Assembly (NCBI GenBank): GCA_964529195.1
Contig: CAZGWM010000002.1
Coordinates: 1-41,791, forward strand
DNA: 41,791 nucleotides
Source: an uncultured Muribaculaceae bacterium
Lineage (GTDB): Bacteria; Bacillota_I; Bacilli_A; RF39; UBA660
Direction of reading: 5' to 3'
Shown: positions 1 through 41,791 of the stretch, one piece after another
Layout: each line of letters begins with the position of its first letter
Position numbering within the stretch: position 1 is the stretch's first letter
Translations under genes and position numbers: made by a program
The notes under the pieces: model-generated
Told to the model about the DNA's origin: nothing
The model's input: the letters and a program-made list of their open reading frames with translations, nothing else
Databases searched by the model: none

Positions 1-56
1 GAACGCATGACCCTTTGATTAAAAGTCAAATGCTCTACCAACTGAGCTAACAGGAC
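1..56 (-). tRNA. tRNA-Lys (anticodon UUU), 3' part cut off by window edge
   Basis: Reverse complement reads GTCCTGT-TA-GCTC-AGTTGGTA-GAGC-A-TTTGA-CTTTTAA-TCAAA...; D arm and anticodon arm pair, anticodon TTT. Confidence 0.9.
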
Positions 57-61
57 ATATT

Positions 62-137
62 TGGCTGCCTTGGGAGGATTCGAACCGCCGAAATGTCAGA
101 GTCAAAGTCTGATGCCTTACCGCTTGGCTACAAGGCA
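62..137 (-). tRNA. tRNA-Gln (anticodon UUG)
   Basis: Reverse complement TGCCTTG-TA-GCC-AAGCGGTAA-GGC-A-TCAGA-CTTTGAC-TCTGA...TTCGAAT...CAAGGCA-G-CCA; acceptor and anticodon stems pair. One C:U mismatch in the T stem. Confidence 0.8.
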
Positions 138-142
138 GTAAA

Positions 143-226
143 TGGTGGAAGGACATAGATTTGAACTATGGAACCCTAAGGAACAGATTTACAGTCTGCC
201 GCGTTTGACCACTTCGCTATCCTTCC
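143..226 (-). tRNA. tRNA-Tyr (anticodon GUA), long variable arm
   Basis: Reverse complement GGAAGGA-TA-GCGAAGTGGTCAAACGC-GGCAGA-CTGTAAA-TCTGT...CATAG-TTCAAAT-CTATG-TCCTTCC-A-CCA. Confidence 0.92.
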
Positions 227-233
227 AAAAAAA

Positions 234-309
234 TGGTGCCGACAGAGAGAATCGAACTCCCAACCTACTGATTACAAGTCAGTTGCGCTACCAATTACGC
301 TATGTCGGC
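234..309 (-). tRNA. tRNA-Thr (anticodon UGU)
   Basis: Reverse complement GCCGACA-TA-GCG...ACTGA-CTTGTAA-TCAGT...GGGAG-TTCGATT-CTCTC-TGTCGGC-A-CCA. Confidence 0.92.
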
Positions 310-316
310 AAATAAA

Positions 317-393
317 TGGTGGGCGATGTAGGACTTGAACCTACGACCCCCTGCTTGTAAGGCAGGTGCTCTAGCCAGCTGAGCTAATCGCCC
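317..393 (-). tRNA. tRNA-Val (anticodon UAC)
   Basis: Reverse complement GGGCGAT-TA-GCTC-AGCTGGCTA-GAGC-A-CCTGC-CTTACAA-GCAGG-GGGTC-GTAGG-TTCAAGT-CCTAC-ATCGCCC-A-CCA. Confidence 0.93.
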
Positions 394-400
394 ATTTAAA

Positions 401-489
401 TGGTGCCCGAGGCCAGACTTGAACTGGCACAAGGTTTAATCCTCGCAGGATTTTAAGTCCTGTGCGTCTACCGGTTCCGCCACTCGGGC
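401..489 (-). tRNA. tRNA-Leu (anticodon UAA), long variable arm
   Basis: Reverse complement GCCCGAG-T-GGCGGAACCGGTAGACGC-ACAGGA-CTTAAAA-TCCTG...GCCAG-TTCAAGT-CTGGC-CTCGGGC-A-CCA. Confidence 0.92.
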
Positions 490-520
490 GGGCACTTGTC
501 TAATTAAATAAGACTATATG

Positions 521-549
521 AGTATAACTCACTTTATTTTTTTTTTCAA
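521..549 (-). promoter_or_regulatory. Sigma-A-type promoter for the tRNA array
   Basis: Minus strand TTGAAA (549..544), 17-nt spacer, TATACT (526..521), about 30 nt upstream of the tRNA-Leu 5' end. Confidence 0.5.
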
Positions 550-585
550 GACTTATTTGTGATATTAAAGTATTTTTAATACTTT

Positions 586-939
586 TTACATTTTTTCTTT
601 GTTTATTTCTTCAATCTTAGTGTTTATCCAACTATTTAAGCTATTTTTAAGTGGAAGAAAGCCTTTTAGTGTTTGTTTTACTATTTGTTTTTCTGACCCA
701 TATTTATAATTTATATTTTTAATTGATAAGGTTAAAGTTTTTTCAGTTTCATTTATATCTCGTATTTCAGTATATACTTCTTCGCCTACTTCAGTAAATG
801 AATTTATATCTGATACAAATGAACTTGTTATTTCTGATATGTGAATTAATCCGGTGTAATTGTTATCTACATATATAAATATTCCATAGTCTTCTATTCC
901 AGTTACTTTTCCTTTTATTATATCTCCTATTTTATACAT
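586..939 (-). CDS. S1 RNA-binding domain protein (YugI/general stress protein 13-like)
   Basis: ATG with AGGAGAT RBS. N-terminal S1/OB pattern GDIIKGKVTGIEDYGIFIYV...GLIHISEI. Confidence 0.85.
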   Translation of the reverse strand: MYKIGDIIKGKVTGIEDYGIFIYVDNNYTGLIHISEITSSFVSDINSFTEVGEEVYTEIRDINETEKTLTLSIKNINYKYGSEKQIVKQTLKGFLPLKNSLNSWINTKIEEINKEKM

Positions 940-1022
940 TGATATCTCCTCTTTGTTAATTATATCATAATATCCTTTACTAATATTTTTTTATTATGTA
1001 TAATTTATTTAGGTGATAAATT

Positions 1023-1247
1023 ATGGAAGAAAAAATAATTGAAGTTATTGATAAAATGAAACCATACATGAATAGTCATGGTGGAGATATAGACTTTGTT
1101 AAATACGAAGATAATAATGTTTTTGTTAAGTTATCAGGATTATGCGGTTCATGCCCTTATCAAAGTATAACTCTTCAAAACGGACTTTATAGAGCCATTC
1201 AAAGTGAAGTTCCTGAAGTTAATGAACTTATTGTTGTAGATTTATAA
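1023..1247 (+). CDS. NifU-like (Nfu C-terminal domain) Fe-S cluster protein
   Basis: AGGTGA RBS. HGGDIDFV...GLCGSCP CxxC motif and size typical of single-domain NifU-like proteins. Confidence 0.85.
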   Translation: MEEKIIEVIDKMKPYMNSHGGDIDFVKYEDNNVFVKLSGLCGSCPYQSITLQNGLYRAIQSEVPEVNELIVVDL

Positions 1248-1252
1248 TTTAA

Positions 1253-1275
1253 ATAGCATATGCTATTTTTTTTTT
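1253..1275 (+). terminator. Rho-independent terminator after the NifU-like gene
   Basis: Palindrome ATAGCATATGCTAT followed by a run of T. Confidence 0.6.
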
Positions 1276-1276
1276 G

Positions 1277-1302
1277 CATAAAAAAACCTAATTTCTTAGG
1301 TT
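1277..1302 (-). terminator. Rho-independent terminator after the 180-aa gene
   Basis: Minus strand AACCTAAGAAATTAGGTT hairpin overlapping the stop codon, followed by TTTTTTT. Confidence 0.6.
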
Positions 1303-1843
1303 ATAATACTTTATTTGGAGTTGGTTGTTGATCAAATATGTTTACTCCACCGTCTCCCATACTAAATGGGAATATTTCTTGGTTATTTTCTAAAGTAGGT
1401 GCTATTTCTTGCACTGGTTCTTCTTGTACTGAAGCTTCAGGAACTGGCATTACTGGTTGTTCTGGTGCTACCATTACTTGCTCCTCAGGTTTTGGTACTG
1501 TTACAGGAATAACCGGAGATATATCACTAACTTTAGTTTTTACTAAAGAATTTTTTAATAATTCAAGCTGAGCTTCAATATTTTTTATTACTTCTAGTAC
1601 ATCTAATTCTTCATTTAAATTTACTTCTTGTTTTAAAGGCGCTACTTCTTCAGATAACATTTGGGCTGTTGTTGGCTCTAAGTTTGGAGCTACTTCTGGA
1701 GCTGCAGGAGCTACTTCTGGCGCAGAATCAAATTTGTTTGCTATTTGTTTTCTTAAGTTTTCGTCTAAAAATTGAAGATGTCTTTCTCTTAGCACATCTA
1801 TTTTATCTCTATCTAATAAAATTGGTTTTACTTGATTGTTCAA
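1301..1843 (-). CDS. Hypothetical Pro/Glu/Val-rich protein (APEVAP repeats), TTG start
   Basis: TTG start 5 nt after a strong AGGAGGAA RBS lying in the end of the upstream gene. Low-complexity PE-rich middle, no recognisable domain. Confidence 0.6.
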   Translation of the reverse strand: MNNQVKPILLDRDKIDVLRERHLQFLDENLRKQIANKFDSAPEVAPAAPEVAPNLEPTTAQMLSEEVAPLKQEVNLNEELDVLEVIKNIEAQLELLKNSLVKTKVSDISPVIPVTVPKPEEQVMVAPEQPVMPVPEASVQEEPVQEIAPTLENNQEIFPFSMGDGGVNIFDQQPTPNKVL

Positions 1844-1844
1844 T

Positions 1845-2138
1845 TTAGTTTCCTCCTACTTCGAGATAGCTTATATTTTGATCAGTTGTATCTGTTAATA
1901 TTGCTCTCATTACATTTTTTAAAGATGTCCATTCATCATCGGTCATACTATCTCCTAAAATAAGTGGACTTTCTGTATTTGTTATTTCTGCTACGTACAT
2001 TTTAACTAAGTTATTTTCTACTACTTCGTTTCTTGTATAAAATACGTATTTTTTTCCTAAGCTTAAAAGTTCAAATGCACTAATTAGTTCAGCTGTAACT
2101 ATTTCTCCATTTGAAAATTGTACTTGAATATTCTTCAT
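1845..2138 (-). CDS. Small conserved protein, possibly DUF1292 family
   Basis: GAGGTAA RBS. The pattern ...ELISAFELLSLGKKYVFY...MYVAEI...DDEWTSLKNVM resembles the DUF1292 layout (GK-Y-V, later D-EEW). Assignment by eye only. Confidence 0.6.
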   Translation of the reverse strand: MKNIQVQFSNGEIVTAELISAFELLSLGKKYVFYTRNEVVENNLVKMYVAEITNTESPLILGDSMTDDEWTSLKNVMRAILTDTTDQNISYLEVGGN

Positions 2139-2184
2139 ATTGTTACCTCGCTATTCTGTTATAATCATATCATAAAAAAATCGC

Positions 2185-2466
2185 TTATTCAACGACTTTT
2201 TCGATTATAAAGTATTTACAATCATAAGCACATTTTGTTTTTAAATATTCTTCATGGTTTTTAAAATTATTTATTTTACTCACCTTTTTATTATTTTCTT
2301 TATAAAAGCCTTTTAGTCTTACTTTTCCGTATGCCCAGTCTCCTAGTATATAGTCATAACTATGAAAATAATCAGTATATTTTTCTTTTAATGCTTCTAA
2401 ATCAAATCCATCTTTATAATTTTTATTTAATTTATATTTTATATTATCTAATGTTATTGTATTCAT
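2185..2466 (-). CDS. yutD: YutD-like protein (DUF1027)
   Basis: GGGAGGT RBS. KDGFDLEALKEKYTDYFHSYDYILGDWAYGKVRLKGFY matches the conserved YutD core as I recall it. Confidence 0.75.
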   Translation of the reverse strand: MNTITLDNIKYKLNKNYKDGFDLEALKEKYTDYFHSYDYILGDWAYGKVRLKGFYKENNKKVSKINNFKNHEEYLKTKCAYDCKYFIIEKVVE

Positions 2467-2469
2467 TTA

Positions 2470-3264
2470 TTACCTCCCGTAAAATATAAATGCGATTATT
2501 AATCCGATCATTATTTCAGTTGTAATTACGCTTAATATCACTATTGTATCAACAAATCCACTTCCACTTGTTAAGACTAATTGCTTTGGATTGTCAATTG
2601 ATATTCCGCCACCTACATTTGATTCTTCTGCTATTATTCTAGCGTTTATTTCATCTATCTTATAATTAGGTAGTCTTGTTACTTCTTCAAGTTTTAAACC
2701 ATATCTTAAATAAAGTTCTGTTGGAAGTAATTTAGGTTTTATTATCTCAAGCTTTATATTACTATTTAGCTGAGCTTTTTTTCTTAGCCATATTTTATTT
2801 ATTTTAGTTATTTCTTCATTTATTAGTGTTCTTACTTTATTTATAGATGTTGTCATGTTACTAAAGTACTGATCATATATATATATTTCTTCTTCTGGTA
2901 TTTTTTTATTTGCATTCTTTTTTAGAATCATATTTATTAATGTTAATTCAATTGAGTTTAGAAGATGAGTTTTCTCACCTGGTTTTGATGTATATATCCA
3001 CTCATGATACTTTCCAATATTATTTAAAAATACATTTACTTCAGAATCAAGAATTCCATATACAGTTAGATTTTTTTTTAATGTTTCTTCATTTAGTGAT
3101 TTGTATGGATTTGTTATATTTATCTCGCCATATATATCCGTTAACATTTTTATAATTGAAAATTCGGCAATTGAGACTCCCATTACTCCATCACCGTTTT
3201 TATAACTAATATAACTTTTTATACCAGTTTCAATTCCTTTGTTTATAAATGTTTTTGGTTCCAT
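2470..3264 (-). CDS. Hypothetical protein with C-terminal transmembrane anchor
   Basis: 264-aa ORF with RBS GGCGGAAG. Single hydrophobic helix at the extreme C-terminus (FVDTIVILSVITTEIMIGLIIAFIFYG). Confidence 0.65.
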   Translation of the reverse strand: MEPKTFINKGIETGIKSYISYKNGDGVMGVSIAEFSIIKMLTDIYGEINITNPYKSLNEETLKKNLTVYGILDSEVNVFLNNIGKYHEWIYTSKPGEKTHLLNSIELTLINMILKKNANKKIPEEEIYIYDQYFSNMTTSINKVRTLINEEITKINKIWLRKKAQLNSNIKLEIIKPKLLPTELYLRYGLKLEEVTRLPNYKIDEINARIIAEESNVGGGISIDNPKQLVLTSGSGFVDTIVILSVITTEIMIGLIIAFIFYGR

Positions 3265-3277
3265 ACTTCCGCCTATA

Positions 3278-4024
3278 TTAAAATATATTTAAATAATTAT
3301 TTAAGACAAATAGTGCCAGTCCTAGTATTATTACTATGAATAAAAATACTAATACTTTGATTAAAACTGAGTTTGATTTTAAGTCTTCTTCAAAGTCACT
3401 ATAATCTTCAAAGTCTTTTTCTAGTACTTTCATATTACCAGTAAAGAATGTGTTTTCTTTCACTGTTTCAGTTAATTCTTCTGTTTTACTTAAATCAAGT
3501 AAGTCACTTGCTTCTTTTTGTGAGTTTTCTTGGTTTCTTAATTCTAGTTCTGTTATTGTATTTATTAATGTCATTAGTTCTTTTTCTTCTTCATGATCTG
3601 GCTCAATTCCAATATTTAAACTAGCAAGTATATCGCTGTTTGTGTTATGAAGTTTTTTTAATCTATCTTGAAGATAATCAACTCTTTGTTCTGATTTAGC
3701 TTTAGCGATTATTTCATTTATATCATATTCTTTTGTATCATATTTTTTATCTTCATTTTTATAATCATCTAAATGCTCTGATGTTATGTCAATAGATTTT
3801 CTTTTGGGTAAGTTGTCTCTATATTTTTTATCAAGCATTTCTCTTATTTTATCTATGTTAACATCATCACCACTATTATTTAAAACAGATATATTTGAAT
3901 TTAAATCTATTTCTTGATAATTACTTATAAAAGTAGATTGATAAAGATCTTTTTTTAGCTCTGTTCTACTTTTGTATTCTGGTGTATCAGAATCATATTT
4001 TTCCATTCGTGAACCTGTTTTCAT
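3278..4024 (-). CDS. Hypothetical charged protein with C-terminal transmembrane anchor
   Basis: 248-aa ORF, highly charged, helix VLIKVLVFLFIVIILGLALFVL near the C-terminus. The start could instead be the internal Met (MEKYDS). Confidence 0.6.
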   Translation of the reverse strand: MKTGSRMEKYDSDTPEYKSRTELKKDLYQSTFISNYQEIDLNSNISVLNNSGDDVNIDKIREMLDKKYRDNLPKRKSIDITSEHLDDYKNEDKKYDTKEYDINEIIAKAKSEQRVDYLQDRLKKLHNTNSDILASLNIGIEPDHEEEKELMTLINTITELELRNQENSQKEASDLLDLSKTEELTETVKENTFFTGNMKVLEKDFEDYSDFEEDLKSNSVLIKVLVFLFIVIILGLALFVLNNYLNIF

Positions 4025-4079
4025 ATCATCACCACTCTAAAGCAATAATACCATATAATGTCAATAAATGGAATATTTG

Positions 4080-4108
4080 TTGAGTTAATTTCAGCTTCTG
4101 TATATAAT
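4080..4108 (+). promoter_or_regulatory. Sigma-A-type promoter for the ferredoxin gene
   Basis: TTGAGT (4080..4085), 17 nt, TATAAT (4103..4108). The -10 overlaps the ATG at 4107, which argues for the 4125 start. Confidence 0.45.
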
Positions 4109-4124
4109 GGAGTTGGAGGATAAT

Positions 4125-4304
4125 ATGAAAGTTGAAATTTTAAAAGATTCATGTATTTCATGTGGTTTATGTATGCAGATGAACAATGAAGTATTTGATT
4201 ATGATGAAGATGGAAAAAGTAAAGTTATTAAACAACTAGTTAATGAAGATGTAAAAAATATTGCCGATATGTGTCCAACTGGAGCAATACTAATTACAGA
4301 ATAA
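4125..4304 (+). CDS. Small 4Fe-4S ferredoxin
   Basis: CISCGLC...CPTGAI cluster motifs. ATG 4125 preceded by GGAGGA, preferred over the ORF-track start at 4107. Confidence 0.8.
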   Translation: MKVEILKDSCISCGLCMQMNNEVFDYDEDGKSKVIKQLVNEDVKNIADMCPTGAILITE

Positions 4305-4327
4305 AAAAAGGATTTAATCCTTTTTTA
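4303..4327. terminator. Bidirectional terminator between convergent ferredoxin and trmL
   Basis: AAGGAT-TTA-ATCCTT hairpin flanked by an A-run and a T-run. Confidence 0.6.
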
Positions 4328-4834
4328 ATTTTCATATATAAGGTCTTTTGATTTGTGTGGTTCATATGTTTTTAAATTTGGGTACTCTCTTTGTCTTAAT
4401 GCTTCATATATTATGATTGAAGCAGCATTAGATAAGTTAAGCGCTCTTATATTTTCATTCATAGGAATTCGCATACAAAAGTTTAAGTTATTTTTTAATA
4501 TTTCTTTTGGAATTCCATTTGTTTCGCTGCCTAAAATAAAATATATATTTTCATCTTTATTACTATAATCAAAACTTGAATGCGTTTTTTTTCCATATCT
4601 AGTTAAGTAATAATATGTTCCTTTATTTTCTTTATAAAAGTTTTCTATATTTTCATATATTTTATAATTGCATTTATCTAAATAATTTACGCCACTTCTT
4701 TTAATATATTTATCATCTAAACTAAAGCCAAGTGGTTTTATTAAATGCAGATATGTATTTGTTCCAGCACATGTCCTCATTATATTACCAGTATTCCCTG
4801 GTATTAAAGGCTCATATAATACGATGTTTAACAT
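4325..4834 (-). CDS. trmL: tRNA (cytidine/uridine-2'-O)-methyltransferase TrmL (SpoU family)
   Basis: LNIVLYEPLIPGNTGNIMRTC, LGSETNGIP and IPM..NIRALNLSNAASIIIYEALRQ motifs. ATG at 4834 preferred over the TTG at 4843. Confidence 0.88.
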   Translation of the reverse strand: MLNIVLYEPLIPGNTGNIMRTCAGTNTYLHLIKPLGFSLDDKYIKRSGVNYLDKCNYKIYENIENFYKENKGTYYYLTRYGKKTHSSFDYSNKDENIYFILGSETNGIPKEILKNNLNFCMRIPMNENIRALNLSNAASIIIYEALRQREYPNLKTYEPHKSKDLIYEN

Positions 4835-4835
4835 A

Positions 4836-5339
4836 TTACTCAATTACTTCATGTTTATCAATTAATTGCATGAATTTACCAGTATCTATAATTGATGGAT
4901 CACTATTTATTACATCAATTACTTTTCCATCTTTATAATAGATTATGCTTGGTAATTTAGTTATTATATGTTCTTTTAAGTTTAATTTTTTATTTATATC
5001 TTTTATATAGTTTTCATCATTTAGTTTTTCATTTACATTTAAGTAAAGAACATTATCTAGTATTTCGTTATCACGAAGTACTTTTTTAAATTTGGTTTCA
5101 AATTTATGTATGTCTTTATCTCCGGTATATGAAATATATAAAAATGTATCTGTTCCTAGCTCTAAAAGAGCATTATCCAGTTCATTATACTGAACTACTG
5201 ATACATATTTTGATATATATGCAGTACTTAATTTTTCTTCCTCGTAGTTTTTATATAGGTTTGTTGACCCGATTGTAAGTAATATTGTTCCCAATAATAT
5301 TAAAGTTAAGTTTAAGTAATTTTTTTTACTTTGTTTCAT
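4836..5339 (-). CDS. Membrane-anchored thioredoxin-fold protein lacking CxxC
   Basis: N-terminal TM helix. C-terminal LPSIIYYKDGKVID resembles the thioredoxin cis-Pro strand, but no CxxC is present. Confidence 0.55.
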   Translation of the reverse strand: MKQSKKNYLNLTLILLGTILLTIGSTNLYKNYEEEKLSTAYISKYVSVVQYNELDNALLELGTDTFLYISYTGDKDIHKFETKFKKVLRDNEILDNVLYLNVNEKLNDENYIKDINKKLNLKEHIITKLPSIIYYKDGKVIDVINSDPSIIDTGKFMQLIDKHEVIE

Positions 5340-5354
5340 TTTATCACCAATTAA

Positions 5355-5383
5355 ATTATACCATAATGATTATTAAAATGTAA
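5355..5383 (-). promoter_or_regulatory. Extended -10 promoter for the 4836..5339 gene
   Basis: Minus strand TTACAT, 17 nt, TGgTATAAT just upstream of the GGTGA RBS. Confidence 0.45.
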
Positions 5384-5416
5384 TTCATTATATTTTTCGA
5401 GCTTATCCCTGTAATA

Positions 5417-5442
5417 AAATTTTACACTAGAATGTAAAATTT
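5417..5442. promoter_or_regulatory. Perfect 10-bp inverted repeat (candidate operator)
   Basis: AAATTTTACA-ctagaa-TGTAAAATTT. Further TGTAAA/TTTACA copies lie at 5446-5459, 5477-5482 and 5510-5515, overlapping the downstream promoter. Confidence 0.4.
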
Positions 5443-5475
5443 AACGTAAATGTTTTACATTTCATTACTTTCTTA

Positions 5476-5504
5476 TTGTAAAGTAAGCGACCAGATAATA
5501 TAAT
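5476..5504 (+). promoter_or_regulatory. Sigma-A-type promoter for the 5532..6158 gene
   Basis: TTGTAA (5476..5481), 17 nt, TATAAT (5499..5504). RBS AGAGAGG, then GTG at 5532. Confidence 0.55.
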
Positions 5505-5531
5505 TAGATTGTAAAGAGAGGTGTCTATAAA

Positions 5532-6158
5532 GTGACTAAGAAGATTAAAATTATACTACTAATGCTTACACTTACTGTATGTATGGGTTTTATGAGTACT
5601 ACTTACTCAAGATATGTTGCTAGTGCGAAAAGTGATATTAATGCTCAATTTTCTAAATGGCAAATATTAGTTAACAATTTTGATATTACTAATCGAAAAG
5701 AATCATCAGTTGATATTACACCAGTGATTGAAGATAATACTCATGTTGCAAGTAATACATTTGCTCCTACTTCAAAAGGATACTTTGATATAGAAATTAA
5801 TCCAACTAATGTTGATGTATCATTTTTATATAATATTGATTTAAATATTGATAATGAGTCTATGCCTGATATATTAATAAATAAATATGCAATTTTACCA
5901 GATAATTATGTTGAAGGTGATAATTTAGATTTAACTATCATCGAAGATGGATCAATTACTAATACACTTCTTTATGATAATAATGCTGAGTCATTTACAT
6001 TTAATACTTTTACTATAAGAATATTCTTTGAATGGTATGAGGGTGAAGGTGAGTTTATGGATGATGAGGCAGATACTAATTTAGCTATGCTTGCTTTAAG
6101 TAATGAAACATCAGTTAAGATGAGCGCTAATATTAGATTTGAACAAGTTATTAATTAA
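5532..6158 (+). CDS. Secreted TasA/camelysin-like protein with SipW-class signal peptide (GTG start)
   Basis: MTKKIKIILLMLTLTVCMGFMSTTYSRYVAS signal. C-terminal FFEWYEGEGEFMDDEADTN...VKMSANIRFEQV resembles the terminal strands of the TasA/peptidase M73 family. Confidence 0.65.
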   Translation: MTKKIKIILLMLTLTVCMGFMSTTYSRYVASAKSDINAQFSKWQILVNNFDITNRKESSVDITPVIEDNTHVASNTFAPTSKGYFDIEINPTNVDVSFLYNIDLNIDNESMPDILINKYAILPDNYVEGDNLDLTIIEDGSITNTLLYDNNAESFTFNTFTIRIFFEWYEGEGEFMDDEADTNLAMLALSNETSVKMSANIRFEQVIN

Positions 6159-6199
6159 TTATAATATATCATACTCCTCTTTCCAGATTGTATGAATAT

Positions 6200-6225
6200 A
6201 AAAAAACAGCTTAGCTGTTTTTTTT
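6200..6225. terminator. Bidirectional terminator between convergent island genes
   Basis: AAAAAACAGC-TTA-GCTGTTTTTT hairpin with A-run and T-run flanks. Confidence 0.7.
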
Positions 6226-6226
6226 A

Positions 6227-7474
6227 TTATAAGTTTGTTTTATTCATTTCAATAACTGGTATTATATGACATAAGGCATTTTTATTTTCAGGATATATTT
6301 TAGTTCTTGTTTCGTTTTCTTTTATTACTGCAAATGCTTTTTCATTATTATATTCTTCATCTATCCAGTAACATTTACTACTTGTTAAGTATAAGTACTC
6401 TTGGTTATTAAATATGAATTTACCATTTTTAGACTCTACTTTATTAAGTATTGTATTTAATCTATTTTCATATGATAAGTTACCTATTATTCTATTTGAT
6501 ATACCAGGTATTGATATATATGAGTTTTTTATATCTTTAGATACTACCTTTAATAAATCTTCTATATTAAGAGCTCTAGTAGGCACGTTCCAAGCTGTTT
6601 GATATGAGTCTACTATATCTTTATAAGAATGGTATGTTTCTTCATTGTATGTTCTAAAAGGGTTTGGAAGAAGTGTTACTGTTTTATCTCCTAAAGTATT
6701 ATTTTCATCTATTATATAGCTTTTTATACATGTATCACTTATCGATGAGCATACATTATTATTTATTACATCAATTAGTATTTCATCTCCTAGGTTATAT
6801 CTAGGATCTGATGATGAATCATCATCTAAGTACTGGCCAGCTGTTAAGTTTATATCTACTTGAATAGATGCTTTTACTTCATATGACGGATCATTATTTT
6901 TCTTTAAAGCTTCATTTTCTTGAAATTCATGGGCTTTATTTCCCCAGTAACTATCAAGTTCATCATCTTCTGAATCAAGAGGCCACGAAACAGTTATTTC
7001 AAATGTTTCTTCTTCTCCTTTTGAGAGCATGTATTTTTTACTTAGTTTTACATTTATATTAAATGGATAATCCTGTGATATCACATCCATTATTTTTTCT
7101 GATGTTATTTCTTCTTCATCCAATATATAGTGATCTTTTTTATCTCCAAGTATTCTTGCTGATAATATATCATATGATATTTCAGCATCTGAATCTCCAA
7201 GGTTTCTTAAGGTTACATATTCTGTTTGAGGTTCCATTCCAGGATATAAATCAGATAACGACATAACTAGGTTATGAGTTACTGGTTTTCCATCTTTACT
7301 TATTTCAATATTCCAGGCTTTTACATTTACTTCAGTTCTTACTCTTAATACTCCACTATAAGCAAACCATGCAAGGGTCACTGATACAAATGATAGTGCC
7401 ATAAAAAATAGCGATGTTAAGTTCAATTTAAAATATGCTTTATAGCGTGATTTCATAAGGCACATCCCTTTCAT
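6227..7474 (-). CDS. Secreted two-domain protein: TasA-like N-terminal domain plus a C-terminal YW...PVI module, SipW-class signal
   Basis: Signal ...FFMALSFVSVTLAWFAYS. LYPGMEPQTEYVTLRNLGDSDAEISYDI and FEITVSWPLDSEDDELDSYWGN resemble TasA-type strands. The start may be the Met at 7456 (MKSRYK). Confidence 0.65.
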   Translation of the reverse strand: MKGMCLMKSRYKAYFKLNLTSLFFMALSFVSVTLAWFAYSGVLRVRTEVNVKAWNIEISKDGKPVTHNLVMSLSDLYPGMEPQTEYVTLRNLGDSDAEISYDILSARILGDKKDHYILDEEEITSEKIMDVISQDYPFNINVKLSKKYMLSKGEEETFEITVSWPLDSEDDELDSYWGNKAHEFQENEALKKNNDPSYEVKASIQVDINLTAGQYLDDDSSSDPRYNLGDEILIDVINNNVCSSISDTCIKSYIIDENNTLGDKTVTLLPNPFRTYNEETYHSYKDIVDSYQTAWNVPTRALNIEDLLKVVSKDIKNSYISIPGISNRIIGNLSYENRLNTILNKVESKNGKFIFNNQEYLYLTSSKCYWIDEEYNNEKAFAVIKENETRTKIYPENKNALCHIIPVIEMNKTNL

Positions 7475-7477
7475 ATT

Positions 7478-8053
7478 TTAGTTATTTTCTTTGTTTAGTC
7501 TCTTTTCTGCACTGTTTGATAATGTTATTGCTATTTCGTATCCAATTATTCCAACTAAAGGGACTATAATGCATAAATAAAATCCTATTTGGGTTGATAT
7601 TATTTTATATACAAATGATAGTGTTTTTACTTTATATACAATAACTCCAAGTAGCTGATCTTCATATACAGTTGGATCTTCTATTATGTTATTTAATCCT
7701 TTAGCTCTAAATTTATACTGACCCTTTGTATCTTGATCTACGCTTCTTACTTCGTGAGTTACTATTTTATCTTTTACATCTCCAACGCGACCTACATAAC
7801 TTATATCATCACCAGCTTTTACTTCTGATGCCGGTATTTCTTTTGATAATAAGACATCTCCTACGTTATATCTAGGCTCCATACTTGGTGTTACGACTGT
7901 AAACATCCTGAAATTAAAAAAGGATATTTTGTTATCACTAAATCTTTGTAAGTATACGGCTAAAACAAAGGCTATTATGAAGATTGTAAATATTGTTCCT
8001 ATTATTTTTCTTACTATTTTGCAAATTTTATTTTCTCTTAATTGTTTTAACAT
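7478..8053 (-). CDS. sipW: SipW-type (S26B, archaeal/ER-type) signal peptidase I
   Basis: N-terminal TM, catalytic TPSMEP and VTHEV boxes, AKGLNNIIEDP (GDNN-box variant) and a second C-terminal TM, as in B. subtilis SipW. Confidence 0.8.
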   Translation of the reverse strand: MLKQLRENKICKIVRKIIGTIFTIFIIAFVLAVYLQRFSDNKISFFNFRMFTVVTPSMEPRYNVGDVLLSKEIPASEVKAGDDISYVGRVGDVKDKIVTHEVRSVDQDTKGQYKFRAKGLNNIIEDPTVYEDQLLGVIVYKVKTLSFVYKIISTQIGFYLCIIVPLVGIIGYEIAITLSNSAEKRLNKENN

Positions 8054-8065
8054 TTTATCCTCCGA

Positions 8066-9202
8066 TTAAAAATAATTTTGGGCTTTATCTAAGTATTCAT
8101 CTATTGCCGTTCTAAATTTATCTTTGATTAGTGCCTCATTTATTTCTGTTTGATCTTTTTCTTTTTTTAACTCTTCAGCTATAATACTTAATATTTCTTC
8201 TTCTGTTATCGTTATTCCATTACTTAAAAGAGTTGCAATTACTCTTTTTATTTGTTGATGCATCATTATGATAGCATACTCAGTTATTCTTTTTTTCTGA
8301 TCTCTTTTAAATGGTGTTATCGAGTCCATTACATAGTAGTTCATTAAAAAGGCATCATCTAATATTGATTTTAATATAGCATTTCCGGTTGAGTCAAGTG
8401 ATTCTTCTTTTTTCTCATCATCAATATCTTGATATGATTGAAGAAAGTCCCATACTTTCATCGCCATTTGGAAGTTTGGATTTTTTAAAATTAAGTTTGT
8501 TCTTCTAAGTGGCGGGAATACTAAAGATACGTTTGCATCTCTAAGTGATGTGTATAGCGCGCTTCTTTGCCATACCATTATAAATCTATTTATTAGTTCT
8601 ATTTTTTCATATACTTCTTTTAATTTTTCTTCTAGTGACTGAGCATTAGATCCTTCAAAATCAATATTTGGAAGCTGGTTTGCAGTTACTTTTAATTCAA
8701 TGTTTAATCTTTCAACTCCATTGTTAGTAGTTCCAGCATATTCAAGAGTTTTTTCATCTCTTACTTCCATGTCTTCCATTTCTTTTTCTTTTTGCATTAC
8801 GAATCTTGATAAGTTATATATAAGTGTATATAGTACTCTGTTTTCATATGTATTATATGTTTCTTCAGTTCTTTCAATTAGAAGTTTAGATGGCTGAACT
8901 TCACTTGTTATAGCATCTATTTTTTCTATATAGTGGGTATTTTTAGATAAGTCTTTTACACTTGCAACGCTTATTTTTTTAGCTTTTTCTACTTTCACTA
9001 CATCTTCTTCTTTAATTAAAGATACTTTTGGATTAGTTACTATATTATCGATATAAGGACATGCTTTTTCAATTAATTCAACCCAACTAAAATCTAAAGA
9101 TGTTGATGAGAATTCTGATTGGTATACCATCTTTGAGTTAATATTTTTAGTAAACAGTTCACTTTTATTATTTAGTTTTTCATTTAGTTTTAAGTTACTC
9201 AT
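8066..9202 (-). CDS. McrC-like / DUF2357-like protein without recognisable nuclease motif
   Basis: TYENRVLYTLIYNLSRFV (ENR helix) and RRTNLILKNPNFQMAMKVWDFL resemble the McrC N-terminal/DUF2357 region. No PD-(D/E)xK pattern visible in the C-terminal third. Lies immediately downstream of a McrB-like gene. Confidence 0.5.
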   Translation of the reverse strand: MSNLKLNEKLNNKSELFTKNINSKMVYQSEFSSTSLDFSWVELIEKACPYIDNIVTNPKVSLIKEEDVVKVEKAKKISVASVKDLSKNTHYIEKIDAITSEVQPSKLLIERTEETYNTYENRVLYTLIYNLSRFVMQKEKEMEDMEVRDEKTLEYAGTTNNGVERLNIELKVTANQLPNIDFEGSNAQSLEEKLKEVYEKIELINRFIMVWQRSALYTSLRDANVSLVFPPLRRTNLILKNPNFQMAMKVWDFLQSYQDIDDEKKEESLDSTGNAILKSILDDAFLMNYYVMDSITPFKRDQKKRITEYAIIMMHQQIKRVIATLLSNGITITEEEILSIIAEELKKEKDQTEINEALIKDKFRTAIDEYLDKAQNYF

Positions 9203-9220
9203 GTCCTTTTATCCTTTCAA

Positions 9221-10753
9221 TTATGCTTGTTTTTTCAGTCTTTCTAAGAATTCAATACATTCAACCATTTTACCATTTCCAAACGCTTTATTTAGATATT
9301 GAATAAATGGATCAATTTCATCTCTTATAAATAGTATATTTAATTGCTCAAATTTACGTAATACTTTTTTAGCCATGAAGTAATCTATTGCCTCTACTTC
9401 AGTTCCACCACAAGCTACGTATACTGGAACGAATGTATTTAATTGTTTTAATATTCTGTTTCCGAATGCTATTCTAAAGTGTTTAATTACATACTGATCC
9501 ATTTCTTTTATCATTTTATCACTTGAATTTGATAATGGGAAATTTTCAACTGCTTCTTCAAATAGTTGTTCTAGGTAGCTAGCATTCATGCTCATTGCTT
9601 CTGTTTCAGGTGCTTTAAATGGTTCTACTTTTGTATTAATATCAATTGGCATAGCACGGTCATAAACTTTATCGGTAACCATGAATGTTGAGTCATCGTT
9701 ATTAATTGTTCCTATATACCAAAGGTTACCGGCTAGTTTTAATTTACCATTTTTTATGTATTTTGGATCGGTATCCCATCCACTTGTTACAAGTTCAATT
9801 ATCCATTCATCTCTTGATGGCATTTCTAGTATTGATAACATTTCAGCAAAGTAGTACTCTACTCTTGCTATATTCATCTCATCTAGTATGATTGTATGAA
9901 TATCATCTGTATAACCTGATGTGTATAATTCAGCTAGAACATCTGATTCGTTGAATTTTTTTGTAAATTCGTTGAAGTATCCTAGTAGTTCAGTTTTATC
10001 TCTCCATGATGGCTCTACTGATGCTATACATGAATCGTTATTTACATATTTACCCCAAGCATATGCTAAAGATGTTTTACCTGTTCCAGATATACCTTGA
10101 AGGATTATTAATTTACCACAAGATAACCCAGCTATAAAGCTTCTTAGAAGTGGAAGGTCATAGTATAGTTTAAGCTGAGATGCGTTGTAGTTTCTAAAGT
10201 TATTAACTACTTCTTTTAATGTATAGTTATTAGCATGTCTTTTAACTTTATATCCGGCATATTCTTTATCTATTGCAGTTAGTTTTGGGAATCTTGAATC
10301 TGATACATCTATATCAGTTTCCTCACCATCTTCATCTAATAAAGATGGATCATCTGGTGTATCTCCAGGTTTTAAGCCAAGCTGAGATACTTTCATTGCC
10401 ATTAAGTCTTCTCTTTCTTTCATTAATTTATTTACCTGGCTATGAAGATTATCTATTTCATTTAATAAATCATCTTGATTTACTTTTGTTCTTCCAATTC
10501 TTATTAGTTTTCTTACACCAAGTAGTGCTAAAACTACGATTGATACAATTATTATTACAACTAGTGCTATTACTAGTCCTACTAATAACCACTCAGCTCC
10601 ACTAAAACTATCTTGGTAACTTTCAAGAACTGATTTATAGTTATTGTAGTTAAACATCTTATAAAAGCCTTTTCCAAAACCTGAGAATATATCTATAAAT
10701 CCATCAAAGAATGCGGCTAAAAATTCGTATAAAAATCTAAAAAATATATTCAT
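9221..10753 (-). CDS. Membrane-anchored McrB-like AAA+ (AAA_5) GTPase
   Basis: TM helix EWLLVGLVIALVVIIIVSIVVLALLGV followed by RKLIRIGRTK, then a coiled coil. Walker A LQGISGTGKTSLA, Walker B plus McrB signature IILDEMNIARVEYYFAEMLSILE, and NLWYIGTINNDDSTFMVTDKVYDRAMPIDI (compare McrB IGTMNTADRS...RRRF). The start ATG overlaps the upstream stop (TAATG). Confidence 0.8.
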   Translation of the reverse strand: MNIFFRFLYEFLAAFFDGFIDIFSGFGKGFYKMFNYNNYKSVLESYQDSFSGAEWLLVGLVIALVVIIIVSIVVLALLGVRKLIRIGRTKVNQDDLLNEIDNLHSQVNKLMKEREDLMAMKVSQLGLKPGDTPDDPSLLDEDGEETDIDVSDSRFPKLTAIDKEYAGYKVKRHANNYTLKEVVNNFRNYNASQLKLYYDLPLLRSFIAGLSCGKLIILQGISGTGKTSLAYAWGKYVNNDSCIASVEPSWRDKTELLGYFNEFTKKFNESDVLAELYTSGYTDDIHTIILDEMNIARVEYYFAEMLSILEMPSRDEWIIELVTSGWDTDPKYIKNGKLKLAGNLWYIGTINNDDSTFMVTDKVYDRAMPIDINTKVEPFKAPETEAMSMNASYLEQLFEEAVENFPLSNSSDKMIKEMDQYVIKHFRIAFGNRILKQLNTFVPVYVACGGTEVEAIDYFMAKKVLRKFEQLNILFIRDEIDPFIQYLNKAFGNGKMVECIEFLERLKKQA

Positions 10754-12984
10754 TAATCTTCACCCTCTAAGCTTTCAAATTTTTCATATACATCATCATT
10801 TATAATATAACTTTTTAAATCATTTGGTATAAATTTATCTAGTTTATTATAGTTAGGGTCTTTTTTATTTACAAAGATTAAGTTTGCCATATATAGGCTA
10901 CTTTTTTCTTTTGCTGGTAAGTTTTTAGTATCAGGAAATCCTACTGCAAATTTATATCCTGCTTTTCTTAATTTTTTAACTATCTTTTTGTTTTTAACTA
11001 AGACATCAAAATCAATTAATATTATTATATGACTTTTTGCATATTCATCATCATATGTTTTTACTATTCTAAATATTTTCTTTTCTTTTGAATATAAGCT
11101 TTCAGGTAATGTAATATAATATTTGTTTTGGAAATTACAATTAATCATATCATCAAGTAATTTAGCAAGTAGAAGTGTTATTTTAACAGGCATTTTATCT
11201 TCTGCTATAATTCCTTCTTCATATGTTTGCTCGATTACATGCTCACTATATATTCTGTTAAAATCAACATTATGAATTAAGTTAACTGCATATGAATCTT
11301 TGACTATTTCAGCCATATTAATTCTAAATGTATTTGACTCAAGTTTCTTTAAAAAGAATCTTGATATTTCTTCATAAGTTTTTTGAAGTGAGATTACTTC
11401 ATTTGCAATTACCATTAAATTATTAGTATCTAGCTTAGTTTGATATTTAGCTAGTTCACTTTTAAAGAATTCTCTTTTTGTCTTTAAATCTTCAATAGAA
11501 CTTGCTCCTTGATCAAGTGCTGCTATGATGTTAAATATCTTAACGAATTTATCTACTTTTTCGTTATATTTATTATCGGTTCCTTTGTATGTATCTTTTA
11601 GTTCTTTACCAACTATTTCAAATAGTTTAGATACTTTTACAAGAAAGTTTTTACCCTTATAATTTATTTCTTTTTCACTAAAGTAATTATAATATTTAGC
11701 ATGGATATAAACTGTGTTAAATGAATTTCTTATTGTTGGTTCATTTGTGTCTAGTTTCTCATCATCTTGAACTAGTGAAACAAGTTCATTTAATTCATCT
11801 GTTTTTATATTCATAAGTGCATCAATAGTGTTTTTATTTCTTCTTACTGATTTTTTTAAAATATCTAAATTTATATCAGTTAAATCATCACTATCATTTA
11901 CAACTTCTTTTTCAACTTCTATTTTAGAGATTTCTTTTTTCTTTTCTTTTTCTGTATCAGCCATTTCATATTTAGCTATTTCTAGCATTGTTTCATCTAT
12001 TTGACTTGTATCAACAGGTATTATTCTAAAGAACTGAGTTTTATCTAAATCACTATCATAATACTCATCATCATCTAAAATTTCTTCATCTTCTAACTCT
12101 TCATCTAAATGTTTTTGATCTTCTAGTTTCACTTCTGTTATTTCATTTTCTTCTTTAGTATTACCAGTTGATATTATAAATGACTCATCGTTTATTTCTT
12201 CAACTACTAATGGTTCTTCTTCTGTTTCATTTTCTACAACTATTAAAGGCTCTTCTTCTGTTTCATCTTCGACTACTATTAAAGGTTCTTCTTCGGTAAT
12301 AACTATTTTTTCTAATTCATCAGTTATTATTAATTTATCATTATCTTCTTTAATTATATTTTGTAGTATCATCTCTTTTTTTAGTGATGATATTTTTTTA
12401 TCACGGTTAATGTATTTAATTTTTTCTTTTATAAACTTAATTATTTTCTTTAAGACTATATTTGTTTTTGTTTCTTTATTGTTTTTATCTTTAATTATTG
12501 ATTCAAGTAAGAATAATGATATTATTAAAAATACTAATACAGCAGGATTTAAGATTGTTTTTCTTAATATTCCAAAACCTGCTAGTGTGTTTACTACTTT
12601 ACCTACTACTTGGTTTTCTTCAACTAATTTGGCATCTTTAGATACATTGTTATCGCCTTGAGTTGAGTATTTTTTATCATGAATTTCAACGACTCTATGG
12701 GTTATGAAATTTTTTCCTTGTTTATATGTTATGATATCATCTAAATTTATTTTTGAATCTAGTTTTACTATTATCCAGTCTCCCGCTTTAATAGTATCTT
12801 TCATACTATTAGTTTGAACTTCAAACATTGTATATCCAAAAAAGTTAGAGTGATCTTGTTTTAAAAGTTTTATTTGCACTCCAGTATATGTTGTTACTAG
12901 TAATATCACACTTAATATAGCGATGAAAAAGTTTAATAAAATATTGATTATTTTTTCAGTAATTTGATTTTTTGCTATATTCAT
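10753..12984 (-). CDS. SipW-type signal peptidase fused to a ~570-aa acidic cytoplasmic extension
   Basis: Residues 1-175 form a complete S26B unit: TM, TNSMKDT, ITHRV, TQGDNNVSKD, second TM. This is followed by acidic repeats (EEEPLIVVEDET x3) and a C-terminal globular region with no assignable family. Confidence 0.75.
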   Translation of the reverse strand: MNIAKNQITEKIINILLNFFIAILSVILLVTTYTGVQIKLLKQDHSNFFGYTMFEVQTNSMKDTIKAGDWIIVKLDSKINLDDIITYKQGKNFITHRVVEIHDKKYSTQGDNNVSKDAKLVEENQVVGKVVNTLAGFGILRKTILNPAVLVFLIISLFLLESIIKDKNNKETKTNIVLKKIIKFIKEKIKYINRDKKISSLKKEMILQNIIKEDNDKLIITDELEKIVITEEEPLIVVEDETEEEPLIVVENETEEEPLVVEEINDESFIISTGNTKEENEITEVKLEDQKHLDEELEDEEILDDDEYYDSDLDKTQFFRIIPVDTSQIDETMLEIAKYEMADTEKEKKKEISKIEVEKEVVNDSDDLTDINLDILKKSVRRNKNTIDALMNIKTDELNELVSLVQDDEKLDTNEPTIRNSFNTVYIHAKYYNYFSEKEINYKGKNFLVKVSKLFEIVGKELKDTYKGTDNKYNEKVDKFVKIFNIIAALDQGASSIEDLKTKREFFKSELAKYQTKLDTNNLMVIANEVISLQKTYEEISRFFLKKLESNTFRINMAEIVKDSYAVNLIHNVDFNRIYSEHVIEQTYEEGIIAEDKMPVKITLLLAKLLDDMINCNFQNKYYITLPESLYSKEKKIFRIVKTYDDEYAKSHIIILIDFDVLVKNKKIVKKLRKAGYKFAVGFPDTKNLPAKEKSSLYMANLIFVNKKDPNYNKLDKFIPNDLKSYIINDDVYEKFESLEGED
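12196..12294 (-). repeat. In-frame 36-nt tandem repeat (2 full copies plus 1 partial) encoding EEEPLIVVE(D/N)ET
   Basis: Minus strand gaagaagaacctttaatagtagtcgaagatgaaaca, then gaagaagagcctttaatagttgtagaaaatgaaaca, then gaagaagaaccattagtagttgaagaa. Confidence 0.85.
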
Positions 12985-13018
12985 ACTACGTTACCGATCC
13001 TTCTCTATTCTATATAAC

Positions 13019-13047
13019 ATTTTATCAAAATTATAATGGTTTGTAAA
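13019..13047 (-). promoter_or_regulatory. Sigma-A-type promoter for the SipW-fusion/McrB-like operon
   Basis: Minus strand TTTACA (13047..13042), 17 nt, TAAAAT (13024..13019), located just after a terminator. Confidence 0.5.
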
Positions 13048-13072
13048 TTAAATTAGGCTTTTTTAATAGTTT

Positions 13073-13100
13073 AAAAAAAAGAACTTTTTTTAGTTCTTTT
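13073..13100 (-). terminator. Rho-independent terminator after the pseudo-SipW gene
   Basis: Minus strand AAAAGAACT-loop-AGTTCTTTT hairpin followed by a T-run. Confidence 0.6.
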
Positions 13101-13104
13101 AGTT

Positions 13105-13629
13105 TTAGTTAAGTGCATTTTTTTTATTTAATTTTACTTCAATTATAATTGCATATAATTCATATATAAATATTAAGAAGCTTGGTATTAATACGATAAA
13201 GAAAAATCCCCAAGTAGATTGAATCATTCCCAGTACTGTTCCTACTTTTTCAATTACTCTTTCAGCAGATCCAATAAGTAAACTTTCTGAATATGTTGCA
13301 CCATTTTCAAATGATATGGCTTCTTCAGTAAGATGAACTTCTCCAACTACTCCTAAATCTATTTGTGGTGCTCCTGTTTTTTGAGTTTTGTAAACAAATA
13401 TTTCATCACCCAGTTTTATATCTGCTAGGTTTTTATTTCTTACAAGCACTACATCACCTTTTTTATAGTTTTCTGATGTTAAGTTATTTTTTATTATAAT
13501 AACTGATAGATCATCAAACTGAGTTACTTTATATTTGTTTATATTTAGTAATAGTATTGTATTAAATATAACAAATGTAAAATATATTACCGCTAGTATT
13601 CCTAAGAATATATTTTTTATTATTTTCAT
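13105..13629 (-). CDS. SipW-like pseudo-peptidase (catalytic Ser box lost)
   Basis: Same architecture and length as SipW: N-terminal TM, KGDVVLV...LGDEIFVY beta core, C-terminal TM. NNLTSEN replaces S-M-x-P and the GDNN box is absent. ATG 13629 with GGAGAA RBS preferred over the TTG at 13677. Confidence 0.6.
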   Translation of the reverse strand: MKIIKNIFLGILAVIYFTFVIFNTILLLNINKYKVTQFDDLSVIIIKNNLTSENYKKGDVVLVRNKNLADIKLGDEIFVYKTQKTGAPQIDLGVVGEVHLTEEAISFENGATYSESLLIGSAERVIEKVGTVLGMIQSTWGFFFIVLIPSFLIFIYELYAIIIEVKLNKKNALN

Positions 13630-13678
13630 TTTATTTTCTCCTATTTTTATCTTATCATAAATGCTTTTGTGTTTCAAT

Positions 13679-15298
13679 TTATTTCTTTATTGTATACGGA
13701 TTATTTAAACTACCATCTCCATTTATTCTTATATTTCCATCAATATTTATTACTGGTCTTAATCCATGAGTATTTGATATGTTTGATGATTCTATTACTC
13801 CTAGGTAGTTATATATGTATTTAGAGTTTTCATCACTCGGGCTTATTAGCCAGTATGTTTCTCCTTTATTTAAATAAGCGCCACCTTCAAGTGCTTCATC
13901 TAACGTTAAAAGACCAACCGGATATGATAAGTGACCATCTCCTTTTTTAACATCACTTTTTGTATGTGAGTAATTTTTATTACATTTTACATTTGGAGTA
14001 TTTAAGTTAAATCTTATATTTGTTTTATAAGTTTCTTCTTCTTTACTTAAATCTTCACAAAATAGTGTGTCTTTTATATATTCATTTAATTCTTTGTTTT
14101 CAATGTTTTGTTTATACCAGTTATCTAGCTGAAGTTTTATGTTACTATTTAAATAAAGTTCATCTCCCCAATTTTGAAGCTGAAGTGTTTCATTGATGCA
14201 TACATTTTCTTCACAGGCACCATTTAATATTAATTTTACTGAGTTATTTCCGTTTATTCGGGCTATTTTCCATAGTTTATTTCCGAAAATTATATTATTA
14301 TTTATTTCCTGTCCTTTAAAGAAAAATGAATTTCCATATGAGTCTTCACTATGGTATAGTCCATCATTATTTGATAGTTCTTTTATTAAAAGATCATCTA
14401 TTCCACCATTTTGATTTAATATATCATTTATTAGTAGTTCTTCTTTTTTATAATCTTTTTCATTTATTAAGTTTAATGTGAAGTCTTCTTTTGTTATATT
14501 TATTTCATTATCTGGTTTATATATTTTTAAGTTAATACTTTCTTTTTTATTTAATTTTATATATATACTCTCTTCATCATATGAATCTATTTTTTTATCT
14601 TCTTTATCTATTAATATTTTATCTTCATCATAAGATATATTTATTATTTTGCTTTTTAATGAAGGATTAGTTAGTATTAGATCACCAGTGTTTATGTTAT
14701 CTATATAATCTAATATTATATTTTCATTATCTTTTATTGTATTTTTTAATGTAAGGGTTGTTTGCATTTCTTTTTTATAAGGACTTGTTGATTTAAATGT
14801 TAGTTTTACATTTAAAGTTTCAAGTTCTTCATTATTAAATATTATGTCTAAGTATATGTTTTTTATTGTTTTTTCAGCTTTCCAGTTATAGCCATTTAAA
14901 AGGCAGTCTTTTTTATTTAAACTTTGGATATTTTCTTCATTATCTATACATATTAATGATGATGATAATATTCCTTCAAGACTATCTTCTCCATTTAATA
15001 GGCACTTTATATCTTCACTTGATTCACATGTTAATTCATAGTCTATATCATACTCAGTTATTTTTAAGTTGTTTTCTGAGTTTGTTATTTCAAAGTATAT
15101 TCTTTCTTTATCCCAGGCTTTAATTTCTTTATTTTTACCATCTATTAAATCACTTGATATATAAAAGTTTTTAGTAGATAAGTAATATTCCCATACGTTA
15201 TTTCCGACATATTTAGCAAATGTATAACTTAAACTCAAAAAGATTCCGGCAGCGACTATGATTAGAAATAAGATTGTGTATTGTTTTATTTTTTTCAT
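13679..15298 (-). CDS. Secreted protein with SipW-class signal and a C-terminal YWL...GLRPVI module
   Basis: GGGGGAGG RBS. Signal ...AAGIFLSLSYTFAKYVGN. The C-terminal ETYWLISPSD...GVIESSNISNTHGLRPVINI resembles a YWLRS...GVRP motif domain common in Firmicutes surface proteins; I cannot name the family confidently. Confidence 0.65.
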   Translation of the reverse strand: MKKIKQYTILFLIIVAAGIFLSLSYTFAKYVGNNVWEYYLSTKNFYISSDLIDGKNKEIKAWDKERIYFEITNSENNLKITEYDIDYELTCESSEDIKCLLNGEDSLEGILSSSLICIDNEENIQSLNKKDCLLNGYNWKAEKTIKNIYLDIIFNNEELETLNVKLTFKSTSPYKKEMQTTLTLKNTIKDNENIILDYIDNINTGDLILTNPSLKSKIINISYDEDKILIDKEDKKIDSYDEESIYIKLNKKESINLKIYKPDNEINITKEDFTLNLINEKDYKKEELLINDILNQNGGIDDLLIKELSNNDGLYHSEDSYGNSFFFKGQEINNNIIFGNKLWKIARINGNNSVKLILNGACEENVCINETLQLQNWGDELYLNSNIKLQLDNWYKQNIENKELNEYIKDTLFCEDLSKEEETYKTNIRFNLNTPNVKCNKNYSHTKSDVKKGDGHLSYPVGLLTLDEALEGGAYLNKGETYWLISPSDENSKYIYNYLGVIESSNISNTHGLRPVINIDGNIRINGDGSLNNPYTIKK

Positions 15299-15310
15299 AA
15301 TGCCTCCCCC

Positions 15311-15832
15311 CTAAGTTATTTGCCATGATGCTATTTCAAGTTTTAGAAAATCAACTAATCCTGAGTATGATGCATCGTTATGTTCTTCACTGAATTTAAC
15401 TACTAGTTTATAGTCATCTTTTTCTTTTTGTTTATGATTTAAAGTTAGTGGAGGTGCGTTACATATTAACTCGTTTTGATTATTTCTAGAATATGTTTCA
15501 TCACAAGTAATTACTAATACATCTCCTCTATATAATTTTATTTCAAGTGGCATAAAGTGATATGTTTTTATTTTTATTTGATATTCAAAAGATACATCAC
15601 TTATTTTTTCATCTGCATTATTTGCTACTGAGAAGTTATATTCTTTTTCATCTCCTGGTAGCATATTTGTTAGCGGTATTTCTAGTTCATTTTCCATTTT
15701 AGCATCAAATATAAATGTAGCAATATTTTGATCATCTATTTTTAATTCAGCACTTGATGTGAAAACTGAGTATGTTAAAGCAAGGGAAAATATAAGTAAA
15801 GTTATAAGTATTACTTTGATTCTTTTTTTCAT
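15311..15832 (-). CDS. Small TasA/camelysin-like secreted protein (minimal single domain)
   Basis: Signal ...IFSLALTYSVFTSSAELKI. LPGDEKEYNFSVANNADE and the C-terminal FSEEHNDASYSGLVDFLKLEIASWQ follow the TasA/peptidase M73 strand pattern. Confidence 0.7.
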   Translation of the reverse strand: MKKRIKVILITLLIFSLALTYSVFTSSAELKIDDQNIATFIFDAKMENELEIPLTNMLPGDEKEYNFSVANNADEKISDVSFEYQIKIKTYHFMPLEIKLYRGDVLVITCDETYSRNNQNELICNAPPLTLNHKQKEKDDYKLVVKFSEEHNDASYSGLVDFLKLEIASWQIT

Positions 15833-15849
15833 ATTATCCCTCTTTCTTT

Positions 15850-18800
15850 TTATCTTACAATAAAGTGTTTTTTTACTGTATCTATTTTTGTATTTCCATC
15901 ATATAGCTCAAATACTAATTTATAACCTCTATAATTTAATTTATTATTAAAGTTTAAGGTTATTTCTTTAGCACTATCATTTGATTCATCTAAAGAATAT
16001 ACATAGTTATGAATGTTTGTTAATTCTTCTTTTAAAAATGTATTTATATCTACTTCAGTATATGTTTGATCATAAGCAGTTAGGTTTGTTTTTTCATATA
16101 AAGATATTCTTACACTTGGGTTTATAAATGTTCCTAGTTTACCAATTGATAGTGTTATTTTATCTTCATTTTTATCTATTATATTAGTATTTAAATTTAC
16201 ATTAAAGCCATGAGTTACTTCATATGCATCTTCCATGACTATAACAGGTATATTAATCTCTTTACTTGATGCTGGTGAGTTTTTACCATCTGGTGATATA
16301 ATTGATGTTATTTTTAAATAGTAAGTTCCTTTTGTTAGTTCTAGTTTTTCTTCATTTGTAGTTATTTTTATTTCATTTTCATTATTAGGTGTTATATATT
16401 TTATAATATCATCATTATCAGAAAGTATTTTTTCATTATTTATTTCAATATTTAGATAATCTAAATATTTTTTATTTAATTTATTTCCATTTGAATCAAC
16501 AAGCATTATATTAAGGCCAGTTTTATATGTTTCATATCTTGCATCTATTACATTATCTTTAAATAAGTAGTTTGATGTTATATTTATATTTGTTATTGAT
16601 TCTGTATTTAATATAATATTCTCAGCACTTGATGTGTGAGTTAACATCATACTTCCATTTTTATCATGATATATATTAAATGTTTTTATATCAGTATCTG
16701 GTGTTGATATTTTATGATCTTTATTTTTAGTTCTTTCTATATATAGTTTTATATTTTCATAATCTTTTTCTATATTAGAGTTTTTAAAATCTACTATTAT
16801 TTTAAAGTTATCATTTAATTCTGAATCTTCATTTATATAATTCTCGTTATCTTTCATGTTTTTAAAGTCTTCAAATTTATATGTTGCTTTTTTTACGCAA
16901 GATTCATCTAGTGGAGTGCAGCTTTCTTCAAAAGTAGTATTTTCATTTACTGTGTATTTATATATTTCTTTATTATTTAAATCAATTAGTTTTATTTCAG
17001 TTCCATTTGGTAGATTTATGCTTGATATTAAATTATGTTTATAATTTATTAGATCTTCAAAGTAAACTCCAGTTAAAGTGGTATTTAACGTTACTGATGA
17101 AGATGAGTTTATGTTATTATTATCATAGTTTTTATAATTATCATATCCTGGTGTTAGTGATGTTACATCATATCCCCCATAAACAATATGATCTGTATTT
17201 ATATATTTAATGTTATTTGATAGATCTGTTACTTTAGCATATATTACATATGTTCCTTTTTGGTTAATTGTTATTCCACTTGTATACTCGATCCACTCTT
17301 CTATTTGATGTGGGTCTACTATAGTGTTACTTACGTAGTAATATGACTTATCTAGCCCAGATAAACTATCTTCTGTATGAACAGTAAATGTTTCTTCTTT
17401 TGATATATAAAAGTATGATGCTTCATCGTTTAATTCATCCCATAAAACATCTTTTAGTGTAATTGATATTTCTGAGTCTGTTTTATCTAGCACAAATATA
17501 TCTGTATTTATATATGATACTCTATCTTTATAATCAGTTATTTTAAAGTATATTTCATATGTTCCTTCTTCTGATATTTTAGTTACATCTTCATATAAAG
17601 TCCATGTTATTTCATTTAAATCAGGTGTTAAGCTAGTATCATCATTTATAAAGTATTCAACTTTATTTATTGGAGTGAAGTTATTTACTCCATCTATAGC
17701 GAAGTTTATATTTGTATTTGAGTATACTGTTTCTTTTTCAATAACTGAAGATGCATACACTTTATCTTTTACATATATAGTTACATTTTCGCTTGATTTA
17801 TTATCATATTTTGTCTCTGGATAATTATTTATTATCCAATTTTCTTCATTAAAGTTTAAATCTTCATATAAAATATTATCTATTACTTGATATGTATTTA
17901 TACTTCCGGTATATGTTCCTTCACTTGTTATTTTATCACCTTCGATAAAGGTGTTTTGAAATGATAATGTATTATTATTTATATTTATTAATGGTATGTC
18001 TAGTGTATTAAATGTATCTTTTATTAAAACAGATCCACTATTTATATTTATAAATGCACTTTTATAAGGTGATATTATTTCACTTAGTGAGTATGTATTA
18101 TTTATGTTTAATATTCCATCATTTATTCCAGTTATTCCAGATGCGTATATTTTTGAGTTTATTTTTCCGGTTGAGTATGAATTTGATAATGTAGTTTCGC
18201 CTTCTGCTTTATATATAATTCCGGCCCCCATTTCATGAGCGTATACATCTGTTTTATTTACAATATTATTAAGATTTGAATCAGCAACAACGCCAGCTAC
18301 TCCTGATGCGTGTGATGAGTTATATTTTATAATGTATTTAACATCACTAAAAGTTATTAAATCACTTACATCAGTTATTGTTTCAATTTTTAAATTATTT
18401 ATATCACTTAACTCTATATTAAACATTCCACCAGTTATTATTTTATCATCTAGTTTAACAACTGTTTCACTTGGGTTATTTAATGTGTAATTACCAGTTA
18501 AATTTACTGATACAATATTATTTATTAGTAGTGATGGTAAGTTACTTAAATCTATATTAGTTTCAAGTAAGGTAGCTCCTATATATATGTTATTTATATT
18601 TATATCTTTTATTTCTTCTTTTTCTTCTGCCTTAGAAATAACATATCCATCTGTTATTATATTTTCGATATTAGAATTAACCGCGCTAGATGCTAAAGTA
18701 CTTGATATATTTCCTCCATATATTAATGAGTTTTTTATTGATAAGTTTTTTACTTCTCCATTTAAATCATTAAATAAAGCTAAATTTTCTTTATCATTAT

Positions 18801-19323
18801 CAGTCATATAAAGTCCATAGATTGTGTTTTCTTTAGCATCTATAAATCCTTTAAATGAATCTAAAGAAGGAAATATATTTATACTTCCTGATCTTACTCC
18901 ATTAAATTCTTCATTTTCATAGTACTGATTAGTATATGGATTAACAAAGTATACATCTTCATTTAAAATATATTTTATATGACCATCTTCGTATTTAAAT
19001 ATTCCACTATTTAAAACAATATTATTATTTATTTCAAAGTATGTATCTTCGTAGTTAGTATCTTTTAATTTTAAGCTTAAGTAAGCGAGCTCTCCTCCAT
19101 TTGAGATAATATAAGGATCTTCCTTACTTCCATCACCTGATCTATAAGATGAGGCGGTTGTTCCATCCCAGGCTGATCCTGTTATCAAAGGATCTCCATA
19201 TATGAATTTAGCAAGCGTTGGAAGAAATACTGATATTACTAGTATTGTTAAAATGATTATAATTGATAGTTTTATTTTCTTATCTTTTGGTAAATTAAGA
19301 AAATAGTTTTTTAATTTTTCCAT
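15850..19323 (-). CDS. Giant secreted adhesin-like protein: SipW-class signal, GLUG/beta-helix-like repeats, Ig-like repeats
   Basis: Signal ...VISVFLPTLAKFIYGD. WDGTTASSYRSGDGSKEDPYIISNGGELAYLS entry motif, then G-rich turns (GGNISS, ASGVAGVV, GAGIIY, ASGITGI). Two repeats of the ...W..Y......EGTYxIYxKxTDxxxxxxYINTDxxV type. No LPXTG. Confidence 0.7.
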   Translation of the reverse strand: MEKLKNYFLNLPKDKKIKLSIIIILTILVISVFLPTLAKFIYGDPLITGSAWDGTTASSYRSGDGSKEDPYIISNGGELAYLSLKLKDTNYEDTYFEINNNIVLNSGIFKYEDGHIKYILNEDVYFVNPYTNQYYENEEFNGVRSGSINIFPSLDSFKGFIDAKENTIYGLYMTDNDKENLALFNDLNGEVKNLSIKNSLIYGGNISSTLASSAVNSNIENIITDGYVISKAEEKEEIKDININNIYIGATLLETNIDLSNLPSLLINNIVSVNLTGNYTLNNPSETVVKLDDKIITGGMFNIELSDINNLKIETITDVSDLITFSDVKYIIKYNSSHASGVAGVVADSNLNNIVNKTDVYAHEMGAGIIYKAEGETTLSNSYSTGKINSKIYASGITGINDGILNINNTYSLSEIISPYKSAFININSGSVLIKDTFNTLDIPLININNNTLSFQNTFIEGDKITSEGTYTGSINTYQVIDNILYEDLNFNEENWIINNYPETKYDNKSSENVTIYVKDKVYASSVIEKETVYSNTNINFAIDGVNNFTPINKVEYFINDDTSLTPDLNEITWTLYEDVTKISEEGTYEIYFKITDYKDRVSYINTDIFVLDKTDSEISITLKDVLWDELNDEASYFYISKEETFTVHTEDSLSGLDKSYYYVSNTIVDPHQIEEWIEYTSGITINQKGTYVIYAKVTDLSNNIKYINTDHIVYGGYDVTSLTPGYDNYKNYDNNNINSSSSVTLNTTLTGVYFEDLINYKHNLISSINLPNGTEIKLIDLNNKEIYKYTVNENTTFEESCTPLDESCVKKATYKFEDFKNMKDNENYINEDSELNDNFKIIVDFKNSNIEKDYENIKLYIERTKNKDHKISTPDTDIKTFNIYHDKNGSMMLTHTSSAENIILNTESITNINITSNYLFKDNVIDARYETYKTGLNIMLVDSNGNKLNKKYLDYLNIEINNEKILSDNDDIIKYITPNNENEIKITTNEEKLELTKGTYYLKITSIISPDGKNSPASSKEINIPVIVMEDAYEVTHGFNVNLNTNIIDKNEDKITLSIGKLGTFINPSVRISLYEKTNLTAYDQTYTEVDINTFLKEELTNIHNYVYSLDESNDSAKEITLNFNNKLNYRGYKLVFELYDGNTKIDTVKKHFIVR

Positions 19324-19359
19324 TTAATCATTCCTTTATATATTTGCCTACTCTGCTTT

Positions 19360-19368
19360 ATTATAACA
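19360..19368 (-). promoter_or_regulatory. Extended -10 element (TGtTATAAT) upstream of the 1157-aa gene
   Basis: Minus strand TGTTATAAT about 37 nt upstream of the ATG at 19323, just after the terminator at 19389..19415. The -35 is weak. Confidence 0.4.
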
Positions 19369-19388
19369 TATTCTTATCTTTTATTACA

Positions 19389-19415
19389 CTAAAAAAACTC
19401 CAAATTATGGAGTTT
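19389..19415 (-). terminator. Rho-independent terminator after the 535-aa gene
   Basis: Minus strand AAACTCC-ATAATTT-GGAGTTT hairpin overlapping the stop, followed by TTTTTT. Confidence 0.65.
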
Positions 19416-21021
19416 AATTAGCGTCTTCTATTTTTTTAACTTGAACCATGAACCATAGTTTTTCAACTGTTAATTGGCTATGTTCTAGCTCCTCAGTTCT
19501 TAAGATTAAGTTAATTCTATCTAGAAGATCATTTATATTTTCAGGAAAAAGGTTTTCACTGATTATATTTATGTTTAAAAGTCTATATTTATTAATAATT
19601 ACTCTTGCTATACTAGCCTCATCAAATCCAGTTACTGGGCATATTATGACGTTTGTTTCATCCATTGCAAATATATCAAAACTTTCACTATAATCAACTA
19701 GTTCTTCATATGTTTCAAGATCATATGATGCACTTATTGCTTCTTTTTTATAGTAATCAAAACTATAATATAAATGCAGTAAATCTTTTAAGGCAAAGTT
19801 TTTATTTATAATATTTATTACTTTGACATCAAAGTTTTCATCATCATATTTTTTATATAGCTCTTTTAATCCTCTTGCTATTTTAACTGATTCAATCTTT
19901 AAATCTTTTTTATCTTCTTGTTTAAAATTTAATAGCTTACTAGGATTATTAAATATTTTACGATTTAATTTAGCTAAGTTTTTTTCTTCTTTTTCAATTT
20001 GACTTAGTAATTCTTTTAATTTTTTATTTAAATCATTTTTATTTGCATTATAGTTTTCATCTTTTAAGTATTTGGTTTTAAAGCTTGTTATAAGAGGTGC
20101 AAATTTAACATAGTTAGAATATTCTTCTACGTTTCCTTTTAATCTAAATAGGCTTTCAAAGAATTTATTCATTGAGGCTTTATCTTCTTTATTTAGTGTA
20201 TCAAGCATCAGTGAGTTATATGTTGAGACTCTTACCTTAGATTCTTCAAAGAAGTGATTAACATCTATTTCACCTGATTTAGACATTTCGATGATGTCAT
20301 ATATATTTTCTTTGCTTTTTATATTTAGTTCTTGATATAAACTTTCTAGTTTTTTTATGCATCCAGTATAATCCATATTACTTTTTAGTTTTATATCATT
20401 TTGAAGGCTTATAACATATGAAGTAAATTCTTTTTCATGTTTTCTGATTAATTTTTTAAAGTTTAATTCAATATGTGAGATTAATTCCGGGTTTTCCCAG
20501 TATAGTTTTTCAAATATTTCCGTTAAGTCTTCTTTACTATCTTTATTTTTTCTTACTTCTAAAAATGATGTCATAAATTCATATACATAGCATGTATAGT
20601 CAAAGTCATTTTTAGTTAACGCTATTCCGACCATTTCAAATTTTGATATTAGTTCTTCAAATATTTCTTTTGTTATAGTTAAATCTATTTCTTTTGAGTT
20701 ACTTAATTTATAAAATATTGAGTCAAATCCCATTTTTTCAAAGTATGAGTTAGTTGGATTTAAAATAAATCTAACATTTTCTAAAGCTGATATTTGTTTA
20801 GTTAGTGATGATATATCTCTAGTATCAGGCTGATTAAATGATTTACTTTTAAGTGATAAATATTTTTTTACTGAAAGATCATATTCTTTATATGTTTTAG
20901 CAAATTCATCTACTTTTTCATTTAATTTACGTCTGTTTGTTTTAGTTTTTACTGGCATTGATGTTAGTAGTAGTTTTTTTGATTTTGTATCTTCTTTAAC
21001 AAATTCTAAAAAGTTAGCCAT
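19414..21021 (-). CDS. Hypothetical cytoplasmic helical/coiled-coil protein (no TM, no signal)
   Basis: 535-aa ORF, K/E-rich, no recognisable motif. The start ATG overlaps the stop of a 46-codon ORF (TAATG). Confidence 0.7.
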   Translation of the reverse strand: MANFLEFVKEDTKSKKLLLTSMPVKTKTNRRKLNEKVDEFAKTYKEYDLSVKKYLSLKSKSFNQPDTRDISSLTKQISALENVRFILNPTNSYFEKMGFDSIFYKLSNSKEIDLTITKEIFEELISKFEMVGIALTKNDFDYTCYVYEFMTSFLEVRKNKDSKEDLTEIFEKLYWENPELISHIELNFKKLIRKHEKEFTSYVISLQNDIKLKSNMDYTGCIKKLESLYQELNIKSKENIYDIIEMSKSGEIDVNHFFEESKVRVSTYNSLMLDTLNKEDKASMNKFFESLFRLKGNVEEYSNYVKFAPLITSFKTKYLKDENYNANKNDLNKKLKELLSQIEKEEKNLAKLNRKIFNNPSKLLNFKQEDKKDLKIESVKIARGLKELYKKYDDENFDVKVINIINKNFALKDLLHLYYSFDYYKKEAISASYDLETYEELVDYSESFDIFAMDETNVIICPVTGFDEASIARVIINKYRLLNINIISENLFPENINDLLDRINLILRTEELEHSQLTVEKLWFMVQVKKIEDAN

Positions 21022-21161
21022 TAATCATCACCTCCATCTTCCTCTATTTTTATATCTTCTAAGTCAGATAAGAATTCTTTTATTTCATCATGGAGACTTA
21101 ATAATTCGGTTAATGTTAAAGTAGATAAATCAAAGTCTACTTTTTTTATTTCTTTACTCAT
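21021..21161 (-). CDS. Small acidic protein, 46 aa (not in the supplied ORF track)
   Basis: My translation: MSKEIKKVDFDLSTLTLTELLSLHDEIKEFLSDLEDIKIEEDGGDD. AAGGGTGA RBS 6 nt upstream. It exactly fills the gap between two genes and is coupled to the downstream ATG by a TAATG overlap. Confidence 0.55.
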   Translation of the reverse strand: MSKEIKKVDFDLSTLTLTELLSLHDEIKEFLSDLEDIKIEEDGGDD

Positions 21162-21175
21162 ATTTTTCACCCTTT

Positions 21176-22246
21176 TTACACTTCGTATCCAGCTAAGTCT
21201 TTTACAAAGTTTATTATTACATCTAAATCTGTTCCTTTTGAGTAAGATTCTAAGCTATCTAAATCTTGACCTTCAAGCCATATATATACTCTTGCTTTTG
21301 TTACTGCATTTGGCACTTGAAATATTGGTTGTTCGAATGTTTTAATTGTATTTTGAAGTGCAAAGTTTTCAGTTATTAAAGGTATTCCAGTTCCAGCATG
21401 TCCATTTGTATGATCTAGCCTTTTACCTTCTCTTATCATACCATAAGTTGGGGTATAAAATCCATCAATTAATGTTACTCCATATACAGCAGCATCTTCA
21501 ATTGAAGGTTCGCTGTGAGAAGTATGATATGGTTCCCATATTACAAATTCACAATTATTATTACATTTTATATTTTGAATATCTGAAAGTGGTGCATCAT
21601 GTGGAAGTGACCCTATTTTGATTACTCCAACTCTTATTGAGTTCATAATTCCATCCATTGCTTCTCTTACTTCTTCAGATGTATCTTCTTTATATTCAAT
21701 TGTTGTTTCTTCATCAAAAAATAAATTATCTGGAAGTGGTGATCCACTTGCGTTTTTTAAGAATATATCAAAAGCTACATAGTAGTTAGATCCATTTGCT
21801 TTATCTTCACTTGCTTTTACAGCATTTAATAATCTTTTTGTTGCTCCATTTGGATATTTATCTCTTGTTCTTATTAGCTCTCCTGCAAAAATATCAAATT
21901 TATCATGATTAGGAGATAATAGGCCATTTGTTGAAACAGGCCATAGTCCATATGACCACTGATTAGTATGATTTGGATACGTTGCTTTAAGATCCATAAT
22001 AATACTATCCATTGATATATAGACTGAATCTGAGTAATCTACTCCATCAAGTGATATGAATAATCCACTGTTACTTGATACTGATAATTGAACAAAATGA
22101 ATTTTAACATTTAAAGCAGATGATAACCATGCATATGTTGATGCAGTTACTAAAAGCGCTGTTAAAAAAGTTACAAGAAATAAAGTTCTTCTATTTTTAA
22201 ATCTGAAAAATTTTTGTCTTTTTATTTTAATTGTAGCTTCGTTCAT
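21176..22246 (-). CDS. Island family paralogue E (divergent, 356 aa), SipW-class signal
   Basis: Signal ...LLVTASTYAWLSS. Shares YVAFDIFLKNASGSPL, MNSIRVGVIKIG, VIWEPYH and ARVYIWLEGQDLDSLESYSKGTDLDVIINF with the other paralogues. Confidence 0.75.
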   Translation of the reverse strand: MNEATIKIKRQKFFRFKNRRTLFLVTFLTALLVTASTYAWLSSALNVKIHFVQLSVSSNSGLFISLDGVDYSDSVYISMDSIIMDLKATYPNHTNQWSYGLWPVSTNGLLSPNHDKFDIFAGELIRTRDKYPNGATKRLLNAVKASEDKANGSNYYVAFDIFLKNASGSPLPDNLFFDEETTIEYKEDTSEEVREAMDGIMNSIRVGVIKIGSLPHDAPLSDIQNIKCNNNCEFVIWEPYHTSHSEPSIEDAAVYGVTLIDGFYTPTYGMIREGKRLDHTNGHAGTGIPLITENFALQNTIKTFEQPIFQVPNAVTKARVYIWLEGQDLDSLESYSKGTDLDVIINFVKDLAGYEV

Positions 22247-22270
22247 TTTATTTACCTCATTTATTAATAA

Positions 22271-22300
22271 TGAAAGAGTAACCGAAATGATTACTCTTCA
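22271..22300 (-). terminator. Intergenic hairpin (partial terminator or attenuator) between paralogues D and E
   Basis: TGAAAGAGTAA-ccgaaatga-TTACTCTTCA stem with one bulge. No clean T-run on the minus strand, so probably leaky. Confidence 0.35.
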
Positions 22301-22354
22301 TTATTTTATAATATTAAATAATCATAATTTTATTTAACATTTATTACACTAATT

Positions 22355-23632
22355 TTATGGTGTTTCAGTTGTTGTTGGTTGTGTTGTTGGTGTAACTGAT
22401 GTAATAGCAGGTCCATCATAACCAGGAATATCAGATTGTACATATCTTTGTTTTGTAAATCCGAAGTTTACTAGTATACTTTTTCCGATTGATGCAAAGT
22501 CATAGTTATCTATGTCTTGTCCTTCAATATAAATGTATACTCTTACTTTTGTTACACTGTTTGGAGCAAGTGTCATAAATGTTGGACGGCTTGTTCCTGT
22601 TAGTAATTTCATACTATCTGTAAAATATGGATATGCGTATAATGGTTTTTCATTATCATCATCTTCACCAGCTGTTGTTGTATATCCGTTGAACGCAGCT
22701 CCATCATATACGTCTACTCTATCACTTGAACCAATTACTTGGTTAACAGCATATGTAGGATATGAAGTTCCATCTACAACTGTACCGCAAGCTCCATCAA
22801 ATGAGTCTGAATCATTTAGATCTAATCCTGTTCTTGCTTTACATGATGTTTCATACCAGCTAATTGCGCCACCAACGTGATCTGTATCATTTGGTTCCCA
22901 AATTTGTGCTGATTTTGTACAAATTCCAGTTACTCCAGCTGCTGTTGCACAAGTAATACCTGTAATATCAGATGCTGATGCTGTTTTAGCGTTTACACGT
23001 CCGATTTGTGCAAATGCTACTCTTACTGAGTTTTCAATTCCTGTATTAGGAACTCCTGTACCAGCTTCATTTACAACTACTGCTGAGTCTACTGATAAGT
23101 AAATTGCTTCTTCATCAAGTGGTTCATAATCTGTGAAGTATGCTGCACCTGAATGATTTTTAATAAATAAATCAAATGCTACATAACCATTGTTATCATA
23201 TTTATGATCTTCTTGACCTTCAACACTAGCATCCCCGTTTTTAACACGGCTTGCCATTAATCTAAATCCACCTAGAGATGTTGTTATACTTGCTTTTTCG
23301 TATAATACCATTCTTGATGATTCAGAATCAATTTTACCTACTGATGACATTGGGATTAATCCATTACCTGACCACCAGTTTGTGTTGCCTTCGTATGAAA
23401 CTGTTTTAAAGTTATCTGAGTTAATTGCAACTGTTCCGCCCCAGTCTTCTCCATTTAGTGATAATTCAAGATCATCTGTAGTTGCGATTGTAACATCAAA
23501 GTTTGTTACGTTAACTGTTTGCAGTCCGATAAACCATGCATAAGTAGATACAGATAAAATTATCGCTGTTAAAGATAAAGCAATAACTAAGTTTCTGACA
23601 CGATTTTTGTGTCTATCTTTTTGTTCTTTCAT
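22355..23632 (-). CDS. Island family paralogue D (425 aa), Gly/Ala/Thr-rich, Thr/Pro tail
   Basis: Signal ...IILSVSTYAWFIGLQTVNVTNFDVTIA. YVAFDLFIKNHSGAAY, GIENSVRVAFAQIGRV, IWEPNDTDH and VRVYIYIEGQDIDNYDFASIGKSILVNFGFTKQR. The C-terminus is TPTTQPTTTETP. Confidence 0.8.
   Translation of the reverse strand: MKEQKDRHKNRVRNLVIALSLTAIILSVSTYAWFIGLQTVNVTNFDVTIATTDDLELSLNGEDWGGTVAINSDNFKTVSYEGNTNWWSGNGLIPMSSVGKIDSESSRMVLYEKASITTSLGGFRLMASRVKNGDASVEGQEDHKYDNNGYVAFDLFIKNHSGAAYFTDYEPLDEEAIYLSVDSAVVVNEAGTGVPNTGIENSVRVAFAQIGRVNAKTASASDITGITCATAAGVTGICTKSAQIWEPNDTDHVGGAISWYETSCKARTGLDLNDSDSFDGACGTVVDGTSYPTYAVNQVIGSSDRVDVYDGAAFNGYTTTAGEDDDNEKPLYAYPYFTDSMKLLTGTSRPTFMTLAPNSVTKVRVYIYIEGQDIDNYDFASIGKSILVNFGFTKQRYVQSDIPGYDGPAITSVTPTTQPTTTETP
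23511..23545. repeat. 35-nt block shared between paralogue genes (33/35 identical to 25859..25893)
   Basis: ttaactgtttgcagtccGataaaccatgcAtaagt versus ttaactgtttgcagtccAataaaccatgcGtaagt. It encodes the signal-peptide end and the first mature residues. Other shared blocks: 22445..22465 = 24829..24849 (21/21) and 22515..22545 versus 24899..24929 (30/31). Confidence 0.9.
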
Positions 23633-23647
23633 AATTACCTCTTTCCT

Positions 23648-24340
23648 CTATTTAATTATTTCTGATTTAAAATCCATATGGATTTTAATCTGACCACCCA
23701 GAATGTTATCGGTTGTTTCTGGATCGGTCCCTTCTAGCCATAAGACTATCGTATACTTGTCGCTATCTCCTGGTGCAAAATTTTGTACATGGTCTCTTGC
23801 AACAAGGGTACTTGTAGTAAAAGGTGTAGTATTAGGCTCAGGCATATTATTTCTAGACATCATGGCGTAGGTTGTTGCCTCACCATTTTTGTATAGTCTA
23901 ATTCGCACTGCTTCATCTACACTTTTAGTAGCATCATCTATTATTATTTCTGACCAGTAGTCAGCTATTTCATTTCCAAGGTTTTCTACATAAAAAGTAT
24001 ATGCGACAAAGTTCTCTCCGTTATGTGATCCATTACTTCTTGTATCAAGATTATCAGGTAGCCATGTTCCTGATATGTTATCAAAATGATTCATAGTTTC
24101 AGCAAACAGCTCAGATCTAAATACTTTGTAATCTGGATCATCATATATAATGATGTTATTTTTAGTATATAACTCTCTTTGTAAGTTAACACTAAAACTT
24201 CCACCTTTATACATTAATTCAAATACTAAATATGTTATTAGTAATAAAAGTAATATAAATAAAATAATCAGTTTTAGTATTTTAGTTACTTTCTTCTTAC
24301 GTCTGAGTTTTTTAGCACTTATCTCTATTTCTTTTTTCAT
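23648..24340 (-). CDS. Short island family member C (230 aa) with long basic N-terminus and TM helix
   Basis: MKKEIEISAKKLRRKKKVTKILKLIILFILLLLLITYLVFEL. FVAYTFYVENLGNEIA and YTIVLWLEGTDPETTDNILGGQIKIHMDF align with the paralogue motifs. Confidence 0.7.
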   Translation of the reverse strand: MKKEIEISAKKLRRKKKVTKILKLIILFILLLLLITYLVFELMYKGGSFSVNLQRELYTKNNIIIYDDPDYKVFRSELFAETMNHFDNISGTWLPDNLDTRSNGSHNGENFVAYTFYVENLGNEIADYWSEIIIDDATKSVDEAVRIRLYKNGEATTYAMMSRNNMPEPNTTPFTTSTLVARDHVQNFAPGDSDKYTIVLWLEGTDPETTDNILGGQIKIHMDFKSEIIK

Positions 24341-24409
24341 AAAAACCCTTTTCCATTATAATTTTTTGATGTTACTCTTTATACACACCCTATCTTAATA
24401 TACAAATTA

Positions 24410-24438
24410 ATCTTATCAACTTAGATGATGTTTGTCAA
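24410..24438 (-). promoter_or_regulatory. Sigma-A-type promoter for genes C, D (and E)
   Basis: Minus strand TTGACA (24438..24433), 17 nt, TAAGAT (24415..24410). Confidence 0.55.
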
Positions 24439-24471
24439 TTCCATTTTGACTTTTTCTATGGTTTTTTATAA

Positions 24472-24500
24472 TAAAAATAAAAAAAGTGCGTTAGCACTTT
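24472..24500 (-). terminator. Strong Rho-independent terminator after paralogue B
   Basis: Minus strand AAAGTGC-TAAC-GCACTTT followed by TTTTTTATTTTT. Confidence 0.75.
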
Positions 24501-24510
24501 TGGTTTATTA

Positions 24511-25980
24511 TTATTCAACGATTACTGTTCTTGTTTTTACGCCAAGATTTCCAGCTTCATCGACAGCTTTCCATGTAATTTTGTATGTTCCAGCTACTGA
24601 TGTATTTACTGTTCCAACTGATGTTAGTGTAATGTTTGCTGTTTCTGATACATTATCTGTTGCTGTTGCTCCAGCATCTGTATAATCATTAGCATTTGAT
24701 TCATTTAATGTAACAGTTACAATTTCATCACCTGTTAATTGAATTCTTGGTGGTGTTAGGTCTGCTCCTGCAGGTCCCTCTCCTTGGTTTGCATCTGGAC
24801 CAGTATAGTCAAAGTCATCTTCTGTGAATCTTTGTTTTGTAAATCCGAATGCAACATTAATCATTTTTCCTACTGATGCGAAATCGTAGTTATCGATATC
24901 TTGTCCTTCAATATAAATATATACTCTTAGTTTTGTAATACTATTTGGTGCAAGTGTTAATAATGTAGGTCTTGAAGTACCAGCTAAGAATTTTTGTGTA
25001 TCAGTAAATGTTTTTACTGGATCTAAGAATGATGCTGATCCTGCATATGTGTTATATACTAATCCATCATATATATCTACATTTGATTTTGAAGGTATAG
25101 CAGCTTTTATAGCATATGTAGGGTAAGCTAAGCCATCTACTACTACTCCACATGCAGATGAGTTATATGAAGCCGCTAATGTTATATCAGTTCCTCCAGA
25201 TACTCTTTGACGGCATGTTGTATTATACCAACCGATTGCTCCTTGTGTATGTGATGTGTCATTTGGTTCCCAAATTGTAGCAGCTCTACAAATTCCGGTT
25301 ACTCCTTCATCAGTTCCAGCACAGTCAATTCCTTGAATTAATTCTGCAGCTGAGCCTGGTGTTGTACCAATTACACGTCCAATTTCAGCAAAGGCTACTC
25401 TTACTGAGTTTTCAATTCCAGTTCCACCTGTACCTCCAACATCTGATACAACTACTCTTGAATCAGTTGTTAGATAAATTGCTTCTTCATCTTCTTGATT
25501 TAAAGCAGGAATATAATTTGTTCCAGTATAGTTTTTAACAAATAGGTCAAATGCTACATAGCCTTTGTACTCTGAATCACCATGGTTTTCTACTTCACTT
25601 GCTAAAAGTCTCATTCCACCAGGTGATGGTGTAAGTGATGCTTTTTCGTATAAGTATAATCTTGATGATGTTTGATTAATTTGCCCTACTGTTGACATTG
25701 GAAGCAGTCCAGTTCCAGCCCACCAGTTTGTGTTGTCTTCATATGTTGCTACATCATAGTTTGAACCATTTATGGTTACTGATTCACCAAATGTTATACC
25801 ATCTAGTGATAGTTGCAGACTATCTGTACCAGCAATTGTAACATCAAAACTAGTAACGTTAACTGTTTGCAGTCCAATAAACCATGCGTAAGTTGCTACT
25901 GATACTACTACAGCTGTTAGTGCAAATAGTATAACTAGATTTCTTACTCTTCTCATGGAATTTTTGTTCTTGTCTTTCAT
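24511..25980 (-). CDS. Island family paralogue B (489 aa) with C-terminal DUF5011-like Ig domain; candidate major subunit
   Basis: Start taken at MKDKNKNSMRR (GGAAAGAGGA RBS) rather than the ORF-track 26043. Signal ...VVVSVATYAWFIGLQTVNVTSFDVTIA. The C-terminal PPRIQLTGDEIVTVTL...YTDAGATATDNVSE...SVAGTYKITWKAVDEAGN...RTVIVE follows the DUF5011 pattern. The gene has its own promoter and terminator. Confidence 0.8.
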   Translation of the reverse strand: MKDKNKNSMRRVRNLVILFALTAVVVSVATYAWFIGLQTVNVTSFDVTIAGTDSLQLSLDGITFGESVTINGSNYDVATYEDNTNWWAGTGLLPMSTVGQINQTSSRLYLYEKASLTPSPGGMRLLASEVENHGDSEYKGYVAFDLFVKNYTGTNYIPALNQEDEEAIYLTTDSRVVVSDVGGTGGTGIENSVRVAFAEIGRVIGTTPGSAAELIQGIDCAGTDEGVTGICRAATIWEPNDTSHTQGAIGWYNTTCRQRVSGGTDITLAASYNSSACGVVVDGLAYPTYAIKAAIPSKSNVDIYDGLVYNTYAGSASFLDPVKTFTDTQKFLAGTSRPTLLTLAPNSITKLRVYIYIEGQDIDNYDFASVGKMINVAFGFTKQRFTEDDFDYTGPDANQGEGPAGADLTPPRIQLTGDEIVTVTLNESNANDYTDAGATATDNVSETANITLTSVGTVNTSVAGTYKITWKAVDEAGNLGVKTRTVIVE

Positions 25981-26074
25981 TTTTTCCTCTTTCCTTCTAT
26001 ATATTTTTTGTATATTATGCTTCCTACAAGTGATAATATACATATAATCGATATCTACTATCGTATATAGTATA

Positions 26075-26102
26075 ATCTTATCACATAGAATTTCTTTGTC
26101 AA
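26075..26102 (-). promoter_or_regulatory. Sigma-A-type promoter for paralogue B
   Basis: Minus strand TTGACA (26102..26097), 16 nt, TAAGAT (26080..26075). Same hexamers as the promoter at 24410..24438. Confidence 0.55.
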
Positions 26103-26110
26103 TATTATTA

Positions 26111-26152
26111 TAAGATTTTTTTAAAAAAAGACTTCCTTTTTTAGAAAATCTT
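26111..26152 (-). terminator. Weak AT-rich hairpin after paralogue A
   Basis: Minus strand AAGATTTTCT-AAAAAAG-gaagt-CTTTTTT-TAAAAAAATCTT nested stem, almost all A:T. Confidence 0.3.
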
Positions 26153-26153
26153 T

Positions 26154-27584
26154 TTACTCAACAATTACTTTTACAACTATCTCCTCAGCATAATTTCCAG
26201 CCCAGTCACTTACATTATATCTAACATAATACTCACCTGGTATATTTGTATTTACAGGATTTGTTACTTGAATTCTTCTTGTTATATCATCTATTAAAGG
26301 ACTACCATCAGGAAACTCAGCTGTTTTATCTATTGCAGTTGCATTTGGTGGTATAAATGTTGATCCTCTTGGAACTATTATTTCTCTTACATCTGGAGTT
26401 ATTGTTATTACTGGTGGCCAGTCATCTGTTCCTGCCTCACCAGATTCATAGAAGAAGTCTGTTGATGAGAATCTTTCTTTAGTAAATCCAAACTGGATAC
26501 TTAATCTTTTACCTACGGCTGCAAAGTCATAGTTATCTATATCTTGTCCTTCTAAATATATATATACTCTTATTTTAGTTATACTATTTGGCGCTAGTGT
26601 AAATATTTCTTTTCTATCAGTTCCAGTTAAATCTCTCATTGTATCGGTAAATGTATTTACGCTTGATAATCTAGTGCTATTTGTATATCTATTATATGCA
26701 GATCCATCATACACATCAACATTATGGTTAGATCCTATTGTATTATTTACTGAATATGTTGGATAGTATTTTCCGTCTTCTATTTTATTACATGAACCAG
26801 AGTATGATCCTGATGATCTTACATCAGATCCAGTTCTTCTTCTGCAAGTTGTATTATACCAGCTGATTGCTCCTTGGGTATGAGCTTTATCATTTGGTTC
26901 CCATATAACGGCATCTCTACATATTGATGTTACTAAATCTGTGTTTTTACATGCAATAGATGTTATTGTGTTTTGATCTTCTATTGAGGCAATTAATCTT
27001 CCAATTTGCATAAATGCTATTCTAACAGAGTTTTCAATTCCAGCACCTGGAGTTCCGCTTTTAGCAGTTTCAACTTCAGAGTCAATTGTTAGGTATAGTG
27101 CTTCTTCATCTAAATAATTTATATCTTTATAATATGCTTTTCCTGAGAAGTTTTTTATAAATAAATCAAAGGCTACATATCCTGGTTTTTCATATGCTCC
27201 ATCATTATTGACTCTACTTGCCATTAATCTAAATCCACCACTGGTAGCAGTCATTGATGCTTTTTCATATAAAATCATTCTTGATGTTGAAACATTTGCT
27301 TTTCCAGTTGATGACATTGGAATTAATCCTTTACCACCCCATGAGTTAGTGTGTCCTTCAAATAATTTATCATGATTTTCTTCATTTATAGTTACTTCAT
27401 TTGACCAGTTTTTTCCATCTACTGATATTAAGATACTTTCAGTTGAGGCAATTTTCATATCAAATGAAGTTATATTTACTGTTCTTAAGCTAATAAACCA
27501 TGCGTAAGTAGCTACTGATATTAACAGTGCGGTTATTCCAAATATAATTGCTGTATTTATTATTTTTCTTTTATTTTTAAGCAC
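26154..27584 (-). CDS. Island family paralogue A (476 aa) with C-terminal DUF5011-like Ig domain (GTG start)
   Basis: AGAGGTAA RBS, then GTG. Signal ...LLISVATYAWFISLRTVNITSFDMKIA and the same internal motifs. The C-terminus is PPVITITPD...ATAIDK...IPGEYYVRYNVSDWAGN...VKVIVE. Confidence 0.8.
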   Translation of the reverse strand: MLKNKRKIINTAIIFGITALLISVATYAWFISLRTVNITSFDMKIASTESILISVDGKNWSNEVTINEENHDKLFEGHTNSWGGKGLIPMSSTGKANVSTSRMILYEKASMTATSGGFRLMASRVNNDGAYEKPGYVAFDLFIKNFSGKAYYKDINYLDEEALYLTIDSEVETAKSGTPGAGIENSVRIAFMQIGRLIASIEDQNTITSIACKNTDLVTSICRDAVIWEPNDKAHTQGAISWYNTTCRRRTGSDVRSSGSYSGSCNKIEDGKYYPTYSVNNTIGSNHNVDVYDGSAYNRYTNSTRLSSVNTFTDTMRDLTGTDRKEIFTLAPNSITKIRVYIYLEGQDIDNYDFAAVGKRLSIQFGFTKERFSSTDFFYESGEAGTDDWPPVITITPDVREIIVPRGSTFIPPNATAIDKTAEFPDGSPLIDDITRRIQVTNPVNTNIPGEYYVRYNVSDWAGNYAEEIVVKVIVE

Positions 27585-27645
27585 GTTTTTACCTCTTTTT
27601 ATTTTATATCAATACTTTATCATAAGTGATTAAGGCAGGCAAGTT

Positions 27646-29298
27646 TTACCTAAACCCGCCGCCACCACCGCCGCCGCCAAAGGAACCGCCGCCGCCACCG
27701 CCTGATGAGAATCCTCCACCACCGGCAGAGTATGCAGCTGCTTTAGTTCTTGCGTTTATAGCACTTTTTGTTCCGGTTGTTGAAAACATATGAATATACA
27801 TTGCTGACTGGTAGTCTACATCTGTTATAACATCTGGATATAATCTTTTAAATTCTTTTGCTACTTCTTTAGCTATTCCAAATATTTGGGCAAACATTAA
27901 ATACTCATCCCATAAGTGAACTTCAATAGCTCTTTTATCTTCGATTGATGAAAATTCATTTAAGAATTTTTTTAAGCCCGCTACTTTTTTAGCTTCTTCG
28001 TATATTTGGATAGTTTCTTTATATGTTGTTTTAAGTTTTTTTTCTTTTAATAATAGTAATTTACTTACGGCTTTTTCTCTTTCAATTTTTATTACATCTT
28101 CAAACCACTTTATTATTTCTTCATAGTTTTTAGCGCAATATTTTTCAAATTCTTTTGATTCTAAGATTCCATCTCCACTTGCTGAAAGCATGTAGTTAAA
28201 CATTTTTAACTCATAGCCACTTAAATCTATTTTATCTTTATGAAGATGAAGATGAGTTTCTTCTTTTTCTTTTAATAATTTTTTTACGACAGCTTTTTCA
28301 ACTGTTACATATCCTTTTTTAACCCAGCTAAGTATTACTGCTCCTAGTAAGTCATTTTTATTTTTATTTAAGTTATAACTATCAGATAAAAAGTATCCAT
28401 AGTATATATCTTTATCACAAGGTATTTCTCTAAAGTAGTTTAAGTCTTTATCGAATTTTCCTTTTGAGATTTCTTTTTTAAAGTTTTTATTTTTAATTCC
28501 TGAGTTTTTAATTATTATTACAATTAATGTTACGGCTGCAATATAAATAAAAAATATTAAAGCTAAGAATTTAGAGTTATTATCTGTATAATGCTCCGCA
28601 TTTTCTTCGGCCATATCTAAATAGTAGTTAAATTCTTCATCTATTTTATTTACTGGATTAAAGATTCCTTTTGGAAAGTTAACAAGGATTGTCATATATT
28701 CAGATGCATCAAGCTTTCCATCACTATTCATCTCAATTATTCCATCATATACATAAGCAGTTCCGCCATAATTTCCATATCCCCATACATCTATTGTATC
28801 TTCAAAGTAATGGTTAGATCTTATTTTTATATTTACATTTTGTGGTTTACTTGATAATTCATATGGTATTAATGTCCAGTAAACTATGTCTGAGTCATTT
28901 AATGATGATACAAAGTTTGTTATTGTATATTTTAGTTTATATGTATTTGTTCCATATGAGCTTATTCCCCATACTAATTCTGTTTTATTTTCTTCTTTTA
29001 TTAGGCCATTTGAGTATGCTTTATCATCAAGTGATCTATTTATGTTCCAGCTATTTTCATATATATAAGGTTTATTATTCATTTCAACTGTGAAATCTCT
29101 TATTACAGAAGTTCCTAAATTATAATATGGTTTATAACCTTCTGTTCCTTCGTTTATTTTTGTTTTCCAGGTTTCAGTTATATGTGCATCTCCTGCATCA
29201 GTTATGAATATATCCATCTGAATATCTTTTATTTCATTTGCATAAACATTTAAGGTTGTTACAAATAATAATGTTAGTGTTAATATTATTTTTTTCAT
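27646..29298 (-). CDS. DUF2207-family membrane protein with poly-Gly C-terminal tail
   Basis: Signal peptide, central TM (FLALIFFIYIAAVTLIVIII), C-terminal SAGGGGFSSGGGGGGSFGGGGGGGGFR. The usual partner of LemA. Confidence 0.75.
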   Translation of the reverse strand: MKKIILTLTLLFVTTLNVYANEIKDIQMDIFITDAGDAHITETWKTKINEGTEGYKPYYNLGTSVIRDFTVEMNNKPYIYENSWNINRSLDDKAYSNGLIKEENKTELVWGISSYGTNTYKLKYTITNFVSSLNDSDIVYWTLIPYELSSKPQNVNIKIRSNHYFEDTIDVWGYGNYGGTAYVYDGIIEMNSDGKLDASEYMTILVNFPKGIFNPVNKIDEEFNYYLDMAEENAEHYTDNNSKFLALIFFIYIAAVTLIVIIIKNSGIKNKNFKKEISKGKFDKDLNYFREIPCDKDIYYGYFLSDSYNLNKNKNDLLGAVILSWVKKGYVTVEKAVVKKLLKEKEETHLHLHKDKIDLSGYELKMFNYMLSASGDGILESKEFEKYCAKNYEEIIKWFEDVIKIEREKAVSKLLLLKEKKLKTTYKETIQIYEEAKKVAGLKKFLNEFSSIEDKRAIEVHLWDEYLMFAQIFGIAKEVAKEFKRLYPDVITDVDYQSAMYIHMFSTTGTKSAINARTKAAAYSAGGGGFSSGGGGGGSFGGGGGGGGFR

Positions 29299-29351
29299 AT
29301 TTTACCTCTTATATATATATTAACATAATCGTAAAAAAAAAGAATTAAATT

Positions 29352-29903
29352 TTAGAATTTAACTCTTACATTTTCTTTTTCTTCTTTTGTTGCTTCAAAG
29401 AATGCCTCTTTTGTAAATCCAAATTGTTTTGCGATTAAGTTTGAAGGAAACACTTCTATTTTAGCATTGAATTTCATTACAACATCATTATAAAATTGTC
29501 TTGCATATGCAATTTTATCTTCAGTTTCAGTAAGGTCTGCTTGAAGTTTTACAAAGCCACTATCTGCTTTTAATTCTGGATAACTCTCAGATAAAGCAAA
29601 GATTCTTCCTAGCGCTGCGCTCATCTCTGAGCTGGCATTCATTTCTTCTTCTGGTGTATTTGATGACATATATTTATTTCTTGCTTCAATTACGCTTTGA
29701 AGAGTTTCTTTTTCATGTTTTGCATATCCTTTTACTGTTTCAACTAAATTAGGAATTAAGTCTGCTCTTCTTTTTAATTGTACATCTATTTGAGCCCACT
29801 GATTTTTTACTTTTTGTCTTAGTGTTACTAAACTATTATATACAGATACTACGTATACTAATAATATAACAACTACTGGAATTAATATGTATAATACTTT
29901 CAT
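29352..29903 (-). CDS. lemA: LemA family protein
   Basis: N-terminal TM followed by YNSLVTLRQKVKNQWAQIDVQLKRRADLIPNLVETVKGYAKHEKETL, the conserved LemA core. Confidence 0.88.
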   Translation of the reverse strand: MKVLYILIPVVVILLVYVVSVYNSLVTLRQKVKNQWAQIDVQLKRRADLIPNLVETVKGYAKHEKETLQSVIEARNKYMSSNTPEEEMNASSEMSAALGRIFALSESYPELKADSGFVKLQADLTETEDKIAYARQFYNDVVMKFNAKIEVFPSNLIAKQFGFTKEAFFEATKEEKENVRVKF

Positions 29904-29958
29904 TTTATCACTCTCTTTCTAAATTTATTTTATCATATGATTTTTTATAAAACAATAT

Positions 29959-30696
29959 TTATATAAATATGTAATCTATGATATCTCCATTTTTAAATTT
30001 AATTTTTAAGTTATATATTCCTTTTCCTACACCAGTGAATGTTATTTTATCTTTATCGTATATGTCTGTGTATTCATAGTTTATATCTGTCTCTTTATTA
30101 TTATAATAATTAGTGAATTTCTCAACTATAAATGCTTCACTTGATTTAATTTTAATTAATTCATCTTTATTTATTATGAAGTTATCTTCATTTAATGTTG
30201 GATGAATTATTTTAAATACTTCACTAGGTGAAATCATTTTATATCTTTGTCCTTTTATTAAATCGGGCATTGCATATATTTTAGAATATTCTTCTTCATA
30301 TTTTTTTTCTCTTGTTAGTTTTTCTTCATATCTAATCATTGTTGGATCAGCTAAAATATTATTTATTAGCTGTCTTTTTTCAAGTTCTGACTCTACTAGG
30401 GGATCGATATAACTTATTTTATATTCTTTTTTATATTTATAATAAGTTATTTTTAATTTATCGCCTTCCCAAAATATATTTGAGTGAATAACTAAGTCTC
30501 TATTTATATTATTAGGATCTTCATCTAAGGTAACTGATATATCTTTTCCACTTCTTCTTTCATTTACGGTTACATATCCATCATAAGTTAAAAGCGCGAG
30601 TGAATCATTTCTAAATATAAATATTAATACTGCTGTAAATATTATTAATATTAACATTGTAAATATAATTATTTTTTTTATATTTATCTTTTTCAT
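29959..30696 (-). CDS. Hypothetical membrane-anchored protein
   Basis: 245-aa ORF with N-terminal TM, GAGAAGG RBS, abuts the upstream pyrophosphatase gene. Confidence 0.6.
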   Translation of the reverse strand: MKKINIKKIIIFTMLILIIFTAVLIFIFRNDSLALLTYDGYVTVNERRSGKDISVTLDEDPNNINRDLVIHSNIFWEGDKLKITYYKYKKEYKISYIDPLVESELEKRQLINNILADPTMIRYEEKLTREKKYEEEYSKIYAMPDLIKGQRYKMISPSEVFKIIHPTLNEDNFIINKDELIKIKSSEAFIVEKFTNYYNNKETDINYEYTDIYDKDKITFTGVGKGIYNLKIKFKNGDIIDYIFI

Positions 30697-30697
30697 T

Positions 30698-32269
30698 TTA
30701 TACCTTCTCTATTACTTCCATTATATTAGGAACCATTTGTTTTTTTCTAGATACATATCCTTTAAATATTTCACCTTGCTTTATATCTTCTTTTCCATAT
30801 GCTTCTTCTAAGTATTTTTTAGATGATTCATTATATAAAAGATATGAATCATTTGTAAGAATATCTGTTATAAATAATGTTACAACTAAGTAGTTATGGT
30901 TTTTAGATATATTATTTAATTCTTTTACATATTTGTTTATATCTTTTTTATATTCATTAAATGATGTTGTAAAAACCTGCGCGACTGCTATTTTATTTAA
31001 TCCTGTTGTATATGTTTTAAAGTCTTTATTTATTATATCTAAGGGAGTTAATCCTTTTATACTAACTCCACTTTTTAAAAGTTCTAAACCATACTTTTCA
31101 ATATTTAAATTAGTATGACTTGATAAAATATTTGCTACTTCAATATCTTTTAAAGTTGTTGTCGGACTTTTTAAAAGTAGTGTATCTGATAAGATTCCTG
31201 ATAACATTAAAGCTCCTATATTTTTAGGTATTTTTATATTTTGCTCCTTGTACATATAATATATCACGGTATTAACAGATCCTACATTCATGTTTCTAAA
31301 ATTTATTGGGGCTGATGTTGAGATGTTTCCTATGTTATGATGATCTACTATTTCTAGTACGTTTGCTTCATTTATTCCATCAACACTTTGATTTATTTCA
31401 TTATGATCAACTAATATAATATTTTTTTTATTTACATTTGATGTATCAGTTAATCTCATCATTCCAAAACATATACCTTTATTATTTACTATTGGATAGT
31501 TTGTGTGTTTATATTTATTACTCTTTTCTTTAAAGTCAGTCAAATAATCACTTGGAGTAAATGTTATAACATCATCGGCTATTTTAATACTGCTAATTGG
31601 ATTTGATAAGCTTATTAAGTTTGATGTTTTATATATATCATACGGAGTTATAATAACATTATATTTTTTTTCATTTATTAAATCTATTTCTTTTTTTAAT
31701 AATTTTTTGTTATTTGTTAAAATTAATAATTCTATTTTTTCATCATATATAAATTCTTCAGTTATTAAAATACTTTTTTCTTTTATATCTTTAAATGTTA
31801 TCTCTCCATTTATAAATTCTTTAAAGTTATAAAAAGAACTTGCATATAATGTACTTGCTATATTATCACTTGAGGTGTTTATATAATTTGTTTTATTTAT
31901 GATTAAATCTTTAGCTATTTCTTTTAAAGAAGCATAACCAATAAATCTTTTTTTAAAGTTTATTACTGGAATTCCAGTTTGATCATTTTTAGTTATTTGT
32001 TTATAAGTTTTATATATAGATTTAGAATCTAGCGTGTAAAAATCTTTATTGTAATTAACATCATTTATTTGCTGTTTTACATCGTTTAAGTACTTTGGTA
32101 TTTTCATTTTAAATTTATTTAATACAAACATTGTTTCTTTATTTATGTCACTTAAAACTCTAGGCTCTGCATTTAGGCCCATTTTGTTTTTAAGATAACT
32201 AAGCGCAACTGAAGCACATACAGCATCTGTATCTGGTTTTTTATGTCCGATTACATATATTTTTTCCAA
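30698..32269 (-). CDS. ppaC: Family II (DHH) Mn-dependent inorganic pyrophosphatase with CBS-domain insertion
   Basis: IYVIGHKKPDTDAVCAS, LVDHNE, IVDHHNIG and GILSDTLLLKSPTT DHH/DHHA2 motifs, with a ~250-aa insertion. TTG at 32269 after GAGGAG preferred over the TTG at 32302. Confidence 0.85.
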   Translation of the reverse strand: MEKIYVIGHKKPDTDAVCASVALSYLKNKMGLNAEPRVLSDINKETMFVLNKFKMKIPKYLNDVKQQINDVNYNKDFYTLDSKSIYKTYKQITKNDQTGIPVINFKKRFIGYASLKEIAKDLIINKTNYINTSSDNIASTLYASSFYNFKEFINGEITFKDIKEKSILITEEFIYDEKIELLILTNNKKLLKKEIDLINEKKYNVIITPYDIYKTSNLISLSNPISSIKIADDVITFTPSDYLTDFKEKSNKYKHTNYPIVNNKGICFGMMRLTDTSNVNKKNIILVDHNEINQSVDGINEANVLEIVDHHNIGNISTSAPINFRNMNVGSVNTVIYYMYKEQNIKIPKNIGALMLSGILSDTLLLKSPTTTLKDIEVANILSSHTNLNIEKYGLELLKSGVSIKGLTPLDIINKDFKTYTTGLNKIAVAQVFTTSFNEYKKDINKYVKELNNISKNHNYLVVTLFITDILTNDSYLLYNESSKKYLEEAYGKEDIKQGEIFKGYVSRKKQMVPNIMEVIEKV

Positions 32270-32330
32270 AGTTAACTCCTCTACTATAAATAAATTATAC
32301 AATATATTTTTTAGTTTTTAAAGTTATGTA

Positions 32331-32339
32331 TGATATAAT
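32331..32339 (+). promoter_or_regulatory. Extended -10 element (TGaTATAAT) upstream of the VanY-like gene
   Basis: TGATATAAT 23 nt upstream of the TTG start. The -35 is weak. Confidence 0.35.
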
Positions 32340-32361
32340 TTTATTATAAGGATGTGATACT

Positions 32362-33309
32362 TTGGCAAAATATAAATTAAAACCTGAAGCGAGAAAATAT
32401 TTATTTATATTAGTAGTAGGTTTAATATTACTCTTGTTTTTATTTAGTTCATATAAAAAATATAAATATAAGCAAAGTTATGAATATAAATTTACACTTC
32501 TAACTTACACACTTGATGAGTTTAATATATTAAATGATAAGTTTAGTGATAAAGAGTTAGATAAGCTTCTTACTATTTCTTATAATAAAAATATTCCTCT
32601 TTTATCTAAAGAAAAATACTTTATGTTTAAAAATGTTGAAAAGTATTTAAGTTATTTAAAAGAAAATAAAAATACTTCTTTAAGTAAAGTTATTTCTTTA
32701 GTTAATGTTAATAGAGATAAAGATTATTATAAAGATGTTATTAAAACTAGTTATACTGATAAAGAGTTAACTTTAGTAAATAAATATTATTATTTAGATA
32801 GTGATTATAAGCCAGATGATATTGTTAAAACTAGTGGTACTTATTCATATGCAGATAATTCTTTAAATAAAGAAGCTTATGAAGCTTTTCAGAATTTAAA
32901 TGAAGCTGCTAAATTAGAAGGTTACACCATTTTAATTAATTCATCATATAGAGATTATAAATATCAAGAAGATTTATATAACTCAAGGAAAAAATTATAC
33001 GGAACTAAAATAGCCGATGATTTTGTAGCAAGAGCTGGTCACTCAGAGCATCAAACAGGATACGCACTTGATGTATCAGATTATTATGATGAGGATGATG
33101 AGTTTGGTAAAACAGAGGCCTTTAAATGGATGAGTGAAAACTGTTATAAATTTGGTTATATTTTAAGATATCCAGAAGATAAAGAAGACATAACTGGATA
33201 TGGATATGAACCATGGCATTATAGATATGTCGGAGTTAAAGTAGCTAAAGTAATTTATGATGAAAATATTACTTTTGATGAATACTATGCATTTTATATA
33301 AATAAATAA
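32362..33309 (+). CDS. D-alanyl-D-alanine carboxypeptidase, VanY/peptidase M15B family (TTG start)
   Basis: N-terminal TM. SSYRDYKYQ, AGHSEHQTGYALD and EPWHYRYVG zinc-ligand motifs. Confidence 0.85.
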   Translation: MAKYKLKPEARKYLFILVVGLILLLFLFSSYKKYKYKQSYEYKFTLLTYTLDEFNILNDKFSDKELDKLLTISYNKNIPLLSKEKYFMFKNVEKYLSYLKENKNTSLSKVISLVNVNRDKDYYKDVIKTSYTDKELTLVNKYYYLDSDYKPDDIVKTSGTYSYADNSLNKEAYEAFQNLNEAAKLEGYTILINSSYRDYKYQEDLYNSRKKLYGTKIADDFVARAGHSEHQTGYALDVSDYYDEDDEFGKTEAFKWMSENCYKFGYILRYPEDKEDITGYGYEPWHYRYVGVKVAKVIYDENITFDEYYAFYINK

Positions 33310-33366
33310 GAAGTTTTACTTCTTTTTTATTTAGTGTTAATATATTTAAAGAAAAAGGAGGATACA

Positions 33367-35301
33367 ATGTTTAAACTAAAATCAAGTTTTACTCCAAGTG
33401 GAGATCAGCCTGAGGTAATAAAGAAACTTACCAAAGGTATTTTAGAAGGTAAAAAAAGTCAGGTCTTACTTGGCGCTACTGGTACTGGTAAGACTTTTAC
33501 GATTGCTAATGTAATTGCAAATGTAAATAAGCCTACTTTAGTTTTAGCTCATAATAAAACACTAGCTGGTCAGTTATACTCTGAATTTAAAGAATTATTT
33601 CCAGAAAATAGAGTTGAGTATTTTGTTTCTTATTATGATTACTATCAGCCTGAGGCGTATGTTCCTTCTAGTGATACTTATATTGAAAAAGATGCTGCTA
33701 TTAATGATGAGATAGATGAATTAAGACATGGCGCTACAAGTGCTTTAATTAATACTAAAGATGTTATTGTTGTTGCATCAGTATCATGTATTTATGGTAT
33801 TGGTGATGCTAAGGAATATATGAAAAATATGCTTATTTTATCTTTAGGTGATAAAGTTAAAAGAAATGATATTATCGAAAAATTAGTTTCAATGACATAT
33901 GAAAGAAATAATTTAGATTTTCATAGAGGTACTTTTAGAGTAAATGGTGATACGATTGATATAATTCCTGCTAGTGGAAGAAAAAACGGAATAAGAGTTG
34001 AGCTTTTCGGTGATGAAATAGATAGAATTACTGAGTTTGATGTTTTAACTGGTATTACAATTCAGAGTATTAAAAATATAAGCATCTACCCTGCTAGTCA
34101 CTTCGTAACTAGCAGGGAAAAGATGGATGAAGCTATTATAAGAATTGAAAAAGAAGCTGAAGAAAGATTAAAATATTTTGAGGAAAATGATAAATTTATT
34201 GAAAAACAAAGATTAAGTGAAAGAGTTAAATATGATATTGAAATGCTTAAAGAAACAGGTTTTTGTAACGGTGTTGAAAACTATGCAAGACATTTAGCTC
34301 TTAAAGCTGAAGGTGAAACTCCAAATACACTTATTGATTTTTTTGGAGATGATTTTCTTTTAGTAGTTGATGAATCACATGTTATGATCCCTCAAGTAAG
34401 GGCAATGTATAATGGTGATAGATCAAGAAAACAAACTCTTGTTGATTATGGTTTTAGACTTCCTAGTGCTCTTGATAACAGACCGCTTAAGTTTGATGAG
34501 TTTAATGATAAAATTAATCAGGCAATATATGTATCAGCTACTCCCGGTGATTATGAATTATCACTTGCTGATCCAGTTGAAAGTATTATTCGCCCTACTG
34601 GTCTTTTAGATCCAACTTTAGAAGTTAGAAAAACAGAAGGTCAAATTGATAATTTAATTGAAGAGATAAATAAAAGAACTTTAAGTAATGAAAGAGTTTT
34701 AATTACAACTCTTACAATAAGAATGGCTGAGGAGTTAACTAATTACTTAAAAGAATTAAATATTAAAGTAGCTTATCTTCACAGTGAGGTTAAAACTTTT
34801 GAAAGATTAAAAATAATAAGAGATTTAAGATTAGGTAAATATGATGTTTTAGTTGGAATAAATCTTTTAAGAGAAGGTCTTGATATCCCTGAGGTATCTT
34901 TGATTGCGATATTAGATGCTGATAAGCAAGGCTTTTTAAGAAGTGAGCGAAGCTTAATTCAAACTATTGGAAGAGCTGCTCGTAATGAAAATGGTCATGT
35001 TATAATGTATGCTGATCAAATAAGTGATGCTATGAAAAATGCTATTGATGAAACTAAACGAAGAAGAGATATTCAAATTAAATATAATAAAGATCATAAT
35101 ATTACTCCTAAAACAATTATTAAAGAAGTAAGAGATTTAATTTCAAATGAAGTTAAAGAAGATAAAGAAAAGTTAAGTCAAAAAGAAAAGAAAGATTTAT
35201 TATTAAATATTGAAAGAGAAATGAGAAATGCTGCTAAGGAATTAGACTTTGAAAGAGCAATGCAATTAAGAGACATTTTATTTGAAATGAAAGCAAAATA
35301 A
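33367..35301 (+). CDS. uvrB: Excinuclease ABC subunit B
   Basis: [15 protein letters not shown]..., [28 protein letters not shown], and the C-terminal [15 protein letters not shown] motif. ATG 33367 after AAGGAGG preferred over the GTG at 33334. Confidence 0.95.
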
Positions 35302-35326
35302 AAACACATTTAAATGTGTTTTTTAA
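35300..35326. terminator. Bidirectional terminator between uvrB and the convergent operon
   Basis: Perfect palindrome AAAACACATTTAAATGTGTTTT followed by a T-run. Confidence 0.75.
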
Positions 35327-35347
35327 TTAAGTATTATAATTTTATAT

Positions 35348-36010
35348 TTATTTTTCATCAAGTAATATAAATATCATTCTTATTAAATCTAGCGCAGTAG
35401 ATAAGACTCCTGCTATATATGTAAAAGCAGCAGATCTTAGCATTTTATTAACGCCTTCATTTTGATTTGTTAAGTTTAATTTTTCTATTTCTTTTTTTGC
35501 TCTTTTGGTTGCATCAAATTCAACTGGTAGCGTTATTAATTGGAAAATTAATCCAAGGGCAATCATGATTACTGATGCCCACATTAAATCAGCATATTCT
35601 AGTATTAGTCCTACTATTAAAATAAAGTATGCTATTTTTGTTCCTAAGTTTATAATAGGAAATATAAAGCTTCTTAATCTCATAAAGAAGTATTCTTCTT
35701 TATCCTGAATTGCATGTCCACATTCATGTGCTGCTATTGCAAGTGATGCAATACTTGTTCCATCATAAACTGCTTTTGATAGTCTTACTGTTTTTCTAGA
35801 TGAGTCATAGTGATCTGTCATCGTTCCTTTTATAGATACGATATACATATCTTCTAAGTTATTTTCATCTAATATTTTTCTTGCTACCTCATAGCCAGTT
35901 ATGTTTTTGTTATTTTTTACTTTCATAAATTTATTATAATTTATTTTTACGTATATTTGAGCAATTAAAGGTAATATTAATATTAATAAAAGTAATGTTA
36001 TGTTATCCAT
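35348..36010 (-). CDS. YugP-like membrane Zn metallopeptidase
   Basis: HECGHAIQ HExxH motif between TM helices. Size and layout match the YugP family. Overlaps the cysS stop by 8 nt. Confidence 0.8.
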   Translation of the reverse strand: MDNITLLLLILILPLIAQIYVKINYNKFMKVKNNKNITGYEVARKILDENNLEDMYIVSIKGTMTDHYDSSRKTVRLSKAVYDGTSIASLAIAAHECGHAIQDKEEYFFMRLRSFIFPIINLGTKIAYFILIVGLILEYADLMWASVIMIALGLIFQLITLPVEFDATKRAKKEIEKLNLTNQNEGVNKMLRSAAFTYIAGVLSTALDLIRMIFILLDEK

Positions 36011-37400
36011 TATTCACCTCTTTATATTTAGTTCCTTCTTTAGTATCAATTAAAGTTATTCCTCGTTCAAGTAGTTCATCTCTTATTGAATCAGCTAGTT
36101 CATAGTCTTTTTTAGTTTTGGCTTTATCTCTAGCTTTTATTAATTTCATTATGTTTTCATGGTCTTTACTTTTTTCTGTTTCTTTTAGTAAATCTAAACT
36201 TAATACTTTATCAAAGTCGTGAATTAATTCATATTTAGTAAATCCATTTACCATTTCATTTCTTAGTAGTTCATGAAGTATAGTTATTGCATTAGCAGTA
36301 TTTAAATCATCTTCAAGAGCATTTATAAATTTACCTATGTAATAATTAAATGCAGCTTCGTCTAAATCACCATCTTTTTCAAGAAGTGATATTCGGTTTA
36401 ATATTTTTTTATATTCATTTTCAGCAGTATTTAATCCAGTATAAGTAAATGTTAACTGACTTCTATAATGACTATTTAAGCACATATATCTAAATGCAAG
36501 TGGGTTATATCCTTTTTCTATTAATGTTTTTATAGTTAAAGTAGCTCCCTTACTTTTACTCATCTTACCAGATTCATCTAGTAAGTGTTCATTATGAAAC
36601 CAGTAGTTACACCATTTATGTCCAACATATGCTTCACTTTGAGCTATTTCATTAGTGTGGTGAGGAAATATATTATCTACTCCACCACCATGAATATCAA
36701 CATAATCACCAGCGTGAGTTAAACATATTCCAGAGCACTCAATATGCCATCCTGGATAACCTGTTCCCCATGGAGATTCCCATTTCAGTTCTTGATCATC
36801 AAATTTTGATTTAGTAAACCAAAGCACAAAGTCAGCTTGATTATTTTTACTTTCATCATTTAAAACACCTTCTCTAGCTCCAACTAATAACTCATCTTCT
36901 TTATGATTTGTTAGCTGGTAGTAATTAGGTACTTTTGATGTATCAAAGTATATGTTTCCACCACTTATATAAGCATACTTTTTTTCTAGTAACTGACTTA
37001 TTATTTCAATATATTTATCAATATTATTAGTAGCTTTTGATACTATTTCAGGTACTTTATTATTTACTAAGTTAAAATCTTCAAAGAATTTATCTGTGTA
37101 GTGTTCTGCTATTGCTAAAACAGATTTTCCTTCTCTTTTAGCGGTTTCAACCATTTTATCATCACCGTAATCTGAATCACCTGTTAAGTGGCCAACATCA
37201 GTTATGTTCATTATTCTTTTTACATCATAACCAAGTAATCTTAAAGTTTTATCTAAAACATCATGTCCAATATAGTTTCTCATATTCCCTATATGCTGAT
37301 CATGATATACAGTAGGACCACATGTATAGAAGGTTACTTTACCTTCTTCTCTTGGAATAAATTCTTCTACTTTTTTACTTAGGGTGTTATAAAACTTCAT
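36003..37400 (-). CDS. cysS: Cysteine--tRNA ligase
   Basis: Class I motifs YHDQHIGNMRNY (HIGH-type) and GKMSKSKG (KMSKS). WHIECS zinc site. ATG 37400 after GGAGAG preferred over 37415. Confidence 0.95.
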   Translation of the reverse strand: MKFYNTLSKKVEEFIPREEGKVTFYTCGPTVYHDQHIGNMRNYIGHDVLDKTLRLLGYDVKRIMNITDVGHLTGDSDYGDDKMVETAKREGKSVLAIAEHYTDKFFEDFNLVNNKVPEIVSKATNNIDKYIEIISQLLEKKYAYISGGNIYFDTSKVPNYYQLTNHKEDELLVGAREGVLNDESKNNQADFVLWFTKSKFDDQELKWESPWGTGYPGWHIECSGICLTHAGDYVDIHGGGVDNIFPHHTNEIAQSEAYVGHKWCNYWFHNEHLLDESGKMSKSKGATLTIKTLIEKGYNPLAFRYMCLNSHYRSQLTFTYTGLNTAENEYKKILNRISLLEKDGDLDEAAFNYYIGKFINALEDDLNTANAITILHELLRNEMVNGFTKYELIHDFDKVLSLDLLKETEKSKDHENIMKLIKARDKAKTKKDYELADSIRDELLERGITLIDTKEGTKYKEVNNG

Positions 37401-37453
37401 ATTATCTCTCCTCATTAGTTATTTTATCATTTTTTTATATTTATTTAAAGAAT

Positions 37454-38137
37454 TCATTTTAATTTTTCGACAAGTGCCATTATAAATTCTAGGTTAGTTG
37501 GTCTTTCTTTTTCATAATCAATACTGTTTCCAAATATTTCGATGATTGTATTATAATCTCCTTTATCCCAGCCCATCTCTATTGCTCTTCTTATTGCTCT
37601 TTCAACTGATGCTGCCGTTGTATTAAATTTATTTGCTATAAAAGGATATATGTATTTAGTTATTTTATTTTTTTGTGAAGGATTTTCAATTAGGAACATA
37701 ATTATTTCTTTTAAATAACAATGTCCTTTTACACTGTAGGCTATTCCTAGTCTGCATAAAACTCTTATTGTTTTGTTTTTACATCTATCACTATTTACTA
37801 TTTTTTCTGAATCTATTATTGTTGCACTTATATTTATATTTTCTAATATTTTTACAGAATCATTTAAGTTAAGACCAGTTATTATAATAGTACTATAACT
37901 TATTAGTTCTTTTATTATATTTAAAGTTTGTTTTTTATAGTTATGATCAGCATCATTTAAATCAGTTAAAGCAACATCATATAAAGAAGGATTAGTTAGT
38001 AAATTAAGTAATGTTTCTCTTGAGTGATATATGTTACTATTTGCGCTTAATTCAGTTTTTAAAGTGAAGTTTTCATATACTTCTTTTGGTATTTCTTTTT
38101 CATTTCTAAGAAGAAATATGTTTATTCTAGTTTTCAA
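37454..38137 (-). CDS. spo0A: Spo0A-like transcription factor with degenerate receiver domain (TTG start)
   Basis: The C-terminus LGIAYSVKGHCYLKEII...ITKYIYPFIANKFNTTAASVERAIRRAIEMGW...FGNSIDYEKERPTNLEFIMALVEKL closely follows the Spo0A effector-domain signature. In the N-terminal REC-like region, LRN replaces the acidic DD pair and no conserved Lys is visible. Confidence 0.75.
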   Translation of the reverse strand: MKTRINIFLLRNEKEIPKEVYENFTLKTELSANSNIYHSRETLLNLLTNPSLYDVALTDLNDADHNYKKQTLNIIKELISYSTIIITGLNLNDSVKILENINISATIIDSEKIVNSDRCKNKTIRVLCRLGIAYSVKGHCYLKEIIMFLIENPSQKNKITKYIYPFIANKFNTTAASVERAIRRAIEMGWDKGDYNTIIEIFGNSIDYEKERPTNLEFIMALVEKLK

Positions 38138-38185
38138 GTTGATGCCTATTTTCTATCTTTTAGTAATTATAGTATATAAGCAATT

Positions 38186-38207
38186 AAAAAAACAGATTAA
38201 TATCTGC
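38186..38207 (-). terminator. Possible short-stem terminator after the Hpt-REC gene
   Basis: Minus strand CAGAT-ATTA-ATCTG overlapping the stop, followed by TTTTTTT. Only a 5-bp stem. Confidence 0.35.
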
Positions 38208-38982
38208 TTTTAGATTCGATTGTTCGATTTAAAATTGTTTTAGCACTTTCAGGTGAAAAAGGCTTTTTTAGTATATCTACAATTGGATATTCAAATGCAT
38301 TTAGCTTTATATTTTTATCATCATTACCAGTTACGATTGATACTGGTATTTTATCAAATAAGTTATTTTCTTTCATAAATTCAAGGACTTTAAATCCATC
38401 TACTCTTGGCATACTTAAATCTAGTAAGAAAGCTTTTATATTATTATTCTCTCTTAAATGGTTCATTGCTATTTCACCATCATTTGCCACTAAGACATCA
38501 TATTCTTTTTCAAATATTTTAATTAGGAATTTAGTTATTATTTCAGAATCATCTGCTACTAAGATTGTATCTCTTAAAGGTGCATAGCTATCTAACTCAA
38601 GTCTTTCGGTTTGATCGTTTGTATCTGAGTTTAAATACCTTCTAACTAAGTCTACTATTTTATTAGCTTCATTCATTAGACTATTGTAATGTTCATTTAC
38701 ATAACTAAAGTTATTTTCTTTACTTTTTATTTCATGTTCGTAAGCCATTTCTCCAAGTAAAGTAAAACCAAAGTATCTTGCATCACTTTTAAGTGAGTGA
38801 ACAAGGATGGCATAATTCGGCATATCTTTCATTTCTTTAAAGTGAGATATTTTATATAGTTTATTTTCCACCTCAGCCATGAAGTCTCCTAAAGATTCAT
38901 TATACATATCCATATCTCCAAAAAGTTCTAGGCTTTTATCTAAGTCTACACCATTTTGAAGTAGTAAGTTTTTATCTTTCAT
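38197..38982 (-). CDS. Hpt-receiver hybrid phosphotransfer protein
   Basis: The N-terminal Hpt motif AILVHSLKSDARYFGF, then a complete REC: ILVADDSE, AFLLDLSMPRVDG, VSIVTG, LKKPF. ATG 38982 after GGAAGAGG preferred over the TTG at 38991. Confidence 0.8.
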   Translation of the reverse strand: MKDKNLLLQNGVDLDKSLELFGDMDMYNESLGDFMAEVENKLYKISHFKEMKDMPNYAILVHSLKSDARYFGFTLLGEMAYEHEIKSKENNFSYVNEHYNSLMNEANKIVDLVRRYLNSDTNDQTERLELDSYAPLRDTILVADDSEIITKFLIKIFEKEYDVLVANDGEIAMNHLRENNNIKAFLLDLSMPRVDGFKVLEFMKENNLFDKIPVSIVTGNDDKNIKLNAFEYPIVDILKKPFSPESAKTILNRTIESKSRY

Positions 38983-39007
38983 TATAATCAAACCTCTTCC
39001 TAGGTTA

Positions 39008-39036
39008 ATTATAGCATTTTAATTTTTAACAAACAA
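39008..39036 (-). promoter_or_regulatory. Sigma-A-type promoter with extended -10 for the Hpt-REC gene
   Basis: Minus strand TTGTTT, 17 nt, TGcTATAAT, directly after the terminator at 39052..39081. Confidence 0.5.
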
Positions 39037-39051
39037 TTATAATTTATTGCA

Positions 39052-39081
39052 AGGGAAAAAAGTGCTCTTTTAAGCACTTTT
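39052..39081 (-). terminator. Rho-independent terminator after the 198-aa gene
   Basis: Minus strand AAAAGTGCT-TAAAAG-AGCACTTTT spanning the stop codon, followed by TTTTTCCC. Confidence 0.6.
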
Positions 39082-39666
39082 AAATTCAGCTACATAATAT
39101 AAATTGTTTTTCTCTATTACAATTATAGATGCTTTATCATCATAACCTATTTGTTTTTCATATTCAACTTTTATTTGAAATTCATATCCATTATACACTT
39201 CTTTGTCTATTTCAAATTCTATTTCTTTTACATCCTCTATTAAAACAGATGTTACTAAAGGAAGGTCTGTATTTTTTTTATTATTGTTTTCAACATATTT
39301 ATATAATGTATTTACAACATTTAATTTATAATTATCTACTATATCCGGATATACGTACTGAGTAGGTACATCATATTTACTTGTTTTATTTGATATAGTG
39401 TATAAATCAATAAAAAATAACTTGGCTATGCTGCTTGCATACTCTTTTTTATCTATTTCTTTTGTTTCTAAGTTATCTTTTAATATTTTAAACTCATCTT
39501 TTAGTAAAGGTGTTGCTTTAGAATCTAGTACGTAAGGATATCCTTTTATTTTAGATATGCTTTTAGTTTCATCTTCATCTTTTTTTAAAAGTAAGTTATA
39601 CGCCACTCCACCTGCTGAATAAAGTAAAACAACAAAGAGTAAGCCAAGAATTATTTTCTTTTTCAT
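39070..39666 (-). CDS. Hypothetical membrane-anchored or secreted protein
   Basis: 198-aa ORF with AGAGGTAA RBS and an N-terminal hydrophobic helix. Abuts the LtaS-like gene. Confidence 0.6.
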   Translation of the reverse strand: MKKKIILGLLFVVLLYSAGGVAYNLLLKKDEDETKSISKIKGYPYVLDSKATPLLKDEFKILKDNLETKEIDKKEYASSIAKLFFIDLYTISNKTSKYDVPTQYVYPDIVDNYKLNVVNTLYKYVENNNKKNTDLPLVTSVLIEDVKEIEFEIDKEVYNGYEFQIKVEYEKQIGYDDKASIIVIEKNNLYYVAEFKSA

Positions 39667-39667
39667 A

Positions 39668-41638
39668 TTACCTCTTTTTATTATCTTCTTTTAATAGATT
39701 GTGAACTATTATGCCATTTGATACTTCAATTATTTTATCTGTATATTCTTTGCACTCTTTTATATAATCTTCACTTAGTACTTCATCTATTGTTAGAGTT
39801 TTATATTCTTCTTTTGAGTTATTATAATACACTTTATTTGTTAGGAAGTTTCCATTAGGAAATGCAATTATATTATCATTTTGTATTTCGAATATATCAT
39901 TTCCCATAGCATATTTATTATATATACCAAGCATATTACCTACTGTAGGCATTACATCTATCATTCCCATATAGTAATCAATTTTTGTTTTAAATTGTTT
40001 TTTCTTAGTCCATATTATTAATGGAGTTTTTCTGTTTAATTCATTTGCGTAATAATCATAATTTGTGTATTCTTCATCTTCTTCGGTGTAAAACTCACCT
40101 GTTTCAGAATTGAAGTTATAATATAAATTAAATTCTTTTAATGATAATTTTGGGTCATGATCTCCATAAAAGACAAATACTGTATCATCATAGTAATTAC
40201 TTTTTCTTACATAATCCATAAACTCACCTAGTGCATAATCAGCATAATGAGCACTTTTTATATACTCACCTAGTTTATAATCTTCCATATAAACTTTAGT
40301 CTTCTCACCAGCGTAATTTTCTGGCATTAAGTTTAAATCTATTTGCTCAAATAAGTCATTATTTGCAAATGGAGTGTGGTGACTTAATGTAATTATTGTT
40401 CCCATATACTTTTCGTTTTGATCTTCTATTTCTTCTAGGATTGGTTTTAACTGATTGAAAAATGATTTATCAGATAAGCCAAGCCCAATTAATTCATCTA
40501 TTTCAAAATTAGACTCAGCATAAAATTTATCATATCCTAAACTAGGATGCATTTTATCTCTATTCCACATACTAGCATTATTAGCATGTGTACTAAAGGT
40601 ATAATATCCCTTGTCCTTTAGTAATTTAGGTACTGAAATATATTCTCTATCAAAGTAGTTTACAAATGCCGTTCCATTTAATACAGGCATTAATGAAGTA
40701 TTTAATGTAAATTCTGTATCACTACTTGTTCCTACTCCTATTTGAGGATAGAAGTTTGAAAAGAACATTCCTTCTTTAGATAGTTTATTTATATTAGGAG
40801 TTATTACTTCTCCTTTTACTTCTAAATCAATTAAAAAGGTATTAATACTTTCCATATGGATGAAGATAACATTTTTATCTTTGTATATATCAGTATACTT
40901 ATTATTACTTTTTTTATTTTGATTTAATTCCATATAATCATTAAAATTTTTAAGAGCTACATCATAACCAAACCAAGATACTATTGCTGGTTTTAATGTG
41001 TTACCTAAATCATTTAATTGATATGTTATTATTCCAAATTTAGTTACAATATATTCTCTATTCCACTGTTTTGATAATCTACTTAAAGCAGTTCCAGATA
41101 AAGTATAAGATACTAGCATTATCATTGATAAAGCTGTTACTAAAACATATCTAAATATTTTTTTTCCTTTTTCAAATTTAGCTACATAGTTAAAGTAATC
41201 TTTATTTTTTAATCTTCTATTTATATATATAAATGTTAAAGGAAATAATATATATATAAACTGAGATAACTCTATTTTATCAAAGACAGCATCTCCAACT
41301 TCACCTACTTGTTTTAAAGTTGTAAGTAAACTAAATGATGCAAATGAACTATAAAATTTATAATATATAGTATTAATAACTGATATAGTTGTGTAAAACA
41401 ACATTACAATAAAATAGTAATTAAATTGTTTTTGTGGTTTATAAAAGAATCCAAATGATCCAATTACTAAGATTAAAGATAAGTCAAAAAAGAATGACTG
41501 CCACTCTATATTACCAACAGTTACAAATTTAACTAAACTGCAGCACATTAAAGAAAGTATTACATATGCTGTAAATTGTCTATTATATTTAAAGAACTCA
41601 AATAATTTGTTTTTAAAATTAATTATCTTTTTTTTCAT
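39668..41638 (-). CDS. ltaS: LtaS-type lipoteichoic acid synthase / sulfatase family membrane protein
   Basis: About five N-terminal TM helices followed by an extracellular sulfatase-type domain (VIFIHMESINTF, GVGTSSDTEF, TLSHHTPF, GDHDP). Confidence 0.85.
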   Translation of the reverse strand: MKKKIINFKNKLFEFFKYNRQFTAYVILSLMCCSLVKFVTVGNIEWQSFFFDLSLILVIGSFGFFYKPQKQFNYYFIVMLFYTTISVINTIYYKFYSSFASFSLLTTLKQVGEVGDAVFDKIELSQFIYILFPLTFIYINRRLKNKDYFNYVAKFEKGKKIFRYVLVTALSMIMLVSYTLSGTALSRLSKQWNREYIVTKFGIITYQLNDLGNTLKPAIVSWFGYDVALKNFNDYMELNQNKKSNNKYTDIYKDKNVIFIHMESINTFLIDLEVKGEVITPNINKLSKEGMFFSNFYPQIGVGTSSDTEFTLNTSLMPVLNGTAFVNYFDREYISVPKLLKDKGYYTFSTHANNASMWNRDKMHPSLGYDKFYAESNFEIDELIGLGLSDKSFFNQLKPILEEIEDQNEKYMGTIITLSHHTPFANNDLFEQIDLNLMPENYAGEKTKVYMEDYKLGEYIKSAHYADYALGEFMDYVRKSNYYDDTVFVFYGDHDPKLSLKEFNLYYNFNSETGEFYTEEDEEYTNYDYYANELNRKTPLIIWTKKKQFKTKIDYYMGMIDVMPTVGNMLGIYNKYAMGNDIFEIQNDNIIAFPNGNFLTNKVYYNNSKEEYKTLTIDEVLSEDYIKECKEYTDKIIEVSNGIIVHNLLKEDNKKR

Positions 41639-41698
41639 TTTTTATCCTTTTTTATATTAATAATTGTATCATAATTGCTTTAAAATTGCATTTCATTA

Positions 41699-41727
41699 TT
41701 GAAAAATAAGGTTTTATTTGATAAGAT
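41699..41727 (+). promoter_or_regulatory. Sigma-A-type promoter for tRNA-Gly
   Basis: TTGAAA, 17 nt, TAAGAT ending 10 nt before the tRNA 5' end. Confidence 0.5.
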
Positions 41728-41737
41728 TACTTTACGT

Positions 41738-41791
41738 GCAGGTGTAGTATAATGGTTATTACTTGTCGTTGCCAACGATAAGATGCGGGTT
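41738..41791 (+). tRNA. tRNA-Gly (anticodon GCC), 3' part cut off by window edge
   Basis: GCAGGTG-TA-GTAT-AATGGTT-ATTAC-T-TGTCG-TTGCCAA-CGATA-AGATG-CGGGTT...; anticodon stem pairs, anticodon GCC. Confidence 0.88.

Follow-up and report, generated by a model that had tools for sequence, protein, structure and literature searches.

The locus reported here comprises 16 genes in about 22 kb of the window, by which we mean the whole stretch of 41,791 nucleotides that was analysed, and it is conserved across uncultured low-GC, monoderm Bacilli of gut and digester origin. All the related loci compared come from MAGs or metagenomes. The ten open reading frames that the earlier note had proposed as cargo were confirmed with their coordinates; nine indeed look like cargo, the tenth (tm230) being probably an anchor instead. 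Absent from that note were an McrB-like GTPase, an McrC-like (DUF2357) protein, a protein called cyt535 and an extension of about 580 aa on one of the SipW homologues (SipWfus). Coordinates below refer to the minus strand unless a plus strand is indicated.

Gene order and surroundings

The order (P)n-tm230-P-P356-cyt535-e1157-d173-c539-SipWdeg-SipWfus-McrB-McrC-SipW1-b415-a208, where P stands for large exported paralogues, recurs in related loci from dozens of MAGs. The block from SipWfus to a208 has two placements, after SipWdeg or before tm230, and stays adjacent in every case. Two long contigs (1.49 Mb and 429 kb) carry the e1157-to-a208 half in the same order as the window, and the 429-kb contig has the P-to-d173 half too. 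The genes are thus strongly co-conserved in relatives, a check that had been proposed at the outset. Junctions from e1157 to b415 are tight or overlapping, and terminator-like hairpins are seen downstream of individual P genes. The four closest relatives with a visible upstream flank have housekeeping genes there, in a conserved order. The locus matches the “CoCoPALM” class. A census of type IV restriction systems (Bell et al. 2024) names this clade of 'CoCoNuT-like systems' in one passage without description. Pilus assembly is predicted in the sole published comment on this class.

A Spo0A_C-domain protein is encoded in the window, 10 kb from the locus, and a Hydrolase_2 (PF07486) gene, which we take to belong to the SleB spore-cortex-lytic hydrolase family, lies near the locus in one related genome. 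TasA, the fibre protein of the tapA-sipW-tasA operon, was originally reported as a protein associated with the spore coat. These two genes would be compatible with a spore-associated structure (an appendage, a crust or a coat layer), as would the title of the TasA PDB entry 5of1, 'Spore coat-associated protein N'. Such a role nevertheless looks very improbable: there is no sporulation gene inside the locus, profile searches gave no sigma-factor or coat-protein family match, many carriers are labelled as Mollicutes- or Tenericutes-like MAGs with small genomes, and PMC10868615 reports sporulation losses in these orders of Bacilli.

Exported proteins and their signal peptides

In Bacillus subtilis, TasA needs the ER-type peptidase SipW and is cut only poorly by the ordinary signal peptidase. 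Nine pre-proteins of the locus bear a Sec-type signal peptide whose hydrophobic helix ends in T-x-[A/S]↓x-[F/Y/W/L], reproducing the P3/P1/P2' pattern at which SipW cuts TasA. The context is T-Y-A↓W-F in the locus proteins and T-W-A↓A-F at the SipW-dependent site of TasA (PMC10269814). A scan of the window ORFs of at least 100 aa, which required T-x-[AS]-x-[FYWL] after a hydrophobic stretch and inside the N-terminal 70 residues, retrieved 9 out of 36, every one inside the locus, against a background of 3 in 254 unrelated ORFs of related loci. The motif is conserved family by family in the orthologues, as SNTYSRY, (T/S)LAWFAYSG, [TF]-x-AKYV, GITYSxF, PTLA(R/K/E)F, S(T/S)YAW(L/F) and STYAWF, with A32 and W33 invariant in alignment A1. 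The earlier note had listed ten such motifs; nine stand and that of tm230 falls. Its association of dedicated SipW peptidases with a large exported set is borne out, the signal peptides copying the TasA cleavage context.

Two patterns pointed out in the earlier note, the strand F-x-[VIL]-x-N-x-[GS] and an acidic loop near the C-terminus, are visible by eye, but profile-profile comparison of the mature domains finds no significant mutual relation between the cargo families, except for the four large paralogues together.

These four (P paralogues 1 to 3 and P356) form a new family, distinct from TasA, that lacks annotation and spans over 2,000 sequence clusters. In P paralogue 1 (26154..27584, 476 aa), the signal end STYAWF is followed by a new beta-rich domain and, at the C-terminus, by a Bact_surface_Ig-like domain (DUF5011; PF16403, E=7e-11); its identity to the other P genes is 49-52%. 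P paralogue 2 (24511..25980, C-terminal DUF5011 Ig-like domain, PF16403 E=1e-12) has 489 aa when read from 25980, a start with a strong ribosome-binding site (GGAAAGAGG); no such site precedes the start of the longer ORF at 26043. P paralogue 3 (22355..23632, 425 aa), the candidate major structural subunit, ends in a Thr/Pro-rich tail and has 2,153 homologous clusters, every one unnamed or labelled DUF5011. Terminator-like hairpins accompany paralogues 2 (24501-24482) and 3 (22299-22273). P356 (21176..22246, 356 aa, STYAWL signal end) is a divergent member, with 28-30% identity to the P genes (E from about 1e-31 to about 1e-34; hhalign probability 100%). It directly follows the P-gene block in nearly all related loci, and cyt535 normally comes next.

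A structural search had been proposed as a check on a TasA fold. The AF2 model of P paralogue 3 is of good quality (pLDDT 85.8, pTM 0.85), and Foldseek returned no match at E<0.001 in PDB or BFVD. Since neither sequence nor profile nor Foldseek comparison relates the family as a whole (356-510 aa) to TasA or known pilins, polymerisation of the P proteins is an assumption. A two-dimensional coat or variable protective layer, S-layer-like, masking phage receptors or evading immunity, could be imagined instead of a fibre, the P expansion then providing surface variation. Several features of the family would suit it: P copies vary from 2 to 7 between genomes, with paralogues 49-57% identical; each of the P genes is served by a ribosome-binding site of its own and, in many cases, by a terminator-like hairpin; the P-gene G+C content (31-33% vs about 25%) is compatible with highly expressed structural genes; and the fold is large, with no pilin match. 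We consider this coat unlikely, because Pfam searches detected no SLH, CWB2 or further wall-binding module, because small jelly-roll proteins with conserved disordered N-termini rather suit strand exchange, and because pilus assembly is what has been predicted for the CoCoPALM class. LPXTG-like motifs are absent too; the earlier note had likewise seen no wall-anchoring module.

The protein tm230 (23648..24340, 230 aa) has one long Leu-rich N-terminal helix (membrane helix 21-39) and no conserved SipW-type site. Its 'ITYLVF' is not conserved in 64 orthologues (LIYLVF, IIYIIF, MLYIVF and others), and the small P1 residue is absent. As judged from its sequence, it is probably a type II membrane anchor that stays uncleaved and exposes a beta domain outside the cell. 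Its C-terminal 80 residues or so align weakly with the C-terminus of P and P356 (hhalign probability 20-24%). With few exceptions its gene adjoins a P gene in the related loci, mostly just upstream, with a gap of 15 bp in the window.

Among the other products, e1157 (15850..19323, 1157 aa) is exported; its signal end, PTLAKF, is conserved in the form PTLA(R/K/E)F. Present in 48 loci, it could be an adhesin or a tip component; its sole family match is a sub-threshold OmpL47-type domain (37 bits vs a cut-off of 40), and no relative was found in PDB. The exported c539 (13679..15298, signal end TFA↓KY) is conserved over its N-terminal 275 aa or so, its orthologues being mostly about 300 aa long, and its C-terminal extension, weakly similar to DUF6273, is common only to the closest relative. 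The conserved cyt535 (19414..21021, 535 aa, in 56 of 77 loci) has neither membrane helix nor signal peptide and is thus presumably cytoplasmic; it contains no hydrophobic segment and gave no Pfam, NCBIfam or PDB match.

Weak but recurrent, sub-threshold similarity to TasA/camelysin (Peptidase_M73) is detectable in one cargo only, the jelly-roll protein d173 (15311..15832, 173 aa, signal end ITYS↓VF). The window copy matches PF12389 at E=0.023 (15 bits vs a cut-off of 22.5), and TasA 5of1 comes up for d173 at E=0.94. M73 is matched by 14 of 30 orthologues at E<=1 (best E=3.6e-6), and by only 2 of 42 more distant relatives. The AF2 model of d173 (pLDDT 79) returns generic jelly-rolls in Foldseek, and the pLDDT of the conserved mature N-terminus (residues 26-43) falls below 50. 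This is analogous to the disordered donor loop modelled in C. perfringens BsaA (PMC11580942). Two further exported families show no M73 match, in 0 of 7 orthologues for b415 (6227..7474, 415 aa, signal end TLA↓WF, LAWFAYSG invariant), which has no PDB match either, and in 0 of 13 for a208 (5532..6158, plus strand, 208 aa, signal end NTYS↓RY, with T24, Y25, S26 and Y28 invariant). The divergently transcribed a208 marks one end of the locus, as the last cluster gene before unrelated genes in the related loci L078 and L079.

The SipW homologues and the McrBC-like pair

The three SipW homologues are mutually homologous, as announced in the earlier note, yet only two keep the catalytic Ser and His. 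SipW1 (7478..8053, 191 aa) is a stand-alone ER/archaeal-type signal peptidase I with its Ser (SMEP) and His (THE) kept (TIGR02228, 71.5 bits vs a cut-off of 51.85; SipW of Bacillus, E=5.6e-15). SipWfus (10753..12984) includes a SipW-type peptidase over residues 18-154 or so, with conserved catalytic motifs (SM, THR, GDNN; TIGR02228, 62.1 bits vs 51.85), and looks like an active signal peptidase. After the second of its membrane helices (12-30 and 146-164) is fused an unannotated region of about 580 aa, acidic-repeat and helical, which is presumed to be cytoplasmic. SipWdeg (13105..13677) keeps both membrane helices (25-43, 146-164) and scores 18.7 bits against the same cut-off of 51.85. It has lost Ser and His and is thus a pseudo-peptidase, both residues being absent in all orthologues when aligned with the two active families. 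Its true start is probably an internal Met, 48 nt downstream of the TTG of the ORF, which lacks a ribosome-binding site.

The SipWfus stop overlaps the start of the gene for a membrane-anchored McrB-like AAA+ GTPase (9221..10753, 510 aa). The GTPase motifs, namely Walker A (GISGTGKTS), Walker B (IILDEMN) and the NNDD signature, are invariant in 8 orthologues; they come after a hydrophobic N-terminal region, a predicted membrane helix (60-78) and a stretch resembling a coiled coil. The membrane helix stands in place of the DNA-binding domain of McrB. The closest library match is PADLOC PDC-M26A, a candidate defence protein (E=2.3e-37); other matches are to NCBIfam McrB (E=1e-3), to E. coli McrB (6hz4, E=0.008, residues 203-387) and, over residues 57-133, to an FtsL-like family (E=0.03). 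The adjacent McrC-like protein (8066..9202) has only the McrB-activating N-terminal domain (DUF2357; PF09823, 36.5 bits vs a cut-off of 23.3). A PD-(D/E)xK nuclease domain was not detected in it, nor any PDB match, and its 736 homologues, of about 377 aa, have PF09823 alone.

McrBC relatives are mostly defence systems. A McrBC/CoCoNuT-like conflict or defence system, the secreted proteins being effectors or sensors, would be consistent with the McrB lineage of the GTPase and the placement of CoCoPALM among 'CoCoNuT-like systems'. It remains hardly credible, given that family and defence-library searches of the 16 proteins detected no effector domain, be it a nuclease, a methylase, a toxin or another kind, that exported beta-rich proteins served by a dedicated peptidase make up 9 of the 16 products, and that the flanks seen in the four closest relatives are housekeeping genes.

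The pair could otherwise be an unrelated defence cassette inside an enlarged but ordinary TasA/camelysin locus, all cargo having the TasA fold and self-assembling by donor-strand exchange after SipW cleavage. The TasA-like cleavage motif, the active SipW genes, the weak M73 matches and jelly-roll model of d173 and the PADLOC match of the GTPase agree with this explanation, which we regard as quite unlikely. Indeed, neither M73 nor TasA is matched by the P, a208 and b415 families; of the hyper-expanded TasA/M73 cargo proposed earlier, only d173 shows such similarity, below threshold. Moreover, the GTPase and McrC-like genes have a SipW gene on either side, the junctions overlapping or measuring 12-18 bp, and this position is kept in every locus reaching far enough, at 37-69% protein identity; as described above, the DNA-binding domain is replaced and the nuclease is not detectable.

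A putative assembly system and its relation to known loci

On balance, the sequences point to a SipW-gated, possibly GTP-assisted system exporting structural proteins, which would probably assemble a surface fibre or coat. The fibre of major, minor and tip subunits suggested in the earlier note is plausible. The two active SipW enzymes would release the cargo, of which the abundant P paralogues may form the bulk of the structure, while d173, and perhaps a208, could act as TasA-like minor or initiator subunits with the disordered conserved mature N-terminus as donor strand. The e1157 protein would be the adhesin, and uncleaved tm230 would anchor the structure in the membrane. The dead SipW, SipWfus and the McrBC-like GTPase may constitute a membrane platform coupling nucleotide hydrolysis to processing, passage or polymerisation. 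To our knowledge, TasA-type fibres assemble without an NTPase, which makes the role of the GTPase speculative.

The presence of the McrB-like GTPase, the McrC-like protein, cyt535 and the SipWfus extension distinguishes this locus from a larger tapA-sipW-tasA operon. Its main proteins belong to a new family, not to TasA, and its middle is occupied by a membrane-bound McrBC-like GTPase, so that it probably represents an uncharacterised surface-fibre or coat assembly system.

Organization and conservation of the locus

The locus comprises 16 genes between positions 5532 and 27584 of a window of about 25% G+C, in which nearly every gene lies on the minus strand. The ten cargo open reading frames listed in the earlier note are all present in the sequence, and the start at 25980 of the gene 24511-25980 has a strong ribosome-binding site ahead of it, for which the longer reading frame starting at 26043 has no counterpart. 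From 19323 down to 6227 the gene junctions are mostly 1-18 bp, with two longer ones of 90 and 120 bp, and the 3' end of 10753-12984, at its stop, overlaps with the start of 9221-10753. Between the large paralogues lie gaps of 108-173 bp, and two of these genes are followed by terminator-like hairpins. Two mechanical starts are probably too long, namely that of 13105-13677 (13629-13677), a TTG without ribosome-binding site, and that of 6227-7474 (7456-7474), since the orthologues start at an internal Met (MKIIKNIF and MKSRYKAYF, respectively).

Species-representative genomes, when scanned, encode relatives of the large paralogues (the P family; 22355-23632, 24511-25980 and 26154-27584) at 242 places. 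From these, 74 distinct loci were retained; they stem from gut, rumen and digester samples and belong to metagenome-assembled genomes or assemblies of uncultured bacteria with the labels Bacilli, Mollicutes, Tenericutes or Bacillota, a few having evidently wrong taxon labels. The window proteins were mapped onto 77 loci, and a recurring order emerged. Its first half runs from a series of P genes to a 230-residue membrane protein (23648-24340), a further P gene, the divergent P paralogue P356 (21176-22246), a 535-residue protein (19414-21021), then proteins of 1157 (15850-19323), 173 (15311-15832) and 539 residues (13679-15298), and SipWdeg, a degenerate SipW paralogue (13105-13677). The second half consists of SipWfus, an extended SipW paralogue (10753-12984), an McrB-like GTPase (9221-10753), an McrC-like protein (8066-9202), SipW1 (7478-8053), a 415-residue protein (6227-7474) and, on the opposite strand, a 208-residue protein (5532-6158). 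In some genomes this second block lies ahead of the 230-residue protein gene and not behind SipWdeg, the two blocks being always adjacent, and the P copies number 2 to 7 per genome. On the 1.49-Mb contig OW818670.1 and on a 429-kb metagenome contig, the half from the 1157-residue to the 208-residue protein is found in the same order, and the cluster ends at the latter, with unrelated genes next; the 429-kb contig also shows the half from P to the 173-residue protein. The earlier note had staked its reading on these genes being conserved together in relatives, and the recurrence of their order over the 77 loci clearly bears this out. Three related loci (L047, L051 and L059) have SipWdeg followed directly by the 208-residue protein gene, on the opposite strand, in place of the GTPase block, and in two of them a second start of the series (230-residue protein, then P) follows, which points to some genomes having tandem or rearranged copies of the cargo module.

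Acquisition of the locus as a horizontal island was considered and rejected, because in the four closest relatives whose upstream flank is visible the housekeeping genes on the flanks keep the window's order, and because the rise in G+C is limited to the P genes. Over the four P-type genes (window 21000-28000) the G+C content is 31-33.5%, against 23-26% in most other parts of the locus, which probably reflects a Gly/Ala/Thr-rich composition or high expression and not a foreign origin. No integrase or transposase was found among the window proteins scanned. Directly upstream of the first P gene, at 27646-29903 (minus strand), lie genes for a DUF2207 membrane protein, whose C-terminal tail is Gly-rich, and for a LemA family protein. 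Among the four closest relatives showing this flank (L004, L011, L024 and L038), the DUF2207 gene holds the same position in all and the LemA gene in three (L011, L024 and L038); the pair is absent from more distant relatives. About 10 kb from the SipW locus, two neighbouring regulator genes are found on the minus strand at 37454-38137 and 38197-38991, one with a Spo0A C-terminal DNA-binding domain (E=5.9e-31), the other with a receiver domain in its C-terminal half (E=1.2e-18). The organism has thus a Spo0A-like regulator near the locus; the tapA-sipW-tasA operon of B. subtilis is indirectly controlled by Spo0A.

SipW-type peptidases and the exported proteins

Against the TIGR02228 model of ER/archaeal-type signal peptidase I (curated cut-off 51.85 bits), SipW1 scores 71.5 bits and SipWfus 62.1 bits, and SipW1 as well as the first ~155 residues of SipWfus also match the Bacillus SipW model. 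In a three-family alignment, the catalytic Ser (in SM) and His (in THR/THE) are conserved in the SipW1 and SipWfus families. SipWdeg reaches only 18.7 bits, below the cut-off; it and nine aligned orthologues retain the two membrane helices with both Ser and His replaced. The earlier count of three SipW paralogues thus holds for two with intact Ser and His, but the third is a predicted pseudo-peptidase, a homologue that would not be an active member of the family since both catalytic residues are absent in all ten aligned sequences. After its second membrane helix, SipWfus extends over ~580 residues with acidic repeats, which match no family.

Nine proteins share a basic N-terminus and a single hydrophobic helix, followed by T-x-[A/S]-x-[F/Y/W/L]. 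A motif scan recovers 9 of the 36 window ORFs, every one within the locus, against a background of 3/254 ORFs from related loci. The motif is kept among the orthologues of each family: A32 and W33 of the large paralogues are invariant, and so are T24, Y25, S26 and Y28 of the 208-residue family. Assuming a cut after the Ala or Ser, P3 would be Thr, P1 a small residue and P2' aromatic (Leu in P356), so that the small P3/P1 and aromatic P2' which characterize SipW-type signal peptides are present at the predicted site of nine families. The B. subtilis TasA site, T-W-A|A-F, is cut by SipW, an enzyme of the ER type, and the Phe at P2' and the Trp at P2 impede ordinary signal peptidase (PMC10269814). 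No NCBIfam signal-peptide family model matches at E<=1. This part of the earlier observation is therefore real and specific, in view of the scan enrichment, the conservation among orthologues and the TasA-type cleavage context. It has to be restricted from ten proteins to nine, however: the ITYLVF of the tenth, the 230-residue protein, is not conserved across 64 orthologues, which have in common a long Leu-rich helix instead, and we read this protein as a putative uncleaved membrane anchor. Elsewhere, the related locus L042 encodes, at 8361-9776 on the plus strand, a protein of 471 aa whose TasA-like signal end is a different one, GITAAYFSITVTGNN; its gene lies just upstream of an isolated P homologue, and the remaining cluster genes are absent from that locus.

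The relation of these proteins to TasA is more restricted than the earlier note had proposed. None of the ten window cargo proteins reaches the gathering cut-off of PF12389, Peptidase_M73 (22.5 bits); the 173-residue protein scores 15 bits, the other nine have no match at E<=1, and no TasA/M73 match exceeds the cut-offs in Pfam and NCBIfam scans of all ten. For the 173-residue family, 14 of 30 orthologues match M73 at E<=1 (best 3.6e-6), against only 2 of 42 more distant relatives (best 8.5e-5), and one homologue carries a precomputed PF12389 annotation. Per-orthologue Pfam scans gave no M73 match for the 208-residue (0/13) or the 415-residue family (0/7). PDB sequence and profile searches covered P, the 173-, 208-, 415-, 535- and 1157-residue proteins and the McrC-like protein. 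The only relevant PDB matches were TasA (5of1) for the 173-residue profile, at E=0.94, and McrB for the GTPase; the 208- and 415-residue proteins had no sequence match, and P had neither sequence nor profile match, nor any M73 signal.

Among the cargo proteins themselves, all-against-all BLAST defines a single true paralogue group, the genes starting at 21176, 22355, 24511 and 26154 (28-57% identity), and profile-profile comparison of the families without their signal peptides reveals no significant relation beyond these four; the best leftover signal, at ~20-24% probability, links the C-terminal ~80 residues of the 230-residue protein to the paralogue C-terminus. A kinship between the 173- and 208-residue proteins was discarded, as the apparent 60% match, driven by the signal peptide, fell to 1.4% once signal peptides were removed. 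The AF2 model of P (pLDDT 85.8, pTM 0.85) has no Foldseek match in PDB or BFVD at E<0.001. That of the 173-residue protein (pLDDT 79) retrieves generic jelly-rolls (IBDV VP2, lambda gpJ, Pgp3, Ena2A; E~2e-4 to 2e-3), and TasA is not among the best 50 matches listed. Its mature N-terminus (residues 26-43) is conserved, with A38 and F40 invariant and F42 conserved, and has a pLDDT below 50 in the monomer model; this would be expected of a donor strand, as has been modelled for BsaA (PMC11580942), and is an indirect hint of possible polymerisation by donor-strand exchange. Taken together, the M73, BLAST, profile-profile and fold results leave TasA family membership not shown for nine of the ten cargo proteins and borderline for one.

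Both families are large. A full HMMER search yields ~1,100 clusters at 50% identity for the 173-residue family, a broad one of small exported proteins, and the P family has 2,153 homologous clusters, either "hypothetical" or named solely for a C-terminal DUF5011 Ig-like domain; a look-up of the window's P protein by exact sequence found no record. In one protein of 2,967 aa (P0319), 20 separate stretches match positions 49-84 of the 173-residue family profile, so that the central strand motif of this small protein occurs also as a tandem repeat in a giant one. Two Cys are conserved in the 173-residue family (C110, C124). In the P-family alignment A1 (numbering of 22355-23632), C228 and C238 are invariant, C264 and C282 near-invariant, and an invariant acidic EGQD-x-D loop precedes the last strand. 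In an exported protein of an anaerobe, such features might represent disulfides and a metal site.

The McrBC-like pair and a possible assembly mechanism

The inventory in the earlier note covered the cargo and SipW genes but missed the most unusual feature of the locus, an McrBC-like GTPase. On its sequence, the protein encoded by 9221-10753 belongs to the AAA+ proteins of McrB lineage, with matches to the PADLOC model PDC-M26A (E=2.3e-37), to E. coli McrB structures (6hz4; E=0.008, residues 203-387) and to NCBIfam McrB (E=1e-3). Both Walker motifs, A and B, and the NNDD signature are invariant. The latter, GT(I/x)NNDDST, is readable as NxD or NxxD, and phmmer against E. coli McrB aligns it as NxxD. 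A strong membrane helix spans residues 60-78 and is followed by a coiled-coil-like stretch; residues 57-133 give only weak FtsL-type matches (E=0.034). The McrC-like protein has the McrC N-terminal domain DUF2357 (36.5 bits against a cut-off of 23.3) and no other domain. Its 736 homologues are all of ~377 aa, and the 120 listed carry PF09823 only. No nuclease family matches the window protein, and the alignment shows no conserved D...(D/E)xK motif on a hydrophobic strand.

The two genes are 18 bp apart in the window, and SipW-type genes lie on either side of them, there and in every related locus that extends far enough. The pair cannot be dismissed as a passenger, since this place between two peptidase genes is kept at 37-69% protein identity. 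The simple enlargement of a TasA locus into which a defence cassette had hitch-hiked fits the gene content less well. An origin as phage or defence island was rejected: a PHROGs search returned nothing relevant, and PADLOC matched only the AAA core of the GTPase. The 535-residue protein is also conserved, without membrane segment or family match.

These elements can be arranged into a putative pathway. Substrates would be exported by Sec and then cleaved by SipW. The P paralogues would provide the bulk material, and the small jelly-roll proteins, whose N-terminal strand would be free, would use it to act as initiator or minor subunits in the manner of TasA, with the 1157-residue protein as an adhesin and the 230-residue protein as a membrane anchor. 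A membrane platform made up of the dead and the extended peptidase together with the GTPase pair would link nucleotide hydrolysis to one of three steps: processing, passage through the wall, or polymerisation. The mention of the wall comes from the neighbouring genes, LtaS-like sulfatase and VanY-like in the window, PBP5 and MltG-like beside a related locus. In its strongest form, which we offer as a tentative and rather doubtful possibility, a membrane-anchored ring of the McrB-like GTPase, its McrC-like activator being devoid of nuclease, would dock to SipWfus and SipWdeg and, by hydrolysing nucleotides, drive or gate the processing and polymerisation of the P subunits with their new fold, as an undescribed surface-filament machinery of monoderm bacteria. 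Other readings would turn the same exported proteins into a two-dimensional or variable surface coat, a spore-associated structure or the secreted effectors of a conflict system; each of them fits the gene content less well. If GTPase-driven filament assembly proved true, such machinery would stand apart from sortase pili, type IV pili and TasA fibres, which assemble by themselves, and would include the first McrBC-type motor used for extracellular assembly instead of nucleic-acid restriction.

Comparison with known systems

The locus is best filed as a variant of the SipW/TasA-type surface-protein systems. The description as a hyper-expanded TasA locus was right in recognizing a SipW-gated, co-conserved system of exported proteins, but the TasA label overstates what is demonstrable. 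SipW/TasA-type fibres are the model for the protein scaffolds of Gram-positive biofilms. They are not known to require energy input or dedicated machinery for their assembly, nor to have an NTPase of their own. The tapA-sipW-tasA (B. subtilis), sipW-tasA-calY (B. cereus) and sipW-bsaABC (C. perfringens) operons likewise have an ER/archaeal-type peptidase beside its substrates, signal peptides ending in T-aromatic-A|x-aromatic, at least one small jelly-roll protein with weak Peptidase_M73 similarity and a disordered, conserved mature N-terminus (here, on its model, the 173-residue protein), and no wall-anchor motif. However, they comprise 3-6 genes against 16 here. The locus retains the SipW gate and the TasA-style cleavage site, and has two active-type SipW, one with a large, presumably cytoplasmic fusion, plus an inactive one. 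Its main cargo proteins (356-510 aa) form a new family, for which no relationship to TasA is detectable; this family of probable major subunits is very large and unannotated, and a confident model finds no known structural match. The membrane GTPase of McrB lineage, the McrC-like protein and the 535-residue, presumably cytoplasmic protein are integral to it. Such loci are widespread in uncultured Bacilli of human, animal and digester microbiomes.

Sortase-assembled Gram-positive pili differ by their LPXTG-type sorting signal and sortase gene, neither of which was found in the locus. As the earlier note had stated for LPXTG, no LPxT[GAN], NPxTG or LPxAG is present in any locus protein, and sortase and Gram_pos_anchor searches gave no family match. 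The AbpA bundling pili of Pyrobaculum are built of exported jelly-roll subunits, which signal peptidase I cuts and donor-strand complementation links (PMC9245690); by analogy, we propose this mechanism for the small subunits. The archaeal operon has no dedicated peptidase (PMC9245690) and no reported McrBC-like GTPase, and no sequence or structure link was found between AbpA pili and the P family.

With E. coli McrBC, the pair shares the AAA+ GTPase core, with Walker A, Walker B and Asn/Asp signature, and a partner with a DUF2357 domain, which in McrC activates the McrB hexamer. It differs by a membrane helix in place of the DNA-binding N-domain, by the lack of a detected PD-(D/E)xK nuclease in the partner, and by its location between the signal peptidase genes of an export locus.

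A further parallel came from a literature search on DUF2357. The McrBC census of Bell et al. (eLife 2024) mentions a large clade whose McrB-like GTPase carries, as a fusion, a transmembrane and coiled-coil domain of FtsB type; this clade was named CoCoPALM, with detail deferred to a later paper, and the published text is a short passage without cargo, gene list or mechanism (PMC11090510). The accessible part of the supplements of PMC11090510 holds no CoCoPALM data. Searches on the name returned only this paper and its preprint, and those on SipW with McrB, or on TasA-like clusters with AAA proteins, nothing specific. The resemblance lies in the GTPase with N-terminal membrane helix and coiled-coil-like stretch, the adjacent McrC homologue with DUF2357, the association with signal peptidase family proteins and the predicted link to pilus assembly. 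By gene content, membership of the locus in CoCoPALM appears likely, short of proof since both the NxD or NxxD signature and the FtsB homology are ambiguous. As a probable member of a class named but undescribed, the locus supplies concrete gene content for what has so far been only a name in the literature, and a testable case of a restriction-type motor re-used in cell-surface assembly.

What the first reader, a model, noticed from the sequence alone, without database searches (positions are those of the whole stretch)
8066..10753. Membrane-tethered McrB-like GTPase with a nuclease-less McrC/DUF2357-like partner, embedded between two SipW genes
Seen directly in 9221-10753:
- the McrB-type AAA+ signatures GISGTGKT, IILDEMNIARVEYYFAEMLSILE and IGTINNDDSTFMVTDKVYDRAM;
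- instead of a DNA-binding N-terminal domain, a hydrophobic N-terminus, one clear TM helix followed by a positive patch, and a coiled coil.

Its downstream neighbour 8066-9202 has the ENR helix (TYENRVLYTLIYNL) and a later N-x-x-F/Y helix typical of McrC/DUF2357. It ends without any PD-(D/E)xK-like pattern that I can find.

The ATPase ATG overlaps the stop of the SipW-fusion gene (TAATG at 10753). The pair is followed directly by a canonical sipW and a TasA-like cargo gene, all between one promoter (about 13019-13047) and one terminator (6200-6225).

Established knowledge: McrB/McrC form a GTP-driven hexamer-plus-activator motor in type IV restriction.

Inference: here the motor has lost both DNA reader and nuclease, and is coupled at the membrane to signal-peptidase and fibre genes. 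It may act as an assembly, extraction or quality-control motor for the fibre. Alternatively it is a membrane-acting defence module that has landed inside the island. Either would be undescribed to my knowledge.
Basis: partly seen in the sequence, partly recalled or inferred. Interest (0 to 1): 0.9.

Follow-up and report, generated by a model that had tools for sequence, protein, structure and literature searches.

The report
Membrane McrBC-like motor in pilus operon
The two genes are real: a restriction-enzyme-type GTPase that has swapped its DNA reader for a membrane anchor, plus a nuclease-less partner, built into a signal-peptidase and surface-fibre operon in many gut bacteria, a class named "CoCoPALM" in 2024 but never studied experimentally.

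Summary
9221-10753 (-) encodes a 510-aa McrB-type GTPase of the NxD branch. It has one strong N-terminal TM helix, a positive patch and a helical linker instead of a DNA-binding domain. 8066-9202 (-) encodes a DUF2357 (McrC N-domain) protein whose C-terminal half is all-helical, with no nuclease fold. The pair lies between SipW-type signal peptidase genes.

The claim "undescribed" is wrong. Bell et al. [quoted passage not shown] I found no later study.

The "landed defence module" alternative is disfavoured:
- Relatives were confirmed in 594 stretches of species-representative genomes (more exist).
- In 84 loci the partner follows the GTPase in 82, and a SipW homologue is present in 80, while the outer flanks differ.

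New here:
- A third conserved component sits directly upstream of the GTPase in 66/84 loci. It is either fused to SipW, as in this window, or free-standing.
- Its AF2 model (pLDDT 83) resembles degenerate EAL domains (best hit FimX). Sequence support is not significant.
- One Ruminococcus locus fuses the McrC-like partner to SipW.

Function is inferred: a GTP-driven, possibly nucleotide-gated motor or switch coupled to SipW-dependent fibre processing and assembly.

The parts
9221..10753 (-). McrB-like GTPase of the NxD branch, 510 aa. Residues 1-54: aromatic amphipathic N-terminus. About 55-80: TM helix. About 85-125: helical, coiled-coil-like linker. About 125-150: acidic linker. About 150-510: AAA+ GTPase.
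10514..10591 (-). TM helix of the GTPase (residues 55-80), followed by the positive patch RKLIRIGRTK. This places the GTPase in the cytoplasm.
   Evidence: conserved in 84/84 homologues in loci
10073..10096 (-). Walker A GISGTGKT (residues 220-227).
   Evidence: invariant columns
9695..9703 (-). McrB signature motif in its shortened NxD form (N351-N-D353, followed by D354).
   Evidence: motif definition in PMC11090510
8066..9202 (-). McrC-like partner, 378 aa. DUF2357 helical bundle with a highly conserved but poorly modelled segment (residues 58-117, presumed stalk). A beta-hairpin insert lies at 151-173. The C-terminal domain is all-helical; there is no nuclease.
10753..12984 (-). Three-part fusion, 743 aa. 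SipW-type signal peptidase (TM1 12-30, catalytic domain with Ser/His/Asp motifs, TM2 146-164). Acidic repeat linker (about 170-385). Cytoplasmic conserved module (385-743). Its stop overlaps the GTPase start (TAATG).
10756..11832 (-). Third conserved component (fusion residues 385-743): helical bundle plus an alpha/beta domain with a predicted degenerate EAL-like fold. It is free-standing in 42 of 84 loci and fused to SipW in 20.
   Evidence: sequence-level EAL similarity not significant
7478..8053 (-). Canonical two-TM SipW-type signal peptidase, 191 aa.
   Evidence: TIGR02228 7e-20, above cutoff; Ser and His motifs present
6227..7474 (-). Secreted 415-aa protein with a SipW-cognate-like N-terminus (TLAWFAY). 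Its N-terminal domain is a paralogue of the 173-aa protein.
   Evidence: no TasA or Pfam hit
13105..13677 (-). SipW-like pseudo-peptidase, 190 aa, two TM helices, catalytic Ser and His missing.
   Evidence: present in 50/84 loci
13679..15298 (-). Secreted 539-aa protein with an N-terminal signal anchor. Its family is conserved in 48/84 loci.
15311..15832 (-). Small secreted beta-rich protein, 173 aa, candidate fibre subunit. Similarity to camelysin/TasA (Peptidase_M73) is weak.
15850..19323 (-). Giant secreted protein, 1157 aa. It is the first gene of the conserved cluster, after a terminator-like hairpin at 19395-19415.
5532..6158 (+). Convergent 208-aa secreted paralogue of the 173-aa protein. 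Its family is found in 55/84 loci.
6200..6225 (.). A-run / CAGC-TAA-GCTG / T-run hairpin between the convergent genes; likely a bidirectional terminator.

Best explanation
This is a CoCoPALM-type system. It is an McrBC-derived, NxD-branch GTPase with its DUF2357 (McrC-like) activator. It has been taken over from restriction and built into a conserved operon of about nine genes for SipW-dependent secreted and fibre proteins in gut Bacillota.

Proposed working (inferred unless marked shown):
1. The GTPase forms a ring in the cytoplasm, hung from the membrane by its N-terminal TM helices and helical linkers. The TM helix and the positive-inside charge pattern are shown; the ring is inferred from McrB.
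2. The partner inserts its very conserved residue 58-117 stalk into the ring and triggers GTP hydrolysis, as McrC does. Instead of a nuclease it carries a helical domain.
3. A third cytoplasmic component docks on this motor. It is tethered to the SipW peptidase in this window, free-standing in most relatives, and has a degenerate EAL-like fold.
4. GTP-driven conformational work, possibly gated by a nucleotide such as c-di-GMP, is thereby coupled to the signal peptidase. It would control the cleavage, release and assembly of the signal-anchored secreted subunits into a surface fibre.

My estimates: about 0.9 that it belongs to the CoCoPALM class; about 0.45 that it works as a motor for fibre processing or assembly.
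For: McrB homology and the NxD motif:
-; motif definition.

DUF2357 partner:
- Above the Pfam threshold, and all 120 listed homologues carry PF09823.
- No nuclease.

TM anchor:
- Conserved in 84/84 homologues, with the positive-inside pattern.

Synteny:
- Partner immediately downstream in 82/84 loci; SipW in 80/84.
- The same nine-gene order in L001-L013 and others, with different outer flanks.

Coupling to SipW:
- TAATG overlap.
- SipW fused to the third component in 20 loci.
- McrC-like partner fused to SipW in L083.

Third component:
- Directly upstream of the GTPase in 66/84 loci.
- AF2 pLDDT 82.6, pTM 0.78.
- 12 of the 13 best Foldseek PDB hits are EAL domains, led by the c-di-GMP-binding FimX EAL.

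Conservation:
- The GTPase is 63-82% identical across more than 100 clusters, which is unusual for defence genes.

Published classification and the same inference: PMC11090510.
Against: - There is no experimental evidence for any member of the class.
- Known TasA-type fibres assemble outside the cell by donor-strand exchange without an NTPase, so the need for a motor is unexplained.
- The cargo proteins are not demonstrably TasA-like. Peptidase_M73 hits are sub-threshold (E 0.006-0.02 in 3/21 members), and profiles find no PDB match.
- The EAL-like assignment rests on a Foldseek E of 2e-3 with TM 0.35-0.48.
- No Pfam EAL hit and hhalign E 0.15. The EAL catalytic motifs are absent.
- The partner shows no detectable similarity to E. 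coli McrC beyond the Pfam DUF2357 hit.
- The closest relatives of the GTPase outside this clade are coiled-coil CoCoNuT-like or PADLOC candidate defence proteins.
Confidence: 0.55

Rival explanations
1. Regulatory switch rather than motor. The GTPase, its partner and the EAL-like module act as a nucleotide-sensing checkpoint that turns SipW cleavage or operon output on and off. No mechanical work is done on the subunits.
For: - The third component has a degenerate EAL-like fold, like the c-di-GMP receptor FimX, and is tethered to the peptidase.
- A pseudo-SipW is conserved in the operon, which suggests regulation by inactive paralogues.
- TasA-type assembly needs no energy (established knowledge).
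Against: - McrB-family proteins are hydrolysis-driven rings, and the catalytic motifs here are invariant.
- The Clostridia-type loci lack the EAL-like part yet keep the GTPase, partner and SipW.
- The EAL assignment is weak at the sequence level.
Confidence: 0.2
2. Defence or conflict system. A CoCoNuT-like module retained for immunity, for example one that senses phage attack at the fibre or the membrane and triggers a membrane-level or abortive response.
For: - The GTPase core hits the PADLOC candidate PDC-M26A at 2.3e-37.
- It belongs to the NxD branch that contains the CoCoNuTs.
- More distant relatives carry long coiled coils typical of those systems.
Against: - No nuclease or other effector was detected in the partner or in any neighbour.
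- The PADLOC partner model is not hit.
- Sequence conservation is very high, and synteny with SipW and secreted proteins is fixed across many species.
- The flanks are core genes such as uvrB, cysS and a SpoU methylase, not a defence island.
Confidence: 0.15
3. Envelope or division role unrelated to the fibre. The FtsB/FtsL-like TM plus coiled coil would target the GTPase to the divisome or the wall-synthesis machinery. The SipW linkage would then reflect general secretion needs.
For: - Weak NCBIfam FtsL hit over residues 57-133 (E 0.034).
- Bell et al. call the N-terminal domain FtsB-homologous.
Against: - The topology is opposite to FtsB. Here the coiled coil must be cytoplasmic.
- Linkage is specifically to SipW paralogues and their cognate secreted proteins, including gene fusions.
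Confidence: 0.05

Closest known systems
[quoted passage not shown]
   Same: - NxD-branch McrB-like GTPase with an N-terminal TM plus coiled-coil segment.
- Adjacent McrC (DUF2357) homologue.
- Association with signal peptidase family genes.
- Inferred link to pilus assembly.
   Different: - The paper gives three sentences and no anatomy.
- The window's partner has only a short helical insert, not the long coiled coil seen in the Clostridia-type loci.
- Three features found here are not mentioned in the main text searched or in the two supplementary files held as text: the conserved EAL-like third component, the pseudo-SipW, and the SipW fusions.
E. coli McrBC type IV restriction enzyme (PDB 6hz4, 6ut6, 7vsr)
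   Same: - AAA+ GTPase core with Walker A, Walker B and the McrB signature region (hhalign Prob 96.7%).
- The DUF2357 partner gene lies immediately downstream.
   Different: - No DNA-binding N-domain; a TM anchor instead.
- NxD rather than NxxD.
- The partner lacks the PD-(D/E)xK nuclease.
- The context is a secretion and fibre operon, not restriction-modification.
CoCoNuT systems (CnuB/CnuC) and the PADLOC candidate PDC-M26
   Same: - Same NxD GTPase branch.
- Coiled-coil additions.
- McrC homologues often lack an active nuclease.
   Different: - CoCoNuTs always have an associated HEPN or other nuclease and no TM anchor.
- No nuclease gene was found in this operon.
B. subtilis tapA-sipW-tasA and B. 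cereus sipW-calY fibre operons; archaeal bundling pili
   Same: - A dedicated archaeal/ER-type signal peptidase (SipW) is encoded next to its secreted substrates.
- The substrates have T-x-A/S-x-F/Y-like N-termini.
   Different: - Those systems have no NTPase.
- Here the cargo matches TasA/camelysin only weakly.
- The operon adds a GTPase, a partner, an EAL-like module, a pseudo-SipW and a giant surface protein.
FimX (degenerate EAL c-di-GMP receptor controlling type IV pilus assembly)
   Same: - It is the best structural match of the third component (4ag0, prob 1.0).
- The logic is analogous: a catalytically dead EAL domain next to a pilus-associated NTPase.
   Different: - No significant sequence similarity.
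- No GGDEF or REC domains.
- c-di-GMP binding is untested.
- The NTPase is McrB-type, not PilB-type.

Membership tests
CoCoPALM (Bell et al. 2024) | McrB-like GTPase with the shortened NxD signature motif, usually followed by D or E | tested here: met
   N351 and D353 are invariant in 26 family members and are followed by D354 in the window. The motif aligns to MNTAD of E. coli McrB. Definition.
CoCoPALM (Bell et al. 2024) | GTPase fused to an FtsB-like TM plus coiled-coil N-terminal domain | tested here: inconclusive
   The TM helix and the following helical segment are clearly present and conserved. Homology to FtsB/FtsL is supported only by a weak NCBIfam FtsL hit (E 0.034).
CoCoPALM (Bell et al. 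2024) | Adjacent McrC homologue (DUF2357) | tested here: met
   Pfam DUF2357 36.5 bits against a cutoff of 23.3. Immediately downstream in 82/84 loci.
CoCoPALM (Bell et al. 2024) | Association with signal peptidase family genes | tested here: met
   Two SipW genes are above the TIGR02228 cutoff, plus one degenerate copy in the window. A SipW homologue is present in 80/84 loci.
CoCoPALM (Bell et al. 2024) | Coiled coils on both the McrB and McrC homologues ('usually') | tested here: inconclusive
   Long K/E/R/A coiled coils occur in the 677-984-aa partners of the Clostridia-type loci. The window's 378-aa partner has only helices around a short insert. No coiled-coil predictor was available.
Canonical McrBC type IV restriction | N-terminal modified-DNA-binding domain on McrB | tested here: not met
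   The N-terminus is an amphipathic segment, a TM helix and a linker. No DNA-binding family hit.
Canonical McrBC type IV restriction | PD-(D/E)xK nuclease at the C-terminus of McrC | tested here: not met
   No family hit. The model is all-helical after residue 190 at good confidence. No nuclease fold match. All homologues are about 377 aa.
Canonical McrBC type IV restriction | GTP-dependent hexamer activated by McrC | not testable with these tools
   Needs biochemistry or multimer modelling. Only the catalytic motifs could be checked.
CoCoNuT | Tightly linked HEPN or other nuclease when McrC lacks one | tested here: not met
   No nuclease family was found in any of the operon's proteins or neighbours.
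SipW/TasA-type fibre operon | Archaeal/ER-type signal peptidase with catalytic Ser and His | tested here: met
   The fusion has NSM, THRV and GDNN. The 191-aa SipW has PSM and THEV. The 190-aa copy lacks both.
SipW/TasA-type fibre operon | Cargo of the TasA/camelysin (Peptidase_M73) family | tested here: inconclusive
   Only sub-threshold Peptidase_M73 hits (E 0.006-0.023, 3/21 members). Profiles find no PDB structure. The cargo families are paralogous to each other.
EAL domain (PF00563) | EAL-type (beta/alpha) barrel fold | tested here: inconclusive
   AF2 pLDDT 82.6. 12 of the top 13 Foldseek PDB hits are EAL domains, but the best E is 2.2e-3 with TM 0.35-0.48.
EAL domain (PF00563) | Sequence-profile match and catalytic motifs (EAL, N, ExxE, DDFGTG, K, E, Q) | tested here: not met
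   No Pfam EAL hit in 36 members. hhalign against five E. coli EAL domains gives E 0.15. The family consensus GYxFAxxLDxxF replaces G..alDDFGTG.

The most novel reading that the evidence does not exclude
CoCoPALM would be a three-part, second-messenger-gated membrane machine:
- A dead-EAL receptor is tethered to, or recruited by, the SipW peptidase.
- It docks on an McrB-type GTPase ring that is plugged by a nuclease-less McrC-like shaft.
- Cleavage, extraction and polymerisation of a new class of SipW-dependent surface fibre in uncultured gut Bacillota would then depend on GTP hydrolysis and on c-di-GMP or a related nucleotide.

This would be the first case of a restriction-enzyme motor taken over for protein export or pilus biogenesis. 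It would also be a new route for energising fibre assembly in Gram-positive bacteria.
Probability: 0.2. Interest if true: 0.8.

Novelty: new member of a known kind. Interest (0 to 1): 0.55.

Why it matters
McrBC is the textbook GTP-driven restriction motor. Here the same engine has lost its DNA reader and its nuclease and is bolted to the membrane and to a signal peptidase. It is highly conserved across many species of uncultured gut and rumen Bacillota.

If it drives or gates the assembly of a surface fibre, two things follow:
- It would be a new way of energising or regulating fibre biogenesis in Gram-positive bacteria, where TasA-type and sortase pili need no cytoplasmic NTPase.
- It would be a clear example of a defence motor taken over for cell-surface biology.

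The class has a name but no data. The anatomy worked out here gives concrete experiments to run. That anatomy consists of the third EAL-like component, the SipW fusions, the pseudo-SipW and the nine-gene unit.

Tried and rejected
- Foldseek of the partner model against the PDB: nothing significant (best E 0.48). The model is only moderately confident (pLDDT 65).
- Profile of the partner against PDB sequences: no hit.
- hhalign of the partner family against E. coli McrC: nothing. McrC kinship therefore rests on the Pfam DUF2357 hit and on gene adjacency.
- Profiles of the three cargo families against the PDB: no TasA, CalY or archaeal pilin match. Pfam gives only sub-threshold Peptidase_M73 hits. 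'TasA-like' is kept as a possibility, not a finding.
- EAL homology at the sequence level: Pfam none. hhalign against five E. coli EAL domains gives E 0.15. Only fold similarity is claimed.
The simple terminator scan missed the 6200-6225 hairpin, which folding supports.
The 7-sequence alignment A4 was used instead.
- The supplementary files of PMC11090510 held as text contain no CoCoPALM entries, so no direct accession-level comparison was possible.
- A literature search found no follow-up on CoCoPALM and no McrB/SipW study.
- The mobile-island idea was rejected. Composition is even and the neighbours are core genes.
Full report
**Observation**

The window carries a run of same-strand (-) genes from about 19323 down to 6227. 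The two genes of the finding are present exactly as described.

The 510-aa product of 9221-10753 contains the quoted motifs. A single-sequence search of the PDB finds only E. coli McrB (E 0.008). A 26-member family profile raises this to 9.6e-6, again with McrB as the only hit. hhalign of that profile against E. coli K-12 McrB gives Prob 96.7%, E 4.7e-10 over 173 columns, from before Walker A to past the signature motif. Thirteen of the 26 members hit Pfam AAA_5. The window protein hits the PADLOC candidate-defence model PDC-M26A at 2.3e-37, over its AAA+ core only.

Invariant family columns include Walker A (G220, G223, G225, K226, T227), Walker B (D291) and N351-x-D353. The last aligns with MNTAD of McrB, so the signature is the shortened NxD form, followed by D.

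The N-terminus has one very hydrophobic helix (residues about 55-80, Kyte-Doolittle 3.66) followed by RKLIRIGRTK. All 84 full-length homologues in fetched loci have such a helix, with more positive charge after it than before. The GTPase is therefore cytoplasmic and about 54 aromatic, amphipathic residues lie outside or in the outer leaflet.

The 378-aa product of 8066-9202 passes the Pfam DUF2357 threshold (36.5 against 23.3 bits, residues 51-152). All 120 listed homologues carry PF09823 and 113 of them are 365-381 aa long. AF2 (pLDDT 65) gives confident helices from residue 190 to the end and no beta-sheet there. No nuclease family, PDB sequence or PDB fold matches. The most conserved stretch, residues 58-117, is poorly modelled. 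That is what one would expect of the extended McrC stalk that only orders inside the GTPase ring; this reading is an inference.

**Surroundings**

The upstream gene (10753-12984) begins with a SipW-type peptidase. It scores 62.1 bits against TIGR02228 (cutoff 51.85), has the Ser/His/Asp motifs and has two TM helices. An acidic linker follows, with a 36-nt tandem repeat, and then a 360-aa C-terminal module. Its stop overlaps the GTPase start (TAATG).

Downstream lie a canonical SipW (7478-8053, 71.5 bits) and a 415-aa secreted protein. Further upstream are:
- a SipW-like protein lacking the catalytic Ser and His (13105-13677);
- secreted proteins of 539 and 173 aa;
- a 1157-aa secreted protein.

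A convergent 208-aa secreted paralogue ends at 6158. The 173-, 208- and 415-aa families are homologous in their N-terminal parts (hhalign E 8.6e-10 and 1.7e-7). They match camelysin/TasA only below threshold and match nothing in the PDB.

The hairpin at about 6200-6225 is real (z = -4.4). The proposed promoter cannot be told from chance. A terminator-like site at 19395-19415 suggests the unit starts with the 1157-aa gene.

The window's flanks are core genes: uvrB, cysS, a SpoU methylase, an LtaS-like sulfatase and tRNAs. Composition is even. Nothing indicates a mobile island.

**Relatives**

The GTPase has thousands of homologues. The 119 best clusters other than the window's own protein are 63-81% identical over nearly the full length and come from 'Bacilli', 'Mollicutes' and similar MAGs.

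An exhaustive search gives 8022 representatives at E up to 0.001. These include forms with other N-termini: a signal peptide plus an ectodomain, multi-TM segments, and long coiled coils of the CoCoNuT/PDC-M26 kind.

The best 80 loci come from gut and rumen Bacilli- or Erysipelotrichaceae-like MAGs and from Clostridia such as Oscillospiraceae, Acutalibacteraceae and Ruminococcus.

In 84 loci:
- the DUF2357 gene follows the GTPase in 82; the other two are contig ends;
- a SipW homologue is present in 80.

Loci such as L001-L013 repeat the window's full gene order while the genes beyond it differ. This is what an integral operon component looks like, not an inserted defence module.

**A third component**

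The C-terminal module of the window's fusion (residues about 385-743) recurs directly upstream of the GTPase, with gaps of -3 to +46 nt. Among the 84 loci:
- 20 have it fused to SipW, as in this window;
- 42 have it as a soluble protein of 314-368 aa;
- 4 have it cut by a contig end.

It has no Pfam family and no PDB sequence match.

Its AF2 model is good (pLDDT 82.6, pTM 0.78): a helical bundle followed by an alternating beta/alpha domain. In Foldseek against the PDB, 12 of the 13 best hits are EAL domains, led by the degenerate, c-di-GMP-binding EAL of FimX (E 2.2e-3, prob 1.0, TM 0.35-0.48).

Sequence support is lacking. hhalign against five E. coli EAL domains gives E 0.15. Its only local alignment, however, falls in the expected register: GYkFA..D..F against G..alDDFGtG. 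The EAL catalytic motifs are not conserved. I therefore call it 'EAL-like, degenerate, moderate confidence'.

The Clostridia-type loci lack this component. Instead they have 677-984-aa partners with long K/E/R/A coiled coils. In L083 the partner ends in a TM-SipW-TM unit (Peptidase_S26, 4.3e-5). SipW is thus fused to two different cytoplasmic parts of the module in different lineages. This is the strongest evidence I found for physical coupling between the motor and the peptidase.

**What is known**

Bell, Makarova, Wolf and Koonin (eLife 2024, PMC11090510) surveyed McrBC systems. They describe a large clade in which the NxD GTPase is fused to an FtsB-like TM plus coiled-coil domain. [quoted passage not shown] It usually has coiled coils on both the McrB and McrC homologues. 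They name it CoCoPALM and defer its analysis to a later paper.

I found no later paper using the name and no study linking McrB and SipW. The window meets the testable defining features: the NxD GTPase, the TM anchor, the DUF2357 neighbour and the signal peptidase linkage. FtsB homology and a coiled coil on the partner remain inconclusive. It fails the defining features of canonical McrBC (DNA reader, NxxD, nuclease) and of CoCoNuTs (linked nuclease).

**Mechanism**

Shown:
- the homologies, the topology, the loss of reader and nuclease;
- the synteny, the fusions and the translational overlap.

Inferred:
- A cytoplasmic McrB-type ring hangs from the membrane.
- It is activated by the partner's stalk.
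- It is coupled, through the EAL-like module or directly through the partner, to SipW.
- This controls or powers the cleavage, release and assembly of signal-anchored subunits into a surface fibre.

Rivals:
- A pure regulatory switch, about 0.2.
- A defence role inherited from the CoCoNuT-like ancestry, about 0.15. This is weakened by the absence of any effector, the high conservation and the fixed non-defence context.
- A divisome-type role, about 0.05.

The main weakness of the motor idea is that known TasA-type fibres need no NTPase. In addition, the cargo here is not demonstrably TasA-like.

**Verdict**

This is a new member of a named but uncharacterised class. Three anatomical details appear to be new:
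- the EAL-like third component;
- the SipW fusions;
- the pseudo-SipW.

Interest is moderate to high because the biology is unexplored and directly testable.

Noticed in passing
window 12195-12294: A 36-nt tandem repeat (2.8 copies, 87% matches) encodes the 12-aa acidic repeat ETEEEPLIVVE[DN] in the linker of the SipW fusion. The linker region is only partly alignable among fused homologues, whose total lengths range from 633 to 814 aa.
   Followed up: partly
window 13105-13677 (-): A SipW-like two-TM protein that lacks the catalytic Ser and His, so probably a pseudo-peptidase. Its family is present in 50 of 84 related loci.
   Followed up: partly
window 19414-21021 (-): A 535-aa cytoplasmic, mostly helical protein with no family hit. 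Homologues lie near the cluster in 25 of 84 loci, sometimes on the other side of it. It may be a further component.
   Followed up: no
L083:7353-10307 (+), Ruminococcus sp. MAG: The McrC-like partner is one 984-aa ORF: DUF2357, then a long charged coiled coil, then a C-terminal TM-SipW-TM unit.
   Followed up: partly
window 37454-38137 (-): A 227-aa protein with a strong Spo0A C-terminal domain hit (5.9e-31). No receiver domain was reported at E up to 1e-4. The TTG start may be miscalled.
   Followed up: no
window 24511-29903 (-): Two paralogous proteins with bacterial surface Ig-like domains (24511-26043, 26154-27584), followed by a DUF2207 membrane protein and a LemA gene. The neighbourhood is rich in surface proteins.
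   Followed up: no
window 62-489 (-): A cluster of five tRNA genes (Gln, Tyr, Thr, Val, Leu) at the window edge.
   Followed up: no
L002:20879-21418 (-): A GGDEF-domain gene lies about 9 kb from the cluster in one related genome. Whether carriers of the EAL-like component generally make c-di-GMP was not examined.
   Followed up: no
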